This document shows positions 1-64,000 of a DNA stretch of 64,000 nucleotides, one piece after another. Position numbers and translations under genes: made by a program. The notes beneath the pieces were generated by a model that worked only from the letters and a program-made list of their open reading frames with translations, was not told the origin of the DNA and did no database searches. The stretch comes from a virus (Duplodnaviria; Caudoviricetes): IMG/VR virus record IMGVR_UViG_3300006099_000008, positions 1,219 to 65,218 of that record. One strand, given 5' to 3'. Positions within the stretch are counted from its first letter, which is position 1. Every line of letters begins with the position of its first letter.

Positions 1-138
1 ACTGATGAAGAAGGAAGAAGAAGCCAAAGGTTTATTGGCAGAAAAGCAACCGCAAATGTTAATCCTGATAATGGGGTTATAACAACGGTTTGGAAAACCG
101 GACATCGTGATATTAAAAAATATTCAAAGAAAAGGTGA
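1..138 (+). CDS. 3' end of a probable polymorphic-toxin nuclease gene (partial, runs off the window)
   Basis: Frame 1 is open from base 1: TDEEGRRSQRFIGRKATANVNPDNGVITTVWKTGHRDIKKYSKKR*. The FIG-x-KAT-x-x-VNP-x-x-G-x-ITTVW pattern resembles colicin E5-like toxin tips. Its TGA (136-138) overlaps the GTG start of the next gene. Confidence 0.6.
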   Translation, partial: TDEEGRRSQRFIGRKATANVNPDNGVITTVWKTGHRDIKKYSKKR

Positions 139-506
139 AAAACATGTTTACAGAAAAGGAAATAAAACTTATGCGCTCTATAGGCTTAGACTGTGATTTC
201 CAAAATTTATCTGAAGACGATGACTATTGGGCTGAAATAGAAGACAAAGTTGCAGATAAACTTGCAATATCTGGGTTTGATGAAGATTATTACCCAAACG
301 AAATAGGCTGGATTTGTGAAGGAATAATTGACAAGATACCTAAACCAAAGTTAGTGCGCTGGACAGGCCGGACTAAACGCCCTTATCTTACGCATAACGA
401 AGAATACGTTGTTATGTCGGAAAAAGAGGGCGAGTATGAAATTATCGACGACACTGATGAATTTAAATTCTATCCTACAGAAGGCTTTGTTGAGGTTGAG
501 GAATGA
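135..506 (+). CDS. immunity-like protein, tandem paralogue 1 (two-domain)
   Basis: Small acidic ORF coupled by GTGA overlap to the upstream toxin-like gene; near-identical to the next three ORFs. Confidence 0.6.
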   Translation: MKNMFTEKEIKLMRSIGLDCDFQNLSEDDDYWAEIEDKVADKLAISGFDEDYYPNEIGWICEGIIDKIPKPKLVRWTGRTKRPYLTHNEEYVVMSEKEGEYEIIDDTDEFKFYPTEGFVEVEE

Positions 507-871
507 AAAAAGAGATGTTTACAGAAAAAGAAATAAAACTAATGCGTTCTATAGGCCTTGATTTTGACTTCCAAAATATTTCCGGCGATCAATGGGCAGA
601 AATTGAAGAAAAAGTAGGAGACAAATTAGTTATATCAGGATTGGACAAAGACTATTACCCAAACGAAATAGGCTGGATTTGCGAAGGAATAATTGACAAG
701 ATACCAAAATCGAAGTTAGTATGTTGGACTGGCCGAACTAAACGTCCCTATCTTACACATAATGAAGAATATATTGTTATGTCAGAAAAAGAGGGCGAGT
801 ATGAAATTATCGATGACACTGATGAAATTAAATTTTATCCCGCGGAAGGCTTTGTTGAGGTGGAACGATGA
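503..871 (+). CDS. immunity-like protein, tandem paralogue 2
   Basis: Direct repeat of 135..506 with an ATGA overlap. Confidence 0.6.
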   Translation: MKKEMFTEKEIKLMRSIGLDFDFQNISGDQWAEIEEKVGDKLVISGLDKDYYPNEIGWICEGIIDKIPKSKLVCWTGRTKRPYLTHNEEYIVMSEKEGEYEIIDDTDEIKFYPAEGFVEVER

Positions 872-1236
872 AAAAAGAGATATTTACGGAAAAAGAAATA
901 AAACTGATGCGTTCTATAGGTCTTGATTTTGACTTCCAAAATATTTCCGGCGATCAATGGGCTGAGATTGAAGAAAAAGTTGGCGCTGAACTAATGTACG
1001 AAGGGTTTGACGATGATTACCGTGCCAACGAAATAGGCTGGATTTGCGAAGGAATAATCGACAAGATACCAAAATCGAAACTAGTGCGCTGGACTGGCCG
1101 AACTAAACGTCCTTATCTTACGCATAACGAAGAATACGTTGTTATGTCGGAAAAAGAGGGAGAGTATGAAATTATTGACGATACTGACGAGATTAAATTT
1201 TATCCCGCAGAAGGCTTTGTTGAGGTGGAGGAATGA
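868..1236 (+). CDS. immunity-like protein, tandem paralogue 3
   Basis: Direct repeat with an ATGA overlap. Confidence 0.6.
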   Translation: MKKEIFTEKEIKLMRSIGLDFDFQNISGDQWAEIEEKVGAELMYEGFDDDYRANEIGWICEGIIDKIPKSKLVRWTGRTKRPYLTHNEEYVVMSEKEGEYEIIDDTDEIKFYPAEGFVEVEE

Positions 1237-1472
1237 AAAAAGAGATATTTACAGAAAAAGAAATAAAACTAATGCGTTCTATAGGCTTAGACTGTGATTT
1301 CCAAAATTTGTCTGAAGATGATGACTATTGGGCCGAAATAGAAGACAAAGTTGCAGATAAATTGGTAATCGATGGTCTTGAAGTTATAAACGAAGGGCTT
1401 GAAAATGAGGATTATTATTCCAATGAAATAGGCATAATTTGTGATTCAATAATTGACAAGATACCGCATTAG
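1233..1472 (+). CDS. immunity-like protein, tandem paralogue 4 (N-terminal domain only)
   Basis: Same N-terminal domain; stops after IIDKIPH and lacks the WTGRT..LTH domain. Confidence 0.55.
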   Translation: MKKEIFTEKEIKLMRSIGLDCDFQNLSEDDDYWAEIEDKVADKLVIDGLEVINEGLENEDYYSNEIGIICDSIIDKIPH

Positions 1473-1484
1473 GGACAATCCCCA

Positions 1485-1512
1485 AAAGTTTGGTATAATT
1501 TAGGCAATATAT
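1485..1512 (+). repeat. 28-bp perfect inverted repeat, left arm (contains TGGTATAAT)
   Basis: aaagtttggtataatttaggcaatatat; exact reverse complement at 1751..1778. Confidence 0.9.
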
Positions 1513-1519
1513 GGAAAGT

Positions 1520-1546
1520 AATCCCGTATCCGTCCAATACGGGATT
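1520..1546. terminator. GC-rich hairpin, probable intrinsic terminator
   Basis: aatcccgtat-ccgtcca-atacgggatt, 10-bp stem, between convergent genes. Confidence 0.6.
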
Positions 1547-1568
1547 TTGAGTAATATGTTAAGATATG

Positions 1569-1724
1569 TTATGCTGCTGCAAACAGCCAACCGCGTAATA
1601 CTTGTTCAAACTTTTCGCACAAGCAGTTCAAAGATATTTTAACAAGCCTGACCAACGCTTCCGAAAGTTCTTTCCAAACAGCAGTTTTGGTATCTTCCCA
1701 AAGTTTCTGTTTTTCTTTGGTCAT
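1569..1724 (-). CDS. 51-aa small protein (not in the ORF track)
   Basis: MTKEKQKLWEDTKTAVWKELSEALVRLVKISLNCLCEKFEQVLRGWLFAAA, with GAAAGGAG RBS and a sigmaA-like promoter upstream. Confidence 0.6.
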   Translation of the reverse strand: MTKEKQKLWEDTKTAVWKELSEALVRLVKISLNCLCEKFEQVLRGWLFAAA

Positions 1725-1750
1725 AAAATCGCTCCTTTCTAAAATTTTCT

Positions 1751-1778
1751 ATATATTGCCTAAATTATACCAAACTTT
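1751..1778 (-). repeat. 28-bp perfect inverted repeat, right arm; part of a TTGATA-17-TATAAT promoter on the minus strand
   Basis: atatattgcctaaattataccaaacttt; -35 TTGATA at 1792..1787. Confidence 0.9.
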
Positions 1779-1822
1779 GACAAAAATATCAACAACAGCA
1801 GACGCAAAGAGGTGAAGCATTT

Positions 1823-2713
1823 ATGTATATAACAGTGAAGCAAGCAGCCGAAACGTGGGGCATTTCTGACAGAAAAGTAAGGGCTTTATGCGCCGAAGGA
1901 AAAATTGCAGGAGCTGTGAAAAAGGGGAAAATTTGGGAAATACCTGAAAACACTGGGAAACCAAACGACGGAGTAAGTGATGAAATTGAAGATATTTTAA
2001 GCGAAATAGATAAAAAGAAACGCGAGCTGGACAAGAAAAGGCCATTAACTGCCGGAGAAGCGGAAAGACTTTCGGAGGAGTTCGTCGTTGAGTATACTTA
2101 TAATTCCAACGCCATTGAGGGAAACACTCTTACATTAAGAGAAACGGACATGGTTCTGCGCGGACTAACCATTGACAAGAAGCCGCTGAAAGAACACATG
2201 GAAGCGGTTGGCCACAAAGAAGCGTTCGAATTTGTGGGCGATTTGGTGAAGGAAAACACCGAAATTTCAGAAAGTGTTATAAAGCAGATTCACTATCTTG
2301 TGCTTTCGGGGAAAAGAGAAGACCGCGGCGTTTACCGGAAGGTTCCCGTCAAAATTATGGGGGCCTCAAACGATCCTGTACAGCCATATATGATTCAGCC
2401 CAAAATGGAACAGCTTCTTTTGGATTATAAAAAAAGCACAGGGCATATTGTTAAAAGGCTGGCTCGTTTTCATGCAGATTTCGAGGGCGTTCACCCGTTT
2501 ATTGACGGAAATGGAAGAACGGGAAGACTTCTTGTTAATTTGGAATTAATGAAAGCCGGTTATCCGCCAATAGACATAAAATTTACTGACCGCATGGAAT
2601 ACTATAAGGCGTTTGACGAATATTATTCGAGAAACAATATTTGTGCAATGGAAAAATTGTTTGCCATGTATATAAATGGCAGACTTGATTTTTATTTGGA
2701 TATTTTAAAATAA
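1823..2713 (+). CDS. fic: Fic-domain protein with N-terminal excisionase-like HTH
   Basis: Canonical HPFIDGNGRTGR motif; SNAIEG inhibitory motif; N-terminal VKQAAETWGISDRKVR HTH. Confidence 0.92.
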   Translation: MYITVKQAAETWGISDRKVRALCAEGKIAGAVKKGKIWEIPENTGKPNDGVSDEIEDILSEIDKKKRELDKKRPLTAGEAERLSEEFVVEYTYNSNAIEGNTLTLRETDMVLRGLTIDKKPLKEHMEAVGHKEAFEFVGDLVKENTEISESVIKQIHYLVLSGKREDRGVYRKVPVKIMGASNDPVQPYMIQPKMEQLLLDYKKSTGHIVKRLARFHADFEGVHPFIDGNGRTGRLLVNLELMKAGYPPIDIKFTDRMEYYKAFDEYYSRNNICAMEKLFAMYINGRLDFYLDILK

Positions 2714-2740
2714 CAAAGCGGGGTGAAAAACAGAAAGGAC

Positions 2741-3100
2741 ATGGAAAGCATACTTACATCAATAAAAAAGCTGTTGGGGATTGCGGAGGAATATGAACAC
2801 TTTGACGCGGATTTGATTATACACATCAATTCCGCGTTTTCTATTTTAACACAGCTGGGAGTCGGGCCGGCAGAAGGGTTTTCGATACAAGACGAGGACA
2901 CCATTTGGACAGACTTTATACCGGCAGGAGGCAAGCTGGAGTTTATTAAATCCTACGTACATTTGAAGGTAAAGCTTCTTTTCGATCCTCCGCTTAACTC
3001 GGCGGTTATAGAGTCGATAAACAGAACTCTTGGAGAGCTGGAATGGAGAATTAATGTTGAAGCTGACTGCGGAAGAAGGGAGGAAAATCAAAATGGATAA
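2741..3100 (+). CDS. probable head-tail connector / head completion protein
   Basis: MESILTSIKKLLGI..FDADLIIHINSAF..LTQLGVGP pattern; position in the head module; GAAAGGAC RBS before ATG 2741. Confidence 0.55.
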   Translation: MESILTSIKKLLGIAEEYEHFDADLIIHINSAFSILTQLGVGPAEGFSIQDEDTIWTDFIPAGGKLEFIKSYVHLKVKLLFDPPLNSAVIESINRTLGELEWRINVEADCGRREENQNG

Positions 3101-3503
3101 TATTGCTTTAAAGCATCATGGAATCAAAGGCATGAAATGGGGGATAAGAAGAACTCCGGCACAGCTTGGACGGCAAAGCGGCAGTTATAAAAAAGCCGCG
3201 GACAGAAAGGAGAAAACAAGCAGAAAAGCCGCCGTTAAGAACAGGCGTACTCTTTCCGACGTTGATCTTGAAAAAAAGGTAAAGCGACTGAAGCTGGAAA
3301 AGGAATTTAAAGAGCTTACATACTCGGATATTGCTCCAGGGAAAAAATTTGTTTCAGACGTTATGGCTTCAGCCGGAAAGAAAGCGCTTACAGTTGCCGC
3401 CGCCGGCGCGGTTTCCTATGGCGTAAAAGTGGCCATGACAAAGGAGTTCAGCATCAAGGAAGCGGCAAGCTATATTGCGGCTAACCCTAACAAAAAGAAA
3501 TAA
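3093..3503 (+). CDS. small basic protein with LKH-HGIKGMKWG leader (probable virion/head protein)
   Basis: GGGAGG RBS before ATG 3093; leader shared with other proteins in the window. Confidence 0.7.
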   Translation: MDNIALKHHGIKGMKWGIRRTPAQLGRQSGSYKKAADRKEKTSRKAAVKNRRTLSDVDLEKKVKRLKLEKEFKELTYSDIAPGKKFVSDVMASAGKKALTVAAAGAVSYGVKVAMTKEFSIKEAASYIAANPNKKK

Positions 3504-3517
3504 GGAGGAGATGAGAT

Positions 3518-5263
3518 ATGGCGTTATCAAATACCGCCGTTCCAAAATATTACGGCATGTTTCGGGACGCCGTAATAAGGGGAGAAATACCCATATGCAA
3601 GGAAATTTCAATGGAAATGAACCGCATAGACGCGCTTATTGCAAACAAGGAATATTATTATGACGATCAGGCTGTTGAGGGGTTTATACATTACTGTGAG
3701 AGGGAACTGACACTGACAGACGGAGCCGATCTCAACCTTCTTGACACATTCAAGCTTTGGGCCGAGGAGATTTTTGGCTGGTATTACTTTGACGAAAGAA
3801 GCGTTTATGAGCCTTTCCCAGATGGGCATGGAGGACATTATGTGACTAAAGTGATTAAAAAAAGGCTTGTGAACAAGCAGTATCTTATTGTGGCAAGAGG
3901 CGCGGCAAAATCCATGTACGGTTCATGCATTCAAAGCTACTTCCTTAATGTTGACACAACCACGACACATCAAATAACAACGGCGCCGACAATGAAGCAG
4001 GCGGAGGAAGTATTGTCGCCAATTCAAACGTCAATAACACGTTCACGAGGGCCGCTGTTTAAATTCCTTACGGAAGGGTCTTTACAAAACACTACAGGCT
4101 CAAAGGCAAACCGAATGAAGCTGGCCTCTACGAAGAAAGGAATTGAAAACTTTTTAACCGGCTCGCTGCTTGAAATAAGGCCCATGAGCATTAACAAGCT
4201 GCAAGGGCTTAGAACAAAGGTGGCAACCATTGACGAATGGCTTTCCGGCGACATAAGGGAAGACGTTGTGGGCGCTATCGAACAGGGAGCCTCAAAGGTG
4301 GACGACTATCTGATAGTGGCCATGAGTTCGGAAGGAACTGTCCGCAACGGCAGCGGAGATACAATCAAAATGGAGCTTATGGACATACTGAAAGGCGACT
4401 ATGAAAATCCGCATGTGTCCATATGGTACTATAAACTGGACTCCGTTGACGAGGTGCCAAACCCCGATCTCTGGTTAAAGGCCAATCCTAATATAGGAAA
4501 GACAGTTAGCTATGAAACGTATCAGCTTGACGTGGAAAGGGCCGAAAAAGCGCCTGCCACGCGCAATGATATTCTCGCAAAGCGCTTTGGCATTCCGATG
4601 GAGGGATATACATATTTCTTCACATACGAGGAAACGCTGCCCCACAGAAAAAGAAATTACTGGCAAATGCCATGCGCGCTGGGGGCGGACTTATCACAGG
4701 GGGACGACTTTTGTGCATTTACATTTTTATTTCCACTTGCAAACGGCGAGTTTGGCATTAAGACGCGGAACTATATTTCATCGCTGACATTAATGAAGCT
4801 TCCGGCGGCTATGAGGATTAAATACGATCAGTTTATGGCTGAGGGAAGTCTTATTGTTTTGGAAGGAACTGTTCTGGACATGATACAGGTTTATGAGGAC
4901 CTGGACAACCATATTGTAAAGTACGGATATGACGTGCGCTGCTTTGGATATGACCCTTACAATGCAAAGGATTTTGTTGAAAGATGGGTTTCCGAAAACG
5001 GGCCATTTGGCGTTGAAAAGGTTATTCAAGGGGCAAAGACGGAGTCTGTGCCGCTGGGAGAGCTGAAAAAGCTTTCGGAGGAAAGAATGCTTTTGTTTGA
5101 CGAAGAACTGATGACCTTTGCCATGGGCAACTGCATTGCCATGGAGGACACAAACGGAAACAGGAAGCTCTTGAAAAGGCGGTACGATCAGAAAATCGAC
5201 GCGGTTGCGGCCATGATGGACGCTTATGTGGCTTATAAGCTGAATAGAGAAGCGTTTGAATAG
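3518..5263 (+). CDS. terL: terminase large subunit
   Basis: Walker A-like VARGAAKS, Walker B IDE, nuclease GADLSQGDD and C-terminal KIDAVAA motifs; lies upstream of the portal. Confidence 0.9.
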   Translation: MALSNTAVPKYYGMFRDAVIRGEIPICKEISMEMNRIDALIANKEYYYDDQAVEGFIHYCERELTLTDGADLNLLDTFKLWAEEIFGWYYFDERSVYEPFPDGHGGHYVTKVIKKRLVNKQYLIVARGAAKSMYGSCIQSYFLNVDTTTTHQITTAPTMKQAEEVLSPIQTSITRSRGPLFKFLTEGSLQNTTGSKANRMKLASTKKGIENFLTGSLLEIRPMSINKLQGLRTKVATIDEWLSGDIREDVVGAIEQGASKVDDYLIVAMSSEGTVRNGSGDTIKMELMDILKGDYENPHVSIWYYKLDSVDEVPNPDLWLKANPNIGKTVSYETYQLDVERAEKAPATRNDILAKRFGIPMEGYTYFFTYEETLPHRKRNYWQMPCALGADLSQGDDFCAFTFLFPLANGEFGIKTRNYISSLTLMKLPAAMRIKYDQFMAEGSLIVLEGTVLDMIQVYEDLDNHIVKYGYDVRCFGYDPYNAKDFVERWVSENGPFGVEKVIQGAKTESVPLGELKKLSEERMLLFDEELMTFAMGNCIAMEDTNGNRKLLKRRYDQKIDAVAAMMDAYVAYKLNREAFE

Positions 5264-5342
5264 AAGACGATTTATATCATTTCGTTAAATGCCTCCTTAT
5301 AATCGGCGTTTACAGCATACCGCACTTTTTGTGCGAAACAAG

Positions 5343-5369
5343 CGCAAAAAACGCATATTCTTTTATGAA
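5343..5369 (+). promoter_or_regulatory. phage-specific motif copy 1
   Basis: cgcaaaaaac gcatattctt ttatgaa. Confidence 0.7.
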
Positions 5370-5393
5370 AAAGAATTCAAAGGAGGAAACGAA

Positions 5394-5747
5394 ATGAGTA
5401 TTAGCAAAGTGAAATCATTTATAAGAAATAACAAGGAGAAAATCGCAATAGGAAGCGGGATCGTTATAGGAGGCGCGTTACTCGTGATTGCGCAAAGAAC
5501 AAACGGATTTTCAAAGGCAGCGTCATTTGCGGCTACAAAAAATTTGATTAAGGACTTAAATGTACCTGACGGATTTTTGGCTGGAAAGATTACTGAGCTT
5601 TGGGAAGAGGACGGTTGTGTGAACGCAATGGCGCGTAATTTAACAGCTAACGACCTTGGCAAGCTAGGCGAGGAATTTGTTAGAAATGGACTTGTATCTG
5701 ACGGAGCTGAGGCAGCAATAGTCGTTGAATTTTTAAAGAAATCTTAA
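5394..5747 (+). CDS. moron: small single-TM protein between terminase and portal
   Basis: AGGAGG RBS before ATG 5394; preceded by the CGC-N7-GCA-N7-TTATG motif and followed by a hairpin; IAIGSGIVIGGALLVIA hydrophobic stretch. Confidence 0.7.
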   Translation: MSISKVKSFIRNNKEKIAIGSGIVIGGALLVIAQRTNGFSKAASFAATKNLIKDLNVPDGFLAGKITELWEEDGCVNAMARNLTANDLGKLGEEFVRNGLVSDGAEAAIVVEFLKKS

Positions 5748-5758
5748 TCGAAAGGATT

Positions 5759-5785
5759 AGAGCCTTACAAAGGCTCTTTTCTTTT
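5759..5785 (+). terminator. intrinsic terminator of the moron
   Basis: agagcct-tacaa-aggctct followed by a T-run. Confidence 0.65.
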
Positions 5786-5809
5786 GCGGGAAAGGAGGAA
5801 TAATTCAAA

Positions 5810-7444
5810 ATGGAGTTATCAGTCAGTTCCAGGCTAAAGCACGCTTGGAACGCTTTTATGAACAAAGACCCAACAAAGTATTATGGGAACATTGGAGCCG
5901 GGTATTATTACAGGCCGGACAGGCCGAGGCTTACAAGGGGAAACGAGCGTTCAATCGTTACGTCGGTTTATAACCGAATTGCGCTGGACGCGGCGGCAAT
6001 AAACATACAGCATGTTCAGCTTGATGAAAACGACAGATTTTTATCCATAGTTGAGTCCGGATTTAACAACTGCCTTACAATGGAGGCCAATATAGACCAA
6101 ACGGCAAGGGCCTTTATTCAGGACGTGGTTATGTCTATGCTGGACGAAGGGTGCGTTGCCATTATACCAATTGACACAAGCCTAAATCCCGAGGTCACAG
6201 GCTCCTATGACATACTCACCATGAGGGCGGGAAAAATAATCGAATGGCACCCGCAGCATGTGAAAGCAAGGGTTTATAACGAAAAAACAGGGAACAAAGA
6301 GGACATACTTGTGCCCAAAGGCGTGGCGGCTATTATAGAAAATCCGCTTTACGCCGTTATAAACGAGCCTAATTCCACCATGCAAAGGCTTATACGAAAG
6401 CTAAACCTTTTGGACGCGGTGGACGAGCAAAGCAGCTCCGGAAAGCTGGATTTGATTATACAGCTTCCATATGTTATCAAATCGGAGGCAAGAAGACAGC
6501 AGGCGGAAAACAGAAGACGGGAAATGGAGGATCAGCTGGCGGGATCGAAATACGGCATTGCCTATGCCGATGGTACGGAAAGAATAACACAGCTTAACCG
6601 CCCTGTTGAGAACAATCTAATGAAGCAGATTGAATACCTGACGAGTATGCTTTACAGCCAGTTGGGGATCACTCAAAGCATATTAGATGGAACAGCAGAC
6701 GACAAAACTATGTTAAACTATTACAACCGCACGATTGAGCCTATTATTTCGGCCATAGTTGACGAGATGAAGCGAAAGTTCCTCACAAAAACGGCGAGAA
6801 GCCAAAAGAAGTCTATAATGTTCTTCCGCGATCCTTTCAAGCTGGTTCCCGTTGCGGAGCTGGCGGAGATTGCCGACAAGTTTACAAGAAACGAGATTGC
6901 AACTTCAAACGAAATGAGGCAGGCCATAGGCTGGAAGCCTTCCAAGGACCCGAGCGCCGACGAGCTTAGAAACAAGAACTTAAGCGCGCCTAAGGGAGAG
7001 GAAAATGCGCCGAAGGAAAAGGAAGAAGATGAAGACGACAGCCATTTGGAGCACCATGGCATAAAGGGACAAAAATGGGGCGTTAAGAACGGGCCGCCTT
7101 ATCCGATTGGAAGCGGCGGTGAAAAAGAGGTTGCGAAAAGCGGGAAAGGTGATACAATAAAATTAACTGGGCACAAAAGTCCATCTCTACATGGAACACC
7201 CAACACCGTAGTTGACCATTTATCAGATAATGGCGATGTTAAAGCTAGAGTTTTTTATGATAATTTAGGGCACAAAATAAACGAGATACATACTTCAGAT
7301 CACGGCCGTCCTAAGTATCATGATTTTGGAGAGCATGGCGAACATGCGCACGATTACGAATGGAACGAAAATGGTGAAATGATTGATAGAAGCCCGAGAG
7401 AAATTACTTCAAATGAACGAAAGGAGAATAAAGACATATTATGA
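5810..7444 (+). CDS. portal protein with C-terminal LEH-HGIKGQKWG leader plus His-rich toxin-like domain
   Basis: About aa 1-395 is HK97-type portal-like by position and sequence; then an acidic linker, the leader at aa 413-424, and a domain homologous to 33236..33700. Confidence 0.85.
   Translation: MELSVSSRLKHAWNAFMNKDPTKYYGNIGAGYYYRPDRPRLTRGNERSIVTSVYNRIALDAAAINIQHVQLDENDRFLSIVESGFNNCLTMEANIDQTARAFIQDVVMSMLDEGCVAIIPIDTSLNPEVTGSYDILTMRAGKIIEWHPQHVKARVYNEKTGNKEDILVPKGVAAIIENPLYAVINEPNSTMQRLIRKLNLLDAVDEQSSSGKLDLIIQLPYVIKSEARRQQAENRRREMEDQLAGSKYGIAYADGTERITQLNRPVENNLMKQIEYLTSMLYSQLGITQSILDGTADDKTMLNYYNRTIEPIISAIVDEMKRKFLTKTARSQKKSIMFFRDPFKLVPVAELAEIADKFTRNEIATSNEMRQAIGWKPSKDPSADELRNKNLSAPKGEENAPKEKEEDEDDSHLEHHGIKGQKWGVKNGPPYPIGSGGEKEVAKSGKGDTIKLTGHKSPSLHGTPNTVVDHLSDNGDVKARVFYDNLGHKINEIHTSDHGRPKYHDFGEHGEHAHDYEWNENGEMIDRSPREITSNERKENKDIL
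7131..7158 (+). promoter_or_regulatory. sigmaA-like promoter embedded in the portal-toxin linker
   Basis: TTGCGA-16-TACAAT with TGn. Confidence 0.5.
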
Positions 7445-7674
7445 ATGCAGATGAATTACGTCAAGAAATATCGTATGAGTATAATGATGTGAGTTTTTAT
7501 TATAATGGCAAACCATCGGGCATTTCGCCAGAAGTTCATAATTCCATACCAACTTTTTATGTGTGGTATGGCGATGAAGAAAAAGAATATTCTGATGTAA
7601 ATAAATTGATGTCGGATAAATTCTTTGACGGAAAATCGTTGGAAGAAATTGCTGATAAGGTCGACTATTTTTAG
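7441..7674 (+). CDS. probable cognate immunity protein of the portal-fused toxin
   Basis: ATGA overlap with the portal stop; homologous to 33697..33939 (ND..F.Y.G...G.......WYG.E...Y.D.......F..GKS). Confidence 0.65.
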   Translation: MNADELRQEISYEYNDVSFYYNGKPSGISPEVHNSIPTFYVWYGDEEKEYSDVNKLMSDKFFDGKSLEEIADKVDYF

Positions 7675-7688
7675 AAAGAGGAAACTAA

Positions 7689-7901
7689 ATGACTATAGAA
7701 CAATACAGCAAGGTTATTCTAAAAGACGGAAGAACTGCTACCATTGTGGAAATTTTGGAAGATGGGGCTACCTATTTAGTCGATGTGGATTTGCCGGGCC
7801 CAGACTGGGATACTATAGAAATTTTGCAAGATGATATCAAGAGCTTTACTTCATCTATATTTTCTCCAAAAAGATTTTTAATTTGGTTGAAGACGCCATG
7901 A
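7689..7901 (+). CDS. small SH3-like (DUF4926-like) immunity-type protein
   Basis: YSKVILKDGRTATIVEI pattern, similar to 51343..51540; RBS present. Confidence 0.5.
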   Translation: MTIEQYSKVILKDGRTATIVEILEDGATYLVDVDLPGPDWDTIEILQDDIKSFTSSIFSPKRFLIWLKTP

Positions 7902-8193
7902 AAAGCGTTTGAAACATGAAAGAAAATTGCACAGGAAGAAACAAAACAAGCAAGAGCCCTCCTTTCCCAAATAGCTCTTTCCTGTTTTGCGACAGGTTAG
8001 TCATCGAAATGAGCGTAACCTAATTTCTGAATTAGTTTTTGTATTTTTCTAATTCAGATTTATTTTTGCGGCTGCTTTCCGCTTTATAAATCTTAGATTT
8101 TTTATTCATATTACCCCTCTTTCTTGTGTATTTTCTTTCACTATACATCAATAAACAAAAAAATCAAGCAAAAGTTTGAGAGGTGATCATACT

Positions 8194-8334
8194 ATGGAAG
8201 TTCCAGTGAAAATAGACGTTGTTATAAATGTAGACGAAAAGTTGGACGAAACCATTGAAAAAACAAACCGACTTATAATTGCTTTACAGGAGGCAAAAAG
8301 AATTATTAATTCATTTTCATCGGAAGCAATGTAA
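8194..8334 (+). CDS. 46-aa hypothetical protein (not in the ORF track)
   Basis: GAGAGGTG RBS; MEVPVKIDVVINVDEKLDETIEKTNRLIIALQEAKRIINSFSSEAM. Confidence 0.5.
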   Translation: MEVPVKIDVVINVDEKLDETIEKTNRLIIALQEAKRIINSFSSEAM

Positions 8335-8968
8335 AGTTAATTTTATCCAAACCGAAACGAAGGTGATAAATATTATTGATCCTAAAAAAGTGCCGGAGCT
8401 TTCTGAACAGGAAAAATGGGTATGCACAGTAAAATGGTTAAATTCGCTATACAGCGGGCATTATGCCCTGCTTAACGGAGAGTTTACAAATTTAGAGGAA
8501 TATATCGAATATGCCGAAGAAGCAGAGCCATGCTCGAATGAATGCCCATATTATGAAAAATGCCCGAGTACGGCCAGGGAGCCATACAGACCATTTGTTC
8601 CAATTCCAATAATAGAGTGTTGGAGCGGTTTACCGGCGAAGGGAGCGTTGCAGGCCCAAGGTTTCTGGCAATGGGCAATCGGCGTAAGGGCAATGCCGGC
8701 CAGAAATAATAAAATGCCAAAAATTTCAATACCAAGGAGGTCGTACATGTTTAGCGAATACAATTACACATTTGAATACAATCCTAAAATAACGCTTAAA
8801 ATTGCGGGAGAGGAAGAGGTATATAAGCTGATGCGTAAGGCTCGCGATCAATTGCAAGACTTAATGATTACTATGCAAGAACTAACAAAACAAAAACTTA
8901 CGCTTGAAGCGACAATGAATCAGCCGCCAAACAAATCAGCGGCCGAGGATATGTATGACGGTGATTAA
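8279..8968 (+). CDS. hypothetical protein (start uncertain; second in-frame RBS and ATG at 8747)
   Basis: Open frame with a Cys cluster CSNECPYYEKC; AGGAGG precedes the internal ATG 8747. Confidence 0.4.
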   Translation: MLYRRQKELLIHFHRKQCKVNFIQTETKVINIIDPKKVPELSEQEKWVCTVKWLNSLYSGHYALLNGEFTNLEEYIEYAEEAEPCSNECPYYEKCPSTAREPYRPFVPIPIIECWSGLPAKGALQAQGFWQWAIGVRAMPARNNKMPKISIPRRSYMFSEYNYTFEYNPKITLKIAGEEEVYKLMRKARDQLQDLMITMQELTKQKLTLEATMNQPPNKSAAEDMYDGD

Positions 8969-9177
8969 AGATATGGAAATAATTCCTCTTTCTTGTCATC
9001 AGGTATGCGGTAAATTTCAAAGGATCCGCCAAACATTGATGAAAGCTTTGAATCGCCTTCGAAGCTATGCGGTTTTCTACAGCCGGGGCACGTTCTGATT
9101 CCCTCGCTTGTATGATAATCCAACTGACTTTCCTTTATGGAATAGGTACACCCGCATTCACATTTTATTACAAACAT
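8965..9177 (-). CDS. small zinc-ribbon protein
   Basis: CECGC...CPGC; AAAGGAGG RBS before ATG 9177. Confidence 0.6.
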   Translation of the reverse strand: MFVIKCECGCTYSIKESQLDYHTSEGIRTCPGCRKPHSFEGDSKLSSMFGGSFEIYRIPDDKKEELFPYL

Positions 9178-9257
9178 GTTATCAATCCTCCTTTTCATTT
9201 GATTTTATCACACAGTTTAACGGAGGACAATAAAAAACCAAAGGAGGTAAATTCAAA

Positions 9258-11102
9258 ATGAAGTATGATTTCAGCGGCTGGGCCACGAGAAATAATCTCA
9301 AGTGCTCCGACGGCCGCACAATTATGAAGGACGCATTTAAGGAATGCGACGGACAAACCATACCCCTTGTTTGGAACCACCAGCACAATATTCCCGAAAA
9401 CATACTGGGGCACGCAATGCTGGAAAACCGAAACGAAGGAGTTTATGCCTACTGCAAATTTAACGAAACGGAAACGGGCCGAAACGCCAAAATGCTTGTG
9501 GAGCATGGCGACGTATCGGCTCTTTCTATTTATGCAAACCAACTGCGGCAGGAGGGCGGCAATGTTATACATGGAGCAATACGGGAGGTGAGCCTTGTTG
9601 TGGCCGGAGCCAATCCCGGGGCCTTTATAGACTCAATTATGAGCCATGGAGAGGAATCCAGCGAGGAGGCCGTTATATATACCGGCGAAGGTATAAGCCT
9701 TTATCATGCCGACAGCGCAAAACAAGAAGATAAAGGAGAAAAAGCTGAAAGCGGTAAGAGCGAAGAGAAGAAAGACGATGATAAAGATGAAACAATCGAA
9801 GACGTTTTTAACACGCTTAGCGAAAAACAAAAAAATGTTGTTTACGCCATGATAGGACAAATCATTGAAGATGACGATAAAACCGAAAAAGACAATAGCG
9901 AACCTAAGGGAGGAGATAACGACATGAAACACAACATATTCGAAAACGACGAAAAGCAGGACGACTTTCTCAGCCATGCCGACCAGGAAGGTATCATAAG
10001 CATGGCAAAATCCAACAGCGTTGGAAGCCTTCAGGCGGCAATAAGCCTTTACGCCGAAAACAACAAGGGGGTTTTGGCGCATGGAATTGACGATATAGAA
10101 TCGCTGTTCCCGGAATACAAGGACGTTCGTCCTGGAGCGCCGGAGCTTATACAGAGGGATCAGGGCTGGGTTTCAACCGTTATGCAGAAAACACACAAAA
10201 GCCCAATCAGCCGCATACGCACACGCCAGGCCGACGCAACGGGAACCGACCTTAGGGCATTTGGTTATCAGAAGGGCAAAAAGAAGCAGGTTGCCGGAAA
10301 CATTAAGCTGCTTAAAAGGACTACCGATCCGCAGACTGTTTACCGCAAGGACGCGCTGCACAGGGACGACATAATTGACATAACCGATTTCGACGTTGTG
10401 GAATACCAATATGGCATAATGCGGCAAAATCTTAACGAGGAGATCGCGACGGCCATAATGATTGGCGATGGGCGCGAGGACGGAGACGACATGAAGATCA
10501 GTGAGGATCATATCCGTTCCATATGGCATGACGACGATCTTTACACCATACATGCCGACGTGGATATCACAGCCGCGAAACGGGAGCTTCAGGGAACAAA
10601 TACGGGAGCTAATTTCGGAGAGAATTATGTGTATGCCGAGGCCATTATAACAGCGGCGCTTTACTCCCGCGAGAGATATAAGGGAAGCGGAACGCCGGAC
10701 TTCTACTGCACGCCGCATTTGCTCAACGTTATGCTGCTTGCCAGGGATTTGAACGGCCGCCGTATATATGATTCAAAGACTGATTTGGCAGCTGCGCTTA
10801 ATGTTGGGGCAATACACACTGCCGAGCAGTTTGAAGGGAAAACAAGAACAACTAAGGACAACAAGCAAAAGAAGCTGCTGGGCATATTTGTAAATCTTTC
10901 CGACTATCAGATCGGCTGCACAAAGGGCGGCGAAATTACAAGATTCAACCAGTTTGACATCGACTTCAACCAGGAGAAATATTTGATTGAGACACGCATT
11001 TCCGGCGCCCTTACGAGAATTTACTCCGCGATTGCTCTTGAGGAGGACATGACGAAAGCCACTGTTACTACGCCAGGCGAAGGAACAGAGGAAACGGAAT
11101 AA
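9258..11102 (+). CDS. prohead protease - scaffold - major capsid polyprotein
   Basis: N-terminal HK97-type protease (FSGWAT, LVWNHQH, EVSLVVAGANPGA), acidic scaffold, C-terminal capsid domain. Confidence 0.88.
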   Translation: MKYDFSGWATRNNLKCSDGRTIMKDAFKECDGQTIPLVWNHQHNIPENILGHAMLENRNEGVYAYCKFNETETGRNAKMLVEHGDVSALSIYANQLRQEGGNVIHGAIREVSLVVAGANPGAFIDSIMSHGEESSEEAVIYTGEGISLYHADSAKQEDKGEKAESGKSEEKKDDDKDETIEDVFNTLSEKQKNVVYAMIGQIIEDDDKTEKDNSEPKGGDNDMKHNIFENDEKQDDFLSHADQEGIISMAKSNSVGSLQAAISLYAENNKGVLAHGIDDIESLFPEYKDVRPGAPELIQRDQGWVSTVMQKTHKSPISRIRTRQADATGTDLRAFGYQKGKKKQVAGNIKLLKRTTDPQTVYRKDALHRDDIIDITDFDVVEYQYGIMRQNLNEEIATAIMIGDGREDGDDMKISEDHIRSIWHDDDLYTIHADVDITAAKRELQGTNTGANFGENYVYAEAIITAALYSRERYKGSGTPDFYCTPHLLNVMLLARDLNGRRIYDSKTDLAAALNVGAIHTAEQFEGKTRTTKDNKQKKLLGIFVNLSDYQIGCTKGGEITRFNQFDIDFNQEKYLIETRISGALTRIYSAIALEEDMTKATVTTPGEGTEETE

Positions 11103-11119
11103 CCGGAGAAAAATTCAAA

Positions 11120-11443
11120 ATGGCTAAATTTTACGGAGCTATAGGGTATGCGGAAACAAAAGAAACGTCGCCGGGCGTTTGGGAGGAAGAAATTACCGAA
11201 CGGGAATATTTTGGCGATTTAATAAGAAGTTCAAGAAGGCTTCAAGCCTCGGATAATCTCAACGACAATATTGTTATAAACAATGAGATAAGCATTGTAT
11301 CTGATCCATACGCATATGAAAACTTTCATGCCATGAGGTATGTTGTGTTTATGGGGGCGAAATGGAAAATTGCAAGCGTTGAGGCACAGTATCCGAGGCT
11401 TATTATAAGCATTGGTGAGGTATACAATGAGCAAAAGGGCTGA
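11120..11443 (+). CDS. head closure / head-tail adaptor
   Basis: Position after the capsid; GAKWKIASVEAQYPRLII pattern. Confidence 0.65.
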   Translation: MAKFYGAIGYAETKETSPGVWEEEITEREYFGDLIRSSRRLQASDNLNDNIVINNEISIVSDPYAYENFHAMRYVVFMGAKWKIASVEAQYPRLIISIGEVYNEQKG

Positions 11444-11732
11444 GCTGCACAAAATTCTCTGCGGCATTCTCGGAAGCGGCAACGTATATTACCAGCCGCC
11501 GGAGTCGGTTAAGATGAATTACCCGGCTATTGTATATTCAAAATTTGACATAGACAACACGTTTGCGGACAACGGCGTATACAAGCAGCTTACCTTATAC
11601 GAAGTGGCGGTTATAGACAAAAATCCGGACAGCGAAATAGTTTACAAGGTTTCGCGGCTTGAAAGCTGCCGGTACAGCAGACATTTTGTGCATGACAATT
11701 TAAACCACGATATATTTTTAATCTACTATTAA
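11427..11732 (+). CDS. tail terminator / completion protein
   Basis: NVYYQPP..KMNYPAIVY pattern; position. Confidence 0.6.
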   Translation: MSKRAELHKILCGILGSGNVYYQPPESVKMNYPAIVYSKFDIDNTFADNGVYKQLTLYEVAVIDKNPDSEIVYKVSRLESCRYSRHFVHDNLNHDIFLIYY

Positions 11733-11746
11733 GGAGGAATACGAAT

Positions 11747-12406
11747 ATGGCCAGACTTACATGGGACAGTACAGGAGAGCGCTTGTATGAAAGCGGCGTT
11801 GAAAAAGGAGTGTTATACATAGCCGAAAACGGAATATATCCGAAAGGTGTTGCGTGGAACGGGCTTACAGGGGTGACAGAGAGCCCGTCGGGAGCGGAGC
11901 CTTCACCGCTTTACGCGGACAACATAAAGTATCTTAACCTTATCTCGGCGGAGGAGTTTGGCGCAACGATTGAAGCCTACACATATCCCGATGAATTTGG
12001 AAAATGCGATGGCTCGGCGGAGATTACAGTGGGGGTAAGCATTGGACAGCAGACCCGCTCTATTTTTGGATTATCATATGTTACAAAAATCGGAAACGAT
12101 GTTGACGGCGACAGCCATGGGTATAAAATACATCTTATTTACGGTGCAACCGCCTCGCCGTCGGAGAAGGCATATTCCACAATAAACGACTCGCCTGACG
12201 CGATTACATTCTCATGGGAGGTTTCAACAACGCCGGTAATTGTTACCGGGTTTAAGCCAGCGGCTTCGGTTGTTATAAACAGCACTAAGGTCAATCCAAC
12301 GGAATTAAGCGCTTTTGAGGACATTCTTTACGGTTCTGGTGAAAATGAGGCAAGGCTTCCTCTTCCCGACGAGCTGATCACGCTTTTTCCTAACGGAACG
12401 AACTGA
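11747..12406 (+). CDS. major tail (tube) protein
   Basis: LTWD..GERLYESGVEKGVLY, AWNGLT, YADNIKY phi13-like tail tube motifs. Confidence 0.85.
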   Translation: MARLTWDSTGERLYESGVEKGVLYIAENGIYPKGVAWNGLTGVTESPSGAEPSPLYADNIKYLNLISAEEFGATIEAYTYPDEFGKCDGSAEITVGVSIGQQTRSIFGLSYVTKIGNDVDGDSHGYKIHLIYGATASPSEKAYSTINDSPDAITFSWEVSTTPVIVTGFKPAASVVINSTKVNPTELSAFEDILYGSGENEARLPLPDELITLFPNGTN

Positions 12407-12487
12407 TATTGCAGCGACATAGATAATAACGGCAAGAGGCGTATTTGGGTTTCCATTTGCGCCTCTTTTTTGAAAGGAGATTATTAA

Positions 12488-12850
12488 ATGGTTAAAAAGA
12501 CTATCGCTTATACAGACTACAACGGAATGGAAAGGAAAGAGGATTTTTATTTCAATCTGACAAAAGCGGAGCTTACCGAAATGCAGTTAAGCGTCGACGG
12601 AGGCTTTGACGAGAAAATAAAGCAGATAATTGACGCTAAAAACCAGCCGGAGATAATAAAGCTGTTCAAGGAAATATTGTTTAAAGCGTACGGCGAGAAA
12701 AGCCCAGACGGAAGAAGGTTTATAAAATCAGAGGAAATTTCAACGGCGTTTTCACAGACAGAGGCATATTCGATTTTGTTTATGGAGCTGGCCCAAAACG
12801 CTGAACTGGCGGCGGAATTTATAAACGGAATACTTCCGAAAAACGAATAA
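12488..12850 (+). CDS. tail assembly chaperone
   Basis: Position after the tail tube gene; YTDYNG.ER.EDFYFNL pattern. Confidence 0.7.
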   Translation: MVKKTIAYTDYNGMERKEDFYFNLTKAELTEMQLSVDGGFDEKIKQIIDAKNQPEIIKLFKEILFKAYGEKSPDGRRFIKSEEISTAFSQTEAYSILFMELAQNAELAAEFINGILPKNE

Positions 12851-12868
12851 CCGAAAGAGCTGATTAGA

Positions 12869-13411
12869 TTGCTTAAAATAACAATACCGTCCGCCGAGCA
12901 ATGGGACGAATTTCGGGAGGAGTTTGTTAATATACCGGAGAAAACGCTGACGTTGGAGCATTCTCTTGTGTCGGTTTCAAAATGGGAACAAAAATGGCGG
13001 AAGCCTTTTATGACAAAACAGGATAAAACATACGAGGAGTTAATCGACTATATACGGTGCATGACAATTACGCAAAACACAGATGATTCGGTCTACAGCC
13101 GTTTGACAAATAAAAACATAAAGGAAATACAGGAATACATAGACGCGCCTATGACCGCGACATGGTTTTCTGACGAAAAAACAAGAAAGCTGGGAAGGGA
13201 GCAGATTACCAGCGAGATTATATATTACTGGCTTATAGCGTTTAACATACCTCCCGAATTTCAGAAATGGCATCTCAACCGGCTGCTTACGCTTATAAGA
13301 GTGTGCGACATAAAAAGCCGGCCATCAAAATCCATGAGCAAAAAAGAAATAATGAGAAACAATTCGGCGCTTAACAGCGCGCGGAGAAGGAGACTTCACA
13401 CGAAAGGATAG
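12869..13411 (+). CDS. second tail assembly chaperone (gp15-like)
   Basis: Position; LEHSLVSVSKWE..W.KPF and WHLNRLLTLI patterns. Confidence 0.6.
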   Translation: MLKITIPSAEQWDEFREEFVNIPEKTLTLEHSLVSVSKWEQKWRKPFMTKQDKTYEELIDYIRCMTITQNTDDSVYSRLTNKNIKEIQEYIDAPMTATWFSDEKTRKLGREQITSEIIYYWLIAFNIPPEFQKWHLNRLLTLIRVCDIKSRPSKSMSKKEIMRNNSALNSARRRRLHTKG

Positions 13412-13415
13412 GAGC

Positions 13416-13724
13416 ATGGGCTTTAAGCAGGAAAAATGGTATGAAAAGTGGCTTATTACTTTTACTAAAAAGGCGGTTACTTTAATTCTTATTGTGTCGC
13501 TTTTTGATTTACAGCTGTCTTATATTCTTGCGTTTATGGGCAGGGAGCAGATCGCGGAGTCACTGTCCAGCACCATAGCGGAGGTAATAGTGGGCGTTAT
13601 GGCCGGGTATTTTATGAAGGCTTTGTTTGAAACGTTTTTCGAAAAGCGTGAAATAAGGCTTGACAGACTGGCAGGAGCTCCTCGTGGCGGCTTTAATGAA
13701 AAAGGAGATGATTTAAAGGAATGA
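13416..13724 (+). CDS. two-TM membrane protein (lysis-associated)
   Basis: Two hydrophobic helices; adjacent to the holin and amidase. Confidence 0.5.
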   Translation: MGFKQEKWYEKWLITFTKKAVTLILIVSLFDLQLSYILAFMGREQIAESLSSTIAEVIVGVMAGYFMKALFETFFEKREIRLDRLAGAPRGGFNEKGDDLKE

Positions 13725-14026
13725 ACGGCGTTATTGATATATCAGGGCTTATTACGGCTATAGGAATTTTGACGGTTATAACCAACATAATCGTTGAGGT
13801 TGTTAAAACAGCCACATACAATTTTATGCCAACGCAGCTTTTGGCGCTTATTGTATCGGAAGCGCTTACTTTTTCGATGTATAAGGCGTGCTGGAGCTAT
13901 TACAAGCTCACAGCGGAGTGGTACCACAGCGCGGCGGCGGTTGTTGTTGGATTTATGGTGGCCTATGCGGCCATGTTCGGATTTGACACGCTGAAAAACG
14001 CTGTGAGCAAGGCGGTGAAGAAATAA
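13721..14026 (+). CDS. holin
   Basis: Three hydrophobic segments with a basic C-terminus; directly upstream of the endolysin. Confidence 0.7.
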   Translation: MNGVIDISGLITAIGILTVITNIIVEVVKTATYNFMPTQLLALIVSEALTFSMYKACWSYYKLTAEWYHSAAAVVVGFMVAYAAMFGFDTLKNAVSKAVKK

Positions 14027-14697
14027 TGGTGGCTATAAAAAGGAAATTGGCGAACAACAACAATTACGGAGGAAAAAGAAGCACCGGCAACATCAAGTTT
14101 ATAGTTATCCATTACACAGCCAACGATGGGGACACTTCCGAGGCAAACGCGAGATATTTTGCGAAAAACAGGGTTAACGCATCGGCGCATTATTTTGTGG
14201 ACGACGATGTTATATACCAAAGCGTTCCCGATGATTTTGTGGCGTGGAGTGTTGGCGGCAAAAAATATCCCAATACCAGGGGAGCTTCCTTTTACGGAAA
14301 ATGCACAAACGATAACAGCATATCCATCGAACTTTGCGACACCAGGAGAAACGGCAATTATGATTTTACAGAGGAAACTTTAAGAAACGCCGCCGATATC
14401 ACAGGGCTTCTCATGGAAAAATACGGCGTTCCGTTGGCGAATGTTATAAGGCACTATGATGTTAACGGGAAAATATGCCCCAAGCCGTTTGTTGACGATG
14501 AAGCGGCGTGGAAAAGGTTTAAGGCAGGACTGGAGGACGAAATGATTGAAAACAGCACTATAATTATAGACGGAAAAGAAACGGCCGTTAGAAGGATACT
14601 TAAAGACGGAACGAATTTCATTTCGATTAGAGATTTGGCCGAGGCTTTAGGCTACAAGATTGGAAGCAAAGGAAGCATCGCGGTTTTGAGCAAATAA
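14026..14697 (+). CDS. endolysin, N-acetylmuramoyl-L-alanine amidase (Amidase_2) with C-terminal binding domain
   Basis: IVIHYTA, ASAHYFVD, SISIELC, RHYDV.GK.CP motifs. Confidence 0.9.
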   Translation: MVAIKRKLANNNNYGGKRSTGNIKFIVIHYTANDGDTSEANARYFAKNRVNASAHYFVDDDVIYQSVPDDFVAWSVGGKKYPNTRGASFYGKCTNDNSISIELCDTRRNGNYDFTEETLRNAADITGLLMEKYGVPLANVIRHYDVNGKICPKPFVDDEAAWKRFKAGLEDEMIENSTIIIDGKETAVRRILKDGTNFISIRDLAEALGYKIGSKGSIAVLSK

Positions 14698-14721
14698 TCG
14701 GTTGCCGAAGGAGAATGCCAA

Positions 14722-15099
14722 ATGATAAGTTTCAGACAAAAAGGAGATTTTTCAAAACTGACAAAATACTTTGAGCGTATAAGGGAAACGGCGCATTTAG
14801 GGATTCTCGACAAGTATGGAAAGCAAGGAGTTCTTGCCCTGTCGGCCGCAACGCCTGTTGACACTGGGAAAACGGCGGCTTCATGGCGCTACAGCATAAG
14901 CAATAAAAACGGTACCGCCGTTATTTCTTTTTACAACTCAAACATTCAAAATGGAGTTCCGATAGCCATAATACTGCAATACGGGCATGGAACGCGCAAC
15001 GGAGGCTGGGTACAGGGGCGAGATTATATCAATCCTGTTATCCAGCCTGTTTTTGACAAAATGGTAAACGACGTATGGAGGGAGGTTACAAAGCTATGA
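14722..15099 (+). CDS. HK97 gp10-like tail component
   Basis: ATPVDTGKTAASW and LQYGHGT motifs. Confidence 0.7.
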   Translation: MISFRQKGDFSKLTKYFERIRETAHLGILDKYGKQGVLALSAATPVDTGKTAASWRYSISNKNGTAVISFYNSNIQNGVPIAIILQYGHGTRNGGWVQGRDYINPVIQPVFDKMVNDVWREVTKL

Positions 15100-18000
15100 G
15101 CCGAGAAATTGACGAAAGAATTGTTGAAATGCGGTTTGATAACCGCCAGTTTGAAAGCAACGTTCAAACCAGTTTGTCAACGCTTGAAAACCTCAAGCAA
15201 AGCCTGAAGATGGACGGAGCGTCAAAGGGGCTGGAGAATGTTGGAGCGGCGGCAAAGGACTGCGATATGTCGCCGCTTACTAAATCCGTTGAAACAGTAC
15301 GCATGAAATTCTCCGCCTTAGAGGTTATAGCTGTAACTGCTCTCGCAAACATAACAAATTCAGTAATCAACGCTGGAAAACAGCTTGCTAAGACTTTTGC
15401 CATTGATCCGATTGTGGACGGATTTAAGGAATACGAGCTTAAAATGGGCTCCATTCAAACAATGATGATGGGCTCTGGGGCGTCTTTGAGCGAAGTAAAC
15501 GGCTATCTCGACGAATTAAATACATACGCCGACAAAACCATTTATTCCTTTGCGGACATGACCTCCAACATTGGAAAATTTACCAACGCCGGAGTTAGCC
15601 TTAAGGATTCGGTTTTGGCAATACAGGGTGTTTCCAACGCGGCGGCCGTATCCGGGGCCAACGCCAACGAGGCTTCAAGAGCCATGTATAATTTCGCGCA
15701 GGCTTTATCGGCGGGATATGTTAAGCTTATAGACTGGAAGTCTATAGAAAATGCCAACATGGCGACTGTGGAGTTCAAAACACAGCTTCTTGAAGCCGCC
15801 GTTGCGGCGGGAACGGTTGCCAGAACATCAGGCGGAATGTATAAGGTGCTGACGAAAAACAACATGGGGTCTACCATGGGAGAAGCCATTGACGCGACTC
15901 ACTCCTTTAACGACAGCTTGCAGCACCAGTGGCTGACGACTGAGGTTTTGGTAAACACGCTGAGAGATTATGCGGACGAAACAACGGAAATAGGAAAAAA
16001 GGCGTTTGCGGCGGCCCAAGATGTTAAGACGTTCAGCCAGTTAATGGACACTCTTAAAGAGGCTGTTGGTTCCGGCTGGGCCATGACGTGGGAGGTCTTA
16101 TTCGGCGATTTTAACGAGGCAAAAGAGCTTTGGACCGGCATAAGCAACGTTGTGGGAGGATTTATAGACAGTCAGTCCCAAGCACGAAACGATTTGCTTA
16201 AAGCGGGGCTTAGTTCCGGCTGGAAGCAGTTTCTTGATCAGGGCATAAGCGACTCAAAGGCATACGAGGATATAATTGTATCTGTGGCAAAGGAGCATGG
16301 AGTCGCCATAGAGGATATGCTGAAAGAGTGCGGAAATTTTGAGAAAACACTGAAACAGGGCTGGCTGACTTCTGATATTTTATCGGAATCGCTTACGAGG
16401 CTTACTGACAAAACGCGAGGCTTATCTGATGAAGAACTTGAAGCGGCAGGATATACGCGAAAGCAGGCGGAAGAGCTGGAAAAGCTGGAGGCTTCTGTTA
16501 AAGACGGAAGCGTTTCCATTGAGGAGTTTACTGAAAAAATCAACAGAGCCTCGGGACGTGAGAACGTTATAGAGGGACTTAAGAATACGTTTGAGGGGCT
16601 TATAAGCGTTGTTTCTCCTATAAAAAACGCCTTTAACGAAATATTTCCGCCGGCAACGGCAGAGCAGCTTTATATTCTAACGGAAAGGTTCAGAGAGTTT
16701 ACGTCAAAGCTCAAGCTGGGAAAAGAAACAGCCGAAAACCTTAAAAATACATTTAAAGGCGTATTTGCCGTTTTGGATATATTGGGCCGGGCTTTTTCAT
16801 CGCTGTTTAATTTTCTTCCATCGTCATTTGGCGTTTTAGGCACTTTAAGCGGAGGATTTTTAGGCGTTACTGGCGCGATTGGGCAATGGCTTGTTAAACT
16901 TGACGAGGCCATAAAGGAAAGCGATATTTTTAACAAGGCCGTTCAAGGAATTATTACCTTTATAAATAAGGCTAAAAACGCAATTGTGGATTTTGCCGGA
17001 AACATTAAAGAAAAGTTCGGCATACCGGGCTTTGAGGAAGTAAAGGCTTCGTTTGAAGAATTTATAGGCAATTTAAAAGAAAAAATTTCAATTCCCGCTT
17101 TCGAGGGATTTGGCGCTATTCTTGACGGATTAAAAAAGAGAATAGAGCAAGTCAAAAGCGTTGCCGGAGAAATGAAGGCCGGGCTTTTGGATATTTTCAA
17201 GGGAATGGGAGAATCCGTCTCCAACTGCAATTTTGTTCGTATACTGGAAGCGATTTGGAACGCCGTTAAAAGAATTGCCGGAGGAATTACAACTGAGATT
17301 GGCAAACTAGCCGGGAAACTGACAGACGGAATTAGCAACGCCGATTTTAGCGGACTTATCGATCTGTTGAACGGCTTATCCATTGGCGGCATTGCGCTGG
17401 GGATCAACAGATTTTTCAGCGCGGCTAAAAAAGCCGTTGACGAAGGATTAGATTTCAAGGAGCAAATTACTGATATTCTTGACAGTGTGAGAGGCTGCTT
17501 TGAAGCGTATCAAACGCAGCTAAAGGCGGGAGCGCTTCTCAAAATCGCGTCCGCAATGGGGATATTGGCCGCTTCCATACTTGTTATATCTTTGATAGAC
17601 AGCGACAAGCTAAATTCTTCGCTGGGTGCAATGACAGTTTTATTTGCCGATTTAATGGCTTCTATGGCTGTATTCTCAAAGATAAGCGGAATCATAAGAG
17701 GCGTTTTCAAAAGCGTTTTCGCAATGCTTGGCATTTCCGCCGCCGTTTTTATACTGGCAGGGGCTCTGAAAACCATAGGCGATCTTGATTTGGATCAAAT
17801 TGAAAATGGCTTGATTGGGATCGGCGGTTTAACGGCCATTGTAGTGGCCGCGGCAAAAATAATGGGAACTGGTACAAAAGCCATTATAAAAGGCGCCGCG
17901 CAAATGGTTATATTTTCGGCGGCTTTAAAAATTTTGGTTACGGTGTGCGAGGATTTATCGGAGCTTGACTGGGAGCAGCTAACAAAGGGGCTAACTGGCG

Positions 18001-21000
18001 TTGGCGTGCTTTTGGCCGAGGTGGCGCTGTTTTTAAGAATGTCTAAGTTCAGCGGCAAAGCGGTTTCGACCGCCGCCGGAATAGTCGTGTTGTCGGTTGC
18101 TATTGGCCGTTTGGCTGTTGTATGCGGGACCTTTGCGCAAATGCGATGGGAAGAGCTTGGAAAGGGTCTTACGGCCATAGGCGCTCTGTTGGCTGAAATT
18201 TCAGTTTTTACAAGAGCTACTGGAAACGCGAAGCATGTTATTTCCACAGGAGCGGCGCTTTTAATAATCGCACAGGCCATGAAAACGTTCGTTGACGTTA
18301 TAAACCGCCTTGACGACACGCAATGGAACGACATAGCAAAAGGGCTCGCCGTTATAGGAGGGGTTTTAGCTTCTATAGCCGTTTCTTCGAAAGTTATGCC
18401 TAAAAACATGATTGGGATTAGTTTAGGCTTAATAGGCGTTGGAGCGGCGCTTGAAATATTGGCCAACGTCATGCAAAGAATAAACCAAATGGAGCCTGAA
18501 CAGATAGAAAAGGCTTTGATAACTATCGGTGTGGCTCTTGTGGAGTTTGCGGTTGCGCTCAACCTTATGAAAGGAACGCTTTCAGGCTCGGCGGCGTTAA
18601 CTGTCGCCTCATTAGCAATCGCCATGCTTACGCCATCGCTTATCGCCCTGGGGAGGCTTGGCTGGGAGGACATTGCCAAAGGGCTTATAGCTGTTGCCGG
18701 AGCTTTTACCGTTATAGGAATAGCTGGAGCGGTTTTGACGCCCCTTGTTCCGGCTATTTTAGGTCTCGCAGGCTCTTTTGCTCTTATAGGGGTTGGCATT
18801 CTTGGCATTGGCGCGGGGCTTTTAGCCGCTTCCGCCGGTTTATCGGCGCTGGCCGTTGGGTTTGCAGCACTGGCGGCTTCGGGGGTGGCCGGAGCAACTG
18901 CGGTCGTCGCATCGTTAACGGTTATTATTACAGGCATAGCGGCGCTTATACCGGCGGTTATGGAAAAAATCGGAGAAGGAATAATCGCGCTTTGCAAGGT
19001 TATTGCGGAGGGAGCGCCGGCAATTGGAGAAGCGTGCAAAGCCATTGTGATTACATTTATTGACGTTCTTAGAGAATGCGTGCCCGAGATAGCAGACGGG
19101 GTGCTTTTTCTGCTGACGTCGGTATTATCTTCGGTTGTGGAATACACGCCTAAAATTGTGGACCTGCTTATGCAGTTTCTTATAAAAGTTCTTGACGGAA
19201 TTGCCGGAAGGCTCCCGGAACTGATACAATCGGCAGTTGGCGTGATAATGGCGTTTTTCTCCGGCGTTACGGAAGCATTAAGCGGAATAGACGTTGACAT
19301 TCTGCTGAAGGGCATTGTGGGAATAGGACTGATATCCGCTATTATGCTGGCATTAAATGCGGTGGCCTCTTTAGTTCCCGGTGCAATGGTTGGCGTTCTT
19401 GGAGCGGGTCTTATTATAGCAGAGATAGCGCTTGTTTTGGCGGCTGTCGGCGCTTTAGCGCAAATACCAGGGCTGAACTGGCTTATTGGTGAAGGCGGCA
19501 AGCTGCTGGAAAACGTCGGAGTCGCAATAGGCTCGTTTATTGGCGGAATAATCGGCGGGCTTGTTGGCGGCGTTACCGGGCAATTCCCACAAATAGCAAC
19601 CGATCTTTCGAATTTTATGAACAATATCCGGCCGTTTATAGAAGGAGCCGGAAAAATTGACGCCGCTTCCCTTGAGGGAGTCAGGGCGCTTGCGGAAACA
19701 ATACTTATACTAACCGCCGCGGACGTTTTACAGGGGCTTACGTCATGGCTTACCGGAGACAAAGCGTCAATGGCGGAATTTGGCTCGGAACTTGCGGCCT
19801 TTGGGCCATATTTCAATCAATACTACGAATCTGTTAAGGGGGTTAAAGGAGACGTTGTCCAGGCGTCGGCCAACGCGGCAAAAACTCTTGCCGAAATGGC
19901 GGCGATACTTCCAAACAGCGGCGGACTTGCCGGGTGGTTTGCCGGCGAAAACAGTTTATCGGCCTTTGCCGAAGAGCTTGTACTATTTGGGCCGAAGCTA
20001 AAGGAATACGCCGAAAGCGTATCGGGGCTGGACTCCAATGTGGTTGTTAACTCGGCCAACGCGGCGTCGGCCATGGCTGAAATGGCGGGGAAGCTCCCCA
20101 ACAGCGGAGGCGTTTTAGCCGAGTGGATTGGCGACAACACGCTCGCGAGTTTTGCAAACGAGTTGGCAACTTTTGGGCCAAAGCTAAAGGAATACGCCGA
20201 AAGTGTTTCGGGGCTTGACAAAGGAGTCGTTGAAAATTCCGCCGCCGCGGCGCTGACGTTGGCGGAGCTTTCGGACAAGCTGCCAAACAGCGGAGGGGCC
20301 GTAAGCTGGTTTACCGGAGACAACGACTTATCGACATTTGGCGAAAACCTTGTTTCATTCGGAGAAAACTTTGCCGGTTATTCCGCTTATATGGAGGGCG
20401 TTAAACCGGATATTTTAACGGCGACTACATCGGCTGTAAAGGCCATGATTGAAATTCAAAATGGCCTAAAGGAATCGGGAGGAATATTATCCGGAAATAC
20501 AGCGCTTTCGAAATTTGGCTATGACTTATCTTCCTTCGGGTACAGTTTAAGTCTTTACTACAGCTATATCGAAGCTGTTGATCCGACGCATTTAGCGGCT
20601 GTTACGACGGAAACGAACGGACTGGCCGCTATGATAAGAGGTTTGTCCGGGCTGGATACAGCAGGCGCCAGCTCATTTGGGAAAGCAATTGGCGATTTGG
20701 GAAGAAGCGGCGTTGACAAGTTTATAGAAGCCTTTGACGTCGCGGGAGCGCGGGCCGCCGAGGCCGCTTCCAAAATGCTTGCGGCGTTTGCCGAGTCGGC
20801 AAAAGAAAAAGCCAATAATTTATATCCAATCTTTGCTGGAATAGCCGAACATGCGGTTACGGCCATCGAAAGCAGATACAAGGACTTTACGGGCGCCGGA
20901 AGAGAATGCGTCGCCCAGTTTATTGCCGGGGTGAAAAGTCAGGAGGACAGCGCCAGGTCGGCGTTTAATTATAGCTTTAATGCCGTTACTGATGTTGTCG

Positions 21001-23669
21001 GACAGGAATTATATGACAAGTTTTATTCTTACGGCACATCGATAGCGGACAATTTTGCCAAAGGCATTGAAGACAACTCTCACAAGGTGCCGGAAGAGAT
21101 AGCAAAAGCCTTGGATAATGCTAAAAAAGCTATCGCCGATACATATTTCAGTTTCGCCGATAATGGCAGGGAAATTATAGGAGGATTTAAGAACGGGCTT
21201 GAATCTAAAGCTAACGACGTCAAGAAAGCCGGAACGGATATAGCCGGAAGCATAATATTGGCCATTGATGAAAAGAAGGCCGAGATTACACTGGCGGGGC
21301 AAAATATTGTTTCGGGGCTTGTAAACGGCGTGTCCAGCAAAATGCCTGATATTGTTTCGAAAGCGAGAAATTTGGCGACGACTGTTCTCAACACGATGAA
21401 AAGCGAGCTGGACATTCATTCGCCTTCAGGAGAAACCGAGGAACTGGGTGAATATACGGCAGAAGGCTATATTGAGGGAATTACAAAATCCACGCCCAAG
21501 GTTAAGGAAGCCGTTACCGACGCCATGATAGCAGGCGTGTTAAACCCTATGCGAGAGTCCATCGACAGCATATCGAAGGACACGTTGTTTGGCGCGGAAG
21601 CGGCCGACAAGCTGGCAAAGTCATACGCCGAGCTTATGGAGGAATTTGAAGACTCCGGCGGAATAAGAAAAGCCGACAAGCTGATATACGATTATGGAAG
21701 AAGTTTATACAGGGAGTCTAAGCAATACGAAAAGGACACTGAAAACATAGAGAAGCACCGGAAGAAATTAGAAGAGCTTATTGAAAAAAGAACGGAGCTT
21801 CAGGAACAGCTTGAGGAACAGAGCAAGAAGAATACAAAAGAGTCCAAAAAGAAAGTAAAGACTATAGAAAACAATCTTGAGAAGCTTAAGGATTCCATTT
21901 CCGATGCATACGAAACGATAAAAGCCGATGAAGATTCTATGGTTGAGCATATGAAGGAAACGTATTCCGAGTTCAGGAGCACGTTGAGCGACACCATAAG
22001 CGAGTCTATAGATCCGCTTAAAGCGAGCCTTGACAACAGAGTTGAACTGCTGAAATCCGGGCTTGACGAGGAAATAGACATATTCGGAAAATTTGAAAAG
22101 GACGCCGATGTTACGGCGGAAGGTATTCTTTCCAATATGAAAACCCAATTGGAGGGAATTTCCGAATGGAGGGAAAATTTAAACAAGCTGTCCGGAAAAG
22201 GGCTTGACCGAGGTTTGCTTGACAGCCTGGCCGAAATGGGAACCTCCGGAGCCGGGTATGTCGAGGCATTTCTTTCTATGACACAAAGGGAGATAGAGCT
22301 GGCCAACGAAAACTTTCAAAACACAGCCGTTCTTTCAAACGAGATAACCACGCAGCAGATACTTGACAGCATGGAAGCGCAGGTTACGGGCGTAAAGGAA
22401 TGGAACGACAGCTTAAACCAGCTTTCACAAAAAGGCTTTGCCAACGGAATTATAGAACAGCTGAAGGAGCTTGGAACATCAGGCGCAGGCTATGTGCGGG
22501 CCTTTATGAGTATGACCGGCGAGGAAATGCAGAGAGCCAACGCGGCTTTTCGATCCTCATCGAGGCTTACGTCACAGGCGCTTCTTTCTAATTTCGAGGC
22601 AGCTCTGCAATCCACGAAGGACTGGATAAGCAACATACAGCAGCTGGCGAATACAGGCTTAAACAAAGGAATAGTCGACGCTCTTGGGAAAATGGGCGTT
22701 TCGGGAGCCGAATACGTAAACGCGTTTTTAAGCATGACGGCCGAAGAAATAGAGCGGTTTAATGAAAATTATGCCGAATATCTTTCCTTTCCCGACGACG
22801 CGGCGGACACGCTGATAGCCTCTTTCGCTTCGTCCGGAGTTGAGGGAGCGGAGTCGCTCGCGATTGTTCTTGGCGGGGCTATGGAAGAAACAAACGAAAC
22901 GACCGGGGAAAAGGCAACTGAAATAGGAACGGCGGTTGTTACAAATCTCGGAGCTGCTATAGAAAACGGAGGAGATGATTTAGCTGAAAAATCCATGGAG
23001 GCTGGAAGGATTGTTTATGAAGGCATAAACGAGTACGTATCCGAGTCAAAAGGAAGATACCTTGCGATAATGATGTGCGAGGGCATAATAAACGGCATGG
23101 AAAACGAAAAAAGCAATGTTATGCAGATAGCAAGACAAGTGGCCTATGAAGCGTATTTAGCGGCCTGTCAGGAACTGGGAATTGCTTCGCCTTCTAAAAT
23201 GTTTGAGAAAATAGGAGAGTTCTCTATTGCCGGACTGGTTAAAGGACTGTCGCAAAACACCGGAAGGGTTATAAGCGCGGCTGCAAATGTTGGGCGAAGC
23301 GCTATAGATGGTCTTAACTACGTTATAATGAAAATTTCAAGCGCTCTTGACGATAAAATGGACTTTCAGCCGGCAATACGTCCGGTGCTTGATCTCACGG
23401 AGGTTGAAGACGGGGCCAAAAGACTAAGCGACTTATTTATTAATGGCGACAAAATTAAGCTTGACACGTTTAATCATAGAGCCGCTTTTATATCCGCCGA
23501 CTTTTTGGAATCTTCCGCGCGTTCAAGGCGGCCAGGAAACGAGGAACATACGTCGGTATTCAATTTTGAACAAAATAATTATTCGCCTAAATCTTTGTCC
23601 AGAATTGATATTTACAGACAAACGAAAAATCTGTTTTCTATGGCGAAAGGGGTGAATGCTAAAGCATGA
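15096..23669 (+). CDS. tape measure protein (2,857 aa from ATG 15096)
   Basis: Very long Ala/Gly-rich helical protein with a tape-measure domain near the N-terminus, hydrophobic repeats and internal repeats; GGAGGT RBS. Confidence 0.92.
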   Translation: MSREIDERIVEMRFDNRQFESNVQTSLSTLENLKQSLKMDGASKGLENVGAAAKDCDMSPLTKSVETVRMKFSALEVIAVTALANITNSVINAGKQLAKTFAIDPIVDGFKEYELKMGSIQTMMMGSGASLSEVNGYLDELNTYADKTIYSFADMTSNIGKFTNAGVSLKDSVLAIQGVSNAAAVSGANANEASRAMYNFAQALSAGYVKLIDWKSIENANMATVEFKTQLLEAAVAAGTVARTSGGMYKVLTKNNMGSTMGEAIDATHSFNDSLQHQWLTTEVLVNTLRDYADETTEIGKKAFAAAQDVKTFSQLMDTLKEAVGSGWAMTWEVLFGDFNEAKELWTGISNVVGGFIDSQSQARNDLLKAGLSSGWKQFLDQGISDSKAYEDIIVSVAKEHGVAIEDMLKECGNFEKTLKQGWLTSDILSESLTRLTDKTRGLSDEELEAAGYTRKQAEELEKLEASVKDGSVSIEEFTEKINRASGRENVIEGLKNTFEGLISVVSPIKNAFNEIFPPATAEQLYILTERFREFTSKLKLGKETAENLKNTFKGVFAVLDILGRAFSSLFNFLPSSFGVLGTLSGGFLGVTGAIGQWLVKLDEAIKESDIFNKAVQGIITFINKAKNAIVDFAGNIKEKFGIPGFEEVKASFEEFIGNLKEKISIPAFEGFGAILDGLKKRIEQVKSVAGEMKAGLLDIFKGMGESVSNCNFVRILEAIWNAVKRIAGGITTEIGKLAGKLTDGISNADFSGLIDLLNGLSIGGIALGINRFFSAAKKAVDEGLDFKEQITDILDSVRGCFEAYQTQLKAGALLKIASAMGILAASILVISLIDSDKLNSSLGAMTVLFADLMASMAVFSKISGIIRGVFKSVFAMLGISAAVFILAGALKTIGDLDLDQIENGLIGIGGLTAIVVAAAKIMGTGTKAIIKGAAQMVIFSAALKILVTVCEDLSELDWEQLTKGLTGVGVLLAEVALFLRMSKFSGKAVSTAAGIVVLSVAIGRLAVVCGTFAQMRWEELGKGLTAIGALLAEISVFTRATGNAKHVISTGAALLIIAQAMKTFVDVINRLDDTQWNDIAKGLAVIGGVLASIAVSSKVMPKNMIGISLGLIGVGAALEILANVMQRINQMEPEQIEKALITIGVALVEFAVALNLMKGTLSGSAALTVASLAIAMLTPSLIALGRLGWEDIAKGLIAVAGAFTVIGIAGAVLTPLVPAILGLAGSFALIGVGILGIGAGLLAASAGLSALAVGFAALAASGVAGATAVVASLTVIITGIAALIPAVMEKIGEGIIALCKVIAEGAPAIGEACKAIVITFIDVLRECVPEIADGVLFLLTSVLSSVVEYTPKIVDLLMQFLIKVLDGIAGRLPELIQSAVGVIMAFFSGVTEALSGIDVDILLKGIVGIGLISAIMLALNAVASLVPGAMVGVLGAGLIIAEIALVLAAVGALAQIPGLNWLIGEGGKLLENVGVAIGSFIGGIIGGLVGGVTGQFPQIATDLSNFMNNIRPFIEGAGKIDAASLEGVRALAETILILTAADVLQGLTSWLTGDKASMAEFGSELAAFGPYFNQYYESVKGVKGDVVQASANAAKTLAEMAAILPNSGGLAGWFAGENSLSAFAEELVLFGPKLKEYAESVSGLDSNVVVNSANAASAMAEMAGKLPNSGGVLAEWIGDNTLASFANELATFGPKLKEYAESVSGLDKGVVENSAAAALTLAELSDKLPNSGGAVSWFTGDNDLSTFGENLVSFGENFAGYSAYMEGVKPDILTATTSAVKAMIEIQNGLKESGGILSGNTALSKFGYDLSSFGYSLSLYYSYIEAVDPTHLAAVTTETNGLAAMIRGLSGLDTAGASSFGKAIGDLGRSGVDKFIEAFDVAGARAAEAASKMLAAFAESAKEKANNLYPIFAGIAEHAVTAIESRYKDFTGAGRECVAQFIAGVKSQEDSARSAFNYSFNAVTDVVGQELYDKFYSYGTSIADNFAKGIEDNSHKVPEEIAKALDNAKKAIADTYFSFADNGREIIGGFKNGLESKANDVKKAGTDIAGSIILAIDEKKAEITLAGQNIVSGLVNGVSSKMPDIVSKARNLATTVLNTMKSELDIHSPSGETEELGEYTAEGYIEGITKSTPKVKEAVTDAMIAGVLNPMRESIDSISKDTLFGAEAADKLAKSYAELMEEFEDSGGIRKADKLIYDYGRSLYRESKQYEKDTENIEKHRKKLEELIEKRTELQEQLEEQSKKNTKESKKKVKTIENNLEKLKDSISDAYETIKADEDSMVEHMKETYSEFRSTLSDTISESIDPLKASLDNRVELLKSGLDEEIDIFGKFEKDADVTAEGILSNMKTQLEGISEWRENLNKLSGKGLDRGLLDSLAEMGTSGAGYVEAFLSMTQREIELANENFQNTAVLSNEITTQQILDSMEAQVTGVKEWNDSLNQLSQKGFANGIIEQLKELGTSGAGYVRAFMSMTGEEMQRANAAFRSSSRLTSQALLSNFEAALQSTKDWISNIQQLANTGLNKGIVDALGKMGVSGAEYVNAFLSMTAEEIERFNENYAEYLSFPDDAADTLIASFASSGVEGAESLAIVLGGAMEETNETTGEKATEIGTAVVTNLGAAIENGGDDLAEKSMEAGRIVYEGINEYVSESKGRYLAIMMCEGIINGMENEKSNVMQIARQVAYEAYLAACQELGIASPSKMFEKIGEFSIAGLVKGLSQNTGRVISAAANVGRSAIDGLNYVIMKISSALDDKMDFQPAIRPVLDLTEVEDGAKRLSDLFINGDKIKLDTFNHRAAFISADFLESSARSRRPGNEEHTSVFNFEQNNYSPKSLSRIDIYRQTKNLFSMAKGVNAKA

Positions 23670-24568
23670 TTAAGTCTATAAAAGCGACTAATTATCTGAA
23701 CAACAGCGTGACGTTAAGCTTGGCAAATCCTTGGGAAACGGGAATTATTGTCCGGGAAATAACCGGCATTGGGCCTGCAAAGGCAGACATAAATATGACT
23801 GACATTTCCTTTTCAGACGGTGCGGCATACAATTCATCAAGGCTAAGCGCAAGAAATATTGTTTTTCGTTTTGAGCTTTTGCCAAACGACACAGTTGAGG
23901 ATACGAGGCTTATGACGTATACATATTTTCCTGTTAAGAGGAAGGTGACGCTGGAGTTTGAAACCGAAAACCGAAAGGCTGAGATCGAAGGATATGTGGA
24001 GTCCAATGAGCCGGATATATTTTCACAAAATGAAAGCTGTCAAATTTCAATTATATGCCCTGATCCATATTTTTACGGAGACGAAAAAACAACGGCGTTC
24101 AGCGGCGTTATTCCTATGTTTGAGTTTCCATTTTCCAACGAGCACATAACAAGCAAGCTCATTGAAATGGGGCGCATTCTAAGAAAAACGGCCATACCCG
24201 TTCCATATGAGGGAGACGCCGAAACCGGCATTACCATACACATAGCCGCCGTTGGCGAGGTCCGGAATTTGACGATATACAACACAGTTACGAAAGGGTC
24301 TTTTGCCATCAATACGAAACGTCTTGAGGCTATGACCGGCTCGGTTATCACAGACGGAGACGAGATAACGATTGTTACATACAAGGGGCGGAAATCCATT
24401 ACGCTTTTGAGAGGCGGAAAGAAGACGAATATATTGAACTGCATTGGAACAAACGCGGAATGGTTTCAGCTTAAGCATGGAGACAATTATTTTGCCTTTG
24501 AGGCCGACGCCGGAGAATCAAACCTGATTTTTGAAATATCAAACAGACTGGTTTATGAGGGGATATAG
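23666..24568 (+). CDS. distal tail protein (Dit-like)
   Basis: Follows the TMP; ITGIGPAKADIN..  IEGYVESNEPDIFS..CPDPYFY pattern. Confidence 0.75.
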   Translation: MIKSIKATNYLNNSVTLSLANPWETGIIVREITGIGPAKADINMTDISFSDGAAYNSSRLSARNIVFRFELLPNDTVEDTRLMTYTYFPVKRKVTLEFETENRKAEIEGYVESNEPDIFSQNESCQISIICPDPYFYGDEKTTAFSGVIPMFEFPFSNEHITSKLIEMGRILRKTAIPVPYEGDAETGITIHIAAVGEVRNLTIYNTVTKGSFAINTKRLEAMTGSVITDGDEITIVTYKGRKSITLLRGGKKTNILNCIGTNAEWFQLKHGDNYFAFEADAGESNLIFEISNRLVYEGI

Positions 24569-24570
24569 CC

Positions 24571-25638
24571 ATGGAAATATATGTTATGAACGACAAATTT
24601 GACATGATATGCGTTTTGGACACATTTATTTCTTTTATATGGACAGACCGCTACTGCGGGTATGGCGATTTTGAACTGTATACCAAGGCTGGCTCGGGCA
24701 TATTGGAAAGTGTTAAGAACGGATATTATTTGTTTAACAGAGATTCGGAGCATGTTATGGTTGTAGAAAGCATAGAGCTTGAAACCGATATTGAAGAGGG
24801 CGACAATGTTAAAATAACAGGACGGTCGCTGGAAAGCATACTCGACCGAAGGATCGTTTGGCCCTCGGCCGTTATAAGCGGTAATCTCCAGGACTGTATT
24901 AAAAAGCTGATAAACGACAGCTTTATATCCCCATCCATTGCCGAAAGAAGAATTGAAAACTTTATATTCAGGGATTCGTCTGACAAGAATGTTACCAGGC
25001 TGACTGTGGAGGAAACGGAATACAACGGGGACAGCATATATGACGTTATTGCCGGCCTATGCCAGGGCAATGGGATTGGGTTTAAAATTACTTTTGACGA
25101 CAGCTTACGATTTGTATTTTCGCTTTATGCCGGAGCGGATCGTTCGTATTCACAAAGTGAAAATCCATATGTAACATTTTCGCCGGAATTTGACAATCTC
25201 ATAAACAGCAATTACATTGAGTCCAAGCAGGAATATAAAAACGTTGTGCTGGTGGCCGGGGAAAAAGACGAGAGTTCAAAGGCGGTAACTGCCCCGGCCG
25301 GCTCCGCCAGCGGGCTTGAAAGAAGAGAAATGTACATTGAAGCCTCCGATATTTCACACAAACGTGATGAAGGGCCTGATCTGAATGATGCCGAATACAA
25401 AAAGCTCCTGGTTCAAAGGGGCTTGGAAACGCTTAACGAATATGGCATAGCAAAAGCCTTTGACGGGGAATTTGACGCTTCACAGCTTTACACGTACAAC
25501 GAGGACTTTTTTATGGGAGATATCGTTCAGGTTTCGAACAAATATGGCATAACGGCTAAGGCCCGCATAACCGAGTTTATACATTCACAGGACACCAGCG
25601 GGCTTAGCGTTTATCCGGCTTTTTCAATACTAGAATAA
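24571..25638 (+). CDS. tail-tip / baseplate hub protein (Gp37-like)
   Basis: SFIWTDRY..YGDFELY, GLERREMYI, FFMGDIVQV patterns; position. Confidence 0.75.
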   Translation: MEIYVMNDKFDMICVLDTFISFIWTDRYCGYGDFELYTKAGSGILESVKNGYYLFNRDSEHVMVVESIELETDIEEGDNVKITGRSLESILDRRIVWPSAVISGNLQDCIKKLINDSFISPSIAERRIENFIFRDSSDKNVTRLTVEETEYNGDSIYDVIAGLCQGNGIGFKITFDDSLRFVFSLYAGADRSYSQSENPYVTFSPEFDNLINSNYIESKQEYKNVVLVAGEKDESSKAVTAPAGSASGLERREMYIEASDISHKRDEGPDLNDAEYKKLLVQRGLETLNEYGIAKAFDGEFDASQLYTYNEDFFMGDIVQVSNKYGITAKARITEFIHSQDTSGLSVYPAFSILE

Positions 25639-25642
25639 GAAG

Positions 25643-26596
25643 GTGATATATTTGAGTGTAACATACGGATTTTATAACTCTGTTAACGGGGACCGGAAGT
25701 ATGACGCGATACAGGTGTCATCTATATTTGACGGAATAGTGAAGGACGGCATATTTATGTCTATAGGAACATCGTTCAGGGTTAAGGCGGCAAGCGGCAT
25801 GACCGTTAACGTTGGAGTTGGGCGGGCTTGGTTTAACCACACGTGGACATACAACAACGCCATACTTCCGCTGACACTGGGGGCGTCAAGCTCTACGGGG
25901 GACAGAATAGACTCAGTTATATTAGAGGTGAACGCCACAGAGTCGGTTAGGGTTAATTCGATTAAGGTGCTTAAAGGAACGGTTTCGTCTTCGCCAAAGG
26001 CCCCCACCCTAACGAACACAAGCACCGTTCACCAATACAGGCTTGCGAATATTTCGGTTAAGGCAAACGCGAAGGCAATCACACAGTCCATGATAACGGA
26101 TCTTGTTGGAACGGGAAGCGCGCCTTATATAACCGGCATACTGAAAACCGTCAACACTGACGATTTGATTGCGCAATGGCAAAGCGAGTGGGAGGAATAC
26201 ATACGGACACAGGAACAGGACAGCGCGCAATGGGTCGCCGACTTCGAAAACGACCTGGCGCTGTGGAAAACCGCGTTTGAAAGAACAAACAACACGTGGA
26301 GCAACACGCAGAAGGAAAATTTCAGAATATGGTTTGCCGGGATTCAGTCTGCCTTTGGAAGCGAGGACGTTGCCGGGGCGCTTCAGCTTGAAATTGACAG
26401 TTTGAAGTACCGGCAAAATACGTCGGTGACGTTTAACAGCAACGGCTCCATAACGGAAGTGAGCGACGCGGCGACTGTTAACACCGTTTTTAACAGCGAC
26501 GGGAGCATTACGGAGTCTTACCAGTACAAAAACGGCATAAGGAAAACAGTGAAAACTACATTTAGCGCGAACGGCGTGAATTATTCCGTTGAATAG
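25643..26596 (+). CDS. baseplate / tail fibre-associated protein
   Basis: YGFYNSVNGDRKYDA, GRAWFNHTW, RIDSVIL; C-terminal TxFNSxGSIT repeats. Confidence 0.65.
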   Translation: MIYLSVTYGFYNSVNGDRKYDAIQVSSIFDGIVKDGIFMSIGTSFRVKAASGMTVNVGVGRAWFNHTWTYNNAILPLTLGASSSTGDRIDSVILEVNATESVRVNSIKVLKGTVSSSPKAPTLTNTSTVHQYRLANISVKANAKAITQSMITDLVGTGSAPYITGILKTVNTDDLIAQWQSEWEEYIRTQEQDSAQWVADFENDLALWKTAFERTNNTWSNTQKENFRIWFAGIQSAFGSEDVAGALQLEIDSLKYRQNTSVTFNSNGSITEVSDAATVNTVFNSDGSITESYQYKNGIRKTVKTTFSANGVNYSVE

Positions 26597-26610
26597 GAGG
26601 GGGAATATTT

Positions 26611-27180
26611 ATGGCTATATGGGCCGAGATAAAGAAGGCACTGAATAGTACACTGGGGACATCTGGGTTTAAGAGCCTTGATGTTTTGATAACTACAGCA
26701 CAGTCAGCTCTTGCTACAGCTATTTCAACAGTCAACACGACTGCGAACAATATAAAAACGTATACTGCCACCAATAACACGGCAAACAAAACCGGGATTT
26801 TGAGCCAAAAGTCGGCATATATAATTTCACTTCTTGAAAACACTACATATGGGTTAAATTCTATAAAAAACAAATCGGCTGTAAAAAGTATACAGACGGG
26901 TGTTACAACCAACTACCATTATGGCACCGATACAACCGACGCCATGTTTGATGCAGCGTTGAAAGTGACAATAAACTCTGTAAATACTGCAAAATGCCTT
27001 GTCTTTGTATCATCGTTAGAGAAATCTAATTTTGATGGATCGGGTACCGGTGTTTATTCGTATTATCTAAATGGAGCCGGACATTTGGATTCTTCAACAG
27101 TGCTTAGGATACTGCCTACAAGGACTCGTAATGGCGATTATTACTCAAAGGCTTTTTGGCAGGTAATCGAATTCTATTGA
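26611..27180 (+). CDS. tail fibre / receptor-binding-like protein
   Basis: Thr-rich; VKSIQTG and WQVIEFY C-terminal pattern; AT-richer codon use. Confidence 0.55.
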   Translation: MAIWAEIKKALNSTLGTSGFKSLDVLITTAQSALATAISTVNTTANNIKTYTATNNTANKTGILSQKSAYIISLLENTTYGLNSIKNKSAVKSIQTGVTTNYHYGTDTTDAMFDAALKVTINSVNTAKCLVFVSSLEKSNFDGSGTGVYSYYLNGAGHLDSSTVLRILPTRTRNGDYYSKAFWQVIEFY

Positions 27181-27199
27181 AGCCATATTTTAATAGGAG

Positions 27200-27550
27200 G
27201 TGAAAAGAATGGAAGAAAATATAGTTACTGAAAACGAAGAAAGTGTCGAAGCGTTTTATTATGCACAGCTAAATGAAGAAAACGTATGTGTTTGTCTAAG
27301 CAGTCTTTCAGGAGAAGTATCAAATGATAATATGATAAGGATCGACGGTTTTGACAGCGAACTGCTTGGGAAAAAATATAGCAACGGCAAATGGGTCGAA
27401 ATTTATCATGAAGATGAGCTATATGAACCGACTGAAAGCGAGATTCTACGGGCAGAAATACTGTTAAATCAGGCTGAGATAATGGCCAAGCAGAAAGAGC
27501 ATGATGAAGTTTTGGCTGAATTGCTTTTAGGACAGCAAGGGGGAATTTGA
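27200..27550 (+). CDS. tail fibre assembly chaperone-like protein
   Basis: YAQLNEENVC..LLGKKY.NGKW; precedes XkdX. Confidence 0.55.
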   Translation: MKRMEENIVTENEESVEAFYYAQLNEENVCVCLSSLSGEVSNDNMIRIDGFDSELLGKKYSNGKWVEIYHEDELYEPTESEILRAEILLNQAEIMAKQKEHDEVLAELLLGQQGGI

Positions 27551-27551
27551 T

Positions 27552-27677
27552 ATGTTTAAAATTGTGAAAAGATTTTATGATGCTGGAATATACAACGACG
27601 ACAACGTTCGGAAATTTGTTTTAAGCGGAAAAATTACAGCAGAGCAGTACAAGGAAATTACGGGAAGTGAATACTGA
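27552..27677 (+). CDS. xkdX: XkdX-family small protein (41 aa, not in the ORF track)
   Basis: MFKIVKRFYDAGIY..V..FV..GKITAEQYKEITG.EY is the typical XkdX pattern. Confidence 0.8.
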   Translation: MFKIVKRFYDAGIYNDDNVRKFVLSGKITAEQYKEITGSEY

Positions 27678-27704
27678 GCGCTGCGGGAAACAGGGTGATT
27701 ATGT

Positions 27705-28034
27705 ATGGCTGTGAATAAAGTGGTATACAACAAAAAAACATTGATTGATTTAACGGCTGATACGGTTAACGCCGATTCGCTGCTGTATGGTAAAATTGCT
27801 CACACAGCCAGCGGTGAAAGGATAACGGGCGCTATGCGTGTTTATGAGGAATTTATTCCATTGACGGTTACGTTTGGAACGAACACTGTTACTGAGAAAA
27901 ACGGAACTAACACTATAACGACAACATTTAATTCAGACGGAACTGTTACGCAGGTTCGAAAAATCGATGGTACAACGAAAACTATAAAAACAACGTTTAA
28001 CAGCAATGGAAGCATAACAAACGCTGTTACTTAG
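27705..28034 (+). CDS. chimeric tail-tip protein
   Basis: N-terminus paralogous to 29020..29595; C-terminus paralogous to the end of 25643..26596. Confidence 0.6.
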   Translation: MAVNKVVYNKKTLIDLTADTVNADSLLYGKIAHTASGERITGAMRVYEEFIPLTVTFGTNTVTEKNGTNTITTTFNSDGTVTQVRKIDGTTKTIKTTFNSNGSITNAVT

Positions 28035-28048
28035 ATTTAAGAATTGAG

Positions 28049-28369
28049 GTGGAAAATATGGAGCCGTGGTTTCAGATGATAATCGCCATTGTTGGCTCAA
28101 TCCTGACTTCTTCTGGACTGTGGGCCTATTTAGTTAAAAGGGCTGAAAAAAAAGACATTAAAAACGATATGCTTATTGGCCTTGGGCATGACAGAATTTC
28201 ACATTTAGGAATGGTTTATATTGAAAGAGGATACATAACCTCCGACGAATATGAAAATCTTTATGAATATCTATATAAGCCTTATGAAAAGATGGGCGGA
28301 AACGGCTCGGCAAAGCGCATTATGGACGAGGTGAACGAACTTCCTATTCATAAATCAAATTTTAAATAG
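28049..28369 (+). CDS. holin-like single-TM protein
   Basis: N-terminal TM IIAIVGSILTSSGLWAYL; YEKMGGNG motif. Confidence 0.5.
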   Translation: MENMEPWFQMIIAIVGSILTSSGLWAYLVKRAEKKDIKNDMLIGLGHDRISHLGMVYIERGYITSDEYENLYEYLYKPYEKMGGNGSAKRIMDEVNELPIHKSNFK

Positions 28370-28393
28370 ATTATTTTTTGAAGGAGGAACGAA

Positions 28394-28726
28394 ATGAGTT
28401 ACAGCGTTTCCGGAACTACAATTACTCTCACAAGGGGCGACACGTTTTTGGCAGTTGTTTCTATTACCGATTCAAACGGCGATGCTTATATTCCAAAAGA
28501 AGGAGATTCCGTTAGATTTGCCATGAAAAAAACGTATGATACCCCCACGCCTATTTTGGTTAAAAATATTCCGACTGATACCATGAAGCTTGTGCTAGAT
28601 CCCGAGGACACTAAAAGTCTTTCTTTTGGAAAATATGTTTATGATATTCAGCTCACAAAAGCCAATGGAGACGTCGACACATTTATAACAACGGCGGCAA
28701 TCAAAATAACAGAAGAGGTGGATTGA
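28394..28726 (+). CDS. BppU-like Ig-fold baseplate domain protein
   Basis: ITLTRGDT..GKYVYDIQL..GDVDTFI pattern. Confidence 0.6.
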   Translation: MSYSVSGTTITLTRGDTFLAVVSITDSNGDAYIPKEGDSVRFAMKKTYDTPTPILVKNIPTDTMKLVLDPEDTKSLSFGKYVYDIQLTKANGDVDTFITTAAIKITEEVD

Positions 28727-29019
28727 TGAGCGATATTAAAGCGTTGGAGCAGTTGACCGGTTTTTTGTCGGCAAAACGCGCTTTGTCTGGAAATTTATCA
28801 TGCGAAAACGGCTTGACGGGAAAAGTCTCTATAATGAAAGAATACGATCTTTATGAAGGAGAATACAATATTATTCCAAAAGCGTTTTATGCGCAGACGC
28901 TTCCAACGGCCGAAAAGCTCCTGCGTGATGACATTGTTGTTACTGAAGTTCCATATTTTGAAACCAGTAATAATTTTGACGGCGTGACAGTTTATATCGC
29001 AAAGGAGGTTGAGGCTTAA
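28723..29019 (+). CDS. tail-associated hypothetical protein
   Basis: YEGEY.IIPKA..QTLPT.EK.L..DIVV..VPY pattern; lies in the operon. Confidence 0.5.
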   Translation: MMSDIKALEQLTGFLSAKRALSGNLSCENGLTGKVSIMKEYDLYEGEYNIIPKAFYAQTLPTAEKLLRDDIVVTEVPYFETSNNFDGVTVYIAKEVEA

Positions 29020-29595
29020 ATGGCTATTAATAAGATTATTTATGGAGGAAACGTATTAATTGATCTTACAGGCGACACGGTTACTGCTGATAAGCTGCTT
29101 AAAGACCATACGGCGCATGATAAAAGCGGTGAGGTCATAACTGGAGCCTGCACATATGACATTGATTCTACAGATGCAACCGTTGCTGTTGCTGAAATTT
29201 TGAAAGGCAAGACGGCTTATGCGCGTGGAGTTAAGCTAACTGGCACGATGAATAACAACGGCGCCGTTGCCGGCATTATAGCAGTGAAGGCTGGAACTTA
29301 TACCGTGCCACAGGGCTATCATGATGGCTCTGGAACTGTTAAAATTGACACAACAGAGCAGGGGAAGCTTATACCGGCAAATATTAGGAATGGAATAACA
29401 ATTCTTGGTGTGAGGGGCACAATGTCTGGAACAGAGGGGGCAAAACCGCAGGCTAAAAGTGTGATTCCAAGAGCTTCTGCACAGACGGTTTTGCCTGACA
29501 CAGGCTACAACTATCTTTCTCAGGTTACAGTTGCGGCTATTCCGTATGTTGAAAGCAGCAATTCAGCTGGCGGAGCTACGGTTACGATTGGATAA
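29020..29595 (+). CDS. tail fibre-like protein
   Basis: LIDLTGDTVT, ILKGKTAY..G.KLTGTM, IPANIRNGITILGV.G repeats. Confidence 0.6.
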   Translation: MAINKIIYGGNVLIDLTGDTVTADKLLKDHTAHDKSGEVITGACTYDIDSTDATVAVAEILKGKTAYARGVKLTGTMNNNGAVAGIIAVKAGTYTVPQGYHDGSGTVKIDTTEQGKLIPANIRNGITILGVRGTMSGTEGAKPQAKSVIPRASAQTVLPDTGYNYLSQVTVAAIPYVESSNSAGGATVTIG

Positions 29596-29621
29596 TGAAT
29601 GAAAGTGTAATAATTGGGGCT

Positions 29622-29650
29622 AAAGGCCATTTGTGGCCTTTGCTCTTTAT
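29622..29650 (+). terminator. terminator of the late operon
   Basis: aaaggcca-tttg-tggccttt followed by a T-rich run. Confidence 0.65.
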
Positions 29651-29959
29651 TTTTAAAATGTGTATTATTTGCTATTGGTGTTGCAAATATACATAAAATT
29701 TTATAATAGATTTTGTTTTTACTTGTTTTTGACATACATGCTGTAATGGATATGTATTATTTAAAAAATCATTAATTGATTTAGCGATCGAAAAGGTTGA
29801 ATATTTTTGATTGTTGATGTATAATAAACTTAACTGAGGTATAATAAAAAATATACTTCAAGTGGAATAAACTAATTTAAAAATTGATATTAATAAGAGG
29901 AAGTTTTTTGTTTAGAAATAAATAACTTTATGTTTTGTAACGCTAAAAATATTTTCTGA

Positions 29960-30115
<156 letters not shown>

Positions 30116-30241
30116 TTGCCGGGGCTGTGGGAATTTTAGAATAGAAAGTTTATAATTGCTAAACTTTATGATGTGAATAAACCTGGTTTAGTGTGACAAC
30201 GTTTCCTTTGGGTTTATTTGGCATTACGACAATGATAAAAG

Positions 30242-30284
30242 GCCGCTTCTCTTTTGAAATACTGCGAAGAGAGGCGGCTTTTTT
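30242..30284 (+). terminator. hairpin plus T6 abutting the integrase ATG
   Basis: gccgcttctctt / aagagaggcggc 12-bp stem, then tttttt-ATG. Confidence 0.6.
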
Positions 30285-31193
30285 ATGAATTTAGCAGAAT
30301 TGACAGATGAGTATTTATTTGACTGTGAATGCAGGAAGCTATCTAAGAAAACGGTGGAAAATTACAGGAAACAAATTGGATATTTGCTGCAATATCTGAA
30401 AGAGGAATGCAGCGTTACAGACATAGAAGAGATTAAGACCCGGCACATAAAACAGTATTTGCTGGCGAAGCAAAAGGCGGGGAACAAGCCTAATTATATT
30501 AACGACTTGCTCAAGGTTTATAAAACCATGTTCCGATATTTTTATAATGAAGGATATACGGAAACTTTGATTACCGAAAAAATACATAACGTTAAAAAGG
30601 AAAAGGTTATCATCAGAACTTTTACAAAAGAAAATGTAAAAGCCATGATAAATTTTTATAGTGGAAATGATTTTTTAAGTATACGAAATAAAACTATTAT
30701 GATTGTTTTGTTTGACACAGGTATTCGATTGTCGGAATTGCTTAATTTGAAAACCATTGATTTAAAGGAAGACTATATCATTGTTGTAAACGGAAAGGGA
30801 GGGAAAGACAGAGTTGTTCCCAAGAGCCCGTTCCTTTCAAAATGGCTTTTCAAGTATCAAAGCATAAGAAGAAGTTATTTTATAGACAGATATTTGGATA
30901 ACAAAGAGTTGTTTTTGAGCAAAAACTGTAAAAGGCTATCTCGTGAAATGGTGGAGAGGATTGTAAAAGATGTTGGAAAATTTGCCGGGGTATCTAAAGA
31001 GGTAAGAGTTTCGCCACATACTTGCAGGCATACATATGCGCAGATGCAGTTGAAAAACGGCCTAAATATATACAGCTTAAGCAGACTGTTAGGGCATGAA
31101 AATATATCTATTACACAAACATATTTGAACGGGATAAGAGACGAACAAGTTTTGATAGAAGGAAGGATATCAAGTCCGCTTATGAATTTATAG
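30285..31193 (+). CDS. int: tyrosine integrase / recombinase
   Basis: DTGIRLSEL (R), GKGGKDR (K), HTCRH (H-x-x-R), LGHENISITQTY (H, Y). Confidence 0.93.
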   Translation: MNLAELTDEYLFDCECRKLSKKTVENYRKQIGYLLQYLKEECSVTDIEEIKTRHIKQYLLAKQKAGNKPNYINDLLKVYKTMFRYFYNEGYTETLITEKIHNVKKEKVIIRTFTKENVKAMINFYSGNDFLSIRNKTIMIVLFDTGIRLSELLNLKTIDLKEDYIIVVNGKGGKDRVVPKSPFLSKWLFKYQSIRRSYFIDRYLDNKELFLSKNCKRLSREMVERIVKDVGKFAGVSKEVRVSPHTCRHTYAQMQLKNGLNIYSLSRLLGHENISITQTYLNGIRDEQVLIEGRISSPLMNL

Positions 31194-31262
31194 AGGACAA
31201 GCAAGTTATATTGTGATATAATGCTCTTATTTTTAATCTAGGTTAGAAATGGAGCTATTTAT

Positions 31263-31580
31263 ATGATTGATGATGGAATTTTAATTTGCCCTGACTGCGG
31301 CGGAGATTTGATATATTACGACGATGTTTTCAGAATTGTACGGACAAAAGGAAGAAGGACTGAACGAGTTAAAATTAGAAGACTGCAATGCAACAGTTGC
31401 GGCCATATACATAGAGAACTGCCTGAATTTATATTTCCCTATAAGCAGTATGAAGCTGAAATTATTGTTGGTGTTCTCGAAGGATTAATAACTTTCGACA
31501 CTTTGGGATTTGAGAACTATCCTTGCGAAGTGACTATGGCAAGGTGGAAAGACGCGCGAAATAAACACCGTCTCTTATGA
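31263..31580 (+). CDS. zinc-ribbon protein (DUF6431-like)
   Basis: CPDCG..RRLQC..CG.IHRELP.FIFPYKQY pattern. Confidence 0.6.
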   Translation: MIDDGILICPDCGGDLIYYDDVFRIVRTKGRRTERVKIRRLQCNSCGHIHRELPEFIFPYKQYEAEIIVGVLEGLITFDTLGFENYPCEVTMARWKDARNKHRLL

Positions 31581-31581
31581 A
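31555..31581 (+). promoter_or_regulatory. phage-specific motif copy 2
   Basis: cgcgaaataa acaccgtctc ttatgaa. Confidence 0.75.
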
Positions 31582-31601
31582 AAACTTTAGGAGGCGGTTT
31601 T

Positions 31602-31790
31602 ATGTTAAAGGATAATGAAACGGTTGCATTAATGTTTTGGCTGTGCAGAAAGAGTATTGAAGCTGAATATTGGAAAGGGCGCTGCAAAATTAACGGCGCG
31701 GCATTCAAGATTGCGTTAATACTATTACTGGTATCAATGCTGAAGCATGATTACAAAAACATAATGTATCTTTTAGAAAACCAAAAGTAA
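31602..31790 (+). CDS. small TM protein (cassette)
   Basis: Motif at 31555, AGGAGG RBS, hydrophobic AAFKIALILLLVSML, hairpin after the stop. Confidence 0.55.
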   Translation: MLKDNETVALMFWLCRKSIEAEYWKGRCKINGAAFKIALILLLVSMLKHDYKNIMYLLENQK

Positions 31791-31915
31791 AAGACGGAAA
31801 GGAGCCAAAATTATGGCTCTTTTTCTTTTTTTTCACCGACTATGTTTTTACGAATATTATTTTTTAATCTATAATAGCCTTTGAAGCCGGCTATCTATAG
31901 GGAAAGGAGAAAATT

Positions 31916-32341
31916 ATGGAAATGGGAACAGCATTACGTCCAAATTTATCGGAGAGGAACAAGTATTGGATCGATAGACACCGTTACTATGAGTTGAAGC
32001 ATTTTTGCCTTCAGTATCCAACTTGGAAGAAAATCTACAATTCATTGGACGGAATTGGCAAACGGTCCATAGATCAGCCTGTGCTTTCAAAGAATGAACA
32101 TGTAAGCGATCCGACGGGAAAGTGCGTTGAGAAAAGGTCTTATTATTTTGACAAAATGAAGCTTGTGGAACAGGCGGCTATTGAGACTGACAACGAGCTT
32201 GCAGATTATATTTTAAAAGGCGTTACCGAAGGACTTACATACGATAATATTAAACTTAGATTAGAAATTCCATGCGGAAAGGACGTTTATTACGATCGGT
32301 ACAGACGGTTTTTCTGGCTGCTTGACAAGGAGCGAAGATAA
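31916..32341 (+). CDS. RinA/ArpU-like transcriptional regulator
   Basis: RYYELKHFCLQYP..YILKGVTEGLTY..IPCGKDVYYDRYRRFFWLL, C-terminal HTH-like region. Confidence 0.55.
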   Translation: MEMGTALRPNLSERNKYWIDRHRYYELKHFCLQYPTWKKIYNSLDGIGKRSIDQPVLSKNEHVSDPTGKCVEKRSYYFDKMKLVEQAAIETDNELADYILKGVTEGLTYDNIKLRLEIPCGKDVYYDRYRRFFWLLDKERR

Positions 32342-32342
32342 T

Positions 32343-32540
32343 ATGAGGGTTATAAAAGAAGGCGTTAAATTGGTATACCGCTTCAACTGCCCAAACTGCA
32401 AGAGCCGGCTTGAGGCGGAGGACAAAGAACTGGTGGATTTTGGAGGAGGCGTTATTAAATTCTTTTGCCCGGTTTGCCGAAAGGACAGGTATGTTTCAAA
32501 GACGGGGTTGCGCAAAAGGATAATTTACGAGGAAAGCTAA
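32343..32540 (+). CDS. small zinc-ribbon protein
   Basis: CPNC...CPVC. Confidence 0.6.
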   Translation: MRVIKEGVKLVYRFNCPNCKSRLEAEDKELVDFGGGVIKFFCPVCRKDRYVSKTGLRKRIIYEES

Positions 32541-32584
32541 TTTAGATTAGGAAAGAGCCCGGTTCATGGCTCTTTTATGTAAGT

Positions 32585-32857
32585 TTATTTTTTTAGCTTT
32601 GCACCATAAGAATATGAAATACCACAAATTTCACAAGCTTTTTTCAAAGAAATACCCATTGATATTAGAGCTTTTATGTATGGGGCATAATCAGCCTTTT
32701 TGGACAATTTAGGAACATTAGTTATTAATGCTATTCCTAAATCTAAATCTTTGAATGGTTTAATTTCTGTAGAACATATTCTTCTTGAGGATTTTTCGAT
32801 TATTCTAATTACGATTTTAGCCGCAGATGGAATAATTGATAATTTTGTGTTTTTCAT
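32585..32857 (-). CDS. protein with C-terminal HTH (candidate lysogeny regulator)
   Basis: ISLKKACEICGISYSYGAKL; minus strand, AT-rich. Confidence 0.5.
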   Translation of the reverse strand: MKNTKLSIIPSAAKIVIRIIEKSSRRICSTEIKPFKDLDLGIALITNVPKLSKKADYAPYIKALISMGISLKKACEICGISYSYGAKLKK

Positions 32858-32902
32858 AAGCTTTTTCCTTTCATTGTTTATATCAATATTTTAACAGATG
32901 TT

Positions 32903-32929
32903 CGCAAATTTTACAAACTATATTATGAA
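32903..32929 (+). promoter_or_regulatory. phage-specific motif copy 3
   Basis: cgcaaatttt acaaactata ttatgaa. Confidence 0.75.
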
Positions 32930-32957
32930 AAGAATATTCATAGGAGGTTTGATAATA

Positions 32958-33113
32958 ATGAAAGAAAAATTTATGGAGATTGTTTCGGTAATGGGCATTT
33001 TGGGTGTAATTATTATTGCATATCGCCAAGGGCGCATTGACGAACAAAGTCAGGTAATAAGAAATCTTGAAATCGTTTATGAAGAACTTGAAAGAGCGAA
33101 AAAAGAGTCCTAA
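32958..33113 (+). CDS. small TM protein (cassette)
   Basis: Motif at 32903, AGGAGG RBS, IVSVMGILGVIIIAY; the stop lies in the hairpin loop. Confidence 0.6.
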   Translation: MKEKFMEIVSVMGILGVIIIAYRQGRIDEQSQVIRNLEIVYEELERAKKES

Positions 33114-33131
33114 CAAGGGCTCTTTCTTTTT
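33104..33131 (+). terminator. cassette terminator, identical to 36647..36674
   Basis: agagtcctaacaagggctctttct followed by T. Confidence 0.7.
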
Positions 33132-33235
33132 ATTTTTTAAATTTCCCGTACGCAGGTGACGGAAAAGTGTGGTATTTTGATATTTGAAAAATTCCCCAGG
33201 TGGGATTTTTTGAAAAAACGTTTTGGAAGGAGGGT

Positions 33236-33700
33236 ATGCAATTGCGACAATGGCTATACTACTATTGCCTTGAAATTCTAAGGTCTAAAGAGCTTTGTCA
33301 TTATGGCGTGAAAGGCATGAAGTGGGGCGTTAAAAGGACGCCGGAGGAGTTGGGGCGTAAAAGAGAAACTGCTATATCAGTTGAAAAAACAAATAGAGGT
33401 GGTATAATTAAGAAAACTTTTTACGGACATGTGAAGTCGCCAAGACAGGCAGAGCCTAACGCAATTATAGACTATATTTCTCATGAGGGAAAAGTTAATA
33501 AAAGAAGTTATTATGGTCCAGATGGATTCAAAATTAAAGATATTCATACTACGGATCACAAAAACCCCAAAGAACACCCTTATGGAAAAACGGGGGAACA
33601 TGCGCATGATTATACGTGGAATACAGACGGAACCCCGAAAAATAAAACGATAAGAGAACTTACAGAAAAGGAGAGAAAGGAGAATAGCGATATATTATGA
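33236..33700 (+). CDS. LCH-YGVKGMKWG leader plus His-rich toxin-like domain
   Basis: GGAAGGAGG RBS; the domain is homologous to the portal tail (IHT.DH..PK.H..G..GEHAHDY.WN..G...RE.T..ERKEN.DIL). Confidence 0.75.
   Translation: MQLRQWLYYYCLEILRSKELCHYGVKGMKWGVKRTPEELGRKRETAISVEKTNRGGIIKKTFYGHVKSPRQAEPNAIIDYISHEGKVNKRSYYGPDGFKIKDIHTTDHKNPKEHPYGKTGEHAHDYTWNTDGTPKNKTIRELTEKERKENSDIL
33381..33408 (+). promoter_or_regulatory. sigmaA-like promoter embedded in the toxin linker
   Basis: TTGAAA-16-TATAAT with TGn. Confidence 0.55.
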
Positions 33701-33939
33701 CTATAAGATATTTAAAAGATGCAGTAAAAGAGGGAAACGACTTTTACTTTCATTACAAGGGTGAAAACGCTGGTGTAGAATCTGCCGTCAAAGATTCTGT
33801 CGTGAAATATGAAGCTTGGTATGGTGAGGAAATAAGGCAATATGATGACTTTGACGATGTATTGAACGATAGATTTTATTGCGGAAAATCAATTTTAGAA
33901 TTATTAGCAAAAAATATTATAGAAATTAATTTTTCATAA
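33697..33939 (+). CDS. probable cognate immunity protein
   Basis: ATGA overlap; homologue of 7441..7674. Confidence 0.65.
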   Translation: MTIRYLKDAVKEGNDFYFHYKGENAGVESAVKDSVVKYEAWYGEEIRQYDDFDDVLNDRFYCGKSILELLAKNIIEINFS

Positions 33940-33999
33940 ATGAAAATGAAGTATAATGATAGAGCAAAATACTTTAATGGTTGAATTAAGGCGTATTAT

Positions 34000-34158
34000 A
34001 TGAAAGTTAAATGGAAAGGAAAAACTGATTTTTTAATCTTAACGCATGACAAAATATATACAGTTCTTTCGATAGAGAAGGACTGGTATAGATTAGTTGA
34101 TGATAGCGGAGAAGATTATTTATATTCGCCCGAAAAGTTTGAAGTGATTGAAAACTAA
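34000..34158 (+). CDS. 52-aa orphan immunity-like protein (not in the ORF track)
   Basis: MKVKWKGKTDFLILTHDKIYTVLSIEKDWYRLVDDSGEDYLYSPEKFEVIEN aligns with the C-terminal domain of 135..1236. Confidence 0.65.
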   Translation: MKVKWKGKTDFLILTHDKIYTVLSIEKDWYRLVDDSGEDYLYSPEKFEVIEN

Positions 34159-34183
34159 AACATAATTAAATGGGGGTATAATA

Positions 34184-34684
34184 GTGAAGCAAAATACTTT
34201 ACAGACACCATTTGGAACTGTAACTATTTACAAAAATGGTAAGAAAATAGATTTTACAGCAGAAATCTTTGATGAGAGTGTGTGCTTGGAAGATAATACA
34301 ATAAAAAAGCCTGAGGGTTCTTATAAGCTCAATTTTGATACAACAGAACTAAAAGCCGGAGATATTATAATTTGCAAATTTAATGCCGGAAGTCTGCAAT
34401 GCGATGGTGGAAGTGAATCAACAATTAATATTGTTGGTACCTATAAAGGATATACAATTGGAATGGGAACTTATTGTACACAGGAAATTGATTATGAGAA
34501 AAAATTTTTACCTTATGAAACTTATGAATATAGAAAAAGAGGTTTTGAAGCACATATTCTTGATGATTTCCAAAACTATCCCCACATTAAAAGTCTTTTA
34601 AATATTTATTTTGTGGTTGCATGGGAGAAGGGCACTGCTGACGATGAGTGGGATCTGGTTTCATACATAACGAGTCAATATTAA
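34184..34684 (+). CDS. hypothetical protein in the toxin-immunity cluster
   Basis: ORF track; AT-rich; TATAAT directly upstream. Confidence 0.5.
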   Translation: MKQNTLQTPFGTVTIYKNGKKIDFTAEIFDESVCLEDNTIKKPEGSYKLNFDTTELKAGDIIICKFNAGSLQCDGGSESTINIVGTYKGYTIGMGTYCTQEIDYEKKFLPYETYEYRKRGFEAHILDDFQNYPHIKSLLNIYFVVAWEKGTADDEWDLVSYITSQY

Positions 34685-34730
34685 TTTGTATCAAATTTAA
34701 AAGTACATATTTATCCAAGAAAGGAGAAGA

Positions 34731-34961
34731 ATGACAGTGACGATAAGTAAAAGACTTGAAGGAGAAAAAGTAAAGTTAATTAATTATGACAATGATGTGT
34801 TTATTGGTGTAGTTGGGGATTATATTTATCCAGAAGATAATAAACCTGAAGGAATTGACGCGATTATTCTTGATTATCCTATTAAAAACGGCAGTTATAA
34901 ATATAATAATCCTGTCGCATTCAATTCTCCAGACATCAAATCCATAGAAATAATTCAATAA
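34731..34961 (+). CDS. small orphan immunity-like protein
   Basis: AAGGAG RBS; small acidic beta-rich pattern (GVVGDYIYPEDN.PEGIDAIILD); context. Confidence 0.45.
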   Translation: MTVTISKRLEGEKVKLINYDNDVFIGVVGDYIYPEDNKPEGIDAIILDYPIKNGSYKYNNPVAFNSPDIKSIEIIQ

Positions 34962-35019
34962 CGCGCGTACCCGTAGATTTAAAAATCTGTGGGTATTTTT
35001 TATTTTAGGAGATGGTCAA

Positions 35020-35235
35020 ATGATTATCATGTTTGCAACAGGCTTCCTAATAGGCGTGGCGGCGTCTTTTGCTATATTTCGGATTTGTTCGGCCGGCGCT
35101 CTTGTTATTGACGTATCAGATACTTCGGACGGGCCGTATATGTTTTTGAGGATATTCAAAAGTATAGATTTCATAACGAAAAAGAAATACATATGTTTGA
35201 GAGTAAATGCCGAAGGAATTATTCCGCATAAATAA
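35020..35235 (+). CDS. small TM protein
   Basis: N-terminal TM; RBS present. Confidence 0.55.
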   Translation: MIIMFATGFLIGVAASFAIFRICSAGALVIDVSDTSDGPYMFLRIFKSIDFITKKKYICLRVNAEGIIPHK

Positions 35236-35251
35236 CATTCCCTATTATGAA
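35225..35251 (+). promoter_or_regulatory. phage-specific motif copy 4
   Basis: cgcataaata acattcccta ttatgaa. Confidence 0.75.
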
Positions 35252-35277
35252 ACCTATTAATTTACTGAAAGGAGAAA

Positions 35278-35649
35278 ATGAAAATGGAAGAATTGAAAGA
35301 GTTGTTGGAAGAGGAAATAGCAGAAGAAATTCAAGAGCTTTCTTCCTTGGCTACAGGCAGTGAGGAAAAATCTTCGGCGATAGAGGATTTGTCTAAGCTT
35401 TACAAACTGAAAATCGAGGAAACAAAAATGGAACTGGATTTTGACGATGGTCAAATGAAAAAAGAACAGCTTTCAGAGCAGGTTAAAGATCGATATTTTA
35501 AGGTTGGTATAGCGGCGGCAGAGCTTATTTTACCGCTGATGTTCTATGCCGTATGGCTGCAAAAAGGATTTAAGTTTGAAGAAACAGGAGCATTTACCTC
35601 AACAACATTCAGAGGTTTAATCAATCGTTTTAGACCAACAAAGAAATAA
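35278..35649 (+). CDS. coiled-coil plus TM protein (cassette)
   Basis: Motif at 35225; GAAAGGAG RBS. Confidence 0.65.
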   Translation: MKMEELKELLEEEIAEEIQELSSLATGSEEKSSAIEDLSKLYKLKIEETKMELDFDDGQMKKEQLSEQVKDRYFKVGIAAAELILPLMFYAVWLQKGFKFEETGAFTSTTFRGLINRFRPTKK

Positions 35650-35703
35650 GAGGTTTTGAAATGGAGAAGCCGTGAGAATTACATGGCTTCTTCGTTTTTT
35701 TTA

Positions 35704-35730
35704 CGCATAATTTACAAGTTCTTTTATGAA
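35704..35730 (+). promoter_or_regulatory. phage-specific motif copy 5
   Basis: cgcataattt acaagttctt ttatgaa. Confidence 0.75.
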
Positions 35731-35753
35731 ATAAAATCTTATTTTTAGGAGGT

Positions 35754-35987
35754 ATGATTATGACCATTGAACAATTTAACGAAATTAAGGAAGCATTAAA
35801 TTATGTAAGCCCGGAACAATTAAGAAAAATATCATCAGAAATGTGCCATTTTTTTCATGAAACAGTTATGAAAATGAATATTTCAGATGATGATAAAAGT
35901 TTGATAATTGGTCTGGCTCACAATAATTTAAGGCAGGAAAACATATTAATTGAAATGCTTGAAAAGTCAGATCACTTTAAAAAATAA
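35754..35987 (+). CDS. hypothetical protein (cassette)
   Basis: Motif at 35704, AGGAGG RBS, hairpin after the stop. Confidence 0.6.
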   Translation: MIMTIEQFNEIKEALNYVSPEQLRKISSEMCHFFHETVMKMNISDDDKSLIIGLAHNNLRQENILIEMLEKSDHFKK

Positions 35988-36039
35988 GCAAGAAGAAACA
36001 GTCTTTGCAAGGGCTGTTTCTTTTGAACTGTTGAATGTC

Positions 36040-36228
36040 TTATTTATTTTGCAGATAGTTTGCAACGGCAATATTTATATTTGCCCAGTGGTAATCCGCT
36101 TGCATACGATCCTTTAAGGCTTCTTCAAGGGTCATATTGCCATATTTTTCTTTAACTTCTTCAAATGTCCATTCATCACCGATTGAATGCCTTTGTTCAA
36201 TAAATTCATTGATTTCTAAATCTGTCAT
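36040..36228 (-). CDS. small hypothetical protein
   Basis: AAAGGAG RBS on the minus strand. Confidence 0.55.
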   Translation of the reverse strand: MTDLEINEFIEQRHSIGDEWTFEEVKEKYGNMTLEEALKDRMQADYHWANINIAVANYLQNK

Positions 36229-36264
36229 AATATCGTCTCCTTTTTAATTATTATAGGATACATA

Positions 36265-36291
36265 CGCATAATTTACAAGCTCTTTTACGGA
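36265..36291 (+). promoter_or_regulatory. phage-specific motif copy 6 (degenerate)
   Basis: cgcataattt acaagctctt ttacgga. Confidence 0.6.
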
Positions 36292-36376
36292 GATATAAAG
36301 AGCTCTTTTATCTCTTTACTAAACATTGGGAGCGCTGTATAATATGGCTGCTTTGAAATGAAAGGAGATAAAAATT

Positions 36377-36619
36377 ATGAGTGAAATGAGTTTTGACGAA
36401 TATTTTTGCTATGAATGCGGAGCTGTTATGGAGAAGGCAGATGAAGAAGTGTTAGTTTGCCCCAAATGTGGGCACTCGGTGAATATAGATGATTATTTAA
36501 CTGAGGAAGAAGCCTATGAAGAGTTTTATGCCAGCCGCAGCAAATATGATGATGAACTATATTGGAATGATAATGAGGAATTTCCCGGCGAAAAATATGA
36601 AGATATTTACGAGGAATAA
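36377..36619 (+). CDS. zinc-ribbon protein with acidic tail
   Basis: CYECG...CPKCG; RBS present. Confidence 0.65.
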   Translation: MSEMSFDEYFCYECGAVMEKADEEVLVCPKCGHSVNIDDYLTEEEAYEEFYASRSKYDDELYWNDNEEFPGEKYEDIYEE

Positions 36620-36696
36620 AATGAATAACCAATAATTCACTCGGAGAGAGTCCTAACAAGGGCTCTTTCTTTTTTTAATTTAAGAATATACTGAAT

Positions 36697-37068
36697 TTGG
36701 AGAATGTTATGCGATACCACTATGAAAAGCCGGAATTTTGTCTATCGATGTACGGACAAGTTTATATTTGCAATCACCCAATATACAATCGCTGTACGCT
36801 TTTTCAAATAGGCGATAAAGGTTTGGCAATTATACAGCAGCATTTTAATAGTGAAATAAAAAGTACATATTGGAGCGAAATAGATCCTTGGCTTACAGAT
36901 GATTTATATTTGCACAGCGGCTTTAAGGATTATTTTGACAGCCGTGCAGGAAAGTGTACGAACGGCTTATATCCAACGGTTACTATCCGGCAAATTATGT
37001 GGGCGCTTAAAATGAAACCCATGCCTAAGCAGCGATGGGAAACAGTGTTTGACAGACGAGATATTTAA
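36697..37068 (+). CDS. conserved phage hypothetical protein
   Basis: ORF track; Trp/Tyr-rich. Confidence 0.6.
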   Translation: MENVMRYHYEKPEFCLSMYGQVYICNHPIYNRCTLFQIGDKGLAIIQQHFNSEIKSTYWSEIDPWLTDDLYLHSGFKDYFDSRAGKCTNGLYPTVTIRQIMWALKMKPMPKQRWETVFDRRDI

Positions 37069-37072
37069 AGTA

Positions 37073-37099
37073 CGCGAGAATAACATTGTCTATTATGAA
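37073..37099 (+). promoter_or_regulatory. phage-specific motif copy 7
   Basis: cgcgagaata acattgtcta ttatgaa. Confidence 0.75.
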
Positions 37100-37133
37100 A
37101 GAAAAAATTTATTAATCTATAGGAGGTTATATT

Positions 37134-37385
37134 ATGAGAGAATTAAGAATTGAATTACCAGATCATGAAGAAAGGAGAATGGCTATTAACACTATAGCAA
37201 TTATTGCAGAAAAGTATGGCTTGGAATATGATGCGCTGAAGTTTCCTAAGTTAAAGGTTATTGACGAAACAACAGGCGAAATTATATTTGAGTCAAGCGG
37301 CATGGTAAAGTGCTATGTAAGCGGAAATGATTCTGATGTGAAAAATTTCTTGTCTGAAATAAAATCTTTGATTGATGAACGCTAA
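37134..37385 (+). CDS. hypothetical protein (cassette)
   Basis: Motif at 37073, AGGAGG RBS, hairpin after the stop. Confidence 0.6.
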   Translation: MRELRIELPDHEERRMAINTIAIIAEKYGLEYDALKFPKLKVIDETTGEIIFESSGMVKCYVSGNDSDVKNFLSEIKSLIDER

Positions 37386-37419
37386 AAGAAAGAGAGCCAG
37401 CAAACTCTGGCTCTTAGTT

Positions 37420-37770
37420 TTATTTTTCCTTATGGCTTTTTAATATGTATGAAACATATGGCTCCGAAATGTCTAACTCAAAAGCAATATCTTTTTGAAG
37501 CATACCTTGTTTTTTCATTTCTAAAATGTTTTCAATATAGTCTATTTTGCGAGTTTTATTTGGAACAGAAGACACTCGCAATTCACAGTGATTAGTACTA
37601 TATGAAGCGAGCTCGGCAGTCATTATTCCAAGTTTGGAATTATAACGTATTGACATACGGTTTCCTTTTTTGATAATTTCGGTATTCGGATTATCCAATA
37701 TTTGGTTAATTGTAAGATTTCCGATTTCACTTAAAAGAGTGGGTTTATTGGCAGTTAAATCGTCTTTCAT
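37420..37770 (-). CDS. protein with C-terminal HTH (candidate lysogeny regulator)
   Basis: GMLQKDIAFELDISEPYVSYIL; AAGGAGG RBS. Confidence 0.6.
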   Translation of the reverse strand: MKDDLTANKPTLLSEIGNLTINQILDNPNTEIIKKGNRMSIRYNSKLGIMTAELASYSTNHCELRVSSVPNKTRKIDYIENILEMKKQGMLQKDIAFELDISEPYVSYILKSHKEK

Positions 37771-37861
37771 AGATGTCCTCCTTAAACAAATTTATTAAAT
37801 TTAATAAATTTATTATATGCAAGAATGCGCAGAAAGTCAATAAAATTATATTTGCAGATTA

Positions 37862-37888
37862 CGCGAATTTTACAACCCCTTTTATGAA
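37862..37888 (+). promoter_or_regulatory. phage-specific motif copy 8
   Basis: cgcgaatttt acaacccctt ttatgaa. Confidence 0.75.
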
Positions 37889-37922
37889 AACCAATGAGCT
37901 ATATTGAAAGGAGTTAAGGAGT

Positions 37923-38141
37923 ATGGACGAAATGAAGATTGTATCTAAATTCACAAGGAACTTGATTTCCAAATTAGTAAAAATGATGTTGAAGAAGAAG
38001 CTGGGTTACAATATTGATATTCAGCTTAATGAAATGGACATCACTATTATTGATGGAAAAGCACATGTTCATTTGAGTGCAGATGCGGAACTTGAGAAAA
38101 ACGAGCTTATGAAAATTATAAAAAATGTTGGTTTAGATTGA
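37923..38141 (+). CDS. hypothetical protein (cassette)
   Basis: Motif at 37862; RBS present. Confidence 0.6.
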   Translation: MDEMKIVSKFTRNLISKLVKMMLKKKLGYNIDIQLNEMDITIIDGKAHVHLSADAELEKNELMKIIKNVGLD

Positions 38142-38165
38142 GGCTTTACGCGGCCTCTTTCTTTT

Positions 38166-38192
38166 CGCGAAAAATACATATTGTTTTATGAA
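38166..38192 (+). promoter_or_regulatory. phage-specific motif copy 9
   Basis: cgcgaaaaat acatattgtt ttatgaa. Confidence 0.75.
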
Positions 38193-38208
38193 AGGAGGCG
38201 ACAGCTTT

Positions 38209-38367
38209 ATGAAGATAAGTAAAACTACGATTAAAAACATAGGGACTATTATGTCTATAATTGGAAGTGGGGTGACTCTCGCATCTAAGGTTATTGATAA
38301 AATAGAACTGGAGGAGATAATCAAAGAAAAGGTCAATGAAGTGTTAGCCGAAAAAGGATTTAGATAA
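38209..38367 (+). CDS. 52-aa protein (cassette; not in the ORF track)
   Basis: Motif at 38166, AAAGGAGG RBS; MKISKTTIKNIGTIMSIIGSGVTLASKVIDKIELEEIIKEKVNEVLAEKGFR. Confidence 0.6.
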   Translation: MKISKTTIKNIGTIMSIIGSGVTLASKVIDKIELEEIIKEKVNEVLAEKGFR

Positions 38368-38405
38368 GCCCTTGGCAGGGCTTTTTATTTTTTTGGAGGA
38401 ATGCT

Positions 38406-38699
38406 ATGGAAGAGGCTAAAGAACGAATGTTAAGAATGATATACGATTATATAAATGAAGCGCCTGAGGTTATATCTTGCATTAGAAGCCATGACTTTGC
38501 ACAAAGGAGTTATTCAAATTGGGCGGCAAAAGAACTGCTCAGATATATTGAGAGCAGAAAGTCATATCCGCCATTGCTTGCATTAGAGGACTTTAAAGAC
38601 AGAATGGACAAATATTCATGTCTCAATCCTAACACAAGCTATATATTCTCTGTAGCATATGACATGGCCGAATATGTAATAAATTCAATTTTAAATTGA
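38406..38699 (+). CDS. hypothetical protein
   Basis: GGAGG RBS; ORF track. Confidence 0.6.
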   Translation: MEEAKERMLRMIYDYINEAPEVISCIRSHDFAQRSYSNWAAKELLRYIESRKSYPPLLALEDFKDRMDKYSCLNPNTSYIFSVAYDMAEYVINSILN

Positions 38700-38735
38700 A
38701 AATAAATAATTTTTATACCTTAAAGGAGAATTATT

Positions 38736-39503
38736 ATGAAAAAAACAAATTTAACAAAAGCAGCTCGGTTAATGTATATGGCAATTAAAAAAAGAAGTCC
38801 TGAAATATTAACAGGAATTGGAATTGCCGGAATGGTTACGACAACTGTTTTGGCAGTAAAAGCGACTCCTAAAGCGCTGCTTCTAATCGAAGAAAAGAAG
38901 GAAAAAGATGAAGACGACAAGCTTACAAATGTTGAGGTAGTAAAAACAACATGGTTTTGTTATGTTCCGGCAGTTGTTACCGGAGGTATGTCAATACTTT
39001 GTTTAGTCGGGGCAAATTCAATAAACGCACACCGAAGAGCTGCTTTAGCGGCGGCGTATGCTCTTTCGGAATCAGCGTTAAAAGGATATAGGGAAAAAGT
39101 TATAGAGAGTATCGGCGAGAAAAAAGAAATTGCCGTTAGAGATGCTATAGCAAGAGACGAGATTGAGAAAAACACGTTCACAAACCGGGAAGTGATTGTT
39201 TCGGGAAAAGGGAATACCCTTTGCTACGATGCTATATCCGGGAGATACTTCTATTCGGATATTGAAGAGCTGAGAAAAGCGGTAAATGAGCTTAACCGCC
39301 AAATGATTGATGAAATGTATGTATCTTTAAACGACCTTTATTATGAAATAGGTTTGTCTGACATACGCATTGGAAACGACCTTGGCTGGAATGTCGACGA
39401 CTTAATTGAGCTTCGCTTCAGCTCACAGCTTGCAAAGAATGAAACGCCTTGTCTTGTGCTGGACTATATTACGCCGCCTAAATATGCTTATCGCGAAATA
39501 TAG
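38736..39503 (+). CDS. DUF6353-like membrane-anchored protein
   Basis: KKRSPEILTGIGIAG..LAVKATPKA; paralogue of 40965..41897. Confidence 0.6.
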   Translation: MKKTNLTKAARLMYMAIKKRSPEILTGIGIAGMVTTTVLAVKATPKALLLIEEKKEKDEDDKLTNVEVVKTTWFCYVPAVVTGGMSILCLVGANSINAHRRAALAAAYALSESALKGYREKVIESIGEKKEIAVRDAIARDEIEKNTFTNREVIVSGKGNTLCYDAISGRYFYSDIEELRKAVNELNRQMIDEMYVSLNDLYYEIGLSDIRIGNDLGWNVDDLIELRFSSQLAKNETPCLVLDYITPPKYAYREI

Positions 39504-39509
39504 AGGGCA

Positions 39510-39536
39510 CGCGAAAAATACAACGTCTTTAATGAA
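39510..39536 (+). promoter_or_regulatory. phage-specific motif copy 10
   Basis: cgcgaaaaat acaacgtctt taatgaa. Confidence 0.7.
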
Positions 39537-39578
39537 GAAACTATTATATATTTTCTAATTACGAAAGGAGTAATAAGT

Positions 39579-39836
39579 ATGGAAACTAATGAAATCAGAA
39601 ACAATGAAGAAGTTATCGAAATGGCTGCTGAGGAGGTTACAAAAGTAGGTTCCGAAGGAATGTTTACGATGGCGGCGGGAGTTGGTTTAACAATACTTGC
39701 GGGCGTAATCGTCTATAAGTATGTTGGAAAACCGATGATTGCCAAAATCAAAGACCACAGAGAACAGAAAAAGAAAGATCAGGGTGGTTTCGACGGCGAA
39801 ATAATTGAGGGCGAAATAGTATCCGAGAAAGAATAA
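39579..39836 (+). CDS. small TM protein (cassette)
   Basis: Motif at 39510; MAAGVGLTILAGVIVYKYV. Confidence 0.6.
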   Translation: METNEIRNNEEVIEMAAEEVTKVGSEGMFTMAAGVGLTILAGVIVYKYVGKPMIAKIKDHREQKKKDQGGFDGEIIEGEIVSEKE

Positions 39837-39894
39837 AAAAAGAAAATATTATAAAAGCGGAGGCGTCTGTAACAAGGCGCTTTCCCTTTTTTAT

Positions 39895-40098
39895 TTGGAG
39901 GTGACTTTAATGAAGAGATATTTGTATGACGGGCCGGTTATGGGGTTTGAAACGTGCATAGCAAGCCATTGGCAGGCTTCAACTTTTGCTGTATCAAAAA
40001 ATAAGGCAAAAAGTAATTTTTCTTATCAATTTAAGAAAAAGAACAATCGTATACCCAGCGCAAAAATTAGCTTGCCGGGAAAAATAACAGAAGCCTAA
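39895..40098 (+). CDS. hypothetical protein
   Basis: GGAGGTG RBS; probable start at ATG 39910. Confidence 0.55.
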   Translation: MEVTLMKRYLYDGPVMGFETCIASHWQASTFAVSKNKAKSNFSYQFKKKNNRIPSAKISLPGKITEA

Positions 40099-40113
40099 CA
40101 GAAGGAGGAAGAA

Positions 40114-40695
40114 ATGGAGGAATATAAATCTAATTCTCACAAATCAAAAGAAGAACGAAACGAAATAATCCAGGCTAAGAATATCAAAAAGGTTGTACAA
40201 GGCTCGGTGAAGGTTAAAAATAAAAATGGTATCTCAAAGTTAGCCGGTATATTTACAGCTGACGATATAGACGCAGCCAAGAGGTATGTCTTTGAGGACA
40301 TAGTTGTTCCGGCTATAAAAGATGTTCTTTTAGACTCGGTCAAGGTTTTTCTTGGCGTCAATGGAAGCAGAGACAGAACTTCCGCTTCTAAGGTTTCATA
40401 CAGAAGCTATTACGATAAAGAAAACAGCCGAACAAGCTACAGCAATAAATCCAGATATGATTACGACGATGTTGTTTTAAACAGCAGAGGCGAGGCGGAA
40501 GAAGTTTTATCACGAATGGACGAACTTATGTCTGTTTATGGACTGGTGAGTGTTGCGGACTTTTATGATTTAGTTGGCGTTGCCGGAAATTATACGGATA
40601 ACAAATACGGCTGGACAAACATCAGAAGCGCTTCGGTAGTTCGTGTACGCGATGGCTACATGATTAAACTTCCCAGGGCACTTCCATTGAATTAA
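40114..40695 (+). CDS. hypothetical protein sharing a C-terminal domain with the DUF6353-like pair
   Basis: GLVSVADFYDLVGV..NKYGW. Confidence 0.65.
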   Translation: MEEYKSNSHKSKEERNEIIQAKNIKKVVQGSVKVKNKNGISKLAGIFTADDIDAAKRYVFEDIVVPAIKDVLLDSVKVFLGVNGSRDRTSASKVSYRSYYDKENSRTSYSNKSRYDYDDVVLNSRGEAEEVLSRMDELMSVYGLVSVADFYDLVGVAGNYTDNKYGWTNIRSASVVRVRDGYMIKLPRALPLN

Positions 40696-40710
40696 GAAAC
40701 GGAGGTAAAA

Positions 40711-40968
40711 ATGTATAATTCAACTGACGAACAGGTGACGCACCCGAACCATTATCAGTCCGAAACAGGAATTGAGGTTATTGACGTTATTGAGGCGTTC
40801 ACATTTGAGCTCAAGGGAATTGAAGCAACTGATACTGGAAATGCAATTAAGTATATTTGCCGCTGGAAAAAGAAAAACGGCATTCAGGATTTGGAAAAAG
40901 CAATTTGGTATATACAGCATTTAATTAGTCATTTGAAAAAAATTGAAAAGGAGAGAAATCAAATATGA
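40711..40968 (+). CDS. DUF3310 (SaV-like) protein
   Basis: VTHPNHY..IEVIDVI..GNAIKYICRW.KKNG.QDLEKA.WY. Confidence 0.8.
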   Translation: MYNSTDEQVTHPNHYQSETGIEVIDVIEAFTFELKGIEATDTGNAIKYICRWKKKNGIQDLEKAIWYIQHLISHLKKIEKERNQI

Positions 40969-41897
40969 AAAAAACAGAATTTATTAGCAAATTAAGCGCT
41001 TCTTTATACAAAACAGGATTTAAGCTCAAAAAACACAGCCCCGAAATTCTTGTTGTTGCCGGCGTTATTGGAACAGTAGCGAGTGCCGTTATAGCCTGCA
41101 AGGCAACAACTAAAGCCGGGACAATTATCGAAAAGACCAAAGAAAGCATTGAAGCTATACATACCTGCGAATCATCAGAAGAATTAAACGACGAATATAC
41201 GCAGGAAGATATAAAAAAGGATTTGGCGATAGTATATGTTAATACGGGGATTGAATTTGCAAAATTATATGCGCCTTCAATAATACTTGGAACTTTGTCT
41301 ATCACAAGTATTTTAATGTCGCACAATATTATATCCAAACGTTGCATAGCCTTGTCGGCTGCTTATTCAACGGTGGCCAAAGGCTTTAAAGAATACCGCG
41401 GCAGAGTTGTTGAACGTTTTGGAGAAGATGTAGATCGTGAGCTGAAATATAACATAAAGGCGAAGAAACTTGAGGGAACAATTGTAGATGCTGAAACGGG
41501 AAAAGAAAAGAAGGTAAAAGAAACAGTTAATGTTGTTGGTATCGATGGATACAGCGATTATGCACGCTTTTTTGACGAAGGAAGCCCTAACTGGGAAAAA
41601 GATTCGGATTACAACCTTATGTTTCTTAGGGCCGAACAGAATTATGCAAATGACAGACTTAAAGCAAGGGGATATTTATTTTTAAATGAGGTATACGAGA
41701 GACTTGGCATAAAGCAGACTAAGGCCGGTCAGGTTGTTGGCTGGGTATATGATCCTAAAAATCCCGTTGGAGACAATTATGTTGATTTCGGAATTTACGA
41801 TGGAAAACGCGAGGTAAATCGCGATTTTGTGAACGGGTATGAGAATGTAATTCTTTTAGATTTTAATGTTGATGGAAATATACTTGATCTGATTTAA
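40965..41897 (+). CDS. DUF6353-like membrane-anchored protein
   Basis: KKHSPEILVVAGVIG..ACKATTK. Confidence 0.6.
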   Translation: MKKTEFISKLSASLYKTGFKLKKHSPEILVVAGVIGTVASAVIACKATTKAGTIIEKTKESIEAIHTCESSEELNDEYTQEDIKKDLAIVYVNTGIEFAKLYAPSIILGTLSITSILMSHNIISKRCIALSAAYSTVAKGFKEYRGRVVERFGEDVDRELKYNIKAKKLEGTIVDAETGKEKKVKETVNVVGIDGYSDYARFFDEGSPNWEKDSDYNLMFLRAEQNYANDRLKARGYLFLNEVYERLGIKQTKAGQVVGWVYDPKNPVGDNYVDFGIYDGKREVNRDFVNGYENVILLDFNVDGNILDLI

Positions 41898-41916
41898 TTG
41901 CCGGAGGTGTATAAAC

Positions 41917-42450
41917 TTGTTGTTTCGTATACTCTCTTCGTTTGTACTTTGTGTATATTTTATATTTTCATCAGGATTTATGTGCAATACAGACGAAGCG
42001 TTTAAAATGCTCCCAGCTATTACGGTCAGAGGTTTGGCATATGAATCAAATCACCATAAGGAGGAATTGCCAGAAGAAGTTTCAGAAAACAAAAAAGCGA
42101 ATATAAGCAAAAATGATATAGAATTAATCGCTTTAATTACTATGGCCGAAGCTGAGGGAGAATGCGAGGAAGGTAAGCGGCTTGTGATTGACACGATTCT
42201 CAATCGCTTAGACTCGGAATATTTTCCTGATACTATATACGAAGTGATTTATCAGCCAGGGCAATTTTCTTCAGTATGGAACGGACGTGTGGAACGCTGT
42301 GAAGTAAGAACGGATATTTGTGAACTTGTGGAAAAGGAAGCCGAAAAAAGAACAAACAGCGACGTTATATTTTTCACCGCCGGCTGTTACAGCAATTATG
42401 GAAAACCTTTGTTTCAGATTGGTAATCACTGTTTTTCAAGCTATCGTTAA
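41917..42450 (+). CDS. SleB-like cell wall hydrolase with N-terminal membrane/signal segment
   Basis: LIALITMAEAEGE..VIDTILNR...IYQPGQFS..IGNHCF. Confidence 0.85.
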   Translation: MLFRILSSFVLCVYFIFSSGFMCNTDEAFKMLPAITVRGLAYESNHHKEELPEEVSENKKANISKNDIELIALITMAEAEGECEEGKRLVIDTILNRLDSEYFPDTIYEVIYQPGQFSSVWNGRVERCEVRTDICELVEKEAEKRTNSDVIFFTAGCYSNYGKPLFQIGNHCFSSYR

Positions 42451-42464
42451 AAGGAGGTATATTT

Positions 42465-42566
42465 ATGCGTAACATTTTGACTTGTGTATCTTATATGTTT
42501 GCTGTTTTATCAGGAATTTGTTTTGTGAGCGGTATTGCAGTTTTGTCTGGCGGAAAGGAGAACTGA
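42465..42566 (+). CDS. 33-aa hydrophobic peptide (not in the ORF track)
   Basis: AAGGAGG RBS; MRNILTCVSYMFAVLSGICFVSGIAVLSGGKEN. Confidence 0.5.
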   Translation: MRNILTCVSYMFAVLSGICFVSGIAVLSGGKEN

Positions 42567-42568
42567 TT

Positions 42569-42733
42569 TTGAACGGGATTGAAAATATTATATCCATGCT
42601 TGACTATGTGCTTGATACAAAGCGGAAAAGGCATATTACAGGCGGCATTCTTTTGAGTGTTTCAATGTTGTTTGGAGGATTGGCGGTTACTGTAATAACA
42701 ATAAAGAACGAGGAGGATAGCTATGAGCGATAA
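42569..42733 (+). CDS. small TM protein
   Basis: GAAAGGAG RBS before TTG 42569. Confidence 0.5.
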   Translation: MNGIENIISMLDYVLDTKRKRHITGGILLSVSMLFGGLAVTVITIKNEEDSYER

Positions 42734-43298
42734 ACTAATAACGGTTGCAGCGCTTTTTGTTGGCGCGGCTATTGGGTCATTTATTACTTGGAAGTATGTC
42801 GGCAAAAAATACGATCAGATTATCCAGGAGGAAATTGATTCTGTGAAAGAGACGTTTTCTAAAAATAGAAATGCAGAATATGAAGAAATGGGCAAAGAAA
42901 TTTCAAAAGGAATTGAAGATGGTCTTGCAGAAAAAGATTCAGATTTAACATCTAAAATAAAAGATTATTCTGGAAGATTACAGAAGCAGAAGGAAAAATA
43001 TACAAATAATTCTAACTTCAATTCAGGAGCTCCGTACGTTATTACTCCAGAAGAATTTGGAGAATTTAACGATTATGAAAAATTCAGCTTAACTTATTAT
43101 GCCGATAAAGTTTTGGCAGATGAAAACGATGAGCTTATAGACGATGTTGAAGAAATTGTTGGTTTTGATTCTTTAAATCATTTTGGAGAATATGAGAACG
43201 ATTCAGTATTTGTTAGAAATGACGCGAAAAAGTGCGACTATGAAATACTGCTGGATCTAAGAAAGTATTCGGACGTCTATAAAAATATTCCGTATTAA
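42723..43298 (+). CDS. membrane-anchored hypothetical protein
   Basis: N-terminal TM, acidic C-terminal domain. Confidence 0.65.
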   Translation: MSDKLITVAALFVGAAIGSFITWKYVGKKYDQIIQEEIDSVKETFSKNRNAEYEEMGKEISKGIEDGLAEKDSDLTSKIKDYSGRLQKQKEKYTNNSNFNSGAPYVITPEEFGEFNDYEKFSLTYYADKVLADENDELIDDVEEIVGFDSLNHFGEYENDSVFVRNDAKKCDYEILLDLRKYSDVYKNIPY

Positions 43299-43309
43299 AT
43301 GGAGGCAAT

Positions 43310-43858
43310 ATGACAAAAAACAATTTGAAAAATGAGTATTTTAACTGGATATACGATTTTGTCTTCGATAAAAGATATTCCCAAAAGCTATCGTATAACA
43401 GACTTTTGCAAAAGCTTTATAGCATGGATTTTACATACGGCATTCCTATGGACGGCAATCGTGCCGAAGACGGAGTTGATCTAAGATACCGTTTTGGCGA
43501 GGAAAAAGAATATGATGATGCTGTAATTGCTGCGTATTTGGACGATTTCCCTTGCAGCGTTTTAGAAATGATGGTCGCTCTTGCCATAAGATGTGAGGAA
43601 CATATTATGGACGACCCTGAAATTGGGAACAGAACTGGCCAATGGTTTTGGAACATGATTGTTAATCTTGGATTGGGGATTATGAATGACTCAAATTTTG
43701 ATGAAGAATTTGTTGATGAAGTCATTAATAAATTCCTAAACAGAAAATATGAAAAAAACGGAAGAGGCGGTTTGTTTACTGTTAAAAACCACAGACGTGA
43801 TTTGCGTCAAGCCGAGATATGGTATCAAATGTGTTGGTATTTAGATGAGAACGCATAG
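43310..43858 (+). CDS. conserved phage hypothetical protein
   Basis: MDGNRAEDGVDLRYRF..CSVLEMMVALA..GGLF pattern. Confidence 0.65.
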   Translation: MTKNNLKNEYFNWIYDFVFDKRYSQKLSYNRLLQKLYSMDFTYGIPMDGNRAEDGVDLRYRFGEEKEYDDAVIAAYLDDFPCSVLEMMVALAIRCEEHIMDDPEIGNRTGQWFWNMIVNLGLGIMNDSNFDEEFVDEVINKFLNRKYEKNGRGGLFTVKNHRRDLRQAEIWYQMCWYLDENA

Positions 43859-43879
43859 AAGGAGGCGAATAAAATTGCA

Positions 43880-46800
43880 ATGATTGACTTTTTAATGATT
43901 GCAACGCGCAGTACAAAGCGCGGCATAATAGAAGTCTATCCAAAGTTTATTATCAAAAAAAGCTCTGATCTGATGATTAGGGGTGGTGATTTTTATGCCA
44001 TATGGATTGAAGAACGGGGCTTATGGTCTACCGACGAACAAGACGCTTTACAGATAATAGATAGTGAGCTTGATAAATATGCGGAAGAAAACCGGCTGAG
44101 CTTTAGCTCTGATATTAGAGTGCTGCACATGTGGGACGCCGAATCAGGCATGATTGACTCGTGGCATAAATATTGTCAGAAGCAATTGAGAGATTCATTT
44201 CATGCGCTTGACGATAAACTTATATTTTCTAATATGAAAACTAATAAAAAAGACTACGCCAGCAAAAGGTTGAACTATCCACTGGAAGCTGGCGATTTGT
44301 CTGCCTATGATAAGCTCATGTCAACTTTATATTCGGAGGAAGAACGACATAAAATTGAATGGGCAATTGGTTCCATTGTTTCTGGAGACTCTAAAAAATT
44401 ACAGAAATTCATGGTTTTTTATGGCGCGGCCGGAACGGGAAAGTCTACAGTAATAAATATCATTCAACAGTTATTTGACGGATATTACTCGGTGTTTGAC
44501 GCAAAGAATCTCGGCTCATCTAATAATTCATTTGCATTAGAAGCGTTCAGAGGCAATCCGCTTGTGGCAATTCAGCATGACGGAGACTTGTCCCGAATTG
44601 AAGACAATACAAGGCTTAACAGCTTGGTTTCCCACGAGTTGATGACTGTGAATGAAAAATTTAAGTCTACGTATTCCAACCGGTTTAAATGCTTTTTGTT
44701 CATGGGAACAAATAAACCGGTAAAGATTACGGACGCAAAATCGGGTCTTATACGAAGGCTGATTGACGTTACGCCGTCTGGAAATAAATTAAATCCAAAG
44801 GAATACAAAGCAACCGTAAAACAAATTAGTTTTGAGCTTGGTGCAATAGCTTATCATTGCAGGGAAGTATATTTGAATGATCCAGGTAAATATGACAATT
44901 ATATTCCTATAGCAATGCTTGGGGCTTCTAATGATTTTTACAATTTTGTGATGGACTCTTACCACGTGTTCAAGAAGGAAGACGGCACAAGCTTAGAAGC
45001 CGCTTGGAAGATGTATAATGCTTATTGTGAAGAGGCGAAGGTTAAAGTTCCGTTTCAAAAGAGGATTTTTAAAGAGGAGCTTAAGAATTACTTTAGTGAT
45101 TGTCAAAGACGCATTAGTTTGAATGACGGCTCCAGGGTGAGAAGCTATTACACAGGATTCCGGTTTGATAAATTTGGAGAAAATATAATTGGAGAAACAG
45201 AGGGAAAAGAGGAAAGCGGCGTTCAATGGCTTCAATTTAGCAGTACAGATTCTCTATTTGATTTAAAATGCGGAAGCTGTGCCGCGCAATATGCTACAGC
45301 TAAAGAAACGCCGCTAAAAAAATGGAGCGATGTTAAGACAAAATTGGCGGAACTGGATACGTCGAAAGTTCACTATGTCAGGGTTCCTGAAAATCACATT
45401 GTGATAGATTTCGATGTTACAGACGAAAACGGAAATAAATCTCTTGAGAAAAATATTGAGGAAGCCAATAAGTGGCCGGAAACTTATGCGGAGCTTAGCA
45501 AAAGCGGAAATGGAATACATCTTCATTATATTTATACAGGCGACGTTTCTAAACTAAGTCGTGTGTATGACGACAGCATAGAAGTTAAGATATTTACGGG
45601 CAACAGTTCCTTGAGACGAAAACTATCCAAATGCAATAATTTACCTATTGCGACAATAAGCTCCGGTTTGCCGCTGAAAGGAGAAAATAAAATGGTGAAT
45701 TTTGAAGCGATAAAGAGCGAGAAAGGGCTTAGAACGCTGATTAAACGTAATTTGAATAAAGAAATACACCCGGCCACTAAGCCCAGCGTTGACTTTATTT
45801 ATAAAATATTGGAAGATGCATATTCAAGCGGGCTGAATTATGATGTTACGGATATGCGCAACGCTGTATTGGCATTTGCGGCAAACAGCACGCATCAGGC
45901 CGACTACTGTATTAAGCTTGTAAATAAAATGCAGTTTAAGTCGCCGGATATATCAGCAGCGAAGAAAAACGATGACGCTAAATTAGTATTTTATGACGTT
46001 GAGGTATTTCCGAACTTATTTCTTGTAAACTGGAAAATCGAAGGCGAAGGCAAGCCGGTTGTGCGTATGATTAATCCGTCTCCAAACGAAATTGAGGATA
46101 TAATGCGCTTTAGGCTGGTTGGTTTTAACTGCCGCAGATATGACAATCATATTTTGTACGCAAGAATGATTGGCTATACAAACGAACAGCTATATAATCT
46201 TTCTCAGAAAATTATAAATGGGAGCGCTAACTGTTTCTTTGGTGAAGCTTACAATGTTTCTTATACGGACGTATATGATTTTTCCAGCAAAAAGCAATCT
46301 CTTAAAAAATTTGAGATTGAGCTTGGTATTCATCATCAGGAGCTGGGGCTTCCATGGGATCAGCCAGTGCCTGAAGAAATGTGGACAAAGGTGGCCGAAT
46401 ACTGTGACAACGATGTCATCGCAACGGAGGCGGTATTTAGCAATAGAAAGGCTGATTTTACTGCAAGACAGATACTGGCCGATGTGGCTGGAATGACAGT
46501 AAATGATACCACAAATACTCTTACCACAAGAATTATATTTGGAGGAAATAAGAAGCCTCAATCTCAGTTTAATTATCGTGATATGGGAGATATTTCGCTT
46601 AAACACCACACCGGAAATAACTTATATGATCCTGAATTTACAATATTTACAGAAGAAAATAAGCCGATATTCCCGGGATATGTGTTTGAAAACGGAAAAT
46701 CAATATACAGGGGCGAAGAGGTTGGGGAAGGCGGATATGTATATTCTGAACCCGGCATGTACAGCAATATTGCGTTGCTGGATATAGCTTCCATGCACCC

Positions 46801-47836
46801 CAGCAGTATTGTTGCTGAGAATTTGTTCGGAGATGAATACACGCAAAGATTCAAAGAAATTCTTGATGCACGTATTGCCATTAAACATAAGGATTTTGAT
46901 AAGGCGCGAAGTATGCTTGGCGGAGCCTTGGCAAAATATTTGACAGATGAGGAGGCGGCCGCTGATTTGGCGCAGGCTTTGAAAATTGCCATTAATTCGG
47001 TTTACGGTTTGACGTCAGCTAATTTCGAAAATCCATTTCGTGACAATCGCAACAAAGACAATATTGTCGCAAAACGTGGGGCGCTTTTTATGATAAATCT
47101 CAGGCATGAAGTTCAAAGCCGAGGCTTTACTGTTGCCCACATTAAAACCGACTCGATTAAAATTCCAAATGCTACACCGGAGATTATCCAGTTTGTTATG
47201 GATTACGGAAAAGAGTACGGCTACACATTTGAACATGAAGCTACGTATGACAGAATGTGCCTTGTCAACGATGCCGTTTACATTGCCAAGTATAAAGACG
47301 GTAAACATGCCGGCGAATGGACAGCAACGGGAACTCAGTTTCAGGTTCCTTATGTATTCAAGAAATTATTTAGTGGTGAAGAAATTATATTTGAGGATAT
47401 GTGCGAAACCAAATCAGTCAGCAGCGCTTTGTATCTTGACATGAACGAGGGTCTTCCTGATGTATCGGAATATGAAAAGGAATTGACGAAAGCCGAGAAC
47501 GACTACAAAAAAGGTCTGTTGTCTGATATATCTTTTGAACAAATATGTTCTAATGTATCAAAGGAGATTGAAAAAGGTCACAGCTATCGCTTTATCGGAA
47601 AAGTCGGTCGGTTTTGTCCGATCAAAGAAGGCTGCGGCGGGGGTTTACTTATGCGCGAGAAAGACGGAAAGTATTATGCCGCAACCGGTTCAAAGGGATA
47701 TAGATGGCGAGAGGCTGAAATGGTTAGGGAGTTAGGAAAGGAAAGTGATATAGACAGATCATATTACAACAAACTTGTTGATGAAGCCGTCGAAACTATA
47801 TCGCAGTATGGAGACTTTGAATGGTTTGTTTCGTAA
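43880..47836 (+). CDS. fused SF3 helicase - AEP primase - 3'-5' exonuclease - family B DNA polymerase
   Basis: GAAGTGKST Walker A; IDFD and SKSGNGIHLHY primase motifs; FYDVE, GFN..YD and YCDNDV exonuclease motifs; DIASMHPS, KIAINSVYG and HIKTDS polymerase motifs. Confidence 0.85.
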   Translation: MIDFLMIATRSTKRGIIEVYPKFIIKKSSDLMIRGGDFYAIWIEERGLWSTDEQDALQIIDSELDKYAEENRLSFSSDIRVLHMWDAESGMIDSWHKYCQKQLRDSFHALDDKLIFSNMKTNKKDYASKRLNYPLEAGDLSAYDKLMSTLYSEEERHKIEWAIGSIVSGDSKKLQKFMVFYGAAGTGKSTVINIIQQLFDGYYSVFDAKNLGSSNNSFALEAFRGNPLVAIQHDGDLSRIEDNTRLNSLVSHELMTVNEKFKSTYSNRFKCFLFMGTNKPVKITDAKSGLIRRLIDVTPSGNKLNPKEYKATVKQISFELGAIAYHCREVYLNDPGKYDNYIPIAMLGASNDFYNFVMDSYHVFKKEDGTSLEAAWKMYNAYCEEAKVKVPFQKRIFKEELKNYFSDCQRRISLNDGSRVRSYYTGFRFDKFGENIIGETEGKEESGVQWLQFSSTDSLFDLKCGSCAAQYATAKETPLKKWSDVKTKLAELDTSKVHYVRVPENHIVIDFDVTDENGNKSLEKNIEEANKWPETYAELSKSGNGIHLHYIYTGDVSKLSRVYDDSIEVKIFTGNSSLRRKLSKCNNLPIATISSGLPLKGENKMVNFEAIKSEKGLRTLIKRNLNKEIHPATKPSVDFIYKILEDAYSSGLNYDVTDMRNAVLAFAANSTHQADYCIKLVNKMQFKSPDISAAKKNDDAKLVFYDVEVFPNLFLVNWKIEGEGKPVVRMINPSPNEIEDIMRFRLVGFNCRRYDNHILYARMIGYTNEQLYNLSQKIINGSANCFFGEAYNVSYTDVYDFSSKKQSLKKFEIELGIHHQELGLPWDQPVPEEMWTKVAEYCDNDVIATEAVFSNRKADFTARQILADVAGMTVNDTTNTLTTRIIFGGNKKPQSQFNYRDMGDISLKHHTGNNLYDPEFTIFTEENKPIFPGYVFENGKSIYRGEEVGEGGYVYSEPGMYSNIALLDIASMHPSSIVAENLFGDEYTQRFKEILDARIAIKHKDFDKARSMLGGALAKYLTDEEAAADLAQALKIAINSVYGLTSANFENPFRDNRNKDNIVAKRGALFMINLRHEVQSRGFTVAHIKTDSIKIPNATPEIIQFVMDYGKEYGYTFEHEATYDRMCLVNDAVYIAKYKDGKHAGEWTATGTQFQVPYVFKKLFSGEEIIFEDMCETKSVSSALYLDMNEGLPDVSEYEKELTKAENDYKKGLLSDISFEQICSNVSKEIEKGHSYRFIGKVGRFCPIKEGCGGGLLMREKDGKYYAATGSKGYRWREAEMVRELGKESDIDRSYYNKLVDEAVETISQYGDFEWFVS

Positions 47837-47889
47837 AATTTAACCCAACAAGGTCTCTTTATTTATTTTATTAGAAGGGAGAATTTACC

Positions 47890-48372
47890 ATGCCTTACAA
47901 CAATATTAATAACATTATCATCGAAAACGCTCATATAATTTTTAGGAATTTCAGAGGCGAAGAATCTAAGTACAACAGAGCTGGCAGCCGGAATTTTTGC
48001 GTGATTATTGAAGACAGCGAGGAAGCTCAAAGGCTGGCCGAAGACGGCTGGAATATAAGAATACTGGCGCCGAGAGACGAAAACGATGAACCTAGACATT
48101 ATATTCAGGTTGCCGTAAGCTTTTCGAATATTCCGCCGAAAGTTTATATGATAACAAGAAAGGTTAAAACCGCTCTTGACGAAGAGTCAATTGGAACGCT
48201 GGATTTTGCGGAGATTAGAAACGTCGATTTAACAATACGCCCATATAATTGGGAAGTAAACGGAAAAACCGGGGTTAAGGCTTATTTGAAAACAATGTAC
48301 GTTACCATCGAAGAAGATGAATTTGCGGCTAAGTATGCCGAACAGGAAGGCCCTGAAGAGATTCCGTTTTAA
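47890..48372 (+). CDS. ssb: single-stranded DNA-binding protein
   Basis: FRNFRG..YN..G.RNF OB-fold pattern with acidic tail ending EEIPF. Confidence 0.75.
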
Positions 48373-48447
48373 GAAGGACAAGGCAGAAAGCTCTGATTAT
48401 TATTCATGATAATTGGAGCTTTTTTTTATTTAGAAAAGGAGAAAATT

Positions 48448-49173
48448 ATGAAAAAAGATTGTCAAAAAGAATTTATGAAAATTTTTAATCAGCTTGCTTA
48501 TAAGTATAACCGATACGATGTTTGGAGAGATTTTGTTACAACTTTTGCCTGTTCTATCTCAAATTCTTTAGATAAATGTCACTATGAAGAAAGAGAGAAA
48601 CGTTACTTAAAAATTATCGGAAAGTATGAAAAAACAGAGCAAAATATATTTCCGGAACTTGCTGCTCGAACTGTCATAGCCTTGGAAGAAAATCAAGATC
48701 AGGATTTTTTGGGTGATATTTTTATGATGCTTAACCTTGGGAACAATGTGACTGGACAATTTTTTACGCCATATCATATTTGCAGGCTTATGGCTATGAC
48801 TACATTGGGTAATATTTGTAAACAAATTAGAGAAAAAGGTTTTGTAACTATAAATGATCCTTGCTGCGGTGCCGGAGCAATTTTAATAGCGGCAATTAAT
48901 GAAGCGCGAAAACAACTGAAAAAAGAAAATCTCAACTTTCAGAATAGCATATTTTTGGCGGCTCAGGATATAGATGAAACCGTAGTTCTTATGTGTTATA
49001 TTCAGCTATCTCTCCTGGGCATAGCTTGATTTGTAAAGGTTGGAAGTTCGCTATTTGATCCGATTATACAGAACGATAAATTAGATAATTATTGGTTTAC
49101 GCCTATGTATTTTTCTGATATTTGGGTTATGAGAAGAATTTTTGACGAGGTGACGTCTATTGGCCGGAATTGA
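48448..49173 (+). pseudogene. N6-methyltransferase-like gene interrupted by an in-frame TGA at 49027
   Basis: GQFFTPYHI, DPCCGAG, AQDID motifs; the same frame continues FVKVGSSL..WFTPMYF to TGA 49171-49173. Confidence 0.6.
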
Positions 49174-50392
49174 ACTATATGATTACCAATTAGAAGCTGT
49201 GAAAAAAATGAAAAGCGGCTGTATACTTTGCGGAGGAGTGGGAAGTGGAAAATCACGAACGGCGTTAGCGTATTATTATATTTGCGAAGGAGGAAGCCTG
49301 GGAACGGAAAATTACACGACAATGAATGATCCGCCAAAAGATTTATACATAATTACAACAGCGAGAAAACGTGATACTTTGGAGTGGGAGGGAGAACTTT
49401 CGCCCTTCCTTCTTTCTACGAACAAAGAAGTTAATTTATATTTTAATAACGTGGTTGTTGACTCATGGAACAACATTGGAAAATATACGGATATTAAAAA
49501 GGCATTCTTTATATTCGATGAACAGCGGGTTATTGGCTCTGGAGCCTGGGTAAAGTCTTTCCTTAAAATATGTAAATCTAACCATTGGATTTTACTTTCG
49601 GCTACTCCGGGAGACACTTGGCAGGATTATATTCCTGTGTTTCTGGCAAATGGCTTTTATAAGAATAGAAGCGAATTTACAAGGGAACATATCGTTTACA
49701 GCCGCTTCAGCAAATTTCCTAAAGTCGAAAGATATTTGAACACCGGGCGTTTAATACGTTTGCGAAATTCTATTTTAGTTGATATGGACTTTAACCGGAA
49801 AACAATATCCCACCATGAAGATATTTTTGTAGGATATGACACTGATAAATATAAAAAAATCACTAAAAACCGTTGGGATATTTGGAAAGATTGTCCGATT
49901 ACTAACGCCGGAGAACTCTGCTATGCGCTGCGCAAGGCGGTTAATTCAGACGAATCAAGATTAGTGGCTGCTATGGAGATTTTTGAAAAGCGTCACAAAA
50001 TTATTATATTCTATAATTTCGATTACGAATTAGAGTTGCTTAAAAGCGCCTGCTGGCCATTTGACGGCATTAATATTGTAGAAGTTGCCGAATGGAATGG
50101 TCACAAACATCAGCCGGTACCTGATGGGAACTGCTGGATATATTTAGTTCAATACAACGCCGGCGCCGAAGGGTGGAACTGTGTTAAGACTGATACAATT
50201 ATATTTTACTCACAGAACTACAGCTATAAAATTATGGCGCAAGCTTCCGGAAGAATAGACAGGCTTAATACGCCGTATACAGATTTATATTATTATCATT
50301 TAAAAAGCAGAGCCGGTATCGATCTTGCTATTGGAAAAGCGTTGTCTGCTAAAAAGAATTTTAATGAGGGGAGGTTTGTGAGATGGGATTGA
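49160..50392 (+). CDS. SF2 (SNF2-like) helicase
   Basis: GSGKS, FDEQ, LSATP, AGAEGWN, QASGRIDR motifs. Confidence 0.85.
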   Translation: MAGIELYDYQLEAVKKMKSGCILCGGVGSGKSRTALAYYYICEGGSLGTENYTTMNDPPKDLYIITTARKRDTLEWEGELSPFLLSTNKEVNLYFNNVVVDSWNNIGKYTDIKKAFFIFDEQRVIGSGAWVKSFLKICKSNHWILLSATPGDTWQDYIPVFLANGFYKNRSEFTREHIVYSRFSKFPKVERYLNTGRLIRLRNSILVDMDFNRKTISHHEDIFVGYDTDKYKKITKNRWDIWKDCPITNAGELCYALRKAVNSDESRLVAAMEIFEKRHKIIIFYNFDYELELLKSACWPFDGINIVEVAEWNGHKHQPVPDGNCWIYLVQYNAGAEGWNCVKTDTIIFYSQNYSYKIMAQASGRIDRLNTPYTDLYYYHLKSRAGIDLAIGKALSAKKNFNEGRFVRWD

Positions 50393-50429
50393 TTTTTGGC
50401 TCCTTATTTTCATCTTCAAAAGACTTTTA

Positions 50430-50456
50430 CGCAAAAAACACATAGACTTTTATGAG
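50430..50456 (+). promoter_or_regulatory. phage-specific motif copy 11
   Basis: cgcaaaaaac acatagactt ttatgag. Confidence 0.75.
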
Positions 50457-50492
50457 GAATGTAATAAAGTGTTTTAAAGAAGGAGGAATAAT

Positions 50493-50744
50493 ATGATTGA
50501 TTTAAAACTATTATCGGAAGTGCCAGACGACCAGTTAGAGGTTATTGAAAAAAGCATAGCAGCATGGATAAGAGCAGGCAAACCAAAAATATTGGGATTA
50601 ACGGTAGAAGCGAATACCAATGAGACAATCGCAGTATTTGCCTTAATTGCTGTTGCTTCAGTAGCATGGGGATTTGCAACTGGTTATATTTCTGATAGAT
50701 TTGTAGAACGTCATAGAAGGATCAAAAGAAATACAAAAGCATGA
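50493..50744 (+). CDS. small TM protein (cassette)
   Basis: Motif at 50430, AAGGAGG RBS, hairpin after the stop. Confidence 0.6.
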   Translation: MIDLKLLSEVPDDQLEVIEKSIAAWIRAGKPKILGLTVEANTNETIAVFALIAVASVAWGFATGYISDRFVERHRRIKRNTKA

Positions 50745-50864
50745 GACCAAGAATTGAGCCAGGTAATGGCTCTTTTCTTTTTTTATATGTAGATTAATGA
50801 AAGATGTTTCAGGAGGTGAACTAAAATAGAAATAAATAGCAAAGATATTATAAAAAGAGCAAAT

Positions 50865-51350
50865 ATGATAAAGAAATTTTATTTAGATATAGATAATCCA
50901 AAGGGAGGATTATATCATTATGGCGTTAAAGGTATGAAGTGGGGTGTTAGGAGGACGCCAGAACAGTTGGGGCATTTAAAATGTACAGTTGATAAATCAA
51001 AAGAACATAGTATAATGTCAAATGAGACCGTGTTAAGCAAGAAAGGCTTTATGATAAATGGCAGTAAAATTGTTGATTTTTTATTGAAACCAAAGGCTAA
51101 GCATTCACATGAATTTTTTAATGTTGGCTATACACCACAAGACAGCAGGAGGCTTTTTGAAGACATAGAGAAAGGCTATGATTTATCAAAGGCCACCGAT
51201 GTTGTCAAAATAAACGATATAGAAAAGTTTAGCATTTTTATGAATTTGGGAATAACTTCAAAAAGGCCTTTTAGAACAGTATGGCAAATTGATGGGCAAA
51301 ATTCAAAACCAAGATTAATCACAGCTCATAGGGAGGATAAAAATGTTTAA
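50865..51350 (+). CDS. LYH-YGVKGMKWG leader plus DUF6883-like toxin domain
   Basis: Leader, then KIVDFLL...KHSHEFF.VGY and FRTVWQID...PRLITAH. Confidence 0.7.
   Translation: MIKKFYLDIDNPKGGLYHYGVKGMKWGVRRTPEQLGHLKCTVDKSKEHSIMSNETVLSKKGFMINGSKIVDFLLKPKAKHSHEFFNVGYTPQDSRRLFEDIEKGYDLSKATDVVKINDIEKFSIFMNLGITSKRPFRTVWQIDGQNSKPRLITAHREDKNV
50989..51016 (+). promoter_or_regulatory. sigmaA-like promoter embedded in the toxin linker
   Basis: TTGATA-16-TATAAT. Confidence 0.55.
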
Positions 51351-51540
51351 ATTATACGATAAAGTTAAAATAAAGAAAAATGGAATAACTGGCGTAATTG
51401 TAGATATATATAAAGGGAAAAAAGGGATCATGTATACAATAGAAAGTGATACTAAAAGCTCAGACTATTCAGAAGGTGATTATAAATCGCTATGGCCACT
51501 ATATGATTGTATTTCTGATGATCTTGAATGTTTGAAATAA
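51343..51540 (+). CDS. DUF4926-like probable cognate immunity protein
   Basis: Overlaps the toxin stop; FKLYDKVKIKKNGITGVIVDI. Confidence 0.6.
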   Translation: MFKLYDKVKIKKNGITGVIVDIYKGKKGIMYTIESDTKSSDYSEGDYKSLWPLYDCISDDLECLK

Positions 51541-51605
51541 AAAATAACAAAGATAAAATACTTTAATCGCTACACTTTGTGATATGAGGAGAATGAAGAT
51601 ATATT

Positions 51606-51923
51606 ATGATGGAATTGAATTTTGATTACTTTTTTCGCCAATTAAAAGCAGGGCTAAATATAGATGAAACCCGCTTCTACTTCAGAGATGATCCTGAAGA
51701 AGAGGAGCATTATTTAGGGTATTGCAGAGGCTATCCTAAACCATATTGGATTGGATATTGTGATATAAAAGACGGAGCTGATTTTTGGACAGCGGAAGAG
51801 TTGGTAAATGCTCCAATTTTTAATGGAAAAAGTCTAAAAGACAAATGGGAATATGTATGTATATGTGGCATTGAAGGCTTGCCTTTGGACGATTGGTTTG
51901 AATGTATGAATCATGTAGATTAA
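51606..51923 (+). CDS. orphan immunity-like protein
   Basis: Ends ..PIFNGKSLKDKW, echoing the F.GKSL of 7441 and 33697. Confidence 0.5.
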   Translation: MMELNFDYFFRQLKAGLNIDETRFYFRDDPEEEEHYLGYCRGYPKPYWIGYCDIKDGADFWTAEELVNAPIFNGKSLKDKWEYVCICGIEGLPLDDWFECMNHVD

Positions 51924-52014
51924 GGCAATTCTAAATCACGTTAGCAAAAGAGGGATTAAGATGCGTATATGTTTTAATCGCTCTTTTTCTATATAGTTGC
52001 TGCCGTTGATGGAA

Positions 52015-52257
52015 CTAAGCAGGAACAGCTTTATTAGTGCAGATTGGATTATGGGTTTTCAACGAAACTTTGCCACACTTCAGCTCTGTATCGACGCTGT
52101 ATTTTGCATTTGTTGTAATTGTTACACAGTAGCATAATCCGATAACAACAATTACAGTGATGGGGATCAATGAATTGCTATTACCGAGAATATTGCTTTG
52201 AGTAACCTTTGCGGCTAAATTATTATTCATAAATAAATACCTCCTTAGTGAAATCAC
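52015..52257 (-). CDS. small TM moron protein
   Basis: AAGGAGG RBS on the minus strand (probable ATG 52230); hydrophobic core. Confidence 0.5.
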   Translation of the reverse strand: MISLRRYLFMNNNLAAKVTQSNILGNSNSLIPITVIVVIGLCYCVTITTNAKYSVDTELKCGKVSLKTHNPICTNKAVPA

Positions 52258-52452
52258 AGTGCAACATACTAATAAGAGGGGATTAAAATTGATGAAACTA
52301 GGAAGAGCCCCCTACTCTTCTTGCGGTTTATATCAGTTTTAACCTCTCTTTTCTTATATATACTTATATACTTAATAACATTATATAGCATTAAGTATAT
52401 ATAATCAATCAGTATATAGAAATTTGGTTGTTTTGAAAGGAGAAAATTAACG

Positions 52453-52848
52453 ATGAAAGAAAAAATGAAAAATGAAGCTATAGCAAGAATGGAATTTTTA
52501 AACATTCATTCAAGTGCTATAAAGGAATTTGCCGACGAAGATAAACTTAATCTATCCGTCGGTATATTTTTATATCATTTAAACGATGCACAGTTAAGAA
52601 GAGTTCACGAATTTGAAACGGAAACAGACTGTATGGTATATCATGTTATATTAAGCAATACCGCGATTGGACATATGCTGACGTTTCTATATGTTTCTCT
52701 ATATATGGAAGAATGGGAACAGGACCAGAAAGATCTTGAAGAGAAGACGCCGATTGCTTATGTAGCTAATATTGACGATGAGGTTTTATCAGAATTTGGC
52801 GTTGTTGGGATAGAAACATGTTCTGGCGCGGTTATCAGAACGGCTTGA
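52453..52848 (+). CDS. hypothetical protein
   Basis: GAAAGGAG RBS; ORF track. Confidence 0.6.
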   Translation: MKEKMKNEAIARMEFLNIHSSAIKEFADEDKLNLSVGIFLYHLNDAQLRRVHEFETETDCMVYHVILSNTAIGHMLTFLYVSLYMEEWEQDQKDLEEKTPIAYVANIDDEVLSEFGVVGIETCSGAVIRTA

Positions 52849-52866
52849 TATGAAAGGAGATATAGT

Positions 52867-53412
52867 ATGACATTAGTAAATATTGATTCTGTTATCGGAG
52901 CGATAGGTCTTGCCGCAGGAATATTTAGCATTGGCTATGCTATTGGTCAGCACAAAAAACTGAATGATATTAGCAACAAAATTGGAAAATCTATTGAGGA
53001 AATATCAGCTGATATTAATATTGATTTGTCTGATGTAATTGTAAAAAAAGCGGTTGATAAGGCAGTCGAAGAAGAAACTGTATCTGCGGTAAGACATGCT
53101 ACAAAAAAAGCAGTTGAAGATATAGAACTGGATATAAGCAGGCAGATTAAAGAGGCTGTTTCCTCTGCATATTCAGATATAGAAAAAGCCGTTGCCAGTG
53201 AAACAGCTAAAAAGGTTTCGCAAATAAATATACAAAGCTTAAAAAATGAGGTGGTTAAACAGGCCAAAAAAGATGCGGCTAAAAAGCTTGACGATAGTTT
53301 AGATGATATTTTGGAGAAATTTAACAATGATCTAAACCAGGTTTCTTATATTTATAAGTCAATAATAAATACTTTTCCCAAAGAAAAGGAAATAAAATTT
53401 AGTCTTATGTAA
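52867..53412 (+). CDS. TM-anchored coiled-coil protein
   Basis: N-terminal TM followed by heptad-rich helices. Confidence 0.6.
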   Translation: MTLVNIDSVIGAIGLAAGIFSIGYAIGQHKKLNDISNKIGKSIEEISADINIDLSDVIVKKAVDKAVEEETVSAVRHATKKAVEDIELDISRQIKEAVSSAYSDIEKAVASETAKKVSQINIQSLKNEVVKQAKKDAAKKLDDSLDDILEKFNNDLNQVSYIYKSIINTFPKEKEIKFSLM

Positions 53413-53428
53413 AGGAAAGGAGAAAAAT

Positions 53429-53650
53429 ATGATTAAAGACATATTAAAAGAATTGATTCAAATTAGAAAAGAACTCCAAGATATTAAACTTATCCTGAAG
53501 TTCAAATGTTTATACAATTACGAAATAGAAAGAAAAAAAGTTAATGGAGAAACTATTAGAATTCGCCATATTCGGCCAGATCCTTTAGAAGAACTTCGTA
53601 AAGAAGAACGTACTCTTCAACAATGTCGGAGGAACGGATATCGTTCATAA
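53429..53650 (+). CDS. hypothetical protein
   Basis: RBS; ORF track. Confidence 0.5.
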   Translation: MIKDILKELIQIRKELQDIKLILKFKCLYNYEIERKKVNGETIRIRHIRPDPLEELRKEERTLQQCRRNGYRS

Positions 53651-53719
53651 AAAATAACACCCCCTCAATTTATAAAATAATTATATCATAAACTATATGA
53701 AAACTGAAAGGAGAAAAAT

Positions 53720-54352
53720 ATGATTAAAATTGAAAAAACAAAAGTCGTTGGTTTTGAAGAGGCTATTCGCGGAATGAGAAATCCAATGAACAGCTGGGAA
53801 AGAAGCGACAGCAGTTTTTATGTTTCAAATAAAGAATTTTTTGTAACAGGACCAAATGATTATGACCTTATGATGAAGCTTGCTGAAGGCGGAGCGGTTC
53901 ACGCTAAGTACAGACGAATGATTGCGGTTTATGTTGATATTACGGCTCCTCTATATTGGTGGAAGGAATTTGATACATACAAAGTTGGAACGGTGGCAAA
54001 CTCCTGTTCAACCATGCACAAAATTCATGCTAAAGAATTTGAAATTGAGGATTTTTCAACAGAGCATTTAAACGAGTGTAACAAAGAGTTTTTCAAAACG
54101 TTGGTCTGTCTTTTGAATACTTACAGAAATAAATATATTGAATATCATGACAAAACTTATTGGTGGCAAATGATCCAGCTTCTTCCTTCTTCCTACAACC
54201 AGAAACGAACGGTCATGCTTAATTATGAAGTTTTGGTTAATATATACAAAAGCCGTTTAAATCATAAACTTGACGAGTGGCACGAGTTTTGTAAATGGAT
54301 TCAAGGACTGCCTTATTCTGAGGTTATCACTTGCGATAAGAAATATGAATAA
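53720..54352 (+). CDS. divergent ThyX-like protein
   Basis: AIRGMRNPMNSW, H.KY.R, APLYWWKEFDTY, QLLPSSY; the canonical RHRxxSxxxxSxR motif is not present. Confidence 0.5.
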   Translation: MIKIEKTKVVGFEEAIRGMRNPMNSWERSDSSFYVSNKEFFVTGPNDYDLMMKLAEGGAVHAKYRRMIAVYVDITAPLYWWKEFDTYKVGTVANSCSTMHKIHAKEFEIEDFSTEHLNECNKEFFKTLVCLLNTYRNKYIEYHDKTYWWQMIQLLPSSYNQKRTVMLNYEVLVNIYKSRLNHKLDEWHEFCKWIQGLPYSEVITCDKKYE

Positions 54353-54441
54353 AACAAAAATCATGTGGAAACTATGTTGAAAACATGTTAAAATTTTAAA
54401 TAAGAGCTGTTAAATATGTGCCCATTTTTGGAGGTGATTAA

Positions 54442-54807
54442 GTGGCAATTGAAACGCTAACGGCATATCAGTCAAAAATAGATGTTATACTTAAAAGATA
54501 TGTTGAGGACATTAAGCGGATATATGGAGGCTGCTTAAAGTCTGTGATTCTTTATGGTTCTTATGCTAGAGGCGATTTTAGGGAAGATTCAGATATTGAT
54601 ATTATGATTTTGATAGATATGACTGATATTGAAATTAAAGAATTTCGCCATAGGCTTTCAGAAGTTACCTATGATTTTAATGAAAATTTTGATGTTGATA
54701 TTAAACCAATAGCAAAGAGTAGTAATCATTTTTTTAAATGGCTGTCGGTCTATCCTTTTTATGCAACCGTTAAAAGGGAGGGAGTTGTTCTATATGGAAC
54801 GGCATGA
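54442..54807 (+). CDS. MNT nucleotidyltransferase antitoxin
   Basis: LYGSYARGD..EDSDIDI motif. Confidence 0.85.
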   Translation: MAIETLTAYQSKIDVILKRYVEDIKRIYGGCLKSVILYGSYARGDFREDSDIDIMILIDMTDIEIKEFRHRLSEVTYDFNENFDVDIKPIAKSSNHFFKWLSVYPFYATVKREGVVLYGTA

Positions 54808-55219
54808 TGAAGGAAGCATTAAAGACTTGGTATGCCATCGTATAAAAACCGCCAAGAATGATCTAAGAGTAGCTTGTATGCTTTTTAAAGAAAGTGAATA
54901 TCGGACAGCAAATAATAGGGCTTATTATGCGATTTTTCATGCTATATCAGCTATTCATGCTCTTGATGGAAAAGCATATAAACGACATAAAGACACGCTT
55001 GCAAATTTTAATAAAGATTATATACGGACAGAGATTTTCCCAAAAGTTTTCGGACGAAAAATTATGGAAGCAGAGGAAATAAGACACGCAAGCGATTATG
55101 ACGATTTTTATATTGCAACAAAGTCAGAAGCTGAAGAACAGATTGAAACAGCAAGGAAGCTAATTGAGCTTATAGAAGCGTACTGTATAGATAAAATTAA
55201 TGAAATAAATCGGGATTAA
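54794..55219 (+). CDS. HEPN-domain protein
   Basis: ANNRAYYAIFHA..H...R.ASDY; overlaps the MNT gene. Confidence 0.85.
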   Translation: MERHDEGSIKDLVCHRIKTAKNDLRVACMLFKESEYRTANNRAYYAIFHAISAIHALDGKAYKRHKDTLANFNKDYIRTEIFPKVFGRKIMEAEEIRHASDYDDFYIATKSEAEEQIETARKLIELIEAYCIDKINEINRD

Positions 55220-55273
55220 GAGTTGAGATTAAAAATCTGGGCTCTTTTTGAACAGCAACAGCATAATAAAACA

Positions 55274-55300
55274 CGCGAGAAAAACATGCTCTATTATGGA
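55274..55300 (+). promoter_or_regulatory. phage-specific motif copy 12
   Basis: cgcgagaaaa acatgctcta ttatgga. Confidence 0.75.
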
Positions 55301-55316
55301 AAGGAGGTTGAGAATT

Positions 55317-55508
55317 ATGAAAGAACTTAAGGCTAAAAACGCTAAACAGCTGGATATTTGTTTGAGAATGCTGTATGCCGAAAGAGTAATATTTATTGTA
55401 AGAGTTATAGAAAACTCAAATCAAAAAATAGAATACAGAATCAACGTACATGCTGATGAACAAAAATTTGAAATGCTTGAAGAGCGTTACAGAATTCTAA
55501 TTTCATAA
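55317..55508 (+). CDS. small protein A (cassette)
   Basis: Motif at 55274 and AAAGGAGG RBS; paralogue of 56464..56655. Confidence 0.65.
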   Translation: MKELKAKNAKQLDICLRMLYAERVIFIVRVIENSNQKIEYRINVHADEQKFEMLEERYRILIS

Positions 55509-55593
55509 CAAACTATCAAAAGGTAAAAGGGCTTAACAGGTCCTTTTACTCTTTTATCAAATATGCTATAATATTTAAAAAGGAGGGTTTTTC

Positions 55594-55803
55594 GTGAAAA
55601 CAATACACTTTGATGGTTGCGAACCATATAGAAAAAAAGACGGAACATGGGATATAAGACGTTATTCCTATGAAGAAGAATATCCAGACGACCGAATACG
55701 ACATTGCGACATGTGTACGGTATGTGGTTTTCCCGCTTATCCTGAATGCACTAAGACGTGTAATAACGGGGCACTTGATCCTGACAGAAAGGCCGTTAAA
55801 TAA
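55594..55803 (+). CDS. small Cys-rich protein B
   Basis: TTTACT-16-TATAAT promoter; paralogue of 56741..56956. Confidence 0.6.
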   Translation: MKTIHFDGCEPYRKKDGTWDIRRYSYEEEYPDDRIRHCDMCTVCGFPAYPECTKTCNNGALDPDRKAVK

Positions 55804-56033
55804 TGAGAATGGAAATTGTTATTAAAACTACTGAAAGCTGAGATTAAAAATCTTGGCTTTTTATTTTTCTAAGGAGGAAGAAGAAATGAAAGAAAATAAG
55901 AAAAACATAGGAAATGAAAAATTAAAAAAAGCACCGCGTATAAGACTTGAACAAGAAATACAAAAAGAAATTCTTGCCTTTATTAACAAAAAATAATATA
56001 ATTGAGCCAGAACACTCATGAAGAAGGTAAAAA

Positions 56034-56342
56034 ATGAATTTGTTTGATGAAATTTACGATAAATATAAAGGTTCTGGCTTTGAATTTACTTATAAAAATA
56101 AAAAATTAAGTGGATCTAAAACTATATTTAAAAAAGACGTCATTAAAATTGATCAATCAAAACGTAATAATGATGAGATACCGATGTTTATAAAATGTGA
56201 AAACTGTAATAATTATATGGATTTTAAAGTTGGTAAAAATGATAATCTTGATGGGAAATGGGTTTGTCCGTCATGTTCGAGCGAAGTTAAAGAACGGAGT
56301 GTTTATGTTAAGTTAAATAACGAGAACGGAAATTATTATTAA
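56034..56342 (+). CDS. zinc-ribbon protein
   Basis: CENC...CPSC. Confidence 0.55.
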   Translation: MNLFDEIYDKYKGSGFEFTYKNKKLSGSKTIFKKDVIKIDQSKRNNDEIPMFIKCENCNNYMDFKVGKNDNLDGKWVCPSCSSEVKERSVYVKLNNENGNYY

Positions 56343-56420
56343 AAAGCATAAACAATAACTGAAAGCTGGCTGAGATTAAAAATCTCGGCTTTTTTTGAAC
56401 AGTAATAACGATAATAAATA

Positions 56421-56447
56421 CGCTAAAAAAACATGCTCTATTATGGA
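56421..56447 (+). promoter_or_regulatory. phage-specific motif copy 13
   Basis: cgctaaaaaa acatgctcta ttatgga. Confidence 0.75.
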
Positions 56448-56463
56448 AAGGAGGTTGAGAATT

Positions 56464-56655
56464 ATGAATAGTTTTTTAGCAAGAAACGATAAGCAGCTTG
56501 GCATTTGTTTAAGAATGCTGTATGCAGATGGATTTCAAGGAGTTGTTGAAACTGTAAAAAATGATAAAAACAAAATTGAATTTCATATTAGCATAGATTC
56601 TGATGAACAAACATTTAGGCTACTTGAAGAACGCTATGAAACCTTGATTTCGTAA
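56464..56655 (+). CDS. small protein A' (cassette)
   Basis: Motif at 56421; QL.ICLRMLYA..LEERY..LIS shared with A. Confidence 0.65.
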   Translation: MNSFLARNDKQLGICLRMLYADGFQGVVETVKNDKNKIEFHISIDSDEQTFRLLEERYETLIS

Positions 56656-56740
56656 TTGATTTTTCAACGGTAAAAGGCTGTTAAACACAGTCTTTTACTT
56701 TTATATTTTATATGCTATAATCAACTAAAGGAGTGGTAGC

Positions 56741-56956
56741 GTGAAAGTTAAATCAAGAATGGCTTGTCCAGTAAGGCAGAAAGACGGCTCATGGAAAGTT
56801 ATTACAAAGGAGTTTGAAGAGGATATTCCGGATTTAGGAAGACACAGATTAATATGTAATAAGTGTGGATTTTCTTCTTATCCTGCTTGTAAAGAATGGT
56901 GCCCCGTTGAACAAAGTACATTGGCCAAGGAAAAAGAAAAATCGACTGAAAGCTGA
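56741..56956 (+). CDS. small Cys-rich protein B'
   Basis: KDG.W and C..CG...YP.C shared with B. Confidence 0.6.
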   Translation: MKVKSRMACPVRQKDGSWKVITKEFEEDIPDLGRHRLICNKCGFSSYPACKEWCPVEQSTLAKEKEKSTES

Positions 56957-56998
56957 GATTAAAAATCTTGGCTTTTTATTTTTTAGGAGGAAAAGGAA

Positions 56999-57325
56999 AT
57001 GACAATTAACGAATACCAAAGCTTAGCTTTGAGAACGGCAAATCCAAGTGGTGAAAATCTGTCTAATATAGGTCTAGGCATAGCCGGAGAGGCCGGAGAA
57101 GCAGCCGATTTAATTAAAAAGCATCTGCATCAAGGCCATGATTTGGATAAAAATCATTTGGCAAAGGAATTTGGAGACGTAGCCTGGTATATAGCTGTAG
57201 GCTGTTATATTATCGGCTACGATTTAGAAACAGTGCTAAAAATGAATATTGACAAATTGAAGGAGCGGTATCCAGACGGATTCGATTCGGAACACAGTAT
57301 TGATCGAAAAACAAATGATATTTGA
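56999..57325 (+). CDS. MazG-like nucleoside triphosphate pyrophosphohydrolase
   Basis: LGIAGEAGE..DLIKK..EFGDVAWY..NIDKL..RYP. Confidence 0.85.
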   Translation: MTINEYQSLALRTANPSGENLSNIGLGIAGEAGEAADLIKKHLHQGHDLDKNHLAKEFGDVAWYIAVGCYIIGYDLETVLKMNIDKLKERYPDGFDSEHSIDRKTNDI

Positions 57326-57503
57326 GGTGAGACATGAATAAACGAAAACTTTTTAAAAATAGAATATTCTCGATTTTGTTAATTGCCATTGGAGTCATTA
57401 CATTGATATTCGACAACGATGCTACATTTCTTATATTTGCTTTAATGGTTGGAGCGCCTTTATTTTTTGCCAAGAAAAATTTAATCGAATAGGGGATAGA
57501 ATA

Positions 57504-57830
57504 ATGCAGATAAAAAAAGCCGGAGGCAAGATATTCGGAATGACATTAACAGCTTCCGAGCAAAAAGCAATGGATATGGAAATACGAAGGCAGCTTGCCG
57601 ATTACGAACGAAAGCATGAAATTGAGATGGACTCGCTGATTCTTTGGCAGCTGCATAAGCAGCTTGGTTTTGGACCTAAAAGGCTAAGGAAATTTTATGA
57701 TAATTTTGTGCCGGCTATGGACGAGCTGCTTAAACAGTATGAGGCTGAAGATTCCGAATGTTTTTTACTTTGTGCTCAGAAGCTCAAAGAATGCGGGGTT
57801 GACGTTGAGAAGTGGCATAACGAGAGGTGA
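57504..57830 (+). CDS. hypothetical protein
   Basis: LH..LGFG.KRL..F pattern; ORF track. Confidence 0.6.
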   Translation: MQIKKAGGKIFGMTLTASEQKAMDMEIRRQLADYERKHEIEMDSLILWQLHKQLGFGPKRLRKFYDNFVPAMDELLKQYEAEDSECFLLCAQKLKECGVDVEKWHNER

Positions 57831-57842
57831 ATTATATTTATT

Positions 57843-58028
57843 ATGGTAATTATAAGTGTAACCATATCAATATTCTGCATAGCCTACATGATAAAATGGA
57901 AAATAATAACAACGTCATTGTTTTATTACATTGAAAAGAAATATCATGTGCTTCCTGACGATAAAGAAATGAGAGAATGCATTGAATTTGTTATGAAAAA
58001 TATTGTTAAATTTATAACTGCGCGTTAA
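57843..58028 (+). CDS. small TM protein
   Basis: GAGAGGTG RBS; N-terminal TM. Confidence 0.5.
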   Translation: MVIISVTISIFCIAYMIKWKIITTSLFYYIEKKYHVLPDDKEMRECIEFVMKNIVKFITAR

Positions 58029-58074
58029 TCATTGATTTTAAAATGTTAAGGCAATAACGAGAGGTGAGTTATAT

Positions 58075-58281
58075 TTGGCGTTAAAAGTTAAAAACTTAAA
58101 GAAAAACACCGAAGGATATTTTGATCCAACTGCCTATGAGGCTATTAGAAATGTGGATAAAGAAAGCATAAAATTTCACAGACTTCTTGAAACCATATTT
58201 TATATTTGCGATATAGCAGGATTTAAAATCGAAGAGCGTATTGTTGTTAGAAATAAGAAAACCGGAAGGATTTGGAGGTGA
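58075..58281 (+). CDS. hypothetical protein
   Basis: KNTEGYFDPTAYEAI..GF.IEERIV pattern. Confidence 0.55.
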   Translation: MALKVKNLKKNTEGYFDPTAYEAIRNVDKESIKFHRLLETIFYICDIAGFKIEERIVVRNKKTGRIWR

Positions 58282-58365
58282 GTAACTTGACTATATTCAT
58301 ATTTAGTGTTAGAATTTAAAAATGATCAAAAGTATTTTATGAGCTAAAATTGTGAGGCGAAAACT

Positions 58366-59415
58366 GTGATAGATGAGAATTTATTTCAGAATATAAAAGA
58401 AAACGGTGATTTTGAAATATTACCTTGCAACACTATTGCTGATAAAACAGGACTTACAAAATTGGAACTTACTTCGGCGCAAAAGATACAAGTAAGCGCT
58501 TTGTTGCAGCAATTGCCATTAATAGCAGCTTCGGGAACAATGGCCCAAGCATATTCCGTAAGCTTCTACAGAGGAATGCCTCATACGCTAATGCAGCTTA
58601 AAAATGGCGGAGTTGGCAGTCCAATTATAGGCGGCGACGGACGGATTGCGGGAAGCGCCGTATTTAATCCTATGACCACTCAGGCCGCTGTTTTGGGCGT
58701 GTTTAGCGTTATGTCTATTGCTTCTGGACAATATTTTCTGTCACAGATTAACAACGAACTTAAAATGATGAAACTGAATGTTGACAAAATTCTTGAGTTT
58801 CTTTATGGCGACAAAAAGGCGGAGCTTATATCGGAGGTGAGTTTTGCTCAATATGCCTATAAAAACTATAGCTCTATTATGGAGCATGATGAGCAGCGGG
58901 TGGCCACTATAATAGGGCTTCAAAAAGCAAGAAAGGTTGCAATGAAAGATGTTGAGTTTTATATTAGTGATTTAGACTCTGCTGTTAATTCTAAAGCAAA
59001 TTCAGATATAGTGTCCTTGGTTGATAAAGCTTTTCAAATAAAGGAGTGTCTTGAAATATCAACACAGCTTTATATTATGAGCGGCTTGATGGAAGTTTAT
59101 TATGCTCAGAATTATGACGATAATTATATTTCCTATATTAAGGAAGATATGGTTTCTTATATAAGCAAATGCGAAAAACGTATGCTTAGTGATTTTAGTA
59201 TGCTAAGCGGTCAGATACATGGCTTAAAAGAAAAACCTTTGAAAAAAATTGATAAGCCTGCTCTTGAAAAGAAAGTGGATTGTGTTGTTGAGATGCTTAG
59301 CGGAAATTCGGAATCTGAGCTGAGAAAGTCATTAAAAAAAGCATTACCGTACTCAGGCACAAAGAGCGAATATTATCTTGACAAAGCCGGAGATGCATAC
59401 TTGAAAGCTTCATAA
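58366..59415 (+). CDS. 349-aa accessory protein of unknown function
   Basis: Long ORF; hydrophobic hairpin followed by a helical domain. Confidence 0.65.
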   Translation: MIDENLFQNIKENGDFEILPCNTIADKTGLTKLELTSAQKIQVSALLQQLPLIAASGTMAQAYSVSFYRGMPHTLMQLKNGGVGSPIIGGDGRIAGSAVFNPMTTQAAVLGVFSVMSIASGQYFLSQINNELKMMKLNVDKILEFLYGDKKAELISEVSFAQYAYKNYSSIMEHDEQRVATIIGLQKARKVAMKDVEFYISDLDSAVNSKANSDIVSLVDKAFQIKECLEISTQLYIMSGLMEVYYAQNYDDNYISYIKEDMVSYISKCEKRMLSDFSMLSGQIHGLKEKPLKKIDKPALEKKVDCVVEMLSGNSESELRKSLKKALPYSGTKSEYYLDKAGDAYLKAS

Positions 59416-59449
59416 GAGTACAATTTTAGTCTGCATTTTTAATAAATTG

Positions 59450-59760
59450 CGGGCTATTTTTCTGGCCATTTTTGTGATATAAAAGTGGCCAACGCCCACT
59501 TTTAAAATTTTTTCATCAAATTTTTGAAGGATTTTCTTTGCTTGTACGGACAATTTTAATGATTTTAGGCCAATTTTGTGGCCAACTGGCCACTTTCTGC
59601 CCACTTTTAAAATCAAAAGTGGCCACGAAAAACCCAGTATTTATGCGGGTTTGCGGGCTTTCTGGCCACTTTCCCACTTTTTTTACTATTTAATTGTGAT
59701 AAAAAGTTTATATATTTATAATAATATAGCAAATAAAAGTGGCCAACTGGCCACAAGCAC
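59450..59760. repeat. non-coding iteron-like cluster (AAAAGTGGCCA / TGGCCACTTT), candidate replication origin
   Basis: Several direct and inverted copies around an AT-rich stretch at ~59690-59735. Confidence 0.6.
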
Positions 59761-59813
59761 AAAAATGTTGTTTTTTACAAGTTTTGAGATAGACGTTTAA
59801 ACTATTTTAGCCA

Positions 59814-59840
59814 CGCGAAAAATACATAGACTTTTATGAA
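59814..59840 (+). promoter_or_regulatory. phage-specific motif copy 14 (upstream of the nuclease-RNAP operon)
   Basis: cgcgaaaaat acatagactt ttatgaa. Confidence 0.75.
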
Positions 59841-59896
59841 GAGAGAGGAATAAAACGGCCATTTTTAAATATGGCACTCTCTTTTTTTTATTTTCA

Positions 59897-60208
59897 ATGG
59901 AAAGGAGGCTCATTAAAATGTTGGAAAGCGGTTTTCAGTCAAGCCTGATTAAAGAAATAAAAAATATGTTCTCAGGCTGCATTGTCATGAAAAATGATTC
60001 CGGATATATTCAAGGTATTCCCGATTTGCTGGTGCTTTATAAAAATAAGTGGGCCGCCTTGGAATGCAAGAAAAATGCGAGCGCTAAAAAGCAGCCAAAT
60101 CAAGAGTACTATGTTGGACTTATGAACGAAATGTCATTCTCAAGGTTTGTATACCCGGAAAATAAGGAGGAAGTGTTACATGAACTTCAACAGTCATTTG
60201 AATCTTGA
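59897..60208 (+). CDS. VRR-NUC-like nuclease / resolvase
   Basis: ES.FQ..LIKEI..QGIPDLLVL..WAALECK PD-(D/E)XK pattern. Confidence 0.7.
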   Translation: MERRLIKMLESGFQSSLIKEIKNMFSGCIVMKNDSGYIQGIPDLLVLYKNKWAALECKKNASAKKQPNQEYYVGLMNEMSFSRFVYPENKEEVLHELQQSFES

Positions 60209-60737
60209 AGGGCAGCACGCTTTTCTTGGCGCAAGTAAATACCACTGGATTAATTATGATGAAGCAAAGGTAGCCGAGTCGTATTCAAAATTTTTGGCAA
60301 CTCAGAAAGGAACGGTTCTTCATGAGTTTGCGGCTCAGTGTATTGCGCTTGGACAGAAGCTTCCTAAATCGCAAAAGACATTAAACATGTATGTAAACGA
60401 CGCAATTGGCTATAAAATGGTGCCAGAGCAAATACTCTTTTATTCGGAGAACTGTTTTGGCACAGCAGACTCAATTATGTTTCGCAAAGGATTCCTTAGA
60501 ATACACGATTTAAAAACGGGTGCGATTCCGGCCCACATGGAGCAGCTTGAAATATATGCCGCTCTTTTTTGTTTGGAATATAAAATAAAACCGGCAGACA
60601 TTGAAATGGAATTAAGGCTTTATCAAAATAATGAAATTATATTCCATAATCCGACAGCCGAGGACATTGCACCGATTATGGATAAGATCGTTATATTTGA
60701 CAAAGTAATTAATAAGATTAAGGAGCAGGAGGGTTAA
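60180..60737 (+). CDS. PD-(D/E)XK (Cas4/DUF2800-like) nuclease
   Basis: HAFLGAS..GTVLH..FGTAD..IHDLKTG..QLEIYA. Confidence 0.7.
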   Translation: MNFNSHLNLEGQHAFLGASKYHWINYDEAKVAESYSKFLATQKGTVLHEFAAQCIALGQKLPKSQKTLNMYVNDAIGYKMVPEQILFYSENCFGTADSIMFRKGFLRIHDLKTGAIPAHMEQLEIYAALFCLEYKIKPADIEMELRLYQNNEIIFHNPTAEDIAPIMDKIVIFDKVINKIKEQEG

Positions 60738-60740
60738 TGT

Positions 60741-63494
60741 ATGAATCCGATTGCGGAGGAAATTTTAATGCACTATGGAATGCCAAAGCGTTCAGGACGT
60801 TATCCTTGGGGGTCTGGCAAAGATCCATATCAGCACAGCGGCGATTTTTTAAGCCGAGTTCAGGAGCTCAAAAAATCAGGTCTCAGCGAAACGAAAATTG
60901 CCGATACCATGGGATTATCCACAACGCAGCTTAGAACACAGATAAGCTTGGCTAAAGATGAAAGACGTTCTCTTCAGGTTGCGACAGCTAAAGGACTTAG
61001 GGAAAAGGGATATAGTCTAAATGAAATTGCCGAAAAGATGGGCTTTGCCAACGATTCGTCTGTAAGAACTCTTCTTAATGAAAATTCAGAGGCACGTATG
61101 AATCAGGCGAAGAAAACCGCCGAATTTCTTAAAAAGCAGATTGACGAAAAAGGAATGATTGACGTTGGCATAGGCGTGGAGCGCGAGCTGGGCATTTCAA
61201 AAGAGAAATTAAATCAGGCTTTGTACATGCTTGAAATGGAAGGTTATCCGGTTTATGGAGGCCGCGTTGATCAGGTTACTAACCCTGGCAGGAAAACAAC
61301 ATTAAAAGTGATTTGTCCTCCAAACACTGAACATAAAGAGATATACAATTTTGAAAATATTAACTCCTTAAGGGATTATATTTCCCATGATGACGGCGAA
61401 ACATTTGATCCGAAATTTGTTTATCCTAAAAGCATGGATTCAAAGCGGCTTAAAATAAGATACGCTGACGAGGGCGGAGTTGATAAAGACGGCGTTATCG
61501 AAATACGTCGCGGAGTCGACGACCTGTCTTTGGGAAATTCGCATTATGCTCAAGTTCGTATCCTTGTTGACGACACTCATTATATAAAAGGCATGGCCGT
61601 TTATTCAGATGATTTGCCTAAAGGCATTGACGTGCTCTTTAATACAAATAAAAAGAGCGGAACGGCAAAAGAAGACGTTTTAAAACCTATTAAAAACGAT
61701 CCCGACAATCCATTTGGGTCGTTGATTAAAGATGGTATTAACGATCCTGACAGCGGCATTCCTGAAAGGGGAGGACAAAGCTACTACTATGATAAAAACG
61801 GAAAAAAGCAGTTATCTCTTATCAATAAACGCGCGGAAGAAGGCGATTGGGGCGAGTGGGCCGATAAGCTTCCTTCTCAGTTCCTTTCAAAACAGAGCAT
61901 CACATTGATAAAAAAGCAGCTCAACCTTGCAGCGGCAGACAAGCAGTTTGAATTTGATGAAATTTGCTCTCTTACAAACCCTACAGTCAAGAAAAATTTG
62001 TTAAAATCTTTTGCTGATGACTGCGACTCCGCGGCAGTTCACCTACAGGCAGCCGCTTTGCCAAGGCAGAAGTATCAGGTTATTCTCCCTCTTACATCAA
62101 TTAAGGATAATGAAGTGTACGCTCCAAACTACAACGATGGCGAAACAGTTGCTTTAATTCGTTATCCGCATGGCGGCACGTTTGAGATTCCTATTCTTAA
62201 AGTAAATAATAAACAGGCGGAAGGACGGAAGATTTTAGGGAATACTCCAGCTGACGCCATAGGCATTAATAAAAAGGTTGCTGACAGGCTTTCTGGAGCT
62301 GATTTCGACGGCGATACTGTTATGGTTATTCCATGCAATTCATCAAGAAGCAAAGTGAAGATTACATCTACTTCGCAACTAAAAGGGCTTGAAGGCTTCG
62401 ATCCAAAGATGGATTACGGAACTGTACAGAACGGAGACAATTACTATAACAACGCTGGACACAAGATAAAAGTAATGAGCAATACCCAGACAGAAATGGG
62501 AAAGATTTCAAACTTAATTACTGACATGACACTTAAGGGTGCTACACAGGACGAGCTGGCGAGAGCGGTGCGGCACAGTATGGTTGTCATTGACGCTGAG
62601 AAGCATAAGCTTGACTATAAGCAAAGTGAACGTGACAATGGTATCACTTCTTTGAAGAAAAAGTATCAGGCTCATGAAGACAATGACAGATACGGAGGAG
62701 CGTCTACTTTGATTTCAAGGGCAAAGTCCGAGGTTTCTGTTTTAAAAAGAAAGGGCAGCCCTACCATTGACAGGGAGACAGGAGAGCTGAGCTGGAAGAC
62801 TGTTAACGAGGAGTATGTTGACAAGACGGGGCGCGTTAAAACAAGAATGCAAAAGAGTACCCGTATGGCTGAAACAAAAGACGCCCGTACTCTCATATCA
62901 GACGCCGACACTCTGGCTGAAAGGGCTTATGCAGATTATGCCAACAAAATGAAAGCACTTGCCAATCAAGCCCGCAAAGAGATGGTCACTACCGGCAAAA
63001 TAAAATACTCGGCCTCTGCTAAAAGTACATATCAGCAAGAGGTAGACTCCCTTATGGCAAAGCTAAACGTAGCTTTAAAGAACGCTCCGCGCGAACGCCA
63101 TGCTCAGACTATGGCTAACTCTGTTGTAGACGCTAAGAAAAAACAAAACCCTGATATGACAAAGGCCGAGATTAAAAAAACCAGTCAGCAGGCATTAACA
63201 GCGGCGCGTACAACTGTTGGAGCTAAAAGAACTCCTGTTAATATAACGGACCGCGAATGGGAAGCGATTCAGGCTGGCGCAATAAGTGAAAACGTACTTA
63301 CGCAAATTCTTAATAACGCAGATATTGATGCTGTTAGACAAAGAGCAACGCCGCGTGCGGCAAATACTCTAAGCGTTGCTAAAACAAACCGCATTTCAGC
63401 ATTAAATGCGTCTGGATATACAACTTCTGAAATAGCCAAAGCCCTTGGAATATCGGCTTCAACTGTATCAAAGTATCTAAATGGAAAGGAGTGA
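60741..63494 (+). CDS. single-subunit two-barrel RNA polymerase homologue (YonO / cellular-RdRP-like) with HTH domains and LMH-YG leader
   Basis: QVR....IKGMAV, RYPHGG..EIP.L, ADRLSGADFDGD motifs; two N-terminal HTHs and one C-terminal HTH. Confidence 0.75.
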   Translation: MNPIAEEILMHYGMPKRSGRYPWGSGKDPYQHSGDFLSRVQELKKSGLSETKIADTMGLSTTQLRTQISLAKDERRSLQVATAKGLREKGYSLNEIAEKMGFANDSSVRTLLNENSEARMNQAKKTAEFLKKQIDEKGMIDVGIGVERELGISKEKLNQALYMLEMEGYPVYGGRVDQVTNPGRKTTLKVICPPNTEHKEIYNFENINSLRDYISHDDGETFDPKFVYPKSMDSKRLKIRYADEGGVDKDGVIEIRRGVDDLSLGNSHYAQVRILVDDTHYIKGMAVYSDDLPKGIDVLFNTNKKSGTAKEDVLKPIKNDPDNPFGSLIKDGINDPDSGIPERGGQSYYYDKNGKKQLSLINKRAEEGDWGEWADKLPSQFLSKQSITLIKKQLNLAAADKQFEFDEICSLTNPTVKKNLLKSFADDCDSAAVHLQAAALPRQKYQVILPLTSIKDNEVYAPNYNDGETVALIRYPHGGTFEIPILKVNNKQAEGRKILGNTPADAIGINKKVADRLSGADFDGDTVMVIPCNSSRSKVKITSTSQLKGLEGFDPKMDYGTVQNGDNYYNNAGHKIKVMSNTQTEMGKISNLITDMTLKGATQDELARAVRHSMVVIDAEKHKLDYKQSERDNGITSLKKKYQAHEDNDRYGGASTLISRAKSEVSVLKRKGSPTIDRETGELSWKTVNEEYVDKTGRVKTRMQKSTRMAETKDARTLISDADTLAERAYADYANKMKALANQARKEMVTTGKIKYSASAKSTYQQEVDSLMAKLNVALKNAPRERHAQTMANSVVDAKKKQNPDMTKAEIKKTSQQALTAARTTVGAKRTPVNITDREWEAIQAGAISENVLTQILNNADIDAVRQRATPRAANTLSVAKTNRISALNASGYTTSEIAKALGISASTVSKYLNGKE

Positions 63495-63756
63495 ACTAAA
63501 TAATAAGATGACGAAATATGCTTTAACAACTTTTGACAATCCTTATAATCCATTTGAACAGTTCACTTTATGGTTTCTGTTTGATGAAGAAAAGGGTTAT
63601 CATTCTTCCGCTTATTTGGGGAGAATTGCGAGAACTTCAGATGAACTTTCTGAAGAAGAGAATAATTCCGAGATAGAAAGAGCAATTGACGAGATTATTA
63701 AGTATGATTTTCGAAATATTTATAAAAAAGTTAAAATGCAAGCAACAAATGCGTAA
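63481..63756 (+). CDS. small conserved protein downstream of the polymerase
   Basis: LTTFDNPYNPFEQF..W..FD..KGY pattern. Confidence 0.6.
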   Translation: MERSELNNKMTKYALTTFDNPYNPFEQFTLWFLFDEEKGYHSSAYLGRIARTSDELSEEENNSEIERAIDEIIKYDFRNIYKKVKMQATNA

Positions 63757-64000
63757 ATCAAACAAATAGCTTTGTTTTATGCAAATACTTAGCTATTGTC
63801 ATTGGCGCTAAATGATTGGATTTGTTCACTTTACCACAAAATAGGATAAATGTTTTATGTTTTAATTTATTGATTTTATGCTGTGGCACAGGCTTTGCGG
63901 CAAGTTTAAGCTTAAGACTTAGTTTATTGAATGCTGTGCTTATACATAGAATATTTAATTACGTTTTAAAGCTTGTGAACAACAAACCGCAATTGAGGAA

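Follow-up and report, generated by a model that had tools for sequence, protein, structure and literature searches.

A promoter-like signal at the leader-toxin junction of phage toxin genes is conserved at the DNA level and probably allows antidote expression without toxin

MuF-type phage toxins are common in Firmicute prophages, and the timing and mode of expression of toxin and antidote had not been addressed before. The gut phage studied here is temperate (an integrase is present) and carries toxin genes followed by immunity-like genes. An earlier note on this DNA had proposed that host promoters are hidden inside the reading frames of the toxin genes. We examined this proposal in a 64,000-nucleotide stretch of the phage (the window) and in homologous genes from other viruses and bacterial genomes. 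Toxin and immunity labels are putative throughout and are based on architecture and structural likeness.

Three toxin genes carry a promoter-like site at the same junction

The loci concerned contain the following features.

5810..7444, + strand: portal protein, DUF7211 leader (about 7028-7087) and His-rich toxin domain, fused (Pfam Phage_portal, DUF7211)
7131..7158, + strand: P1, predicted internal promoter (-35 TTGCGA 7131-7136, TG 7150-7151, -10 TACAAT 7153-7158)
7441..7674, + strand: candidate immunity gene, 77 aa, ATG overlapping the toxin stop (ATGA)
7689..7901, + strand: second small gene of the P1 unit, weak DUF4926 match
8026..8058, + strand: AT-rich 10-bp hairpin followed by a U-rich run (-12.5 kcal/mol, z -3.1)
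33102..33125, + strand: intrinsic terminator just upstream of tox33k
33236..33700, + strand: tox33k, stand-alone DUF7211 leader and His-rich toxin domain
33381..33408, + strand: P2, predicted internal promoter (TTGAAA, 16 nt, TGg TATAAT)
33697-33939, + strand: immunity-like gene, ATGA overlap with the tox33k stop
34000-34158, 34184-34684 and 34731-34961, + strand: three further small genes of the P2 unit (33697..34961)
34967..34996, + strand: intrinsic terminator, end of the P2 unit
50756..50772, + strand: intrinsic terminator just upstream of tox50k
50865..51350, + strand: tox50k, DUF7211 leader and an unrelated DUF6883-like tip
50989..51016, + strand: P3, predicted internal promoter (TTGATA, 16 nt, TATAAT)
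51343-51540, + strand: small gene behind a strong AGGGAGG ribosome site (P3 unit, 51343..51923)
51606-51923, + strand: small gene of the P3 unit
52299..52323, + strand: intrinsic terminator, end of the P3 unit

The start of tox33k is likely the ATG at 33236, which is preceded by GGAAGGAGG. Its toxin domain is homologous to the C-terminal domain fused to the portal protein and is structurally like the C-termini of MuF, PT-HINT/Ntox24 and LXG toxins. Small genes homologous to 7441..7674 follow the same toxin domain in MuF toxins. The hairpin at 8026..8058 is a possible weak terminator of the P1 unit; it was not called in a strict terminator scan.

The earlier note had described gTTGnnAaa, a 16-nt spacer and TAYAAT between leader and toxin domain in each of these toxin genes. 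The pattern was found at 7131-7158, 33381-33408 and 50989-51016, with the claimed TGn extension in two sites (TGa at the 7131 site and TGg at the 33381 site; none at 50989). The linker peptides had been translated correctly (VAKSGKGDTI, VEKTNRGGII and VDKSKEHSIM), and 3/3 sites begin at codon position 2 of a common register, gTT Gnn Aaa ... nnT AnA ATn. The -35 elements TTGCGA, TTGAAA and TTGATA are close to TTGACA, TAnAAT is present in 3/3 sites and TGn in 2/3, and the 16-nt spacer of 3/3 sites lies within the 16-18 nt range. The optimum spacer is 17 nt and TGn is missing from P3, both of which count against the promoter reading. P2 and P3 each match the consensus at 11/12 positions, P2 with the TG and P3 without it, and a homologous site is conserved in relatives at the position of P1. 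The predicted transcription starts lie at about 7164-7167 (P1), 33414-33417 (P2) and 51022-51025 (P3).

The note had counted three complete toxin genes. Their sites are present, but a fourth complete toxin gene lies just upstream of the window (G000 943-1356, with a DUF4258 tip). This gene has a weaker TTGCGG-16-TATAAA in the same register; the lack of the key last T in its -10 element counts against it. Nothing of the kind is present in a fifth DUF7211 gene (window 3030-3503), which lacks a toxin tip.

The number of matches exceeds that anticipated by chance. TTGNNA-N16-TAYAAT occurs four times on both strands of the window, compared with 0.78 expected from shuffles, and 0/100 shuffles reached four matches. 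On the + strand, the only matches in 64 kb are P1, P2 and P3. Among 613 sigma-70-like sites in the window, 33381 ranks second and 50989 approximately sixth, and the scores of the internal sites resemble those of the best intergenic sites of the phage, such as 37840(-) upstream of an HTH gene. Given the peptide and the codon usage of the phage, the per-site probabilities are 0.10, 0.03 and 0.06 (joint probability, 1.8e-4).

The junction signal is constrained at the DNA level

The earlier note had named synonymous constraint on the hexamers in homologous toxin genes as a check on its proposal, and this comparison was strongly positive. In 117 nonredundant homologous leaders from other viral contigs, TTGNNN-16..18-TANNNT was found in 31, compared with 6.85 expected after synonymous recoding. 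The motif also was present in 34/55 prophage copies from gut Clostridia genomes (Lachnospiraceae, Ruminococcus, Blautia and Oscillospiraceae), whereas the background rate is 0.56 sites/kb, or 0.05/kb with the TG. In all, about 100 related phage toxin genes keep the signal, pneumococcal prophages included, and it persists in contigs of 54-59% GC. The statement that "all three" toxin genes carry the element thus holds in the window and understates its spread, since the element is family-wide and occurs in MuF toxins as well.

Bases that had not been used to select the sites also were conserved. In 27 homologue sites, for which TTG itself was required by the search and is not evidence, T was found at -15 in 25/27 and G at -14 in 26/27; AA occupied positions 4-5 of the -10 element in 24/27. 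The last three bases of the -35 element were [A/C], A (19/27) and A (26/27). Among 38 sites filtered to share no more than 80% nucleotide identity, T was present in the TGn at 30/38 (14.6 expected; P 7e-9), A at position 4 of the -10 element at 32/38 (14.1 expected; P 9e-11) and A at position 5 of the -35 element at 21/38 (9.4 expected; P 2e-7), P values that overstate independence because the homologues are related by descent. Third positions in the spacer were neutral, at expectation.

The bases are retained through changes of amino acid. Codon 1 is V, L or I across the homologues, written nTT every time. Codon 8 ends in T in all and reads GnT in 31/38 (D, G, A or V), and AnA is the prevailing form of codon 9 (32/38; T, K, I or R). 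The spacer is 16 nt in frame 1 and 17 nt in frame 0, where the variant begins TTG AAA, and the frame-0 variant occurs even inside one toxin family.

These patterns bear on whether the linker might be conserved as a peptide only, for example, as a cleavage site for a head protease or as a docking strand, with AT-rich codons giving the likeness to a promoter. The pattern [VLI]-[DEA]-K-x4-[DG]-[TKI]-I does recur, and the frame-0 and frame-1 variants are equal in codon number. Lys-rich linkers raise the chance rate, and recoding of the peptide yields the loose motif in 3-50% of cases per sequence. However, synonymous third positions do not vary where a base is critical to the promoter but do vary in the spacer, chemically unlike residues are encoded with identical bases, and the TG dinucleotide straddles two codons. 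The motif also goes together with a downstream terminator and immunity gene and is retained with MuF carriers that have no DUF7211. We consider a purely peptide-level explanation very improbable. On these comparisons, the junction signal is neither chance nor a peptide motif alone.

Another explanation for conserved DNA at this place is a patch of homology for cassette recombination between carriers, the likeness to a promoter being secondary. The site lies exactly where the similarity between paralogues ends, and it is common to portal, MuF and stand-alone carriers. However, conservation is confined to scattered consensus bases and the 16-nt spacer varies freely, so that homologous recombination would have little to act on; what the 16- and 17-nt variants have in common is promoter geometry and not sequence identity. 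A recombination patch therefore seems to us an unlikely origin of the conservation.

The signal accompanies toxin-immunity cassettes

The genes have the layout of polymorphic toxins: a conserved N-terminal carrier, variable C-terminal tips and an adjoining small gene. The DUF7211 leader carries three unrelated tips (His-rich, DUF6883-like and DUF4258), and the His-rich tip also occurs on MuF1 and MuF2 without DUF7211, again with the promoter motif at the junction. Among close matches in Lachnospiraceae genomes, the junction motif was found in 5/6. Streptococcus pneumoniae phage Spn1 carries TTGATA-16-TGg-TATAAT, and Streptococcus suis phage phi891591 also carries the element. No MuF domain (PF04233 or PF06152) was found in the three toxin genes of the window, which have a portal domain or DUF7211 only; these toxins would work like MuF toxins and are not members in the strict sense.

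The motif is missing from DUF7211 proteins that have no toxin tip, and only 5/162 members of an unselected DUF7211 set carry it. A gene of 45-200 aa is located at the toxin stop in 93/95 motif-bearing genes, compared with 43/130 motif-less genes. The sites lie inside the toxin frame with a same-strand neighbor gene downstream and no terminator between. A scan of approximately 90 loci revealed no sense-strand terminators 0-500 nt past the -35 element and 48 terminator calls at 500-1000 nt, compared with 1-6% per 250-nt bin elsewhere. Locus L166 shows the same promoter-to-terminator layout as the window units. P2 and P3 are followed by terminators (34967-34996 and 52299-52323) in the manner of a moron; P1 has the weak hairpin only. 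The terminators just upstream of tox33k and tox50k are not a general feature of the loci.

The note had claimed that the internal transcript would lack the toxin start. In agreement with this, 0/97 motif-bearing genes have an in-frame ATG and accompanying ribosome site at 12-160 nt past the -10 element. The same count argues against a real promoter that serves a leaderless toxin domain together with its immunity gene, as an addiction or toxin-antitoxin module. This arrangement has a precedent in Salmonella Rhs, where internal promoters and a non-ATG start were reported (PMC7043789). Two loci are suggestive of it: the DUF6883 match of tox50k starts at an ATG (M63) that has GAAAGG 4 nt before it, and in L312 an ATG stands 9 nt past the -10 element of a frameshifted toxin. 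However, the window's His-rich toxins lack any in-frame ATG until their last residues. It is improbable that production of a leaderless toxin is what the promoter is for.

A predicted route to immunity without toxin

From the observed sequence, DNA-level conservation, cassette linkage and terminator placement, we infer both polymerase use of the sites and its timing. The sites are probably host sigma-A promoters that yield immunity without toxin while phage late transcription is off. The proposed element is an extended -10 promoter of the sigma-A (sigma-70 family) type, TTG[A/C]AA-16/17-TGnTAnAAT, that would be embedded in the approximately 10 codons between the toxin domain and the part that targets the virion (DUF7211 leader, portal or MuF). 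Transcription by host RNA polymerase would begin about 7 nt past the -10 element, inside the toxin domain and downstream of the toxin start codon and ribosome site. The predicted transcript would comprise about 300 nt of untranslated toxin-coding RNA, then the immunity gene or genes, and then the intrinsic terminator. The outcome would be a moron-like unit that supplies immunity and no toxin. It would work when phage late transcription, the presumed source of full-length toxin, is off, i.e., during lysogeny or the initial minutes of an infection.

A signal kept beyond the needs of the protein most likely means that a lysogen could make antidote without toxin. The dual-coding immunity promoter proposed in the earlier note gains support from the homologue comparison, the immunity-like gene at the toxin stop and the placement of terminators, all read from sequence. 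The phage encodes its own RNA polymerase and has its own promoter motif, so that a host-type promoter would form a distinct channel. At the portal and tox33k loci, the sole Shine-Dalgarno-like sequence is an AAGGAG 14 nt upstream of the immunity start codon, an ATG that overlaps the toxin stop; with this placement, immunity translation may partly need ribosomes finishing the toxin frame, which would be absent on the internal transcript.

The same promoter might serve mainly in the first minutes of infection, when host polymerase acting on the newly entered genome would supply immunity against a toxin injected with the DNA, and the prophage state would be secondary. Each toxin has a virion-associated part (portal, MuF or DUF7211) as its fusion partner or leader, the phage brings its own polymerase for other genes, and toxin delivery at injection has been proposed in the MuF literature (PMC5576092). 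However, the sequence fits expression in a lysogen equally, and both may hold; a promoter-terminator unit of the moron type is how genes expressed from a prophage are classically arranged, by the criteria quoted in PMC5567305. We regard a role chiefly in early infection as possible but somewhat unlikely.

Returning to antidote expression in the lysogen, a wider interpretation can be offered tentatively, at a little under an even chance. The ten-codon junction may be linker, host promoter and 5' cassette boundary in one, mobile among portal, MuF and DUF7211 carriers in Firmicute phages from gut Clostridia to pneumococcal prophages. Lysogens would then be constitutively immune to the toxin of sibling virions, and the phages would act as kin-discriminating weapons. 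A conserved promoter would give a silent prophage the means to protect its host from the toxin of related virions. Searching phage genomes for the motif is also a simple way to find toxin-immunity cassettes and their 5' boundary, and the element would be a clean natural case of dual coding, in which promoter bases constrain codon choice and even amino acid choice. Cultured phages of S. pneumoniae and S. suis carry the element and thus offer tractable test systems.

Relation to known internal promoters

Colicins are plasmid bacteriocins of enterobacteria, and colicin operons contain a constitutive immunity promoter within the colicin structural gene. We know of no conserved in-frame junction element in these operons.

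In the type VI secretion system of Vibrio cholerae, internal promoters for immunity genes were described in vasX/tsiV2, tseL/tsiV1 and vgrG-3/tsiV3, and cells remain immune with the weapon silent (PMC3857813). As predicted here, the immunity gene is driven by a promoter within the reading frame of the effector that precedes it, with no need for the operon promoter. The V. cholerae promoters were identified with reporter fusions, and no conserved sequence has been defined for them, whereas the phage element, predicted from sequence, is defined, family-wide, in frame, of the extended -10 type and located at a domain junction. Its setting also differs, being virion-associated toxins of Firmicutes phages and not type VI secretion. 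In Salmonella rhs, transcription that starts inside the toxin gene, shortly before the C-terminal toxin domain, extends over the immunity gene (PMC7043789). The Rhs transcript also gives toxin from its non-ATG start, unlike the phage genes, which have no in-frame ATG with a ribosome site after the promoter.

Temperate Firmicute phages encode MuF toxins, in which a conserved virion-associated N terminus precedes a C-terminal toxin that varies, with an immunity gene downstream (Jamet et al. 2017, PMC5576092); the strings "promoter" and "transcri" are absent from the text of that paper. Their carrier is MuF, whereas in the window this role falls to a portal protein and a short DUF7211 leader, and MuF1 and MuF2 toxins bearing the toxin domain of the window share its junction promoter motif. 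A prophage moron, by the criteria as quoted in PMC5567305, consists of a sigma-70 promoter, a gene and an intrinsic terminator and is transcribed autonomously. Like morons, the phage units place accessory genes of a phage operon between a host-type promoter and an intrinsic terminator. They differ in that the promoter is inside the preceding gene and not intergenic, so that only the second gene of the toxin-immunity pair would be expressed. Internal immunity promoters are already known from the Vibrio type VI secretion system and Rhs, and the phage junction element is a further variant.

Toxin genes and junction sites of the phage

Five copies of the DUF7211 motif (25 residues, HYGVKGMKWGV) are present in the phage genome, in the genes listed here.

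5810-7444: portal protein with DUF7211 at its C-terminal end, followed by a His-rich domain; contains P1 (7131-7158, +)
33236-33700: tox33k, a stand-alone gene with a DUF7211 leader and the same His-rich domain as the portal fusion; contains P2 (33381-33408, +)
50865-51350: tox50k, a DUF7211 leader with an unrelated DUF6883-like tip; contains P3 (50989-51016, +)
943-1356 of the phage's full record (G000; contig L002), just outside the window: fourth toxin, DUF7211 with a DUF4258 tip
3030-3503: DUF7211 gene without a toxin-like tip

The His-rich domain is structurally similar to the C termini of MuF, PT-HINT/Ntox24 and LXG polymorphic toxins. Every toxin gene is followed by small genes, whose start either overlaps the toxin stop or directly adjoins it; the DUF7211-DUF4258 toxin is followed by four tandem paralogous ones (window 135-1472). 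By architecture and structural likeness, the DUF7211 toxin genes and their adjoining small genes are a putative phage-borne polymorphic toxin system. DUF7211 leaders also occur at up to six to eight per phage contig (L012, L045, L107 and others; also window 3030-3503) with many unrelated C termini, many of them Lys/Ser-rich or with a membrane-like segment, and the leader has the look of a general tag for virion packaging or ejection, not of one reserved for toxins. No papers on DUF7211 turned up in a literature search.

The earlier note described sigma-A-like promoters (TTGNNA-16-TAYAAT) at the junction between leader and toxin domain, and proposed that they allow host RNA polymerase to transcribe the immunity genes in a lysogen. 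When the sequence was re-read, P1, P2 and P3 were exactly as described and in an identical codon register. The pattern occurs four times in the window against 0.78 expected, and its three + strand matches are P1 to P3, two of which rank among the top six sigma-70-like sites on both strands. With the peptides and the phage codon usage taken as given, all three sites would arise jointly with a probability of about 2e-4. The fourth toxin has a weaker site in the same register (TTGCGG-16-TATAAA). A second promoter-like site (51532-51559, TTGAAA-16-TAAAAT) lies behind tox50k where the first small gene ends, ahead of the second (51606-51923); it may be what remains of the junction promoter of an orphan immunity gene.

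Selection on the junction DNA

Viral leaders were gathered from public contigs with degenerate leader-only patterns, never with promoter patterns, and a second homologue set was drawn from bacterial genomes. The motif, searched in the loose form TTGNNN-16..18-TANNNT, was present 15 to 90 nt past the leader in 31 of 117 non-redundant viral sequences versus 6.85 predicted by synonymous recoding of each sequence with its own contig's codon usage. It was present in 34 of 55 sequences of the bacterial set; the background rate at the same loci was 0.56 per kb, or 0.05 per kb with TG. Alignment of 27 sites on TTG revealed a match to the sigma-A consensus in bases that the search did not require: T at -15 (25/27), G at -14 (26/27), AA at -10 positions 4 and 5 (24/27) and, directly after TTG, A-rich bases. 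The spacer carried almost no information.

A comparison of synonymous positions across homologues had been set beforehand as a check. In a set of 38 sites that share no more than 80% nucleotide identity, three third-codon positions outside the selection were far off the codon-usage expectation (P = 7e-9, 9e-11 and 2e-7, which are upper bounds on significance because the homologues are related by descent), and three spacer third positions were not. The residues vary: codon 1 over the hexamers encodes V, L or I and is always nTT; codon 8 encodes mostly D, G, A or V, is GnT in 31 of the 38 sites and ends in T in all; codon 9 encodes mostly T, K, I or R and is AnA in 32. TTG is an in-frame Leu codon, with a 17-nt spacer, in certain toxin families and even among members of a single family, so that the geometry of the putative promoter is preserved despite the register change. 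The element is still present in contigs of 54 to 59% GC. From the recoding excess, the unselected consensus bases, the varying residues, the register change and the persistence at high GC, we conclude that selection acts on the junction DNA as a predicted promoter. The original observation is confirmed and extends to homologues and to other carriers, and its interpretation as a candidate dual-coding promoter is supported by the comparative synonymous-site test.

The element belongs to a toxin-immunity cassette

In an unselected sample of DUF7211 proteins with other C termini, the motif was found in 5 of 162. Motif-bearing genes continue for about 130 residues after the leader, and a gene of 45 to 200 aa begins at the toxin stop in 93 of 95 of them versus 43 of 130 of the rest. 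No sense-strand intrinsic terminators were found within 500 nt after the -35; terminators were strongly enriched 500 to 1,000 nt downstream (33 calls at 91 loci in one 250-nt bin and 15 at 90 in the next, with 1 to 6% elsewhere). Behind P2 and P3 in the window lie small genes and then a terminator (at 34967 and 52299, respectively), and the P1 unit has a weak terminator candidate only (hairpin at 8026-8058). A 39-aa Lys-rich reading frame (8032-8151, -) occupies part of the gap that follows the portal-toxin unit, between this hairpin and the + strand genes that come next. A terminator directly upstream of the toxin gene, as at tox33k and tox50k, was considered as a general feature and rejected (2/95). 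In the related contig L166, a cassette with promoter and terminator is placed between the terminase and portal genes.

A search with the toxin domain only retrieved fusions to MuF1 (PF04233) and MuF2 (PF06152), with no DUF7211. Their MuF-toxin junctions carry the same TTGAAA-16-TGn-TATAAT, with a homologous small gene at the toxin stop. Of six close matches among 401 sampled Lachnospiraceae genomes, five had the motif, and more distant ones lacked it at the junction. Among cultured temperate phages, Streptococcus pneumoniae Spn1 has TTGATA-16-TGg-TATAAT and Streptococcus suis phi891591 has TTGTAA-16-TGc-TATAAT. The junction motif takes only a weak form in Clostridioides difficile phiCDKH02 and is missing from a Paenibacillus larvae phage "toxin" that carries a distant version of the domain. 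Since MuF carriers, Lachnospiraceae genomes, Spn1 and phi891591 share it, the predicted promoter is part of the toxin-immunity cassette and not of one carrier.

Transcription of the phage and a proposed mechanism

The viral record is complete (65 kb; the window spans bases 1219-65218). The phage encodes a large DNA polymerase and the following proteins.

30285-31193: tyrosine integrase
60741-63494: single-chain two-barrel RNA polymerase (PHROG 4291)

The nearest relatives of its terminase are from phages of human faeces, and relatives of the toxin leader were found in prophages of gut Clostridia (Lachnospiraceae, Ruminococcus, Blautia, Oscillospiraceae). Megablast of the portal-toxin region gave no match to cultured phages. 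A sequence, CGC-N7-ACA-N7-TTATG, occurs in 17 copies (at most one mismatch; window 5343-59838; 16 on the + strand) versus 1.3 expected, mostly in front of genes, and is a candidate promoter of the phage's own RNA polymerase. tox33k and tox50k each lie directly 3' of a terminator; between it and their starts there is no copy of this sequence, nor was any host-type or phage-type promoter seen. Our guess is that the full-length stand-alone toxins are transcribed by read-through of the phage polymerase. Among intergenic sigma-70-like sites, the window's best are at 1792 (-; TTGATA-17-TGn-TATAAT), upstream of a 51-aa minus-strand gene adjoining a Fic-domain gene, and at 37840 (-; TTGACT-17-TATAAT), upstream of a candidate repressor gene (116 aa, minus strand, weak HTH match).

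In the proposed mechanism, host sigma-A polymerase would initiate about 7 nt after the -10. The transcript would comprise untranslated toxin-domain RNA and then the immunity gene(s), ending at the terminator. Full-length toxin would have to be transcribed from further upstream, and in the case of the portal fusion this would be the late operon. Immunity without toxin would thus be made whenever host polymerase alone acts on the phage DNA, namely in a lysogen or just after injection.

In none of 97 motif-bearing genes is the predicted promoter followed by an in-frame ATG with a ribosome site, so the internal transcript should not yield toxin by ordinary initiation. Rfam gave no match to any RNA family across the full window, so the 300-nt untranslated stretch contains no known riboswitch or leader. 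The gene next to tox50k has a strong, well-spaced ribosome site. At the two His-rich loci, the only Shine-Dalgarno-like sequence is AAGGAG, 14 nt before an immunity ATG that overlaps the toxin stop, and ribosomes may translate immunity poorly from the internal transcript there. The His-rich toxins, from gut phages to Streptococcus phages, share a conserved ERKE(N/S)xDIL tail (window 7415-7444 and 33670-33700; contigs L404 and L407) whose codons spell this AAGGAG (AAGGAA in some) and include the ATG within DIL; the tail may be a second dual-coding element. In contig L312 (1560-2321, the same element as in viral contig L225), the toxin gene is frameshifted directly after the junction, the predicted promoter is near-perfect (TTGACA-16-TGa-TACAAT) and the small gene downstream is intact. 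There, 9 nt past the -10, the shifted toxin frame begins with an ATG; a leaderless mRNA is one possible reading, decay of the gene another.

Comparison with known systems

Literature searches returned nothing specific on internal promoters or start sites in MuF or prophage toxins, searches of PneumoBrowse 2 and for Spn1 yielded no mapped start sites from a prophage of this type, and a search for colicin immunity promoters returned no source. An in-frame, conserved, defined junction promoter in phage virion-associated toxins appears to be undescribed in the literature searched. The type of mechanism is already known: internal immunity promoters have been shown experimentally for Vibrio cholerae type VI secretion (PMC3857813) and Salmonella rhs (PMC7043789). 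MuF toxins have been proposed to be injected with the DNA, with lysogens shielded by immunity, in a study that did not address expression (PMC5576092); the mechanism proposed here would fit that idea.

Follow-up and report, generated by a model that had tools for sequence, protein, structure and literature searches.

The locus examined here raises the question of what a single 917-aa ORF with an ATG start does in the genome of a Caudoviricetes gut phage, that is, whether it encodes an RNA polymerase, how such an enzyme would find its promoters, and whether it would be carried in the virion. The window, i.e. the whole stretch of DNA analysed, comprises 64,000 nucleotides of IMG/VR record IMGVR_UViG_3300006099_000008, and the features discussed below are collected in Table 1. 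A sequence-only reading had described the ORF product as a compact two-barrel RNA polymerase homologue, and every motif string that it quoted is found in the ORF, far beyond chance: LMHYG at residues 9-13, VDKDGVIEI at 247-255, QVR...IKGMAV at 271-287, RYPHGGTFEIPILKV at 474-488 and ADRLSGADFDGD at 514-525. Among 77 relatives with 47-59% identity to the query, D250, R273, K283, R474, P476, D521, D523 and D525 are invariant. Two-barrel polymerases have eight invariant residues, i.e. the three Asp of DxDGD, a fourth Asp, an Arg/Lys pair and R-x-P (PMC2919709), and the eight residues found here correspond to these in order, as judged by motif order and not by superposition; on the same basis, those of the first barrel map to D709, R738 and K743 of QDE-1, as listed for that enzyme in PMC2919709. 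Invariance of all eight catalytic-centre residues at ~50% identity would not be expected in the absence of selection for enzymatic activity.

Judging from its sequence, the protein is a member of the Lactococcus phage 1706 gp75/FP_oengus/actinophage family (PHROG 4291). The phrog_4291 profile matches it with E=0 and 1365 bits, with residues 4-916 falling on profile positions 7-908 of 909. This family, which includes the "HTH-containing putative RNA polymerase" of FP_oengus, Mudcat gp94, ReqiPepy6 gp106 and proteins of Streptomyces BI-cluster phages, amounts to 2,639 clusters at 50% identity and has already been described computationally (Ruprich-Robert & Thuriaux 2010, PMC2919709; Koert et al. 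2021, bioRxiv 10.1101/842583). Thus, the novelty implied by the earlier reading was overstated, the family being both catalogued and huge. The protein is 40-54% identical to homologues from isolates and at most 84% identical to any other database sequence, and many database records call the homologues only "helix-turn-helix DNA-binding protein".

Table 1. Coordinates of features of the predicted polymerase, its operon and the promoter-like motif (CGC-N7-ACA-N7-TTATG) in the window.
Feature	Position	Strand	Basis
917-aa single-chain two-barrel RNA polymerase homologue (PHROG 4291 family)	60741..63494	+	ORF, phrog_4291, model, fold matches
N-terminal motif L-x-H-Y-G-x4-SGRYPWGSG-xx-PYQ, residues 1-33	60741..60839	+	conservation, predicted disorder
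Tandem HTH1 (~residues 48-65) and HTH2 (~91-109)	60846..61073	+	helix pattern in model, hhalign
Winged-helix domain, residues 121-197	61101..61331	+	VIA-align
Two-barrel catalytic core, residues 226-754	61416..63002	+	VIA-align, Foldseek
First-barrel motifs D250-G251; Q271-x-R273; K283-G284-M285, beta-subunit-like	61479..61601	+	invariant columns
Second barrel, residues 442-533, with R474-x-P476-H477 and metal-binding D521-F-D523-G-D525	62064..62339	+	DPBB alignments, invariant columns
Helical region between core and C-terminal HTH, residues 755-870	63003..63350	+	DSSP of model
C-terminal HTH, residues 871-917	63351..63491	+	Pfam, VIA-align
Endonuclease-like gene, first of conserved operon	59897..60208	+	phrog_93 endonuclease 1.2e-16
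RecB/Cas4-type exonuclease, second operon gene	60147..60737	+	phrog_3953 exonuclease 6e-84; DUF2800 + PD-(D/E)XK
Small conserved ORF, always after the polymerase gene	63481..63756	+	phrog_4303 3.9e-36
Motif copy, 1 mismatch, sole copy of structural half, between large terminase and portal	5343..5367	+	
Motif copy	31555..31579	+	
Motif copy	32903..32927	+	
Motif copy	35225..35249	+	
Motif copy directly 3' of terminator-like hairpin	35704..35728	+	
Motif copy, 1 mismatch	36265..36289	+	
Motif copy	37073..37097	+	
Motif copy	37862..37886	+	
Motif copy; Shine-Dalgarno begins 3 nt past TTATG	38166..38190	+	
Motif copy, 1 mismatch	39510..39534	+	
Motif copy	50430..50454	+	
Motif copy; Shine-Dalgarno begins 2-3 nt past TTATG	55274..55298	+	
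Motif copy inside duplicated cassette	56421..56445	+	
Motif copy upstream of polymerase-containing operon	59814..59838	+	

An AlphaFold model of the 917-aa protein (pLDDT 85.7, pTM 0.77) bears out the two-barrel fold, in that the predicted structure has a two-barrel polymerase core whose nearest neighbors are QDE-1, RDR2 and the two-barrel RNAPs of phages. By VIA-align, the model matches ZmRDR2 (7w84_A) with Z 15.2 over 373 aligned residues at an rmsd of 4.5, QDE-1 (7y7p_A) with Z 13.4, gp62 of Thermus phage P74 (8f5m_A) with Z 11.0, and crAss-like gp66 and P23-45 gp96 with Z 6.7. Foldseek returned QDE-1 (E 7e-9), RDR2 (1.6e-6), Thermus phage P32 gp64 and P74 gp62 (~2-3e-6), and P23-45 gp96 (2e-4). 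Stand-alone DPBB chains (7dww_A, Z 8.8; 7dbo_B, Z 8.6) align to residues 442-533 and Pol I, Pol II and beta' chains to the same second barrel (Z 8.6-9.6, all by VIA-align); matches to isolated DPBBs concern the second barrel, and the first barrel is backed by the whole-core alignments and the motifs. At the sequence level, phmmer with the single protein found nothing significant, the family profile matched only HTH proteins among PDB sequences, and the Pfam RdRP model (PF05183) stayed below its cut-off (15.5 vs 23.8 bits, E 0.007, residues 512-628 only), for which reason the protein is not filed in PF05183. In other words, the relationship to polymerases is detectable solely through fold and motifs, and the kinship to cellular RdRPs lies at the level of the fold.

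The three HTHs reported previously are real, with the corresponding strings at residues 48-65, 91-109 and 893-912. The units are mutually homologous, with pairwise hhalign probabilities of 97-98% and E from 3e-11 to 4e-15; the two N-terminal units match the C-terminal one at 97.5% and 98.4%. HTH1 and HTH2 gave only sub-threshold HTH matches in Pfam, and the C-terminal HTH is above the Pfam cut-offs (HTH_23, 2e-8; HTH_7, 5.8e-8; Sigma70_r4_2, 2.7e-7) and has structural matches by VIA-align to IstA (8b4h_A, Z 7.1) and GcrA (Z 7.0). A winged-helix domain, absent from the earlier reading, follows the tandem HTHs and aligns to GntR-type wHTH chains (3edp_B, Z 7.4; 6on4_A, Z 7.1; 2hs5_A, Z 6.9).

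A candidate for the DNA element that these modules may read is CGC-N7-ACA-N7-TTATG, which occurs, with at most one mismatch, at 17 sites compared with 1.29 expected, 16 of them on the plus strand. Thirteen sites are intergenic, lie at 31.5-59.8 kb and are 25-45 nt upstream of a Shine-Dalgarno sequence and ATG, and the motif precedes early operons, among them the operon of the predicted polymerase itself. The motif recurs in relatives across phyla. FP_oengus has 17 sites with identical spacing (2.8 expected), and MT835495, Mudcat and ReqiPepy6 have single or double copies upstream of the polymerase operon, the equivalent operon-upstream sites being at 27684 in FP_oengus, 609 in MT835495, 19017 in Mudcat and 12598 in ReqiPepy6. 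HotFries has 6-7 copies, and phage 1706 has 10, of variants with related geometry. The link between motif and polymerase is one of co-occurrence.

Two other readings of the motif were discarded. As a sigma-70 promoter, TTATGaa would lack the -7 T and the spacing is wrong; the sites do not coincide with the -35/-10 predictions of a promoter scan, and in phage 1706, TTTACA and TATAGT are just 5 nt apart. The 3' block of the actinophage sites, however, is TATAAT or TATAGT and could serve host RNAP as a -10 element. As a hairpin promoter, in which an N7 block pairs with the bases after TTATG, the sites had a mean MFE of -3.9 kcal/mol vs -2.4 for shuffles; because swapping the downstream segments between sites gave -4.1, the pairing is not site-specific. 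At three sites, the Shine-Dalgarno sequence starts 2-3 nt past TTATG. A search of the genome for sigma-70 region 2 found none while its control worked, and none of 20 early ORFs encodes a sigma factor; a search of the genome for a T7-like RNAP gave no match, but its control was silent too, and it is hence uninformative. Four mouse-gut metatranscriptome runs contained 5-6% of the sampled words, and over the region they yielded scattered contigs of 151-305 nt at depth 2-4, with almost nothing over the polymerase gene, which carry no start or end information and are uninformative on expression.

The predicted polymerase is the third gene of a conserved operon. The endonuclease-like gene is syntenic with Mudcat gp92, HotFries gp54 (VRR-Nuc) and 1706 orf68, and the exonuclease gene is syntenic in every relative examined. 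The small downstream ORF, which probably starts at M10 (63508), has 7,491 relatives, mostly of 83 aa, and is syntenic with 1706 orf76, Mudcat gp95, HotFries gp57 and ReqiPepy6 gp107; a complex prediction for its product with residues 34-917 of the polymerase scored 0.00, which counts neither way. The polymerase gene belongs to the replication module and not to the structural genes, and lies close to a helicase gene and flanked by nucleases, in a genome that also encodes a 1,318-aa primase-polymerase. A temperate lifestyle is plausible, as had been proposed, given a tyrosine integrase (~30285-31193) and a lone repressor-like ORF on the minus strand (37423-37770). Within the family, FP_oengus is a known temperate carrier.

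Evidence bearing on packaging comes from the N-terminus of the protein and from its homologue in phage 1706. In the N-terminal motif, H11, G13, S18-R20 and G24-G26 show complete or almost complete conservation across 77 sequences, and the motif is predicted to be disordered (pLDDT <50). In an hhalign comparison that was picked after the L-x-H-Y-G likeness had been spotted by eye, 13 columns (acidic-x-x-L-x-H-Y-G) align to copies of DUF7211 at 82.6%. The Pfam DUF7211 model (PF23847) matches five other places in the genome (E 6e-13 to 2.5e-7) and misses the N-terminus of the polymerase even at E<=10; in 5/5 phages examined, DUF7211 proteins are located in the packaging module. Of the virion-cargo leader proposed previously, the LMHYG string is present, and its function as a leader is putative. 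The 1706 homologue, orf75, is 40% identical to the protein by BLASTP over 991 columns, has the N-terminal motif in common with it, and carries the label, at annotation level, of "structural protein" in its authors' original GenBank record EU081845. So does orf7 of that phage, a DUF7211-like protein with LQHRGVIGMRWG, and the idea of packaging gains support because both proteins carry this label. The annotation of ReqiPepy6 gp106 cites the 1706 label. DNA-binding contaminants can co-purify with virions. The FP_oengus paper is without proteomics, and neither biochemistry nor transcriptomics on a member of the family came up in the literature searched.

Based on these data, we lean towards a model, which we hold to be moderately probable, in which the protein is a virion-delivered, promoter-specific and DNA-dependent RNA polymerase with a predicted core, its own promoter and packaged copies. 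In this model, a single polypeptide would combine the two-barrel core (~226-754), in which every metal- and substrate-binding residue is in place, with four fused DNA-binding-type modules, i.e. the two N-terminal HTHs, the winged helix and the paralogous C-terminal HTH, and would find promoters without a sigma factor. The promoter would be CGC-N7-ACA-N7-TTATG, with its three blocks one helical turn apart and a transcription start at TTATG or directly beside it, and would head the early and replication operons as well as the polymerase's own operon. Copies of the enzyme would be built into the virion, delivered with the DNA and start early transcription, and the disordered, invariant L-x-H-Y-G...SGRYPWGSG motif may take part in incorporation into the head. 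Prophage induction brings in no injected enzyme, and because a temperate phage must begin transcription then as well, it would need at least some promoters read by host RNAP, or leaky expression of the polymerase itself. More tentatively, as a joint proposal that we consider possible rather than probable, this would be a widespread virion-delivered, sigma-independent RNAP of ordinary siphophages (45-75 kb) from Firmicutes and Actinobacteria, among them abundant temperate phages of the gut, in which the HTHs and the winged helix read a compact single-block promoter and L-x-H-Y-G is a signal for head incorporation or the prohead protease, in common with DUF7211 cargo proteins such as the toxin-like ones encoded here.

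Alternatively, the same enzyme with the same promoter specificity may not be packaged and instead be made by host RNAP once infection or induction has begun, like T7 RNAP or YonO. It would then take over middle or late transcription and amplify its own operon, and the N-terminal motif would bind another partner or be an initiation "finger" reaching the active site, a role, catalytic or in initiation, that its extreme conservation would also fit. We regard this alternative as plausible if doubtful. It accommodates a gene that lies in the replication module behind one of the sigma-70-like promoter candidates (59694-59722), an N-terminus that is not a DUF7211 match, and the need of a temperate phage for a route independent of injected enzyme; moreover, the one enzyme of this branch characterised from a bacterial virus, YonO, transcribes late genes and is not carried in the virion (PMC5467207). 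However, the 1706 homologue was labelled a structural protein by the authors characterising that phage, and the motif heads the earliest-looking clusters of small genes and not the late structural operon; the structural half has a single degenerate copy, and in FP_oengus the interval from the polymerase gene to the terminase has none.

The solved structures nearest to the model are those of RNA-dependent or dual-template enzymes, and the fold therefore fits more than one kind of template. Instead of being a promoter-driven transcriptase, the protein could copy RNA or ssDNA like QDE-1 and RDR2 and make dsRNA, primers or regulatory or anti-defence RNA, with the HTHs acting as tethers to the phage DNA or to intermediates of replication. 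The top structural matches to cellular RdRPs, the weak PF05183 match (E 0.007), the flanking nucleases, the nearby helicase and the replication module would all fit, but four modules of a dsDNA-binding type are hard to account for in this way, the phage already has its primase-polymerase, the characterised phage members (YonO, crAss-like gp66, P23-45 gp64 and gp96) are all DNA-dependent, and across phyla the gene is accompanied by a conserved promoter-like signal; we therefore consider this unlikely. Finally, a protein that descends from a polymerase but has lost catalysis, and now binds DNA or has a structural role, would agree with the HTH-only records and the 1706 label, but is highly improbable with all eight catalytic-centre residues and further core motifs invariant in 77 sequences at ~50% identity.

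If the virion-delivered, promoter-specific enzyme that we favor works as proposed, it would be the smallest known promoter-specific two-barrel polymerase with its initiation factor in the same chain, a tractable model for promoter finding and DNA melting by two-barrel enzymes without sigma or TFIIB, and possibly an orthogonal transcription tool. Virion-delivered transcription would then reach beyond N4-like, crAss-like, jumbo and Thermus phages to a very large number of ordinary siphophages, among them the FP_oengus-like prophages, which one study detected in up to 40% of gut virome samples (PMC5883640). Owing to the conserved promoter-like motif, a single protein and a single template would suffice to test the idea.

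Among cellular enzymes, QDE-1 (2j7n, 7y7p) and RDR2 (7w84) are the top matches to the core (Z 13-15, ~373 residues), with the invariant Asp/Arg/Lys/Pro set in common. However, they are 10-15% identical to the protein, act in silencing pathways, where RNA or ssDNA is what they copy, and are without HTH modules, and the phage protein is without their head and neck domains. SPbeta YonO is likewise a single chain with both barrels, from a temperate Firmicutes phage, and belongs to the RdRP-like and not the multisubunit branch. YonO transcribes the late operon and is not reported as a virion protein (PMC5467207), and the 1706 and SPbeta proteins are listed as separate, distantly related families (PMC2919709). 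There was no SPbeta-like record among 251 tblastn matches and no similarity by phmmer; PDB searches returned no solved YonO structure, and, unlike the protein described here with its four modules, YonO has no fused HTH modules reported in the literature searched.

Among phage enzymes, crAss-like phi14:2 gp66 (6vr4) and Thermus P23-45 gp96 (8h2m/8h2n) have, as here, a two-barrel core in one chain, and both are virion-delivered for early transcription, which is the mechanism proposed here; P23-45 gp64 and P74 gp62 (8f72, 8f5m) are two-barrel and non-virion. However, gp66 is a domain of a protein of >2,000 aa and gp96 is fused to the tape-measure protein, while the polymerase homologue is free-standing, 917 aa long and encoded in the replication module, and the aligned stretches of these phage enzymes showed no HTH-type modules. 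The closest system is the 1706 gp75 family itself. The family literature searched mentions neither the winged helix nor an association with the promoter-like motif, and does not tie the "structural protein" label to a polymerase fold. The family has the same N-terminal motif, the same placement of HTHs at both ends, the same DxDGD and barrel motifs, and an identical operon of endonuclease, exonuclease, polymerase and small ORF beside the right genome end. There is no essential difference, and the protein is a new metagenomic member of this family.

The polymerase is encoded by a single ORF of 917 amino acids on the plus strand. The catalytic strings singled out in the sequence-only reading, VDKDGVIEI (residues 247-255), QVR...KGMAV (271-287), RYPHGG..EIP (474-488) and LSGADFDGD (517-525), were all found in it, as were the helix-turn-helix (HTH) strings (48-65, 91-109 and 893-912) and LMHYG (9-13). 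The window spans bases 1219-65218 of a 65,218-bp IMG/VR record, which CheckV rates as complete, and the gene ends 509 bp from the right end of the record. In profile searches, PHROG 4291 ('RNA-dependent RNA polymerase') matches the protein end to end (E=0); in Pfam, only the C-terminal HTH is above threshold and the RdRP family PF05183 is below it (15.5 vs 23.8 bits). Full-length homologues with 40-54% identity (tblastn) are present in 251 phage records, comprising phages of Arthrobacter, Gordonia, Streptomyces, Rhodococcus, Microbacterium and Curtobacterium, the Lactococcus phage 1706 group and Faecalibacterium phage FP_oengus, and are labelled 'HTH DNA-binding protein' or 'RNA-dependent RNA polymerase'. 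Among 1.84 billion representatives, HMMER recovered 2,639 clusters with a cut-off of E<=1e-3 and 1,006 with one of E<=1e-30; a word-indexed search gave at least 8,000 candidates and, among the matches listed, some are on contigs several hundred kb long, suggestive of prophages. In every relative, a small ORF (phrog_4303) directly follows the polymerase gene, and its family is about as abundant as that of the polymerase. The window protein is a new member of a family already known and described computationally. Ruprich-Robert & Thuriaux (2010; PMC2919709) distinguished five distant 'YonO-like' families, of which the 1706 protein represents one. Koert et al. (2021; bioRxiv 10.1101/842583) described this very protein, with an HTH at either end, DxDGD, a hit to PF05183 in HHpred and a location in a conserved gene block with helicase, HNH endonuclease and RecB exonuclease, and regarded its gene as the signature of a group of phages across Actinobacteria and Firmicutes. 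We found no biochemical study of the 1706 gp75 family in the literature.

An AlphaFold2 model, built from an alignment of 77 sequences with members 47-59% identical to the query, has a mean pLDDT of 85.7 and a pTM of 0.77. In the PDB, its top Foldseek match is QDE-1 (E 7e-9, probability 1.0), followed by plant RDR2, the Thermus phage RNAPs P32 gp64 and P74 gp62, and P23-45 gp96, with Pol IV, Pol II Rpb1 and bacterial beta' at lower ranks; in a library of predicted viral structures, it matches phage 'RdRP' proteins and P23-45 gp64. VIA-align against 48,161 chains gave ZmRDR2 (Z 15.2, 373 residues, model 228-754), QDE-1 (Z 13.4), P74 gp62 (Z 11.0), the large subunits of Pol I, Pol II and archaeal RNAP (Z 8.7-9.6), isolated double-psi beta-barrel domains on residues 442-533 (Z 8.6-8.8) and the crAss-like virion RNAP gp66 (Z 6.7, 377 residues). 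Because the model matches RDR2, QDE-1, gp62 and isolated barrels, the two barrels proposed from sequence are borne out in the predicted fold, whose best matches are two-barrel RNAPs. All two-barrel RNAPs share eight invariant residues (QDE-1 D709, R738, K743, R962, P964, D1007, D1009 and D1011; PMC2919709). Mapped by motif order and conservation, their ordered counterparts are D250, R273, K283, R474, P476, D521, D523 and D525, invariant in 77/77 sequences. The protein almost certainly belongs to the 1706 gp75 family, has the two-barrel fold and retains an intact catalytic centre.

The C-terminal HTH (871-917) exceeds the Pfam cut-offs for HTH_23, HTH_7 and Sigma70_r4_2 and aligns structurally (VIA-align) with the HTHs of IstA, GcrA and Tc3, and the two N-terminal units have sub-threshold Pfam matches only. 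In pairwise hhalign comparisons the three score 97.5%, 98.4% and 97.2% (E 6e-12 to 4e-15) and, judged from their sequences, are paralogues of one another. The model also places a GntR-type winged helix at residues 121-197 (Z about 7, VIA-align), which the sequence-only reading had overlooked. From these assignments, the domain order is therefore disordered motif, HTH, HTH, winged helix, two-barrel core, helical region and HTH.

The N-terminal motif (residues 1-33), predicted to be disordered (pLDDT <50), is among the most conserved parts of the polymerase, with H11, G13, S18-G19-R20 and G24-S25-G26 invariant or nearly so, and the string is common to Arthrobacter, Streptomyces, Lactococcus, Faecalibacterium and gut-phage homologues. 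Elsewhere in this genome, five proteins carry matches to Pfam DUF7211, whose 25 residues form a HYGVKGMKWGVRR-type motif; four of the five lie in the window (see table). Two of these four are small, encoded at 33.3 kb and at 50.9 kb, and one of the two also has a weak DUF6883 match. In all four relatives tested, the packaging module holds DUF7211 proteins. The DUF7211 model finds nothing in the polymerase N-terminus, even with the cut-off relaxed to E<=10; a profile-profile comparison aligns 13 columns (acidic-x-x-L-x-H-Y-G-V/T) at 82.6% (P about 1e-5) and, having been picked after the resemblance was visible, gives no more than modest support. Of the 'LMH-YG leader' proposed from sequence, the shared L-x-H-Y-G element is real and 'leader' is an interpretation.

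In phage 1706, the homologue orf75 (40% identity to the window protein over 991 columns, full-length, N-terminal motif in common) is an 'RNA-dependent RNA polymerase' in RefSeq and a 'structural protein' in the authors' original record (EU081845). Three further proteins have the same label in that record: orf7, encoded immediately upstream of the terminase and containing the DUF7211-like LQHRGVIGMRWG, and orf62 and orf71, neither of which had homologues or belongs to the morphogenesis module. At the level of annotation, this pattern fits virion proteomics rather than homology. The annotation of ReqiPepy6 gp106 reads 'similar to 1706_gp75, structural protein', and neither review treating 1706 gp75 as a polymerase mentions the label. 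Packaging of the polymerase in the virion is plausible, and we incline slightly towards its delivery by the virion.

Features of the window, and one in this virus's DNA outside it (G000)
Feature	Position (strand)	Description
Fic/DOC protein, 296 aa	1823-2713	Fic/DOC 5e-19; N-terminal HTH_17-like match just under Pfam cut-off; just upstream of connector and terminase genes
DUF7211 copy	3108-3158	N-terminus of ORF 3030-3503, directly upstream of large terminase
DUF7211 copy	7028-7087	inside C-terminal extension of portal protein
Head protein, 614 aa	9258-11102	N-terminal Peptidase_S78 prohead protease domain (phrog_3270)
Tape-measure protein, 2,864 aa	15075-23669	very long
DUF7211 copy	33290-33343	N-terminus of small protein
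ORF	37423-37770 (-)	weak HTH repressor-like matches (phrog_1468, phrog_1373)
DUF7211 copy	50910-50960	N-terminus of small protein
Near-identical cassettes	55274-55900; 56421-57000	promoter-like motif, small gene, identical terminator hairpin (55833, 56948)
Polymerase	60741-63494 (+)	
DUF7211 copy	G000 967-1023	further small ORF

The head protein is presumably a protease-scaffold-capsid fusion (compare 'putative capsid protein/putative protease' in 1706). In one metatranscriptome contig, 55829 is joined to 56945, as in a variant with one cassette. Short contigs at least 99% identical to parts of 44001-64000 occur in four mouse-gut metatranscriptome runs of one study and hint weakly at the mouse gut as a habitat of the phage or a close relative. 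The genome encodes a tyrosine integrase, and its early region has just one sizeable ORF on the minus strand, which is repressor-like and a candidate lysogeny repressor; the description of the phage as temperate is plausible. A temperate carrier is not unusual for this gene: FP_oengus, an integrase-bearing prophage that one study found in as many as 40% of its gut virome samples (PMC5883640), has it too.

The window contains 17 sites of a promoter-like motif, CGC-N7-ACA-N7-TTATG (at most one mismatch), vs 1.29 expected, a count reached in 0/100 shuffles, and 16 of them are on the plus strand. Thirteen are intergenic (31.5-59.8 kb), 25-45 nt upstream of a Shine-Dalgarno (SD) sequence and start codon, and sites often directly follow a terminator-like hairpin; site 59814 heads the endonuclease-exonuclease-polymerase operon. 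In FP_oengus there are 17 identically spaced sites (2.8 expected); the final one is upstream of the polymerase operon, and the stretch from the polymerase gene to the terminase has none. MT835495, Mudcat (Arthrobacter) and ReqiPepy6 (Rhodococcus) each have a copy just upstream of this operon, followed by a purine-rich stretch. Downstream of the motif, Mudcat (19017-19055) and human-gut MT835495 (609-650) share GAGGGAGAGGGA, and the window has GAAGAGAGAGGA (59814-59850); from these sequences, a purine-rich initial transcribed region looks conserved across phyla. Streptomyces phage HotFries repeats (T)CGCA...TTTATAGT-GAGACCCCTAC 6-7 times, and 1706 repeats TTTTACA-N5-CTATAGTAGAAAGAAGG ten times, with six consecutive copies right behind the tail genes. 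A sigma-70 -35/-10 promoter is excluded by geometry, TTTACA and TATAGT being only 5 nt apart, and a sigma-70 reading of TTATGaa lacks the T at -7. Predicted promoters of the sigma-70 type are hardly more numerous than in shuffles and do not coincide with the sites, the genome encodes no sigma-70 region 2, and none of 20 early ORFs resembles a sigma factor. At three window sites the SD starts 2-3 nt after TTATG, and the start would therefore lie in the motif or at its end. A second word restricted to one strand, TTATATTTG, has 13 copies in the window (2.0 expected; 29979-60699) and, in the form TGATATTT, 31 in FP_oengus (1.6 expected; 21-31746), always on the plus strand of the early/replication half and often within coding sequence or between SD and start codon; ReqiPepy6 repeats CTATATTTC.

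We suggest a model in which the polymerase would act as a DNA-dependent RNAP reading CGC-N7-ACA-N7-TTATG and would be delivered with the virion, with its N-terminal motif acting in head incorporation. DNA-dependent RNAP activity is probable. Promoter specificity is plausible and, by co-occurrence only, the motif is tied to the polymerase, the sole transcription protein common to these phages; recognition of this motif is marginally favoured. The combination of two-barrel membership, DNA-dependent activity, motif recognition, virion delivery and head incorporation is less likely than not. The main alternative is a YonO-like enzyme made by host RNAP and absent from the virion. YonO, the single-chain RNAP of SPbeta, transcribes the late operon of that phage (PMC5467207), and a temperate phage needs a start independent of an injected enzyme; set beside the 'structural protein' labels in 1706, we consider this alternative unlikely. 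QDE-1-like copying of RNA or single-stranded DNA, to which the top Foldseek match might point, is improbable given the DNA-binding modules and the motif, and an inactive DNA-binding protein is highly improbable given the invariant catalytic residues. In its layout, a conserved block of about 25 bp with an A/T-rich end ahead of a purine-rich start, the motif is similar to the promoters of phage polymerases such as those of T7 and SP6.
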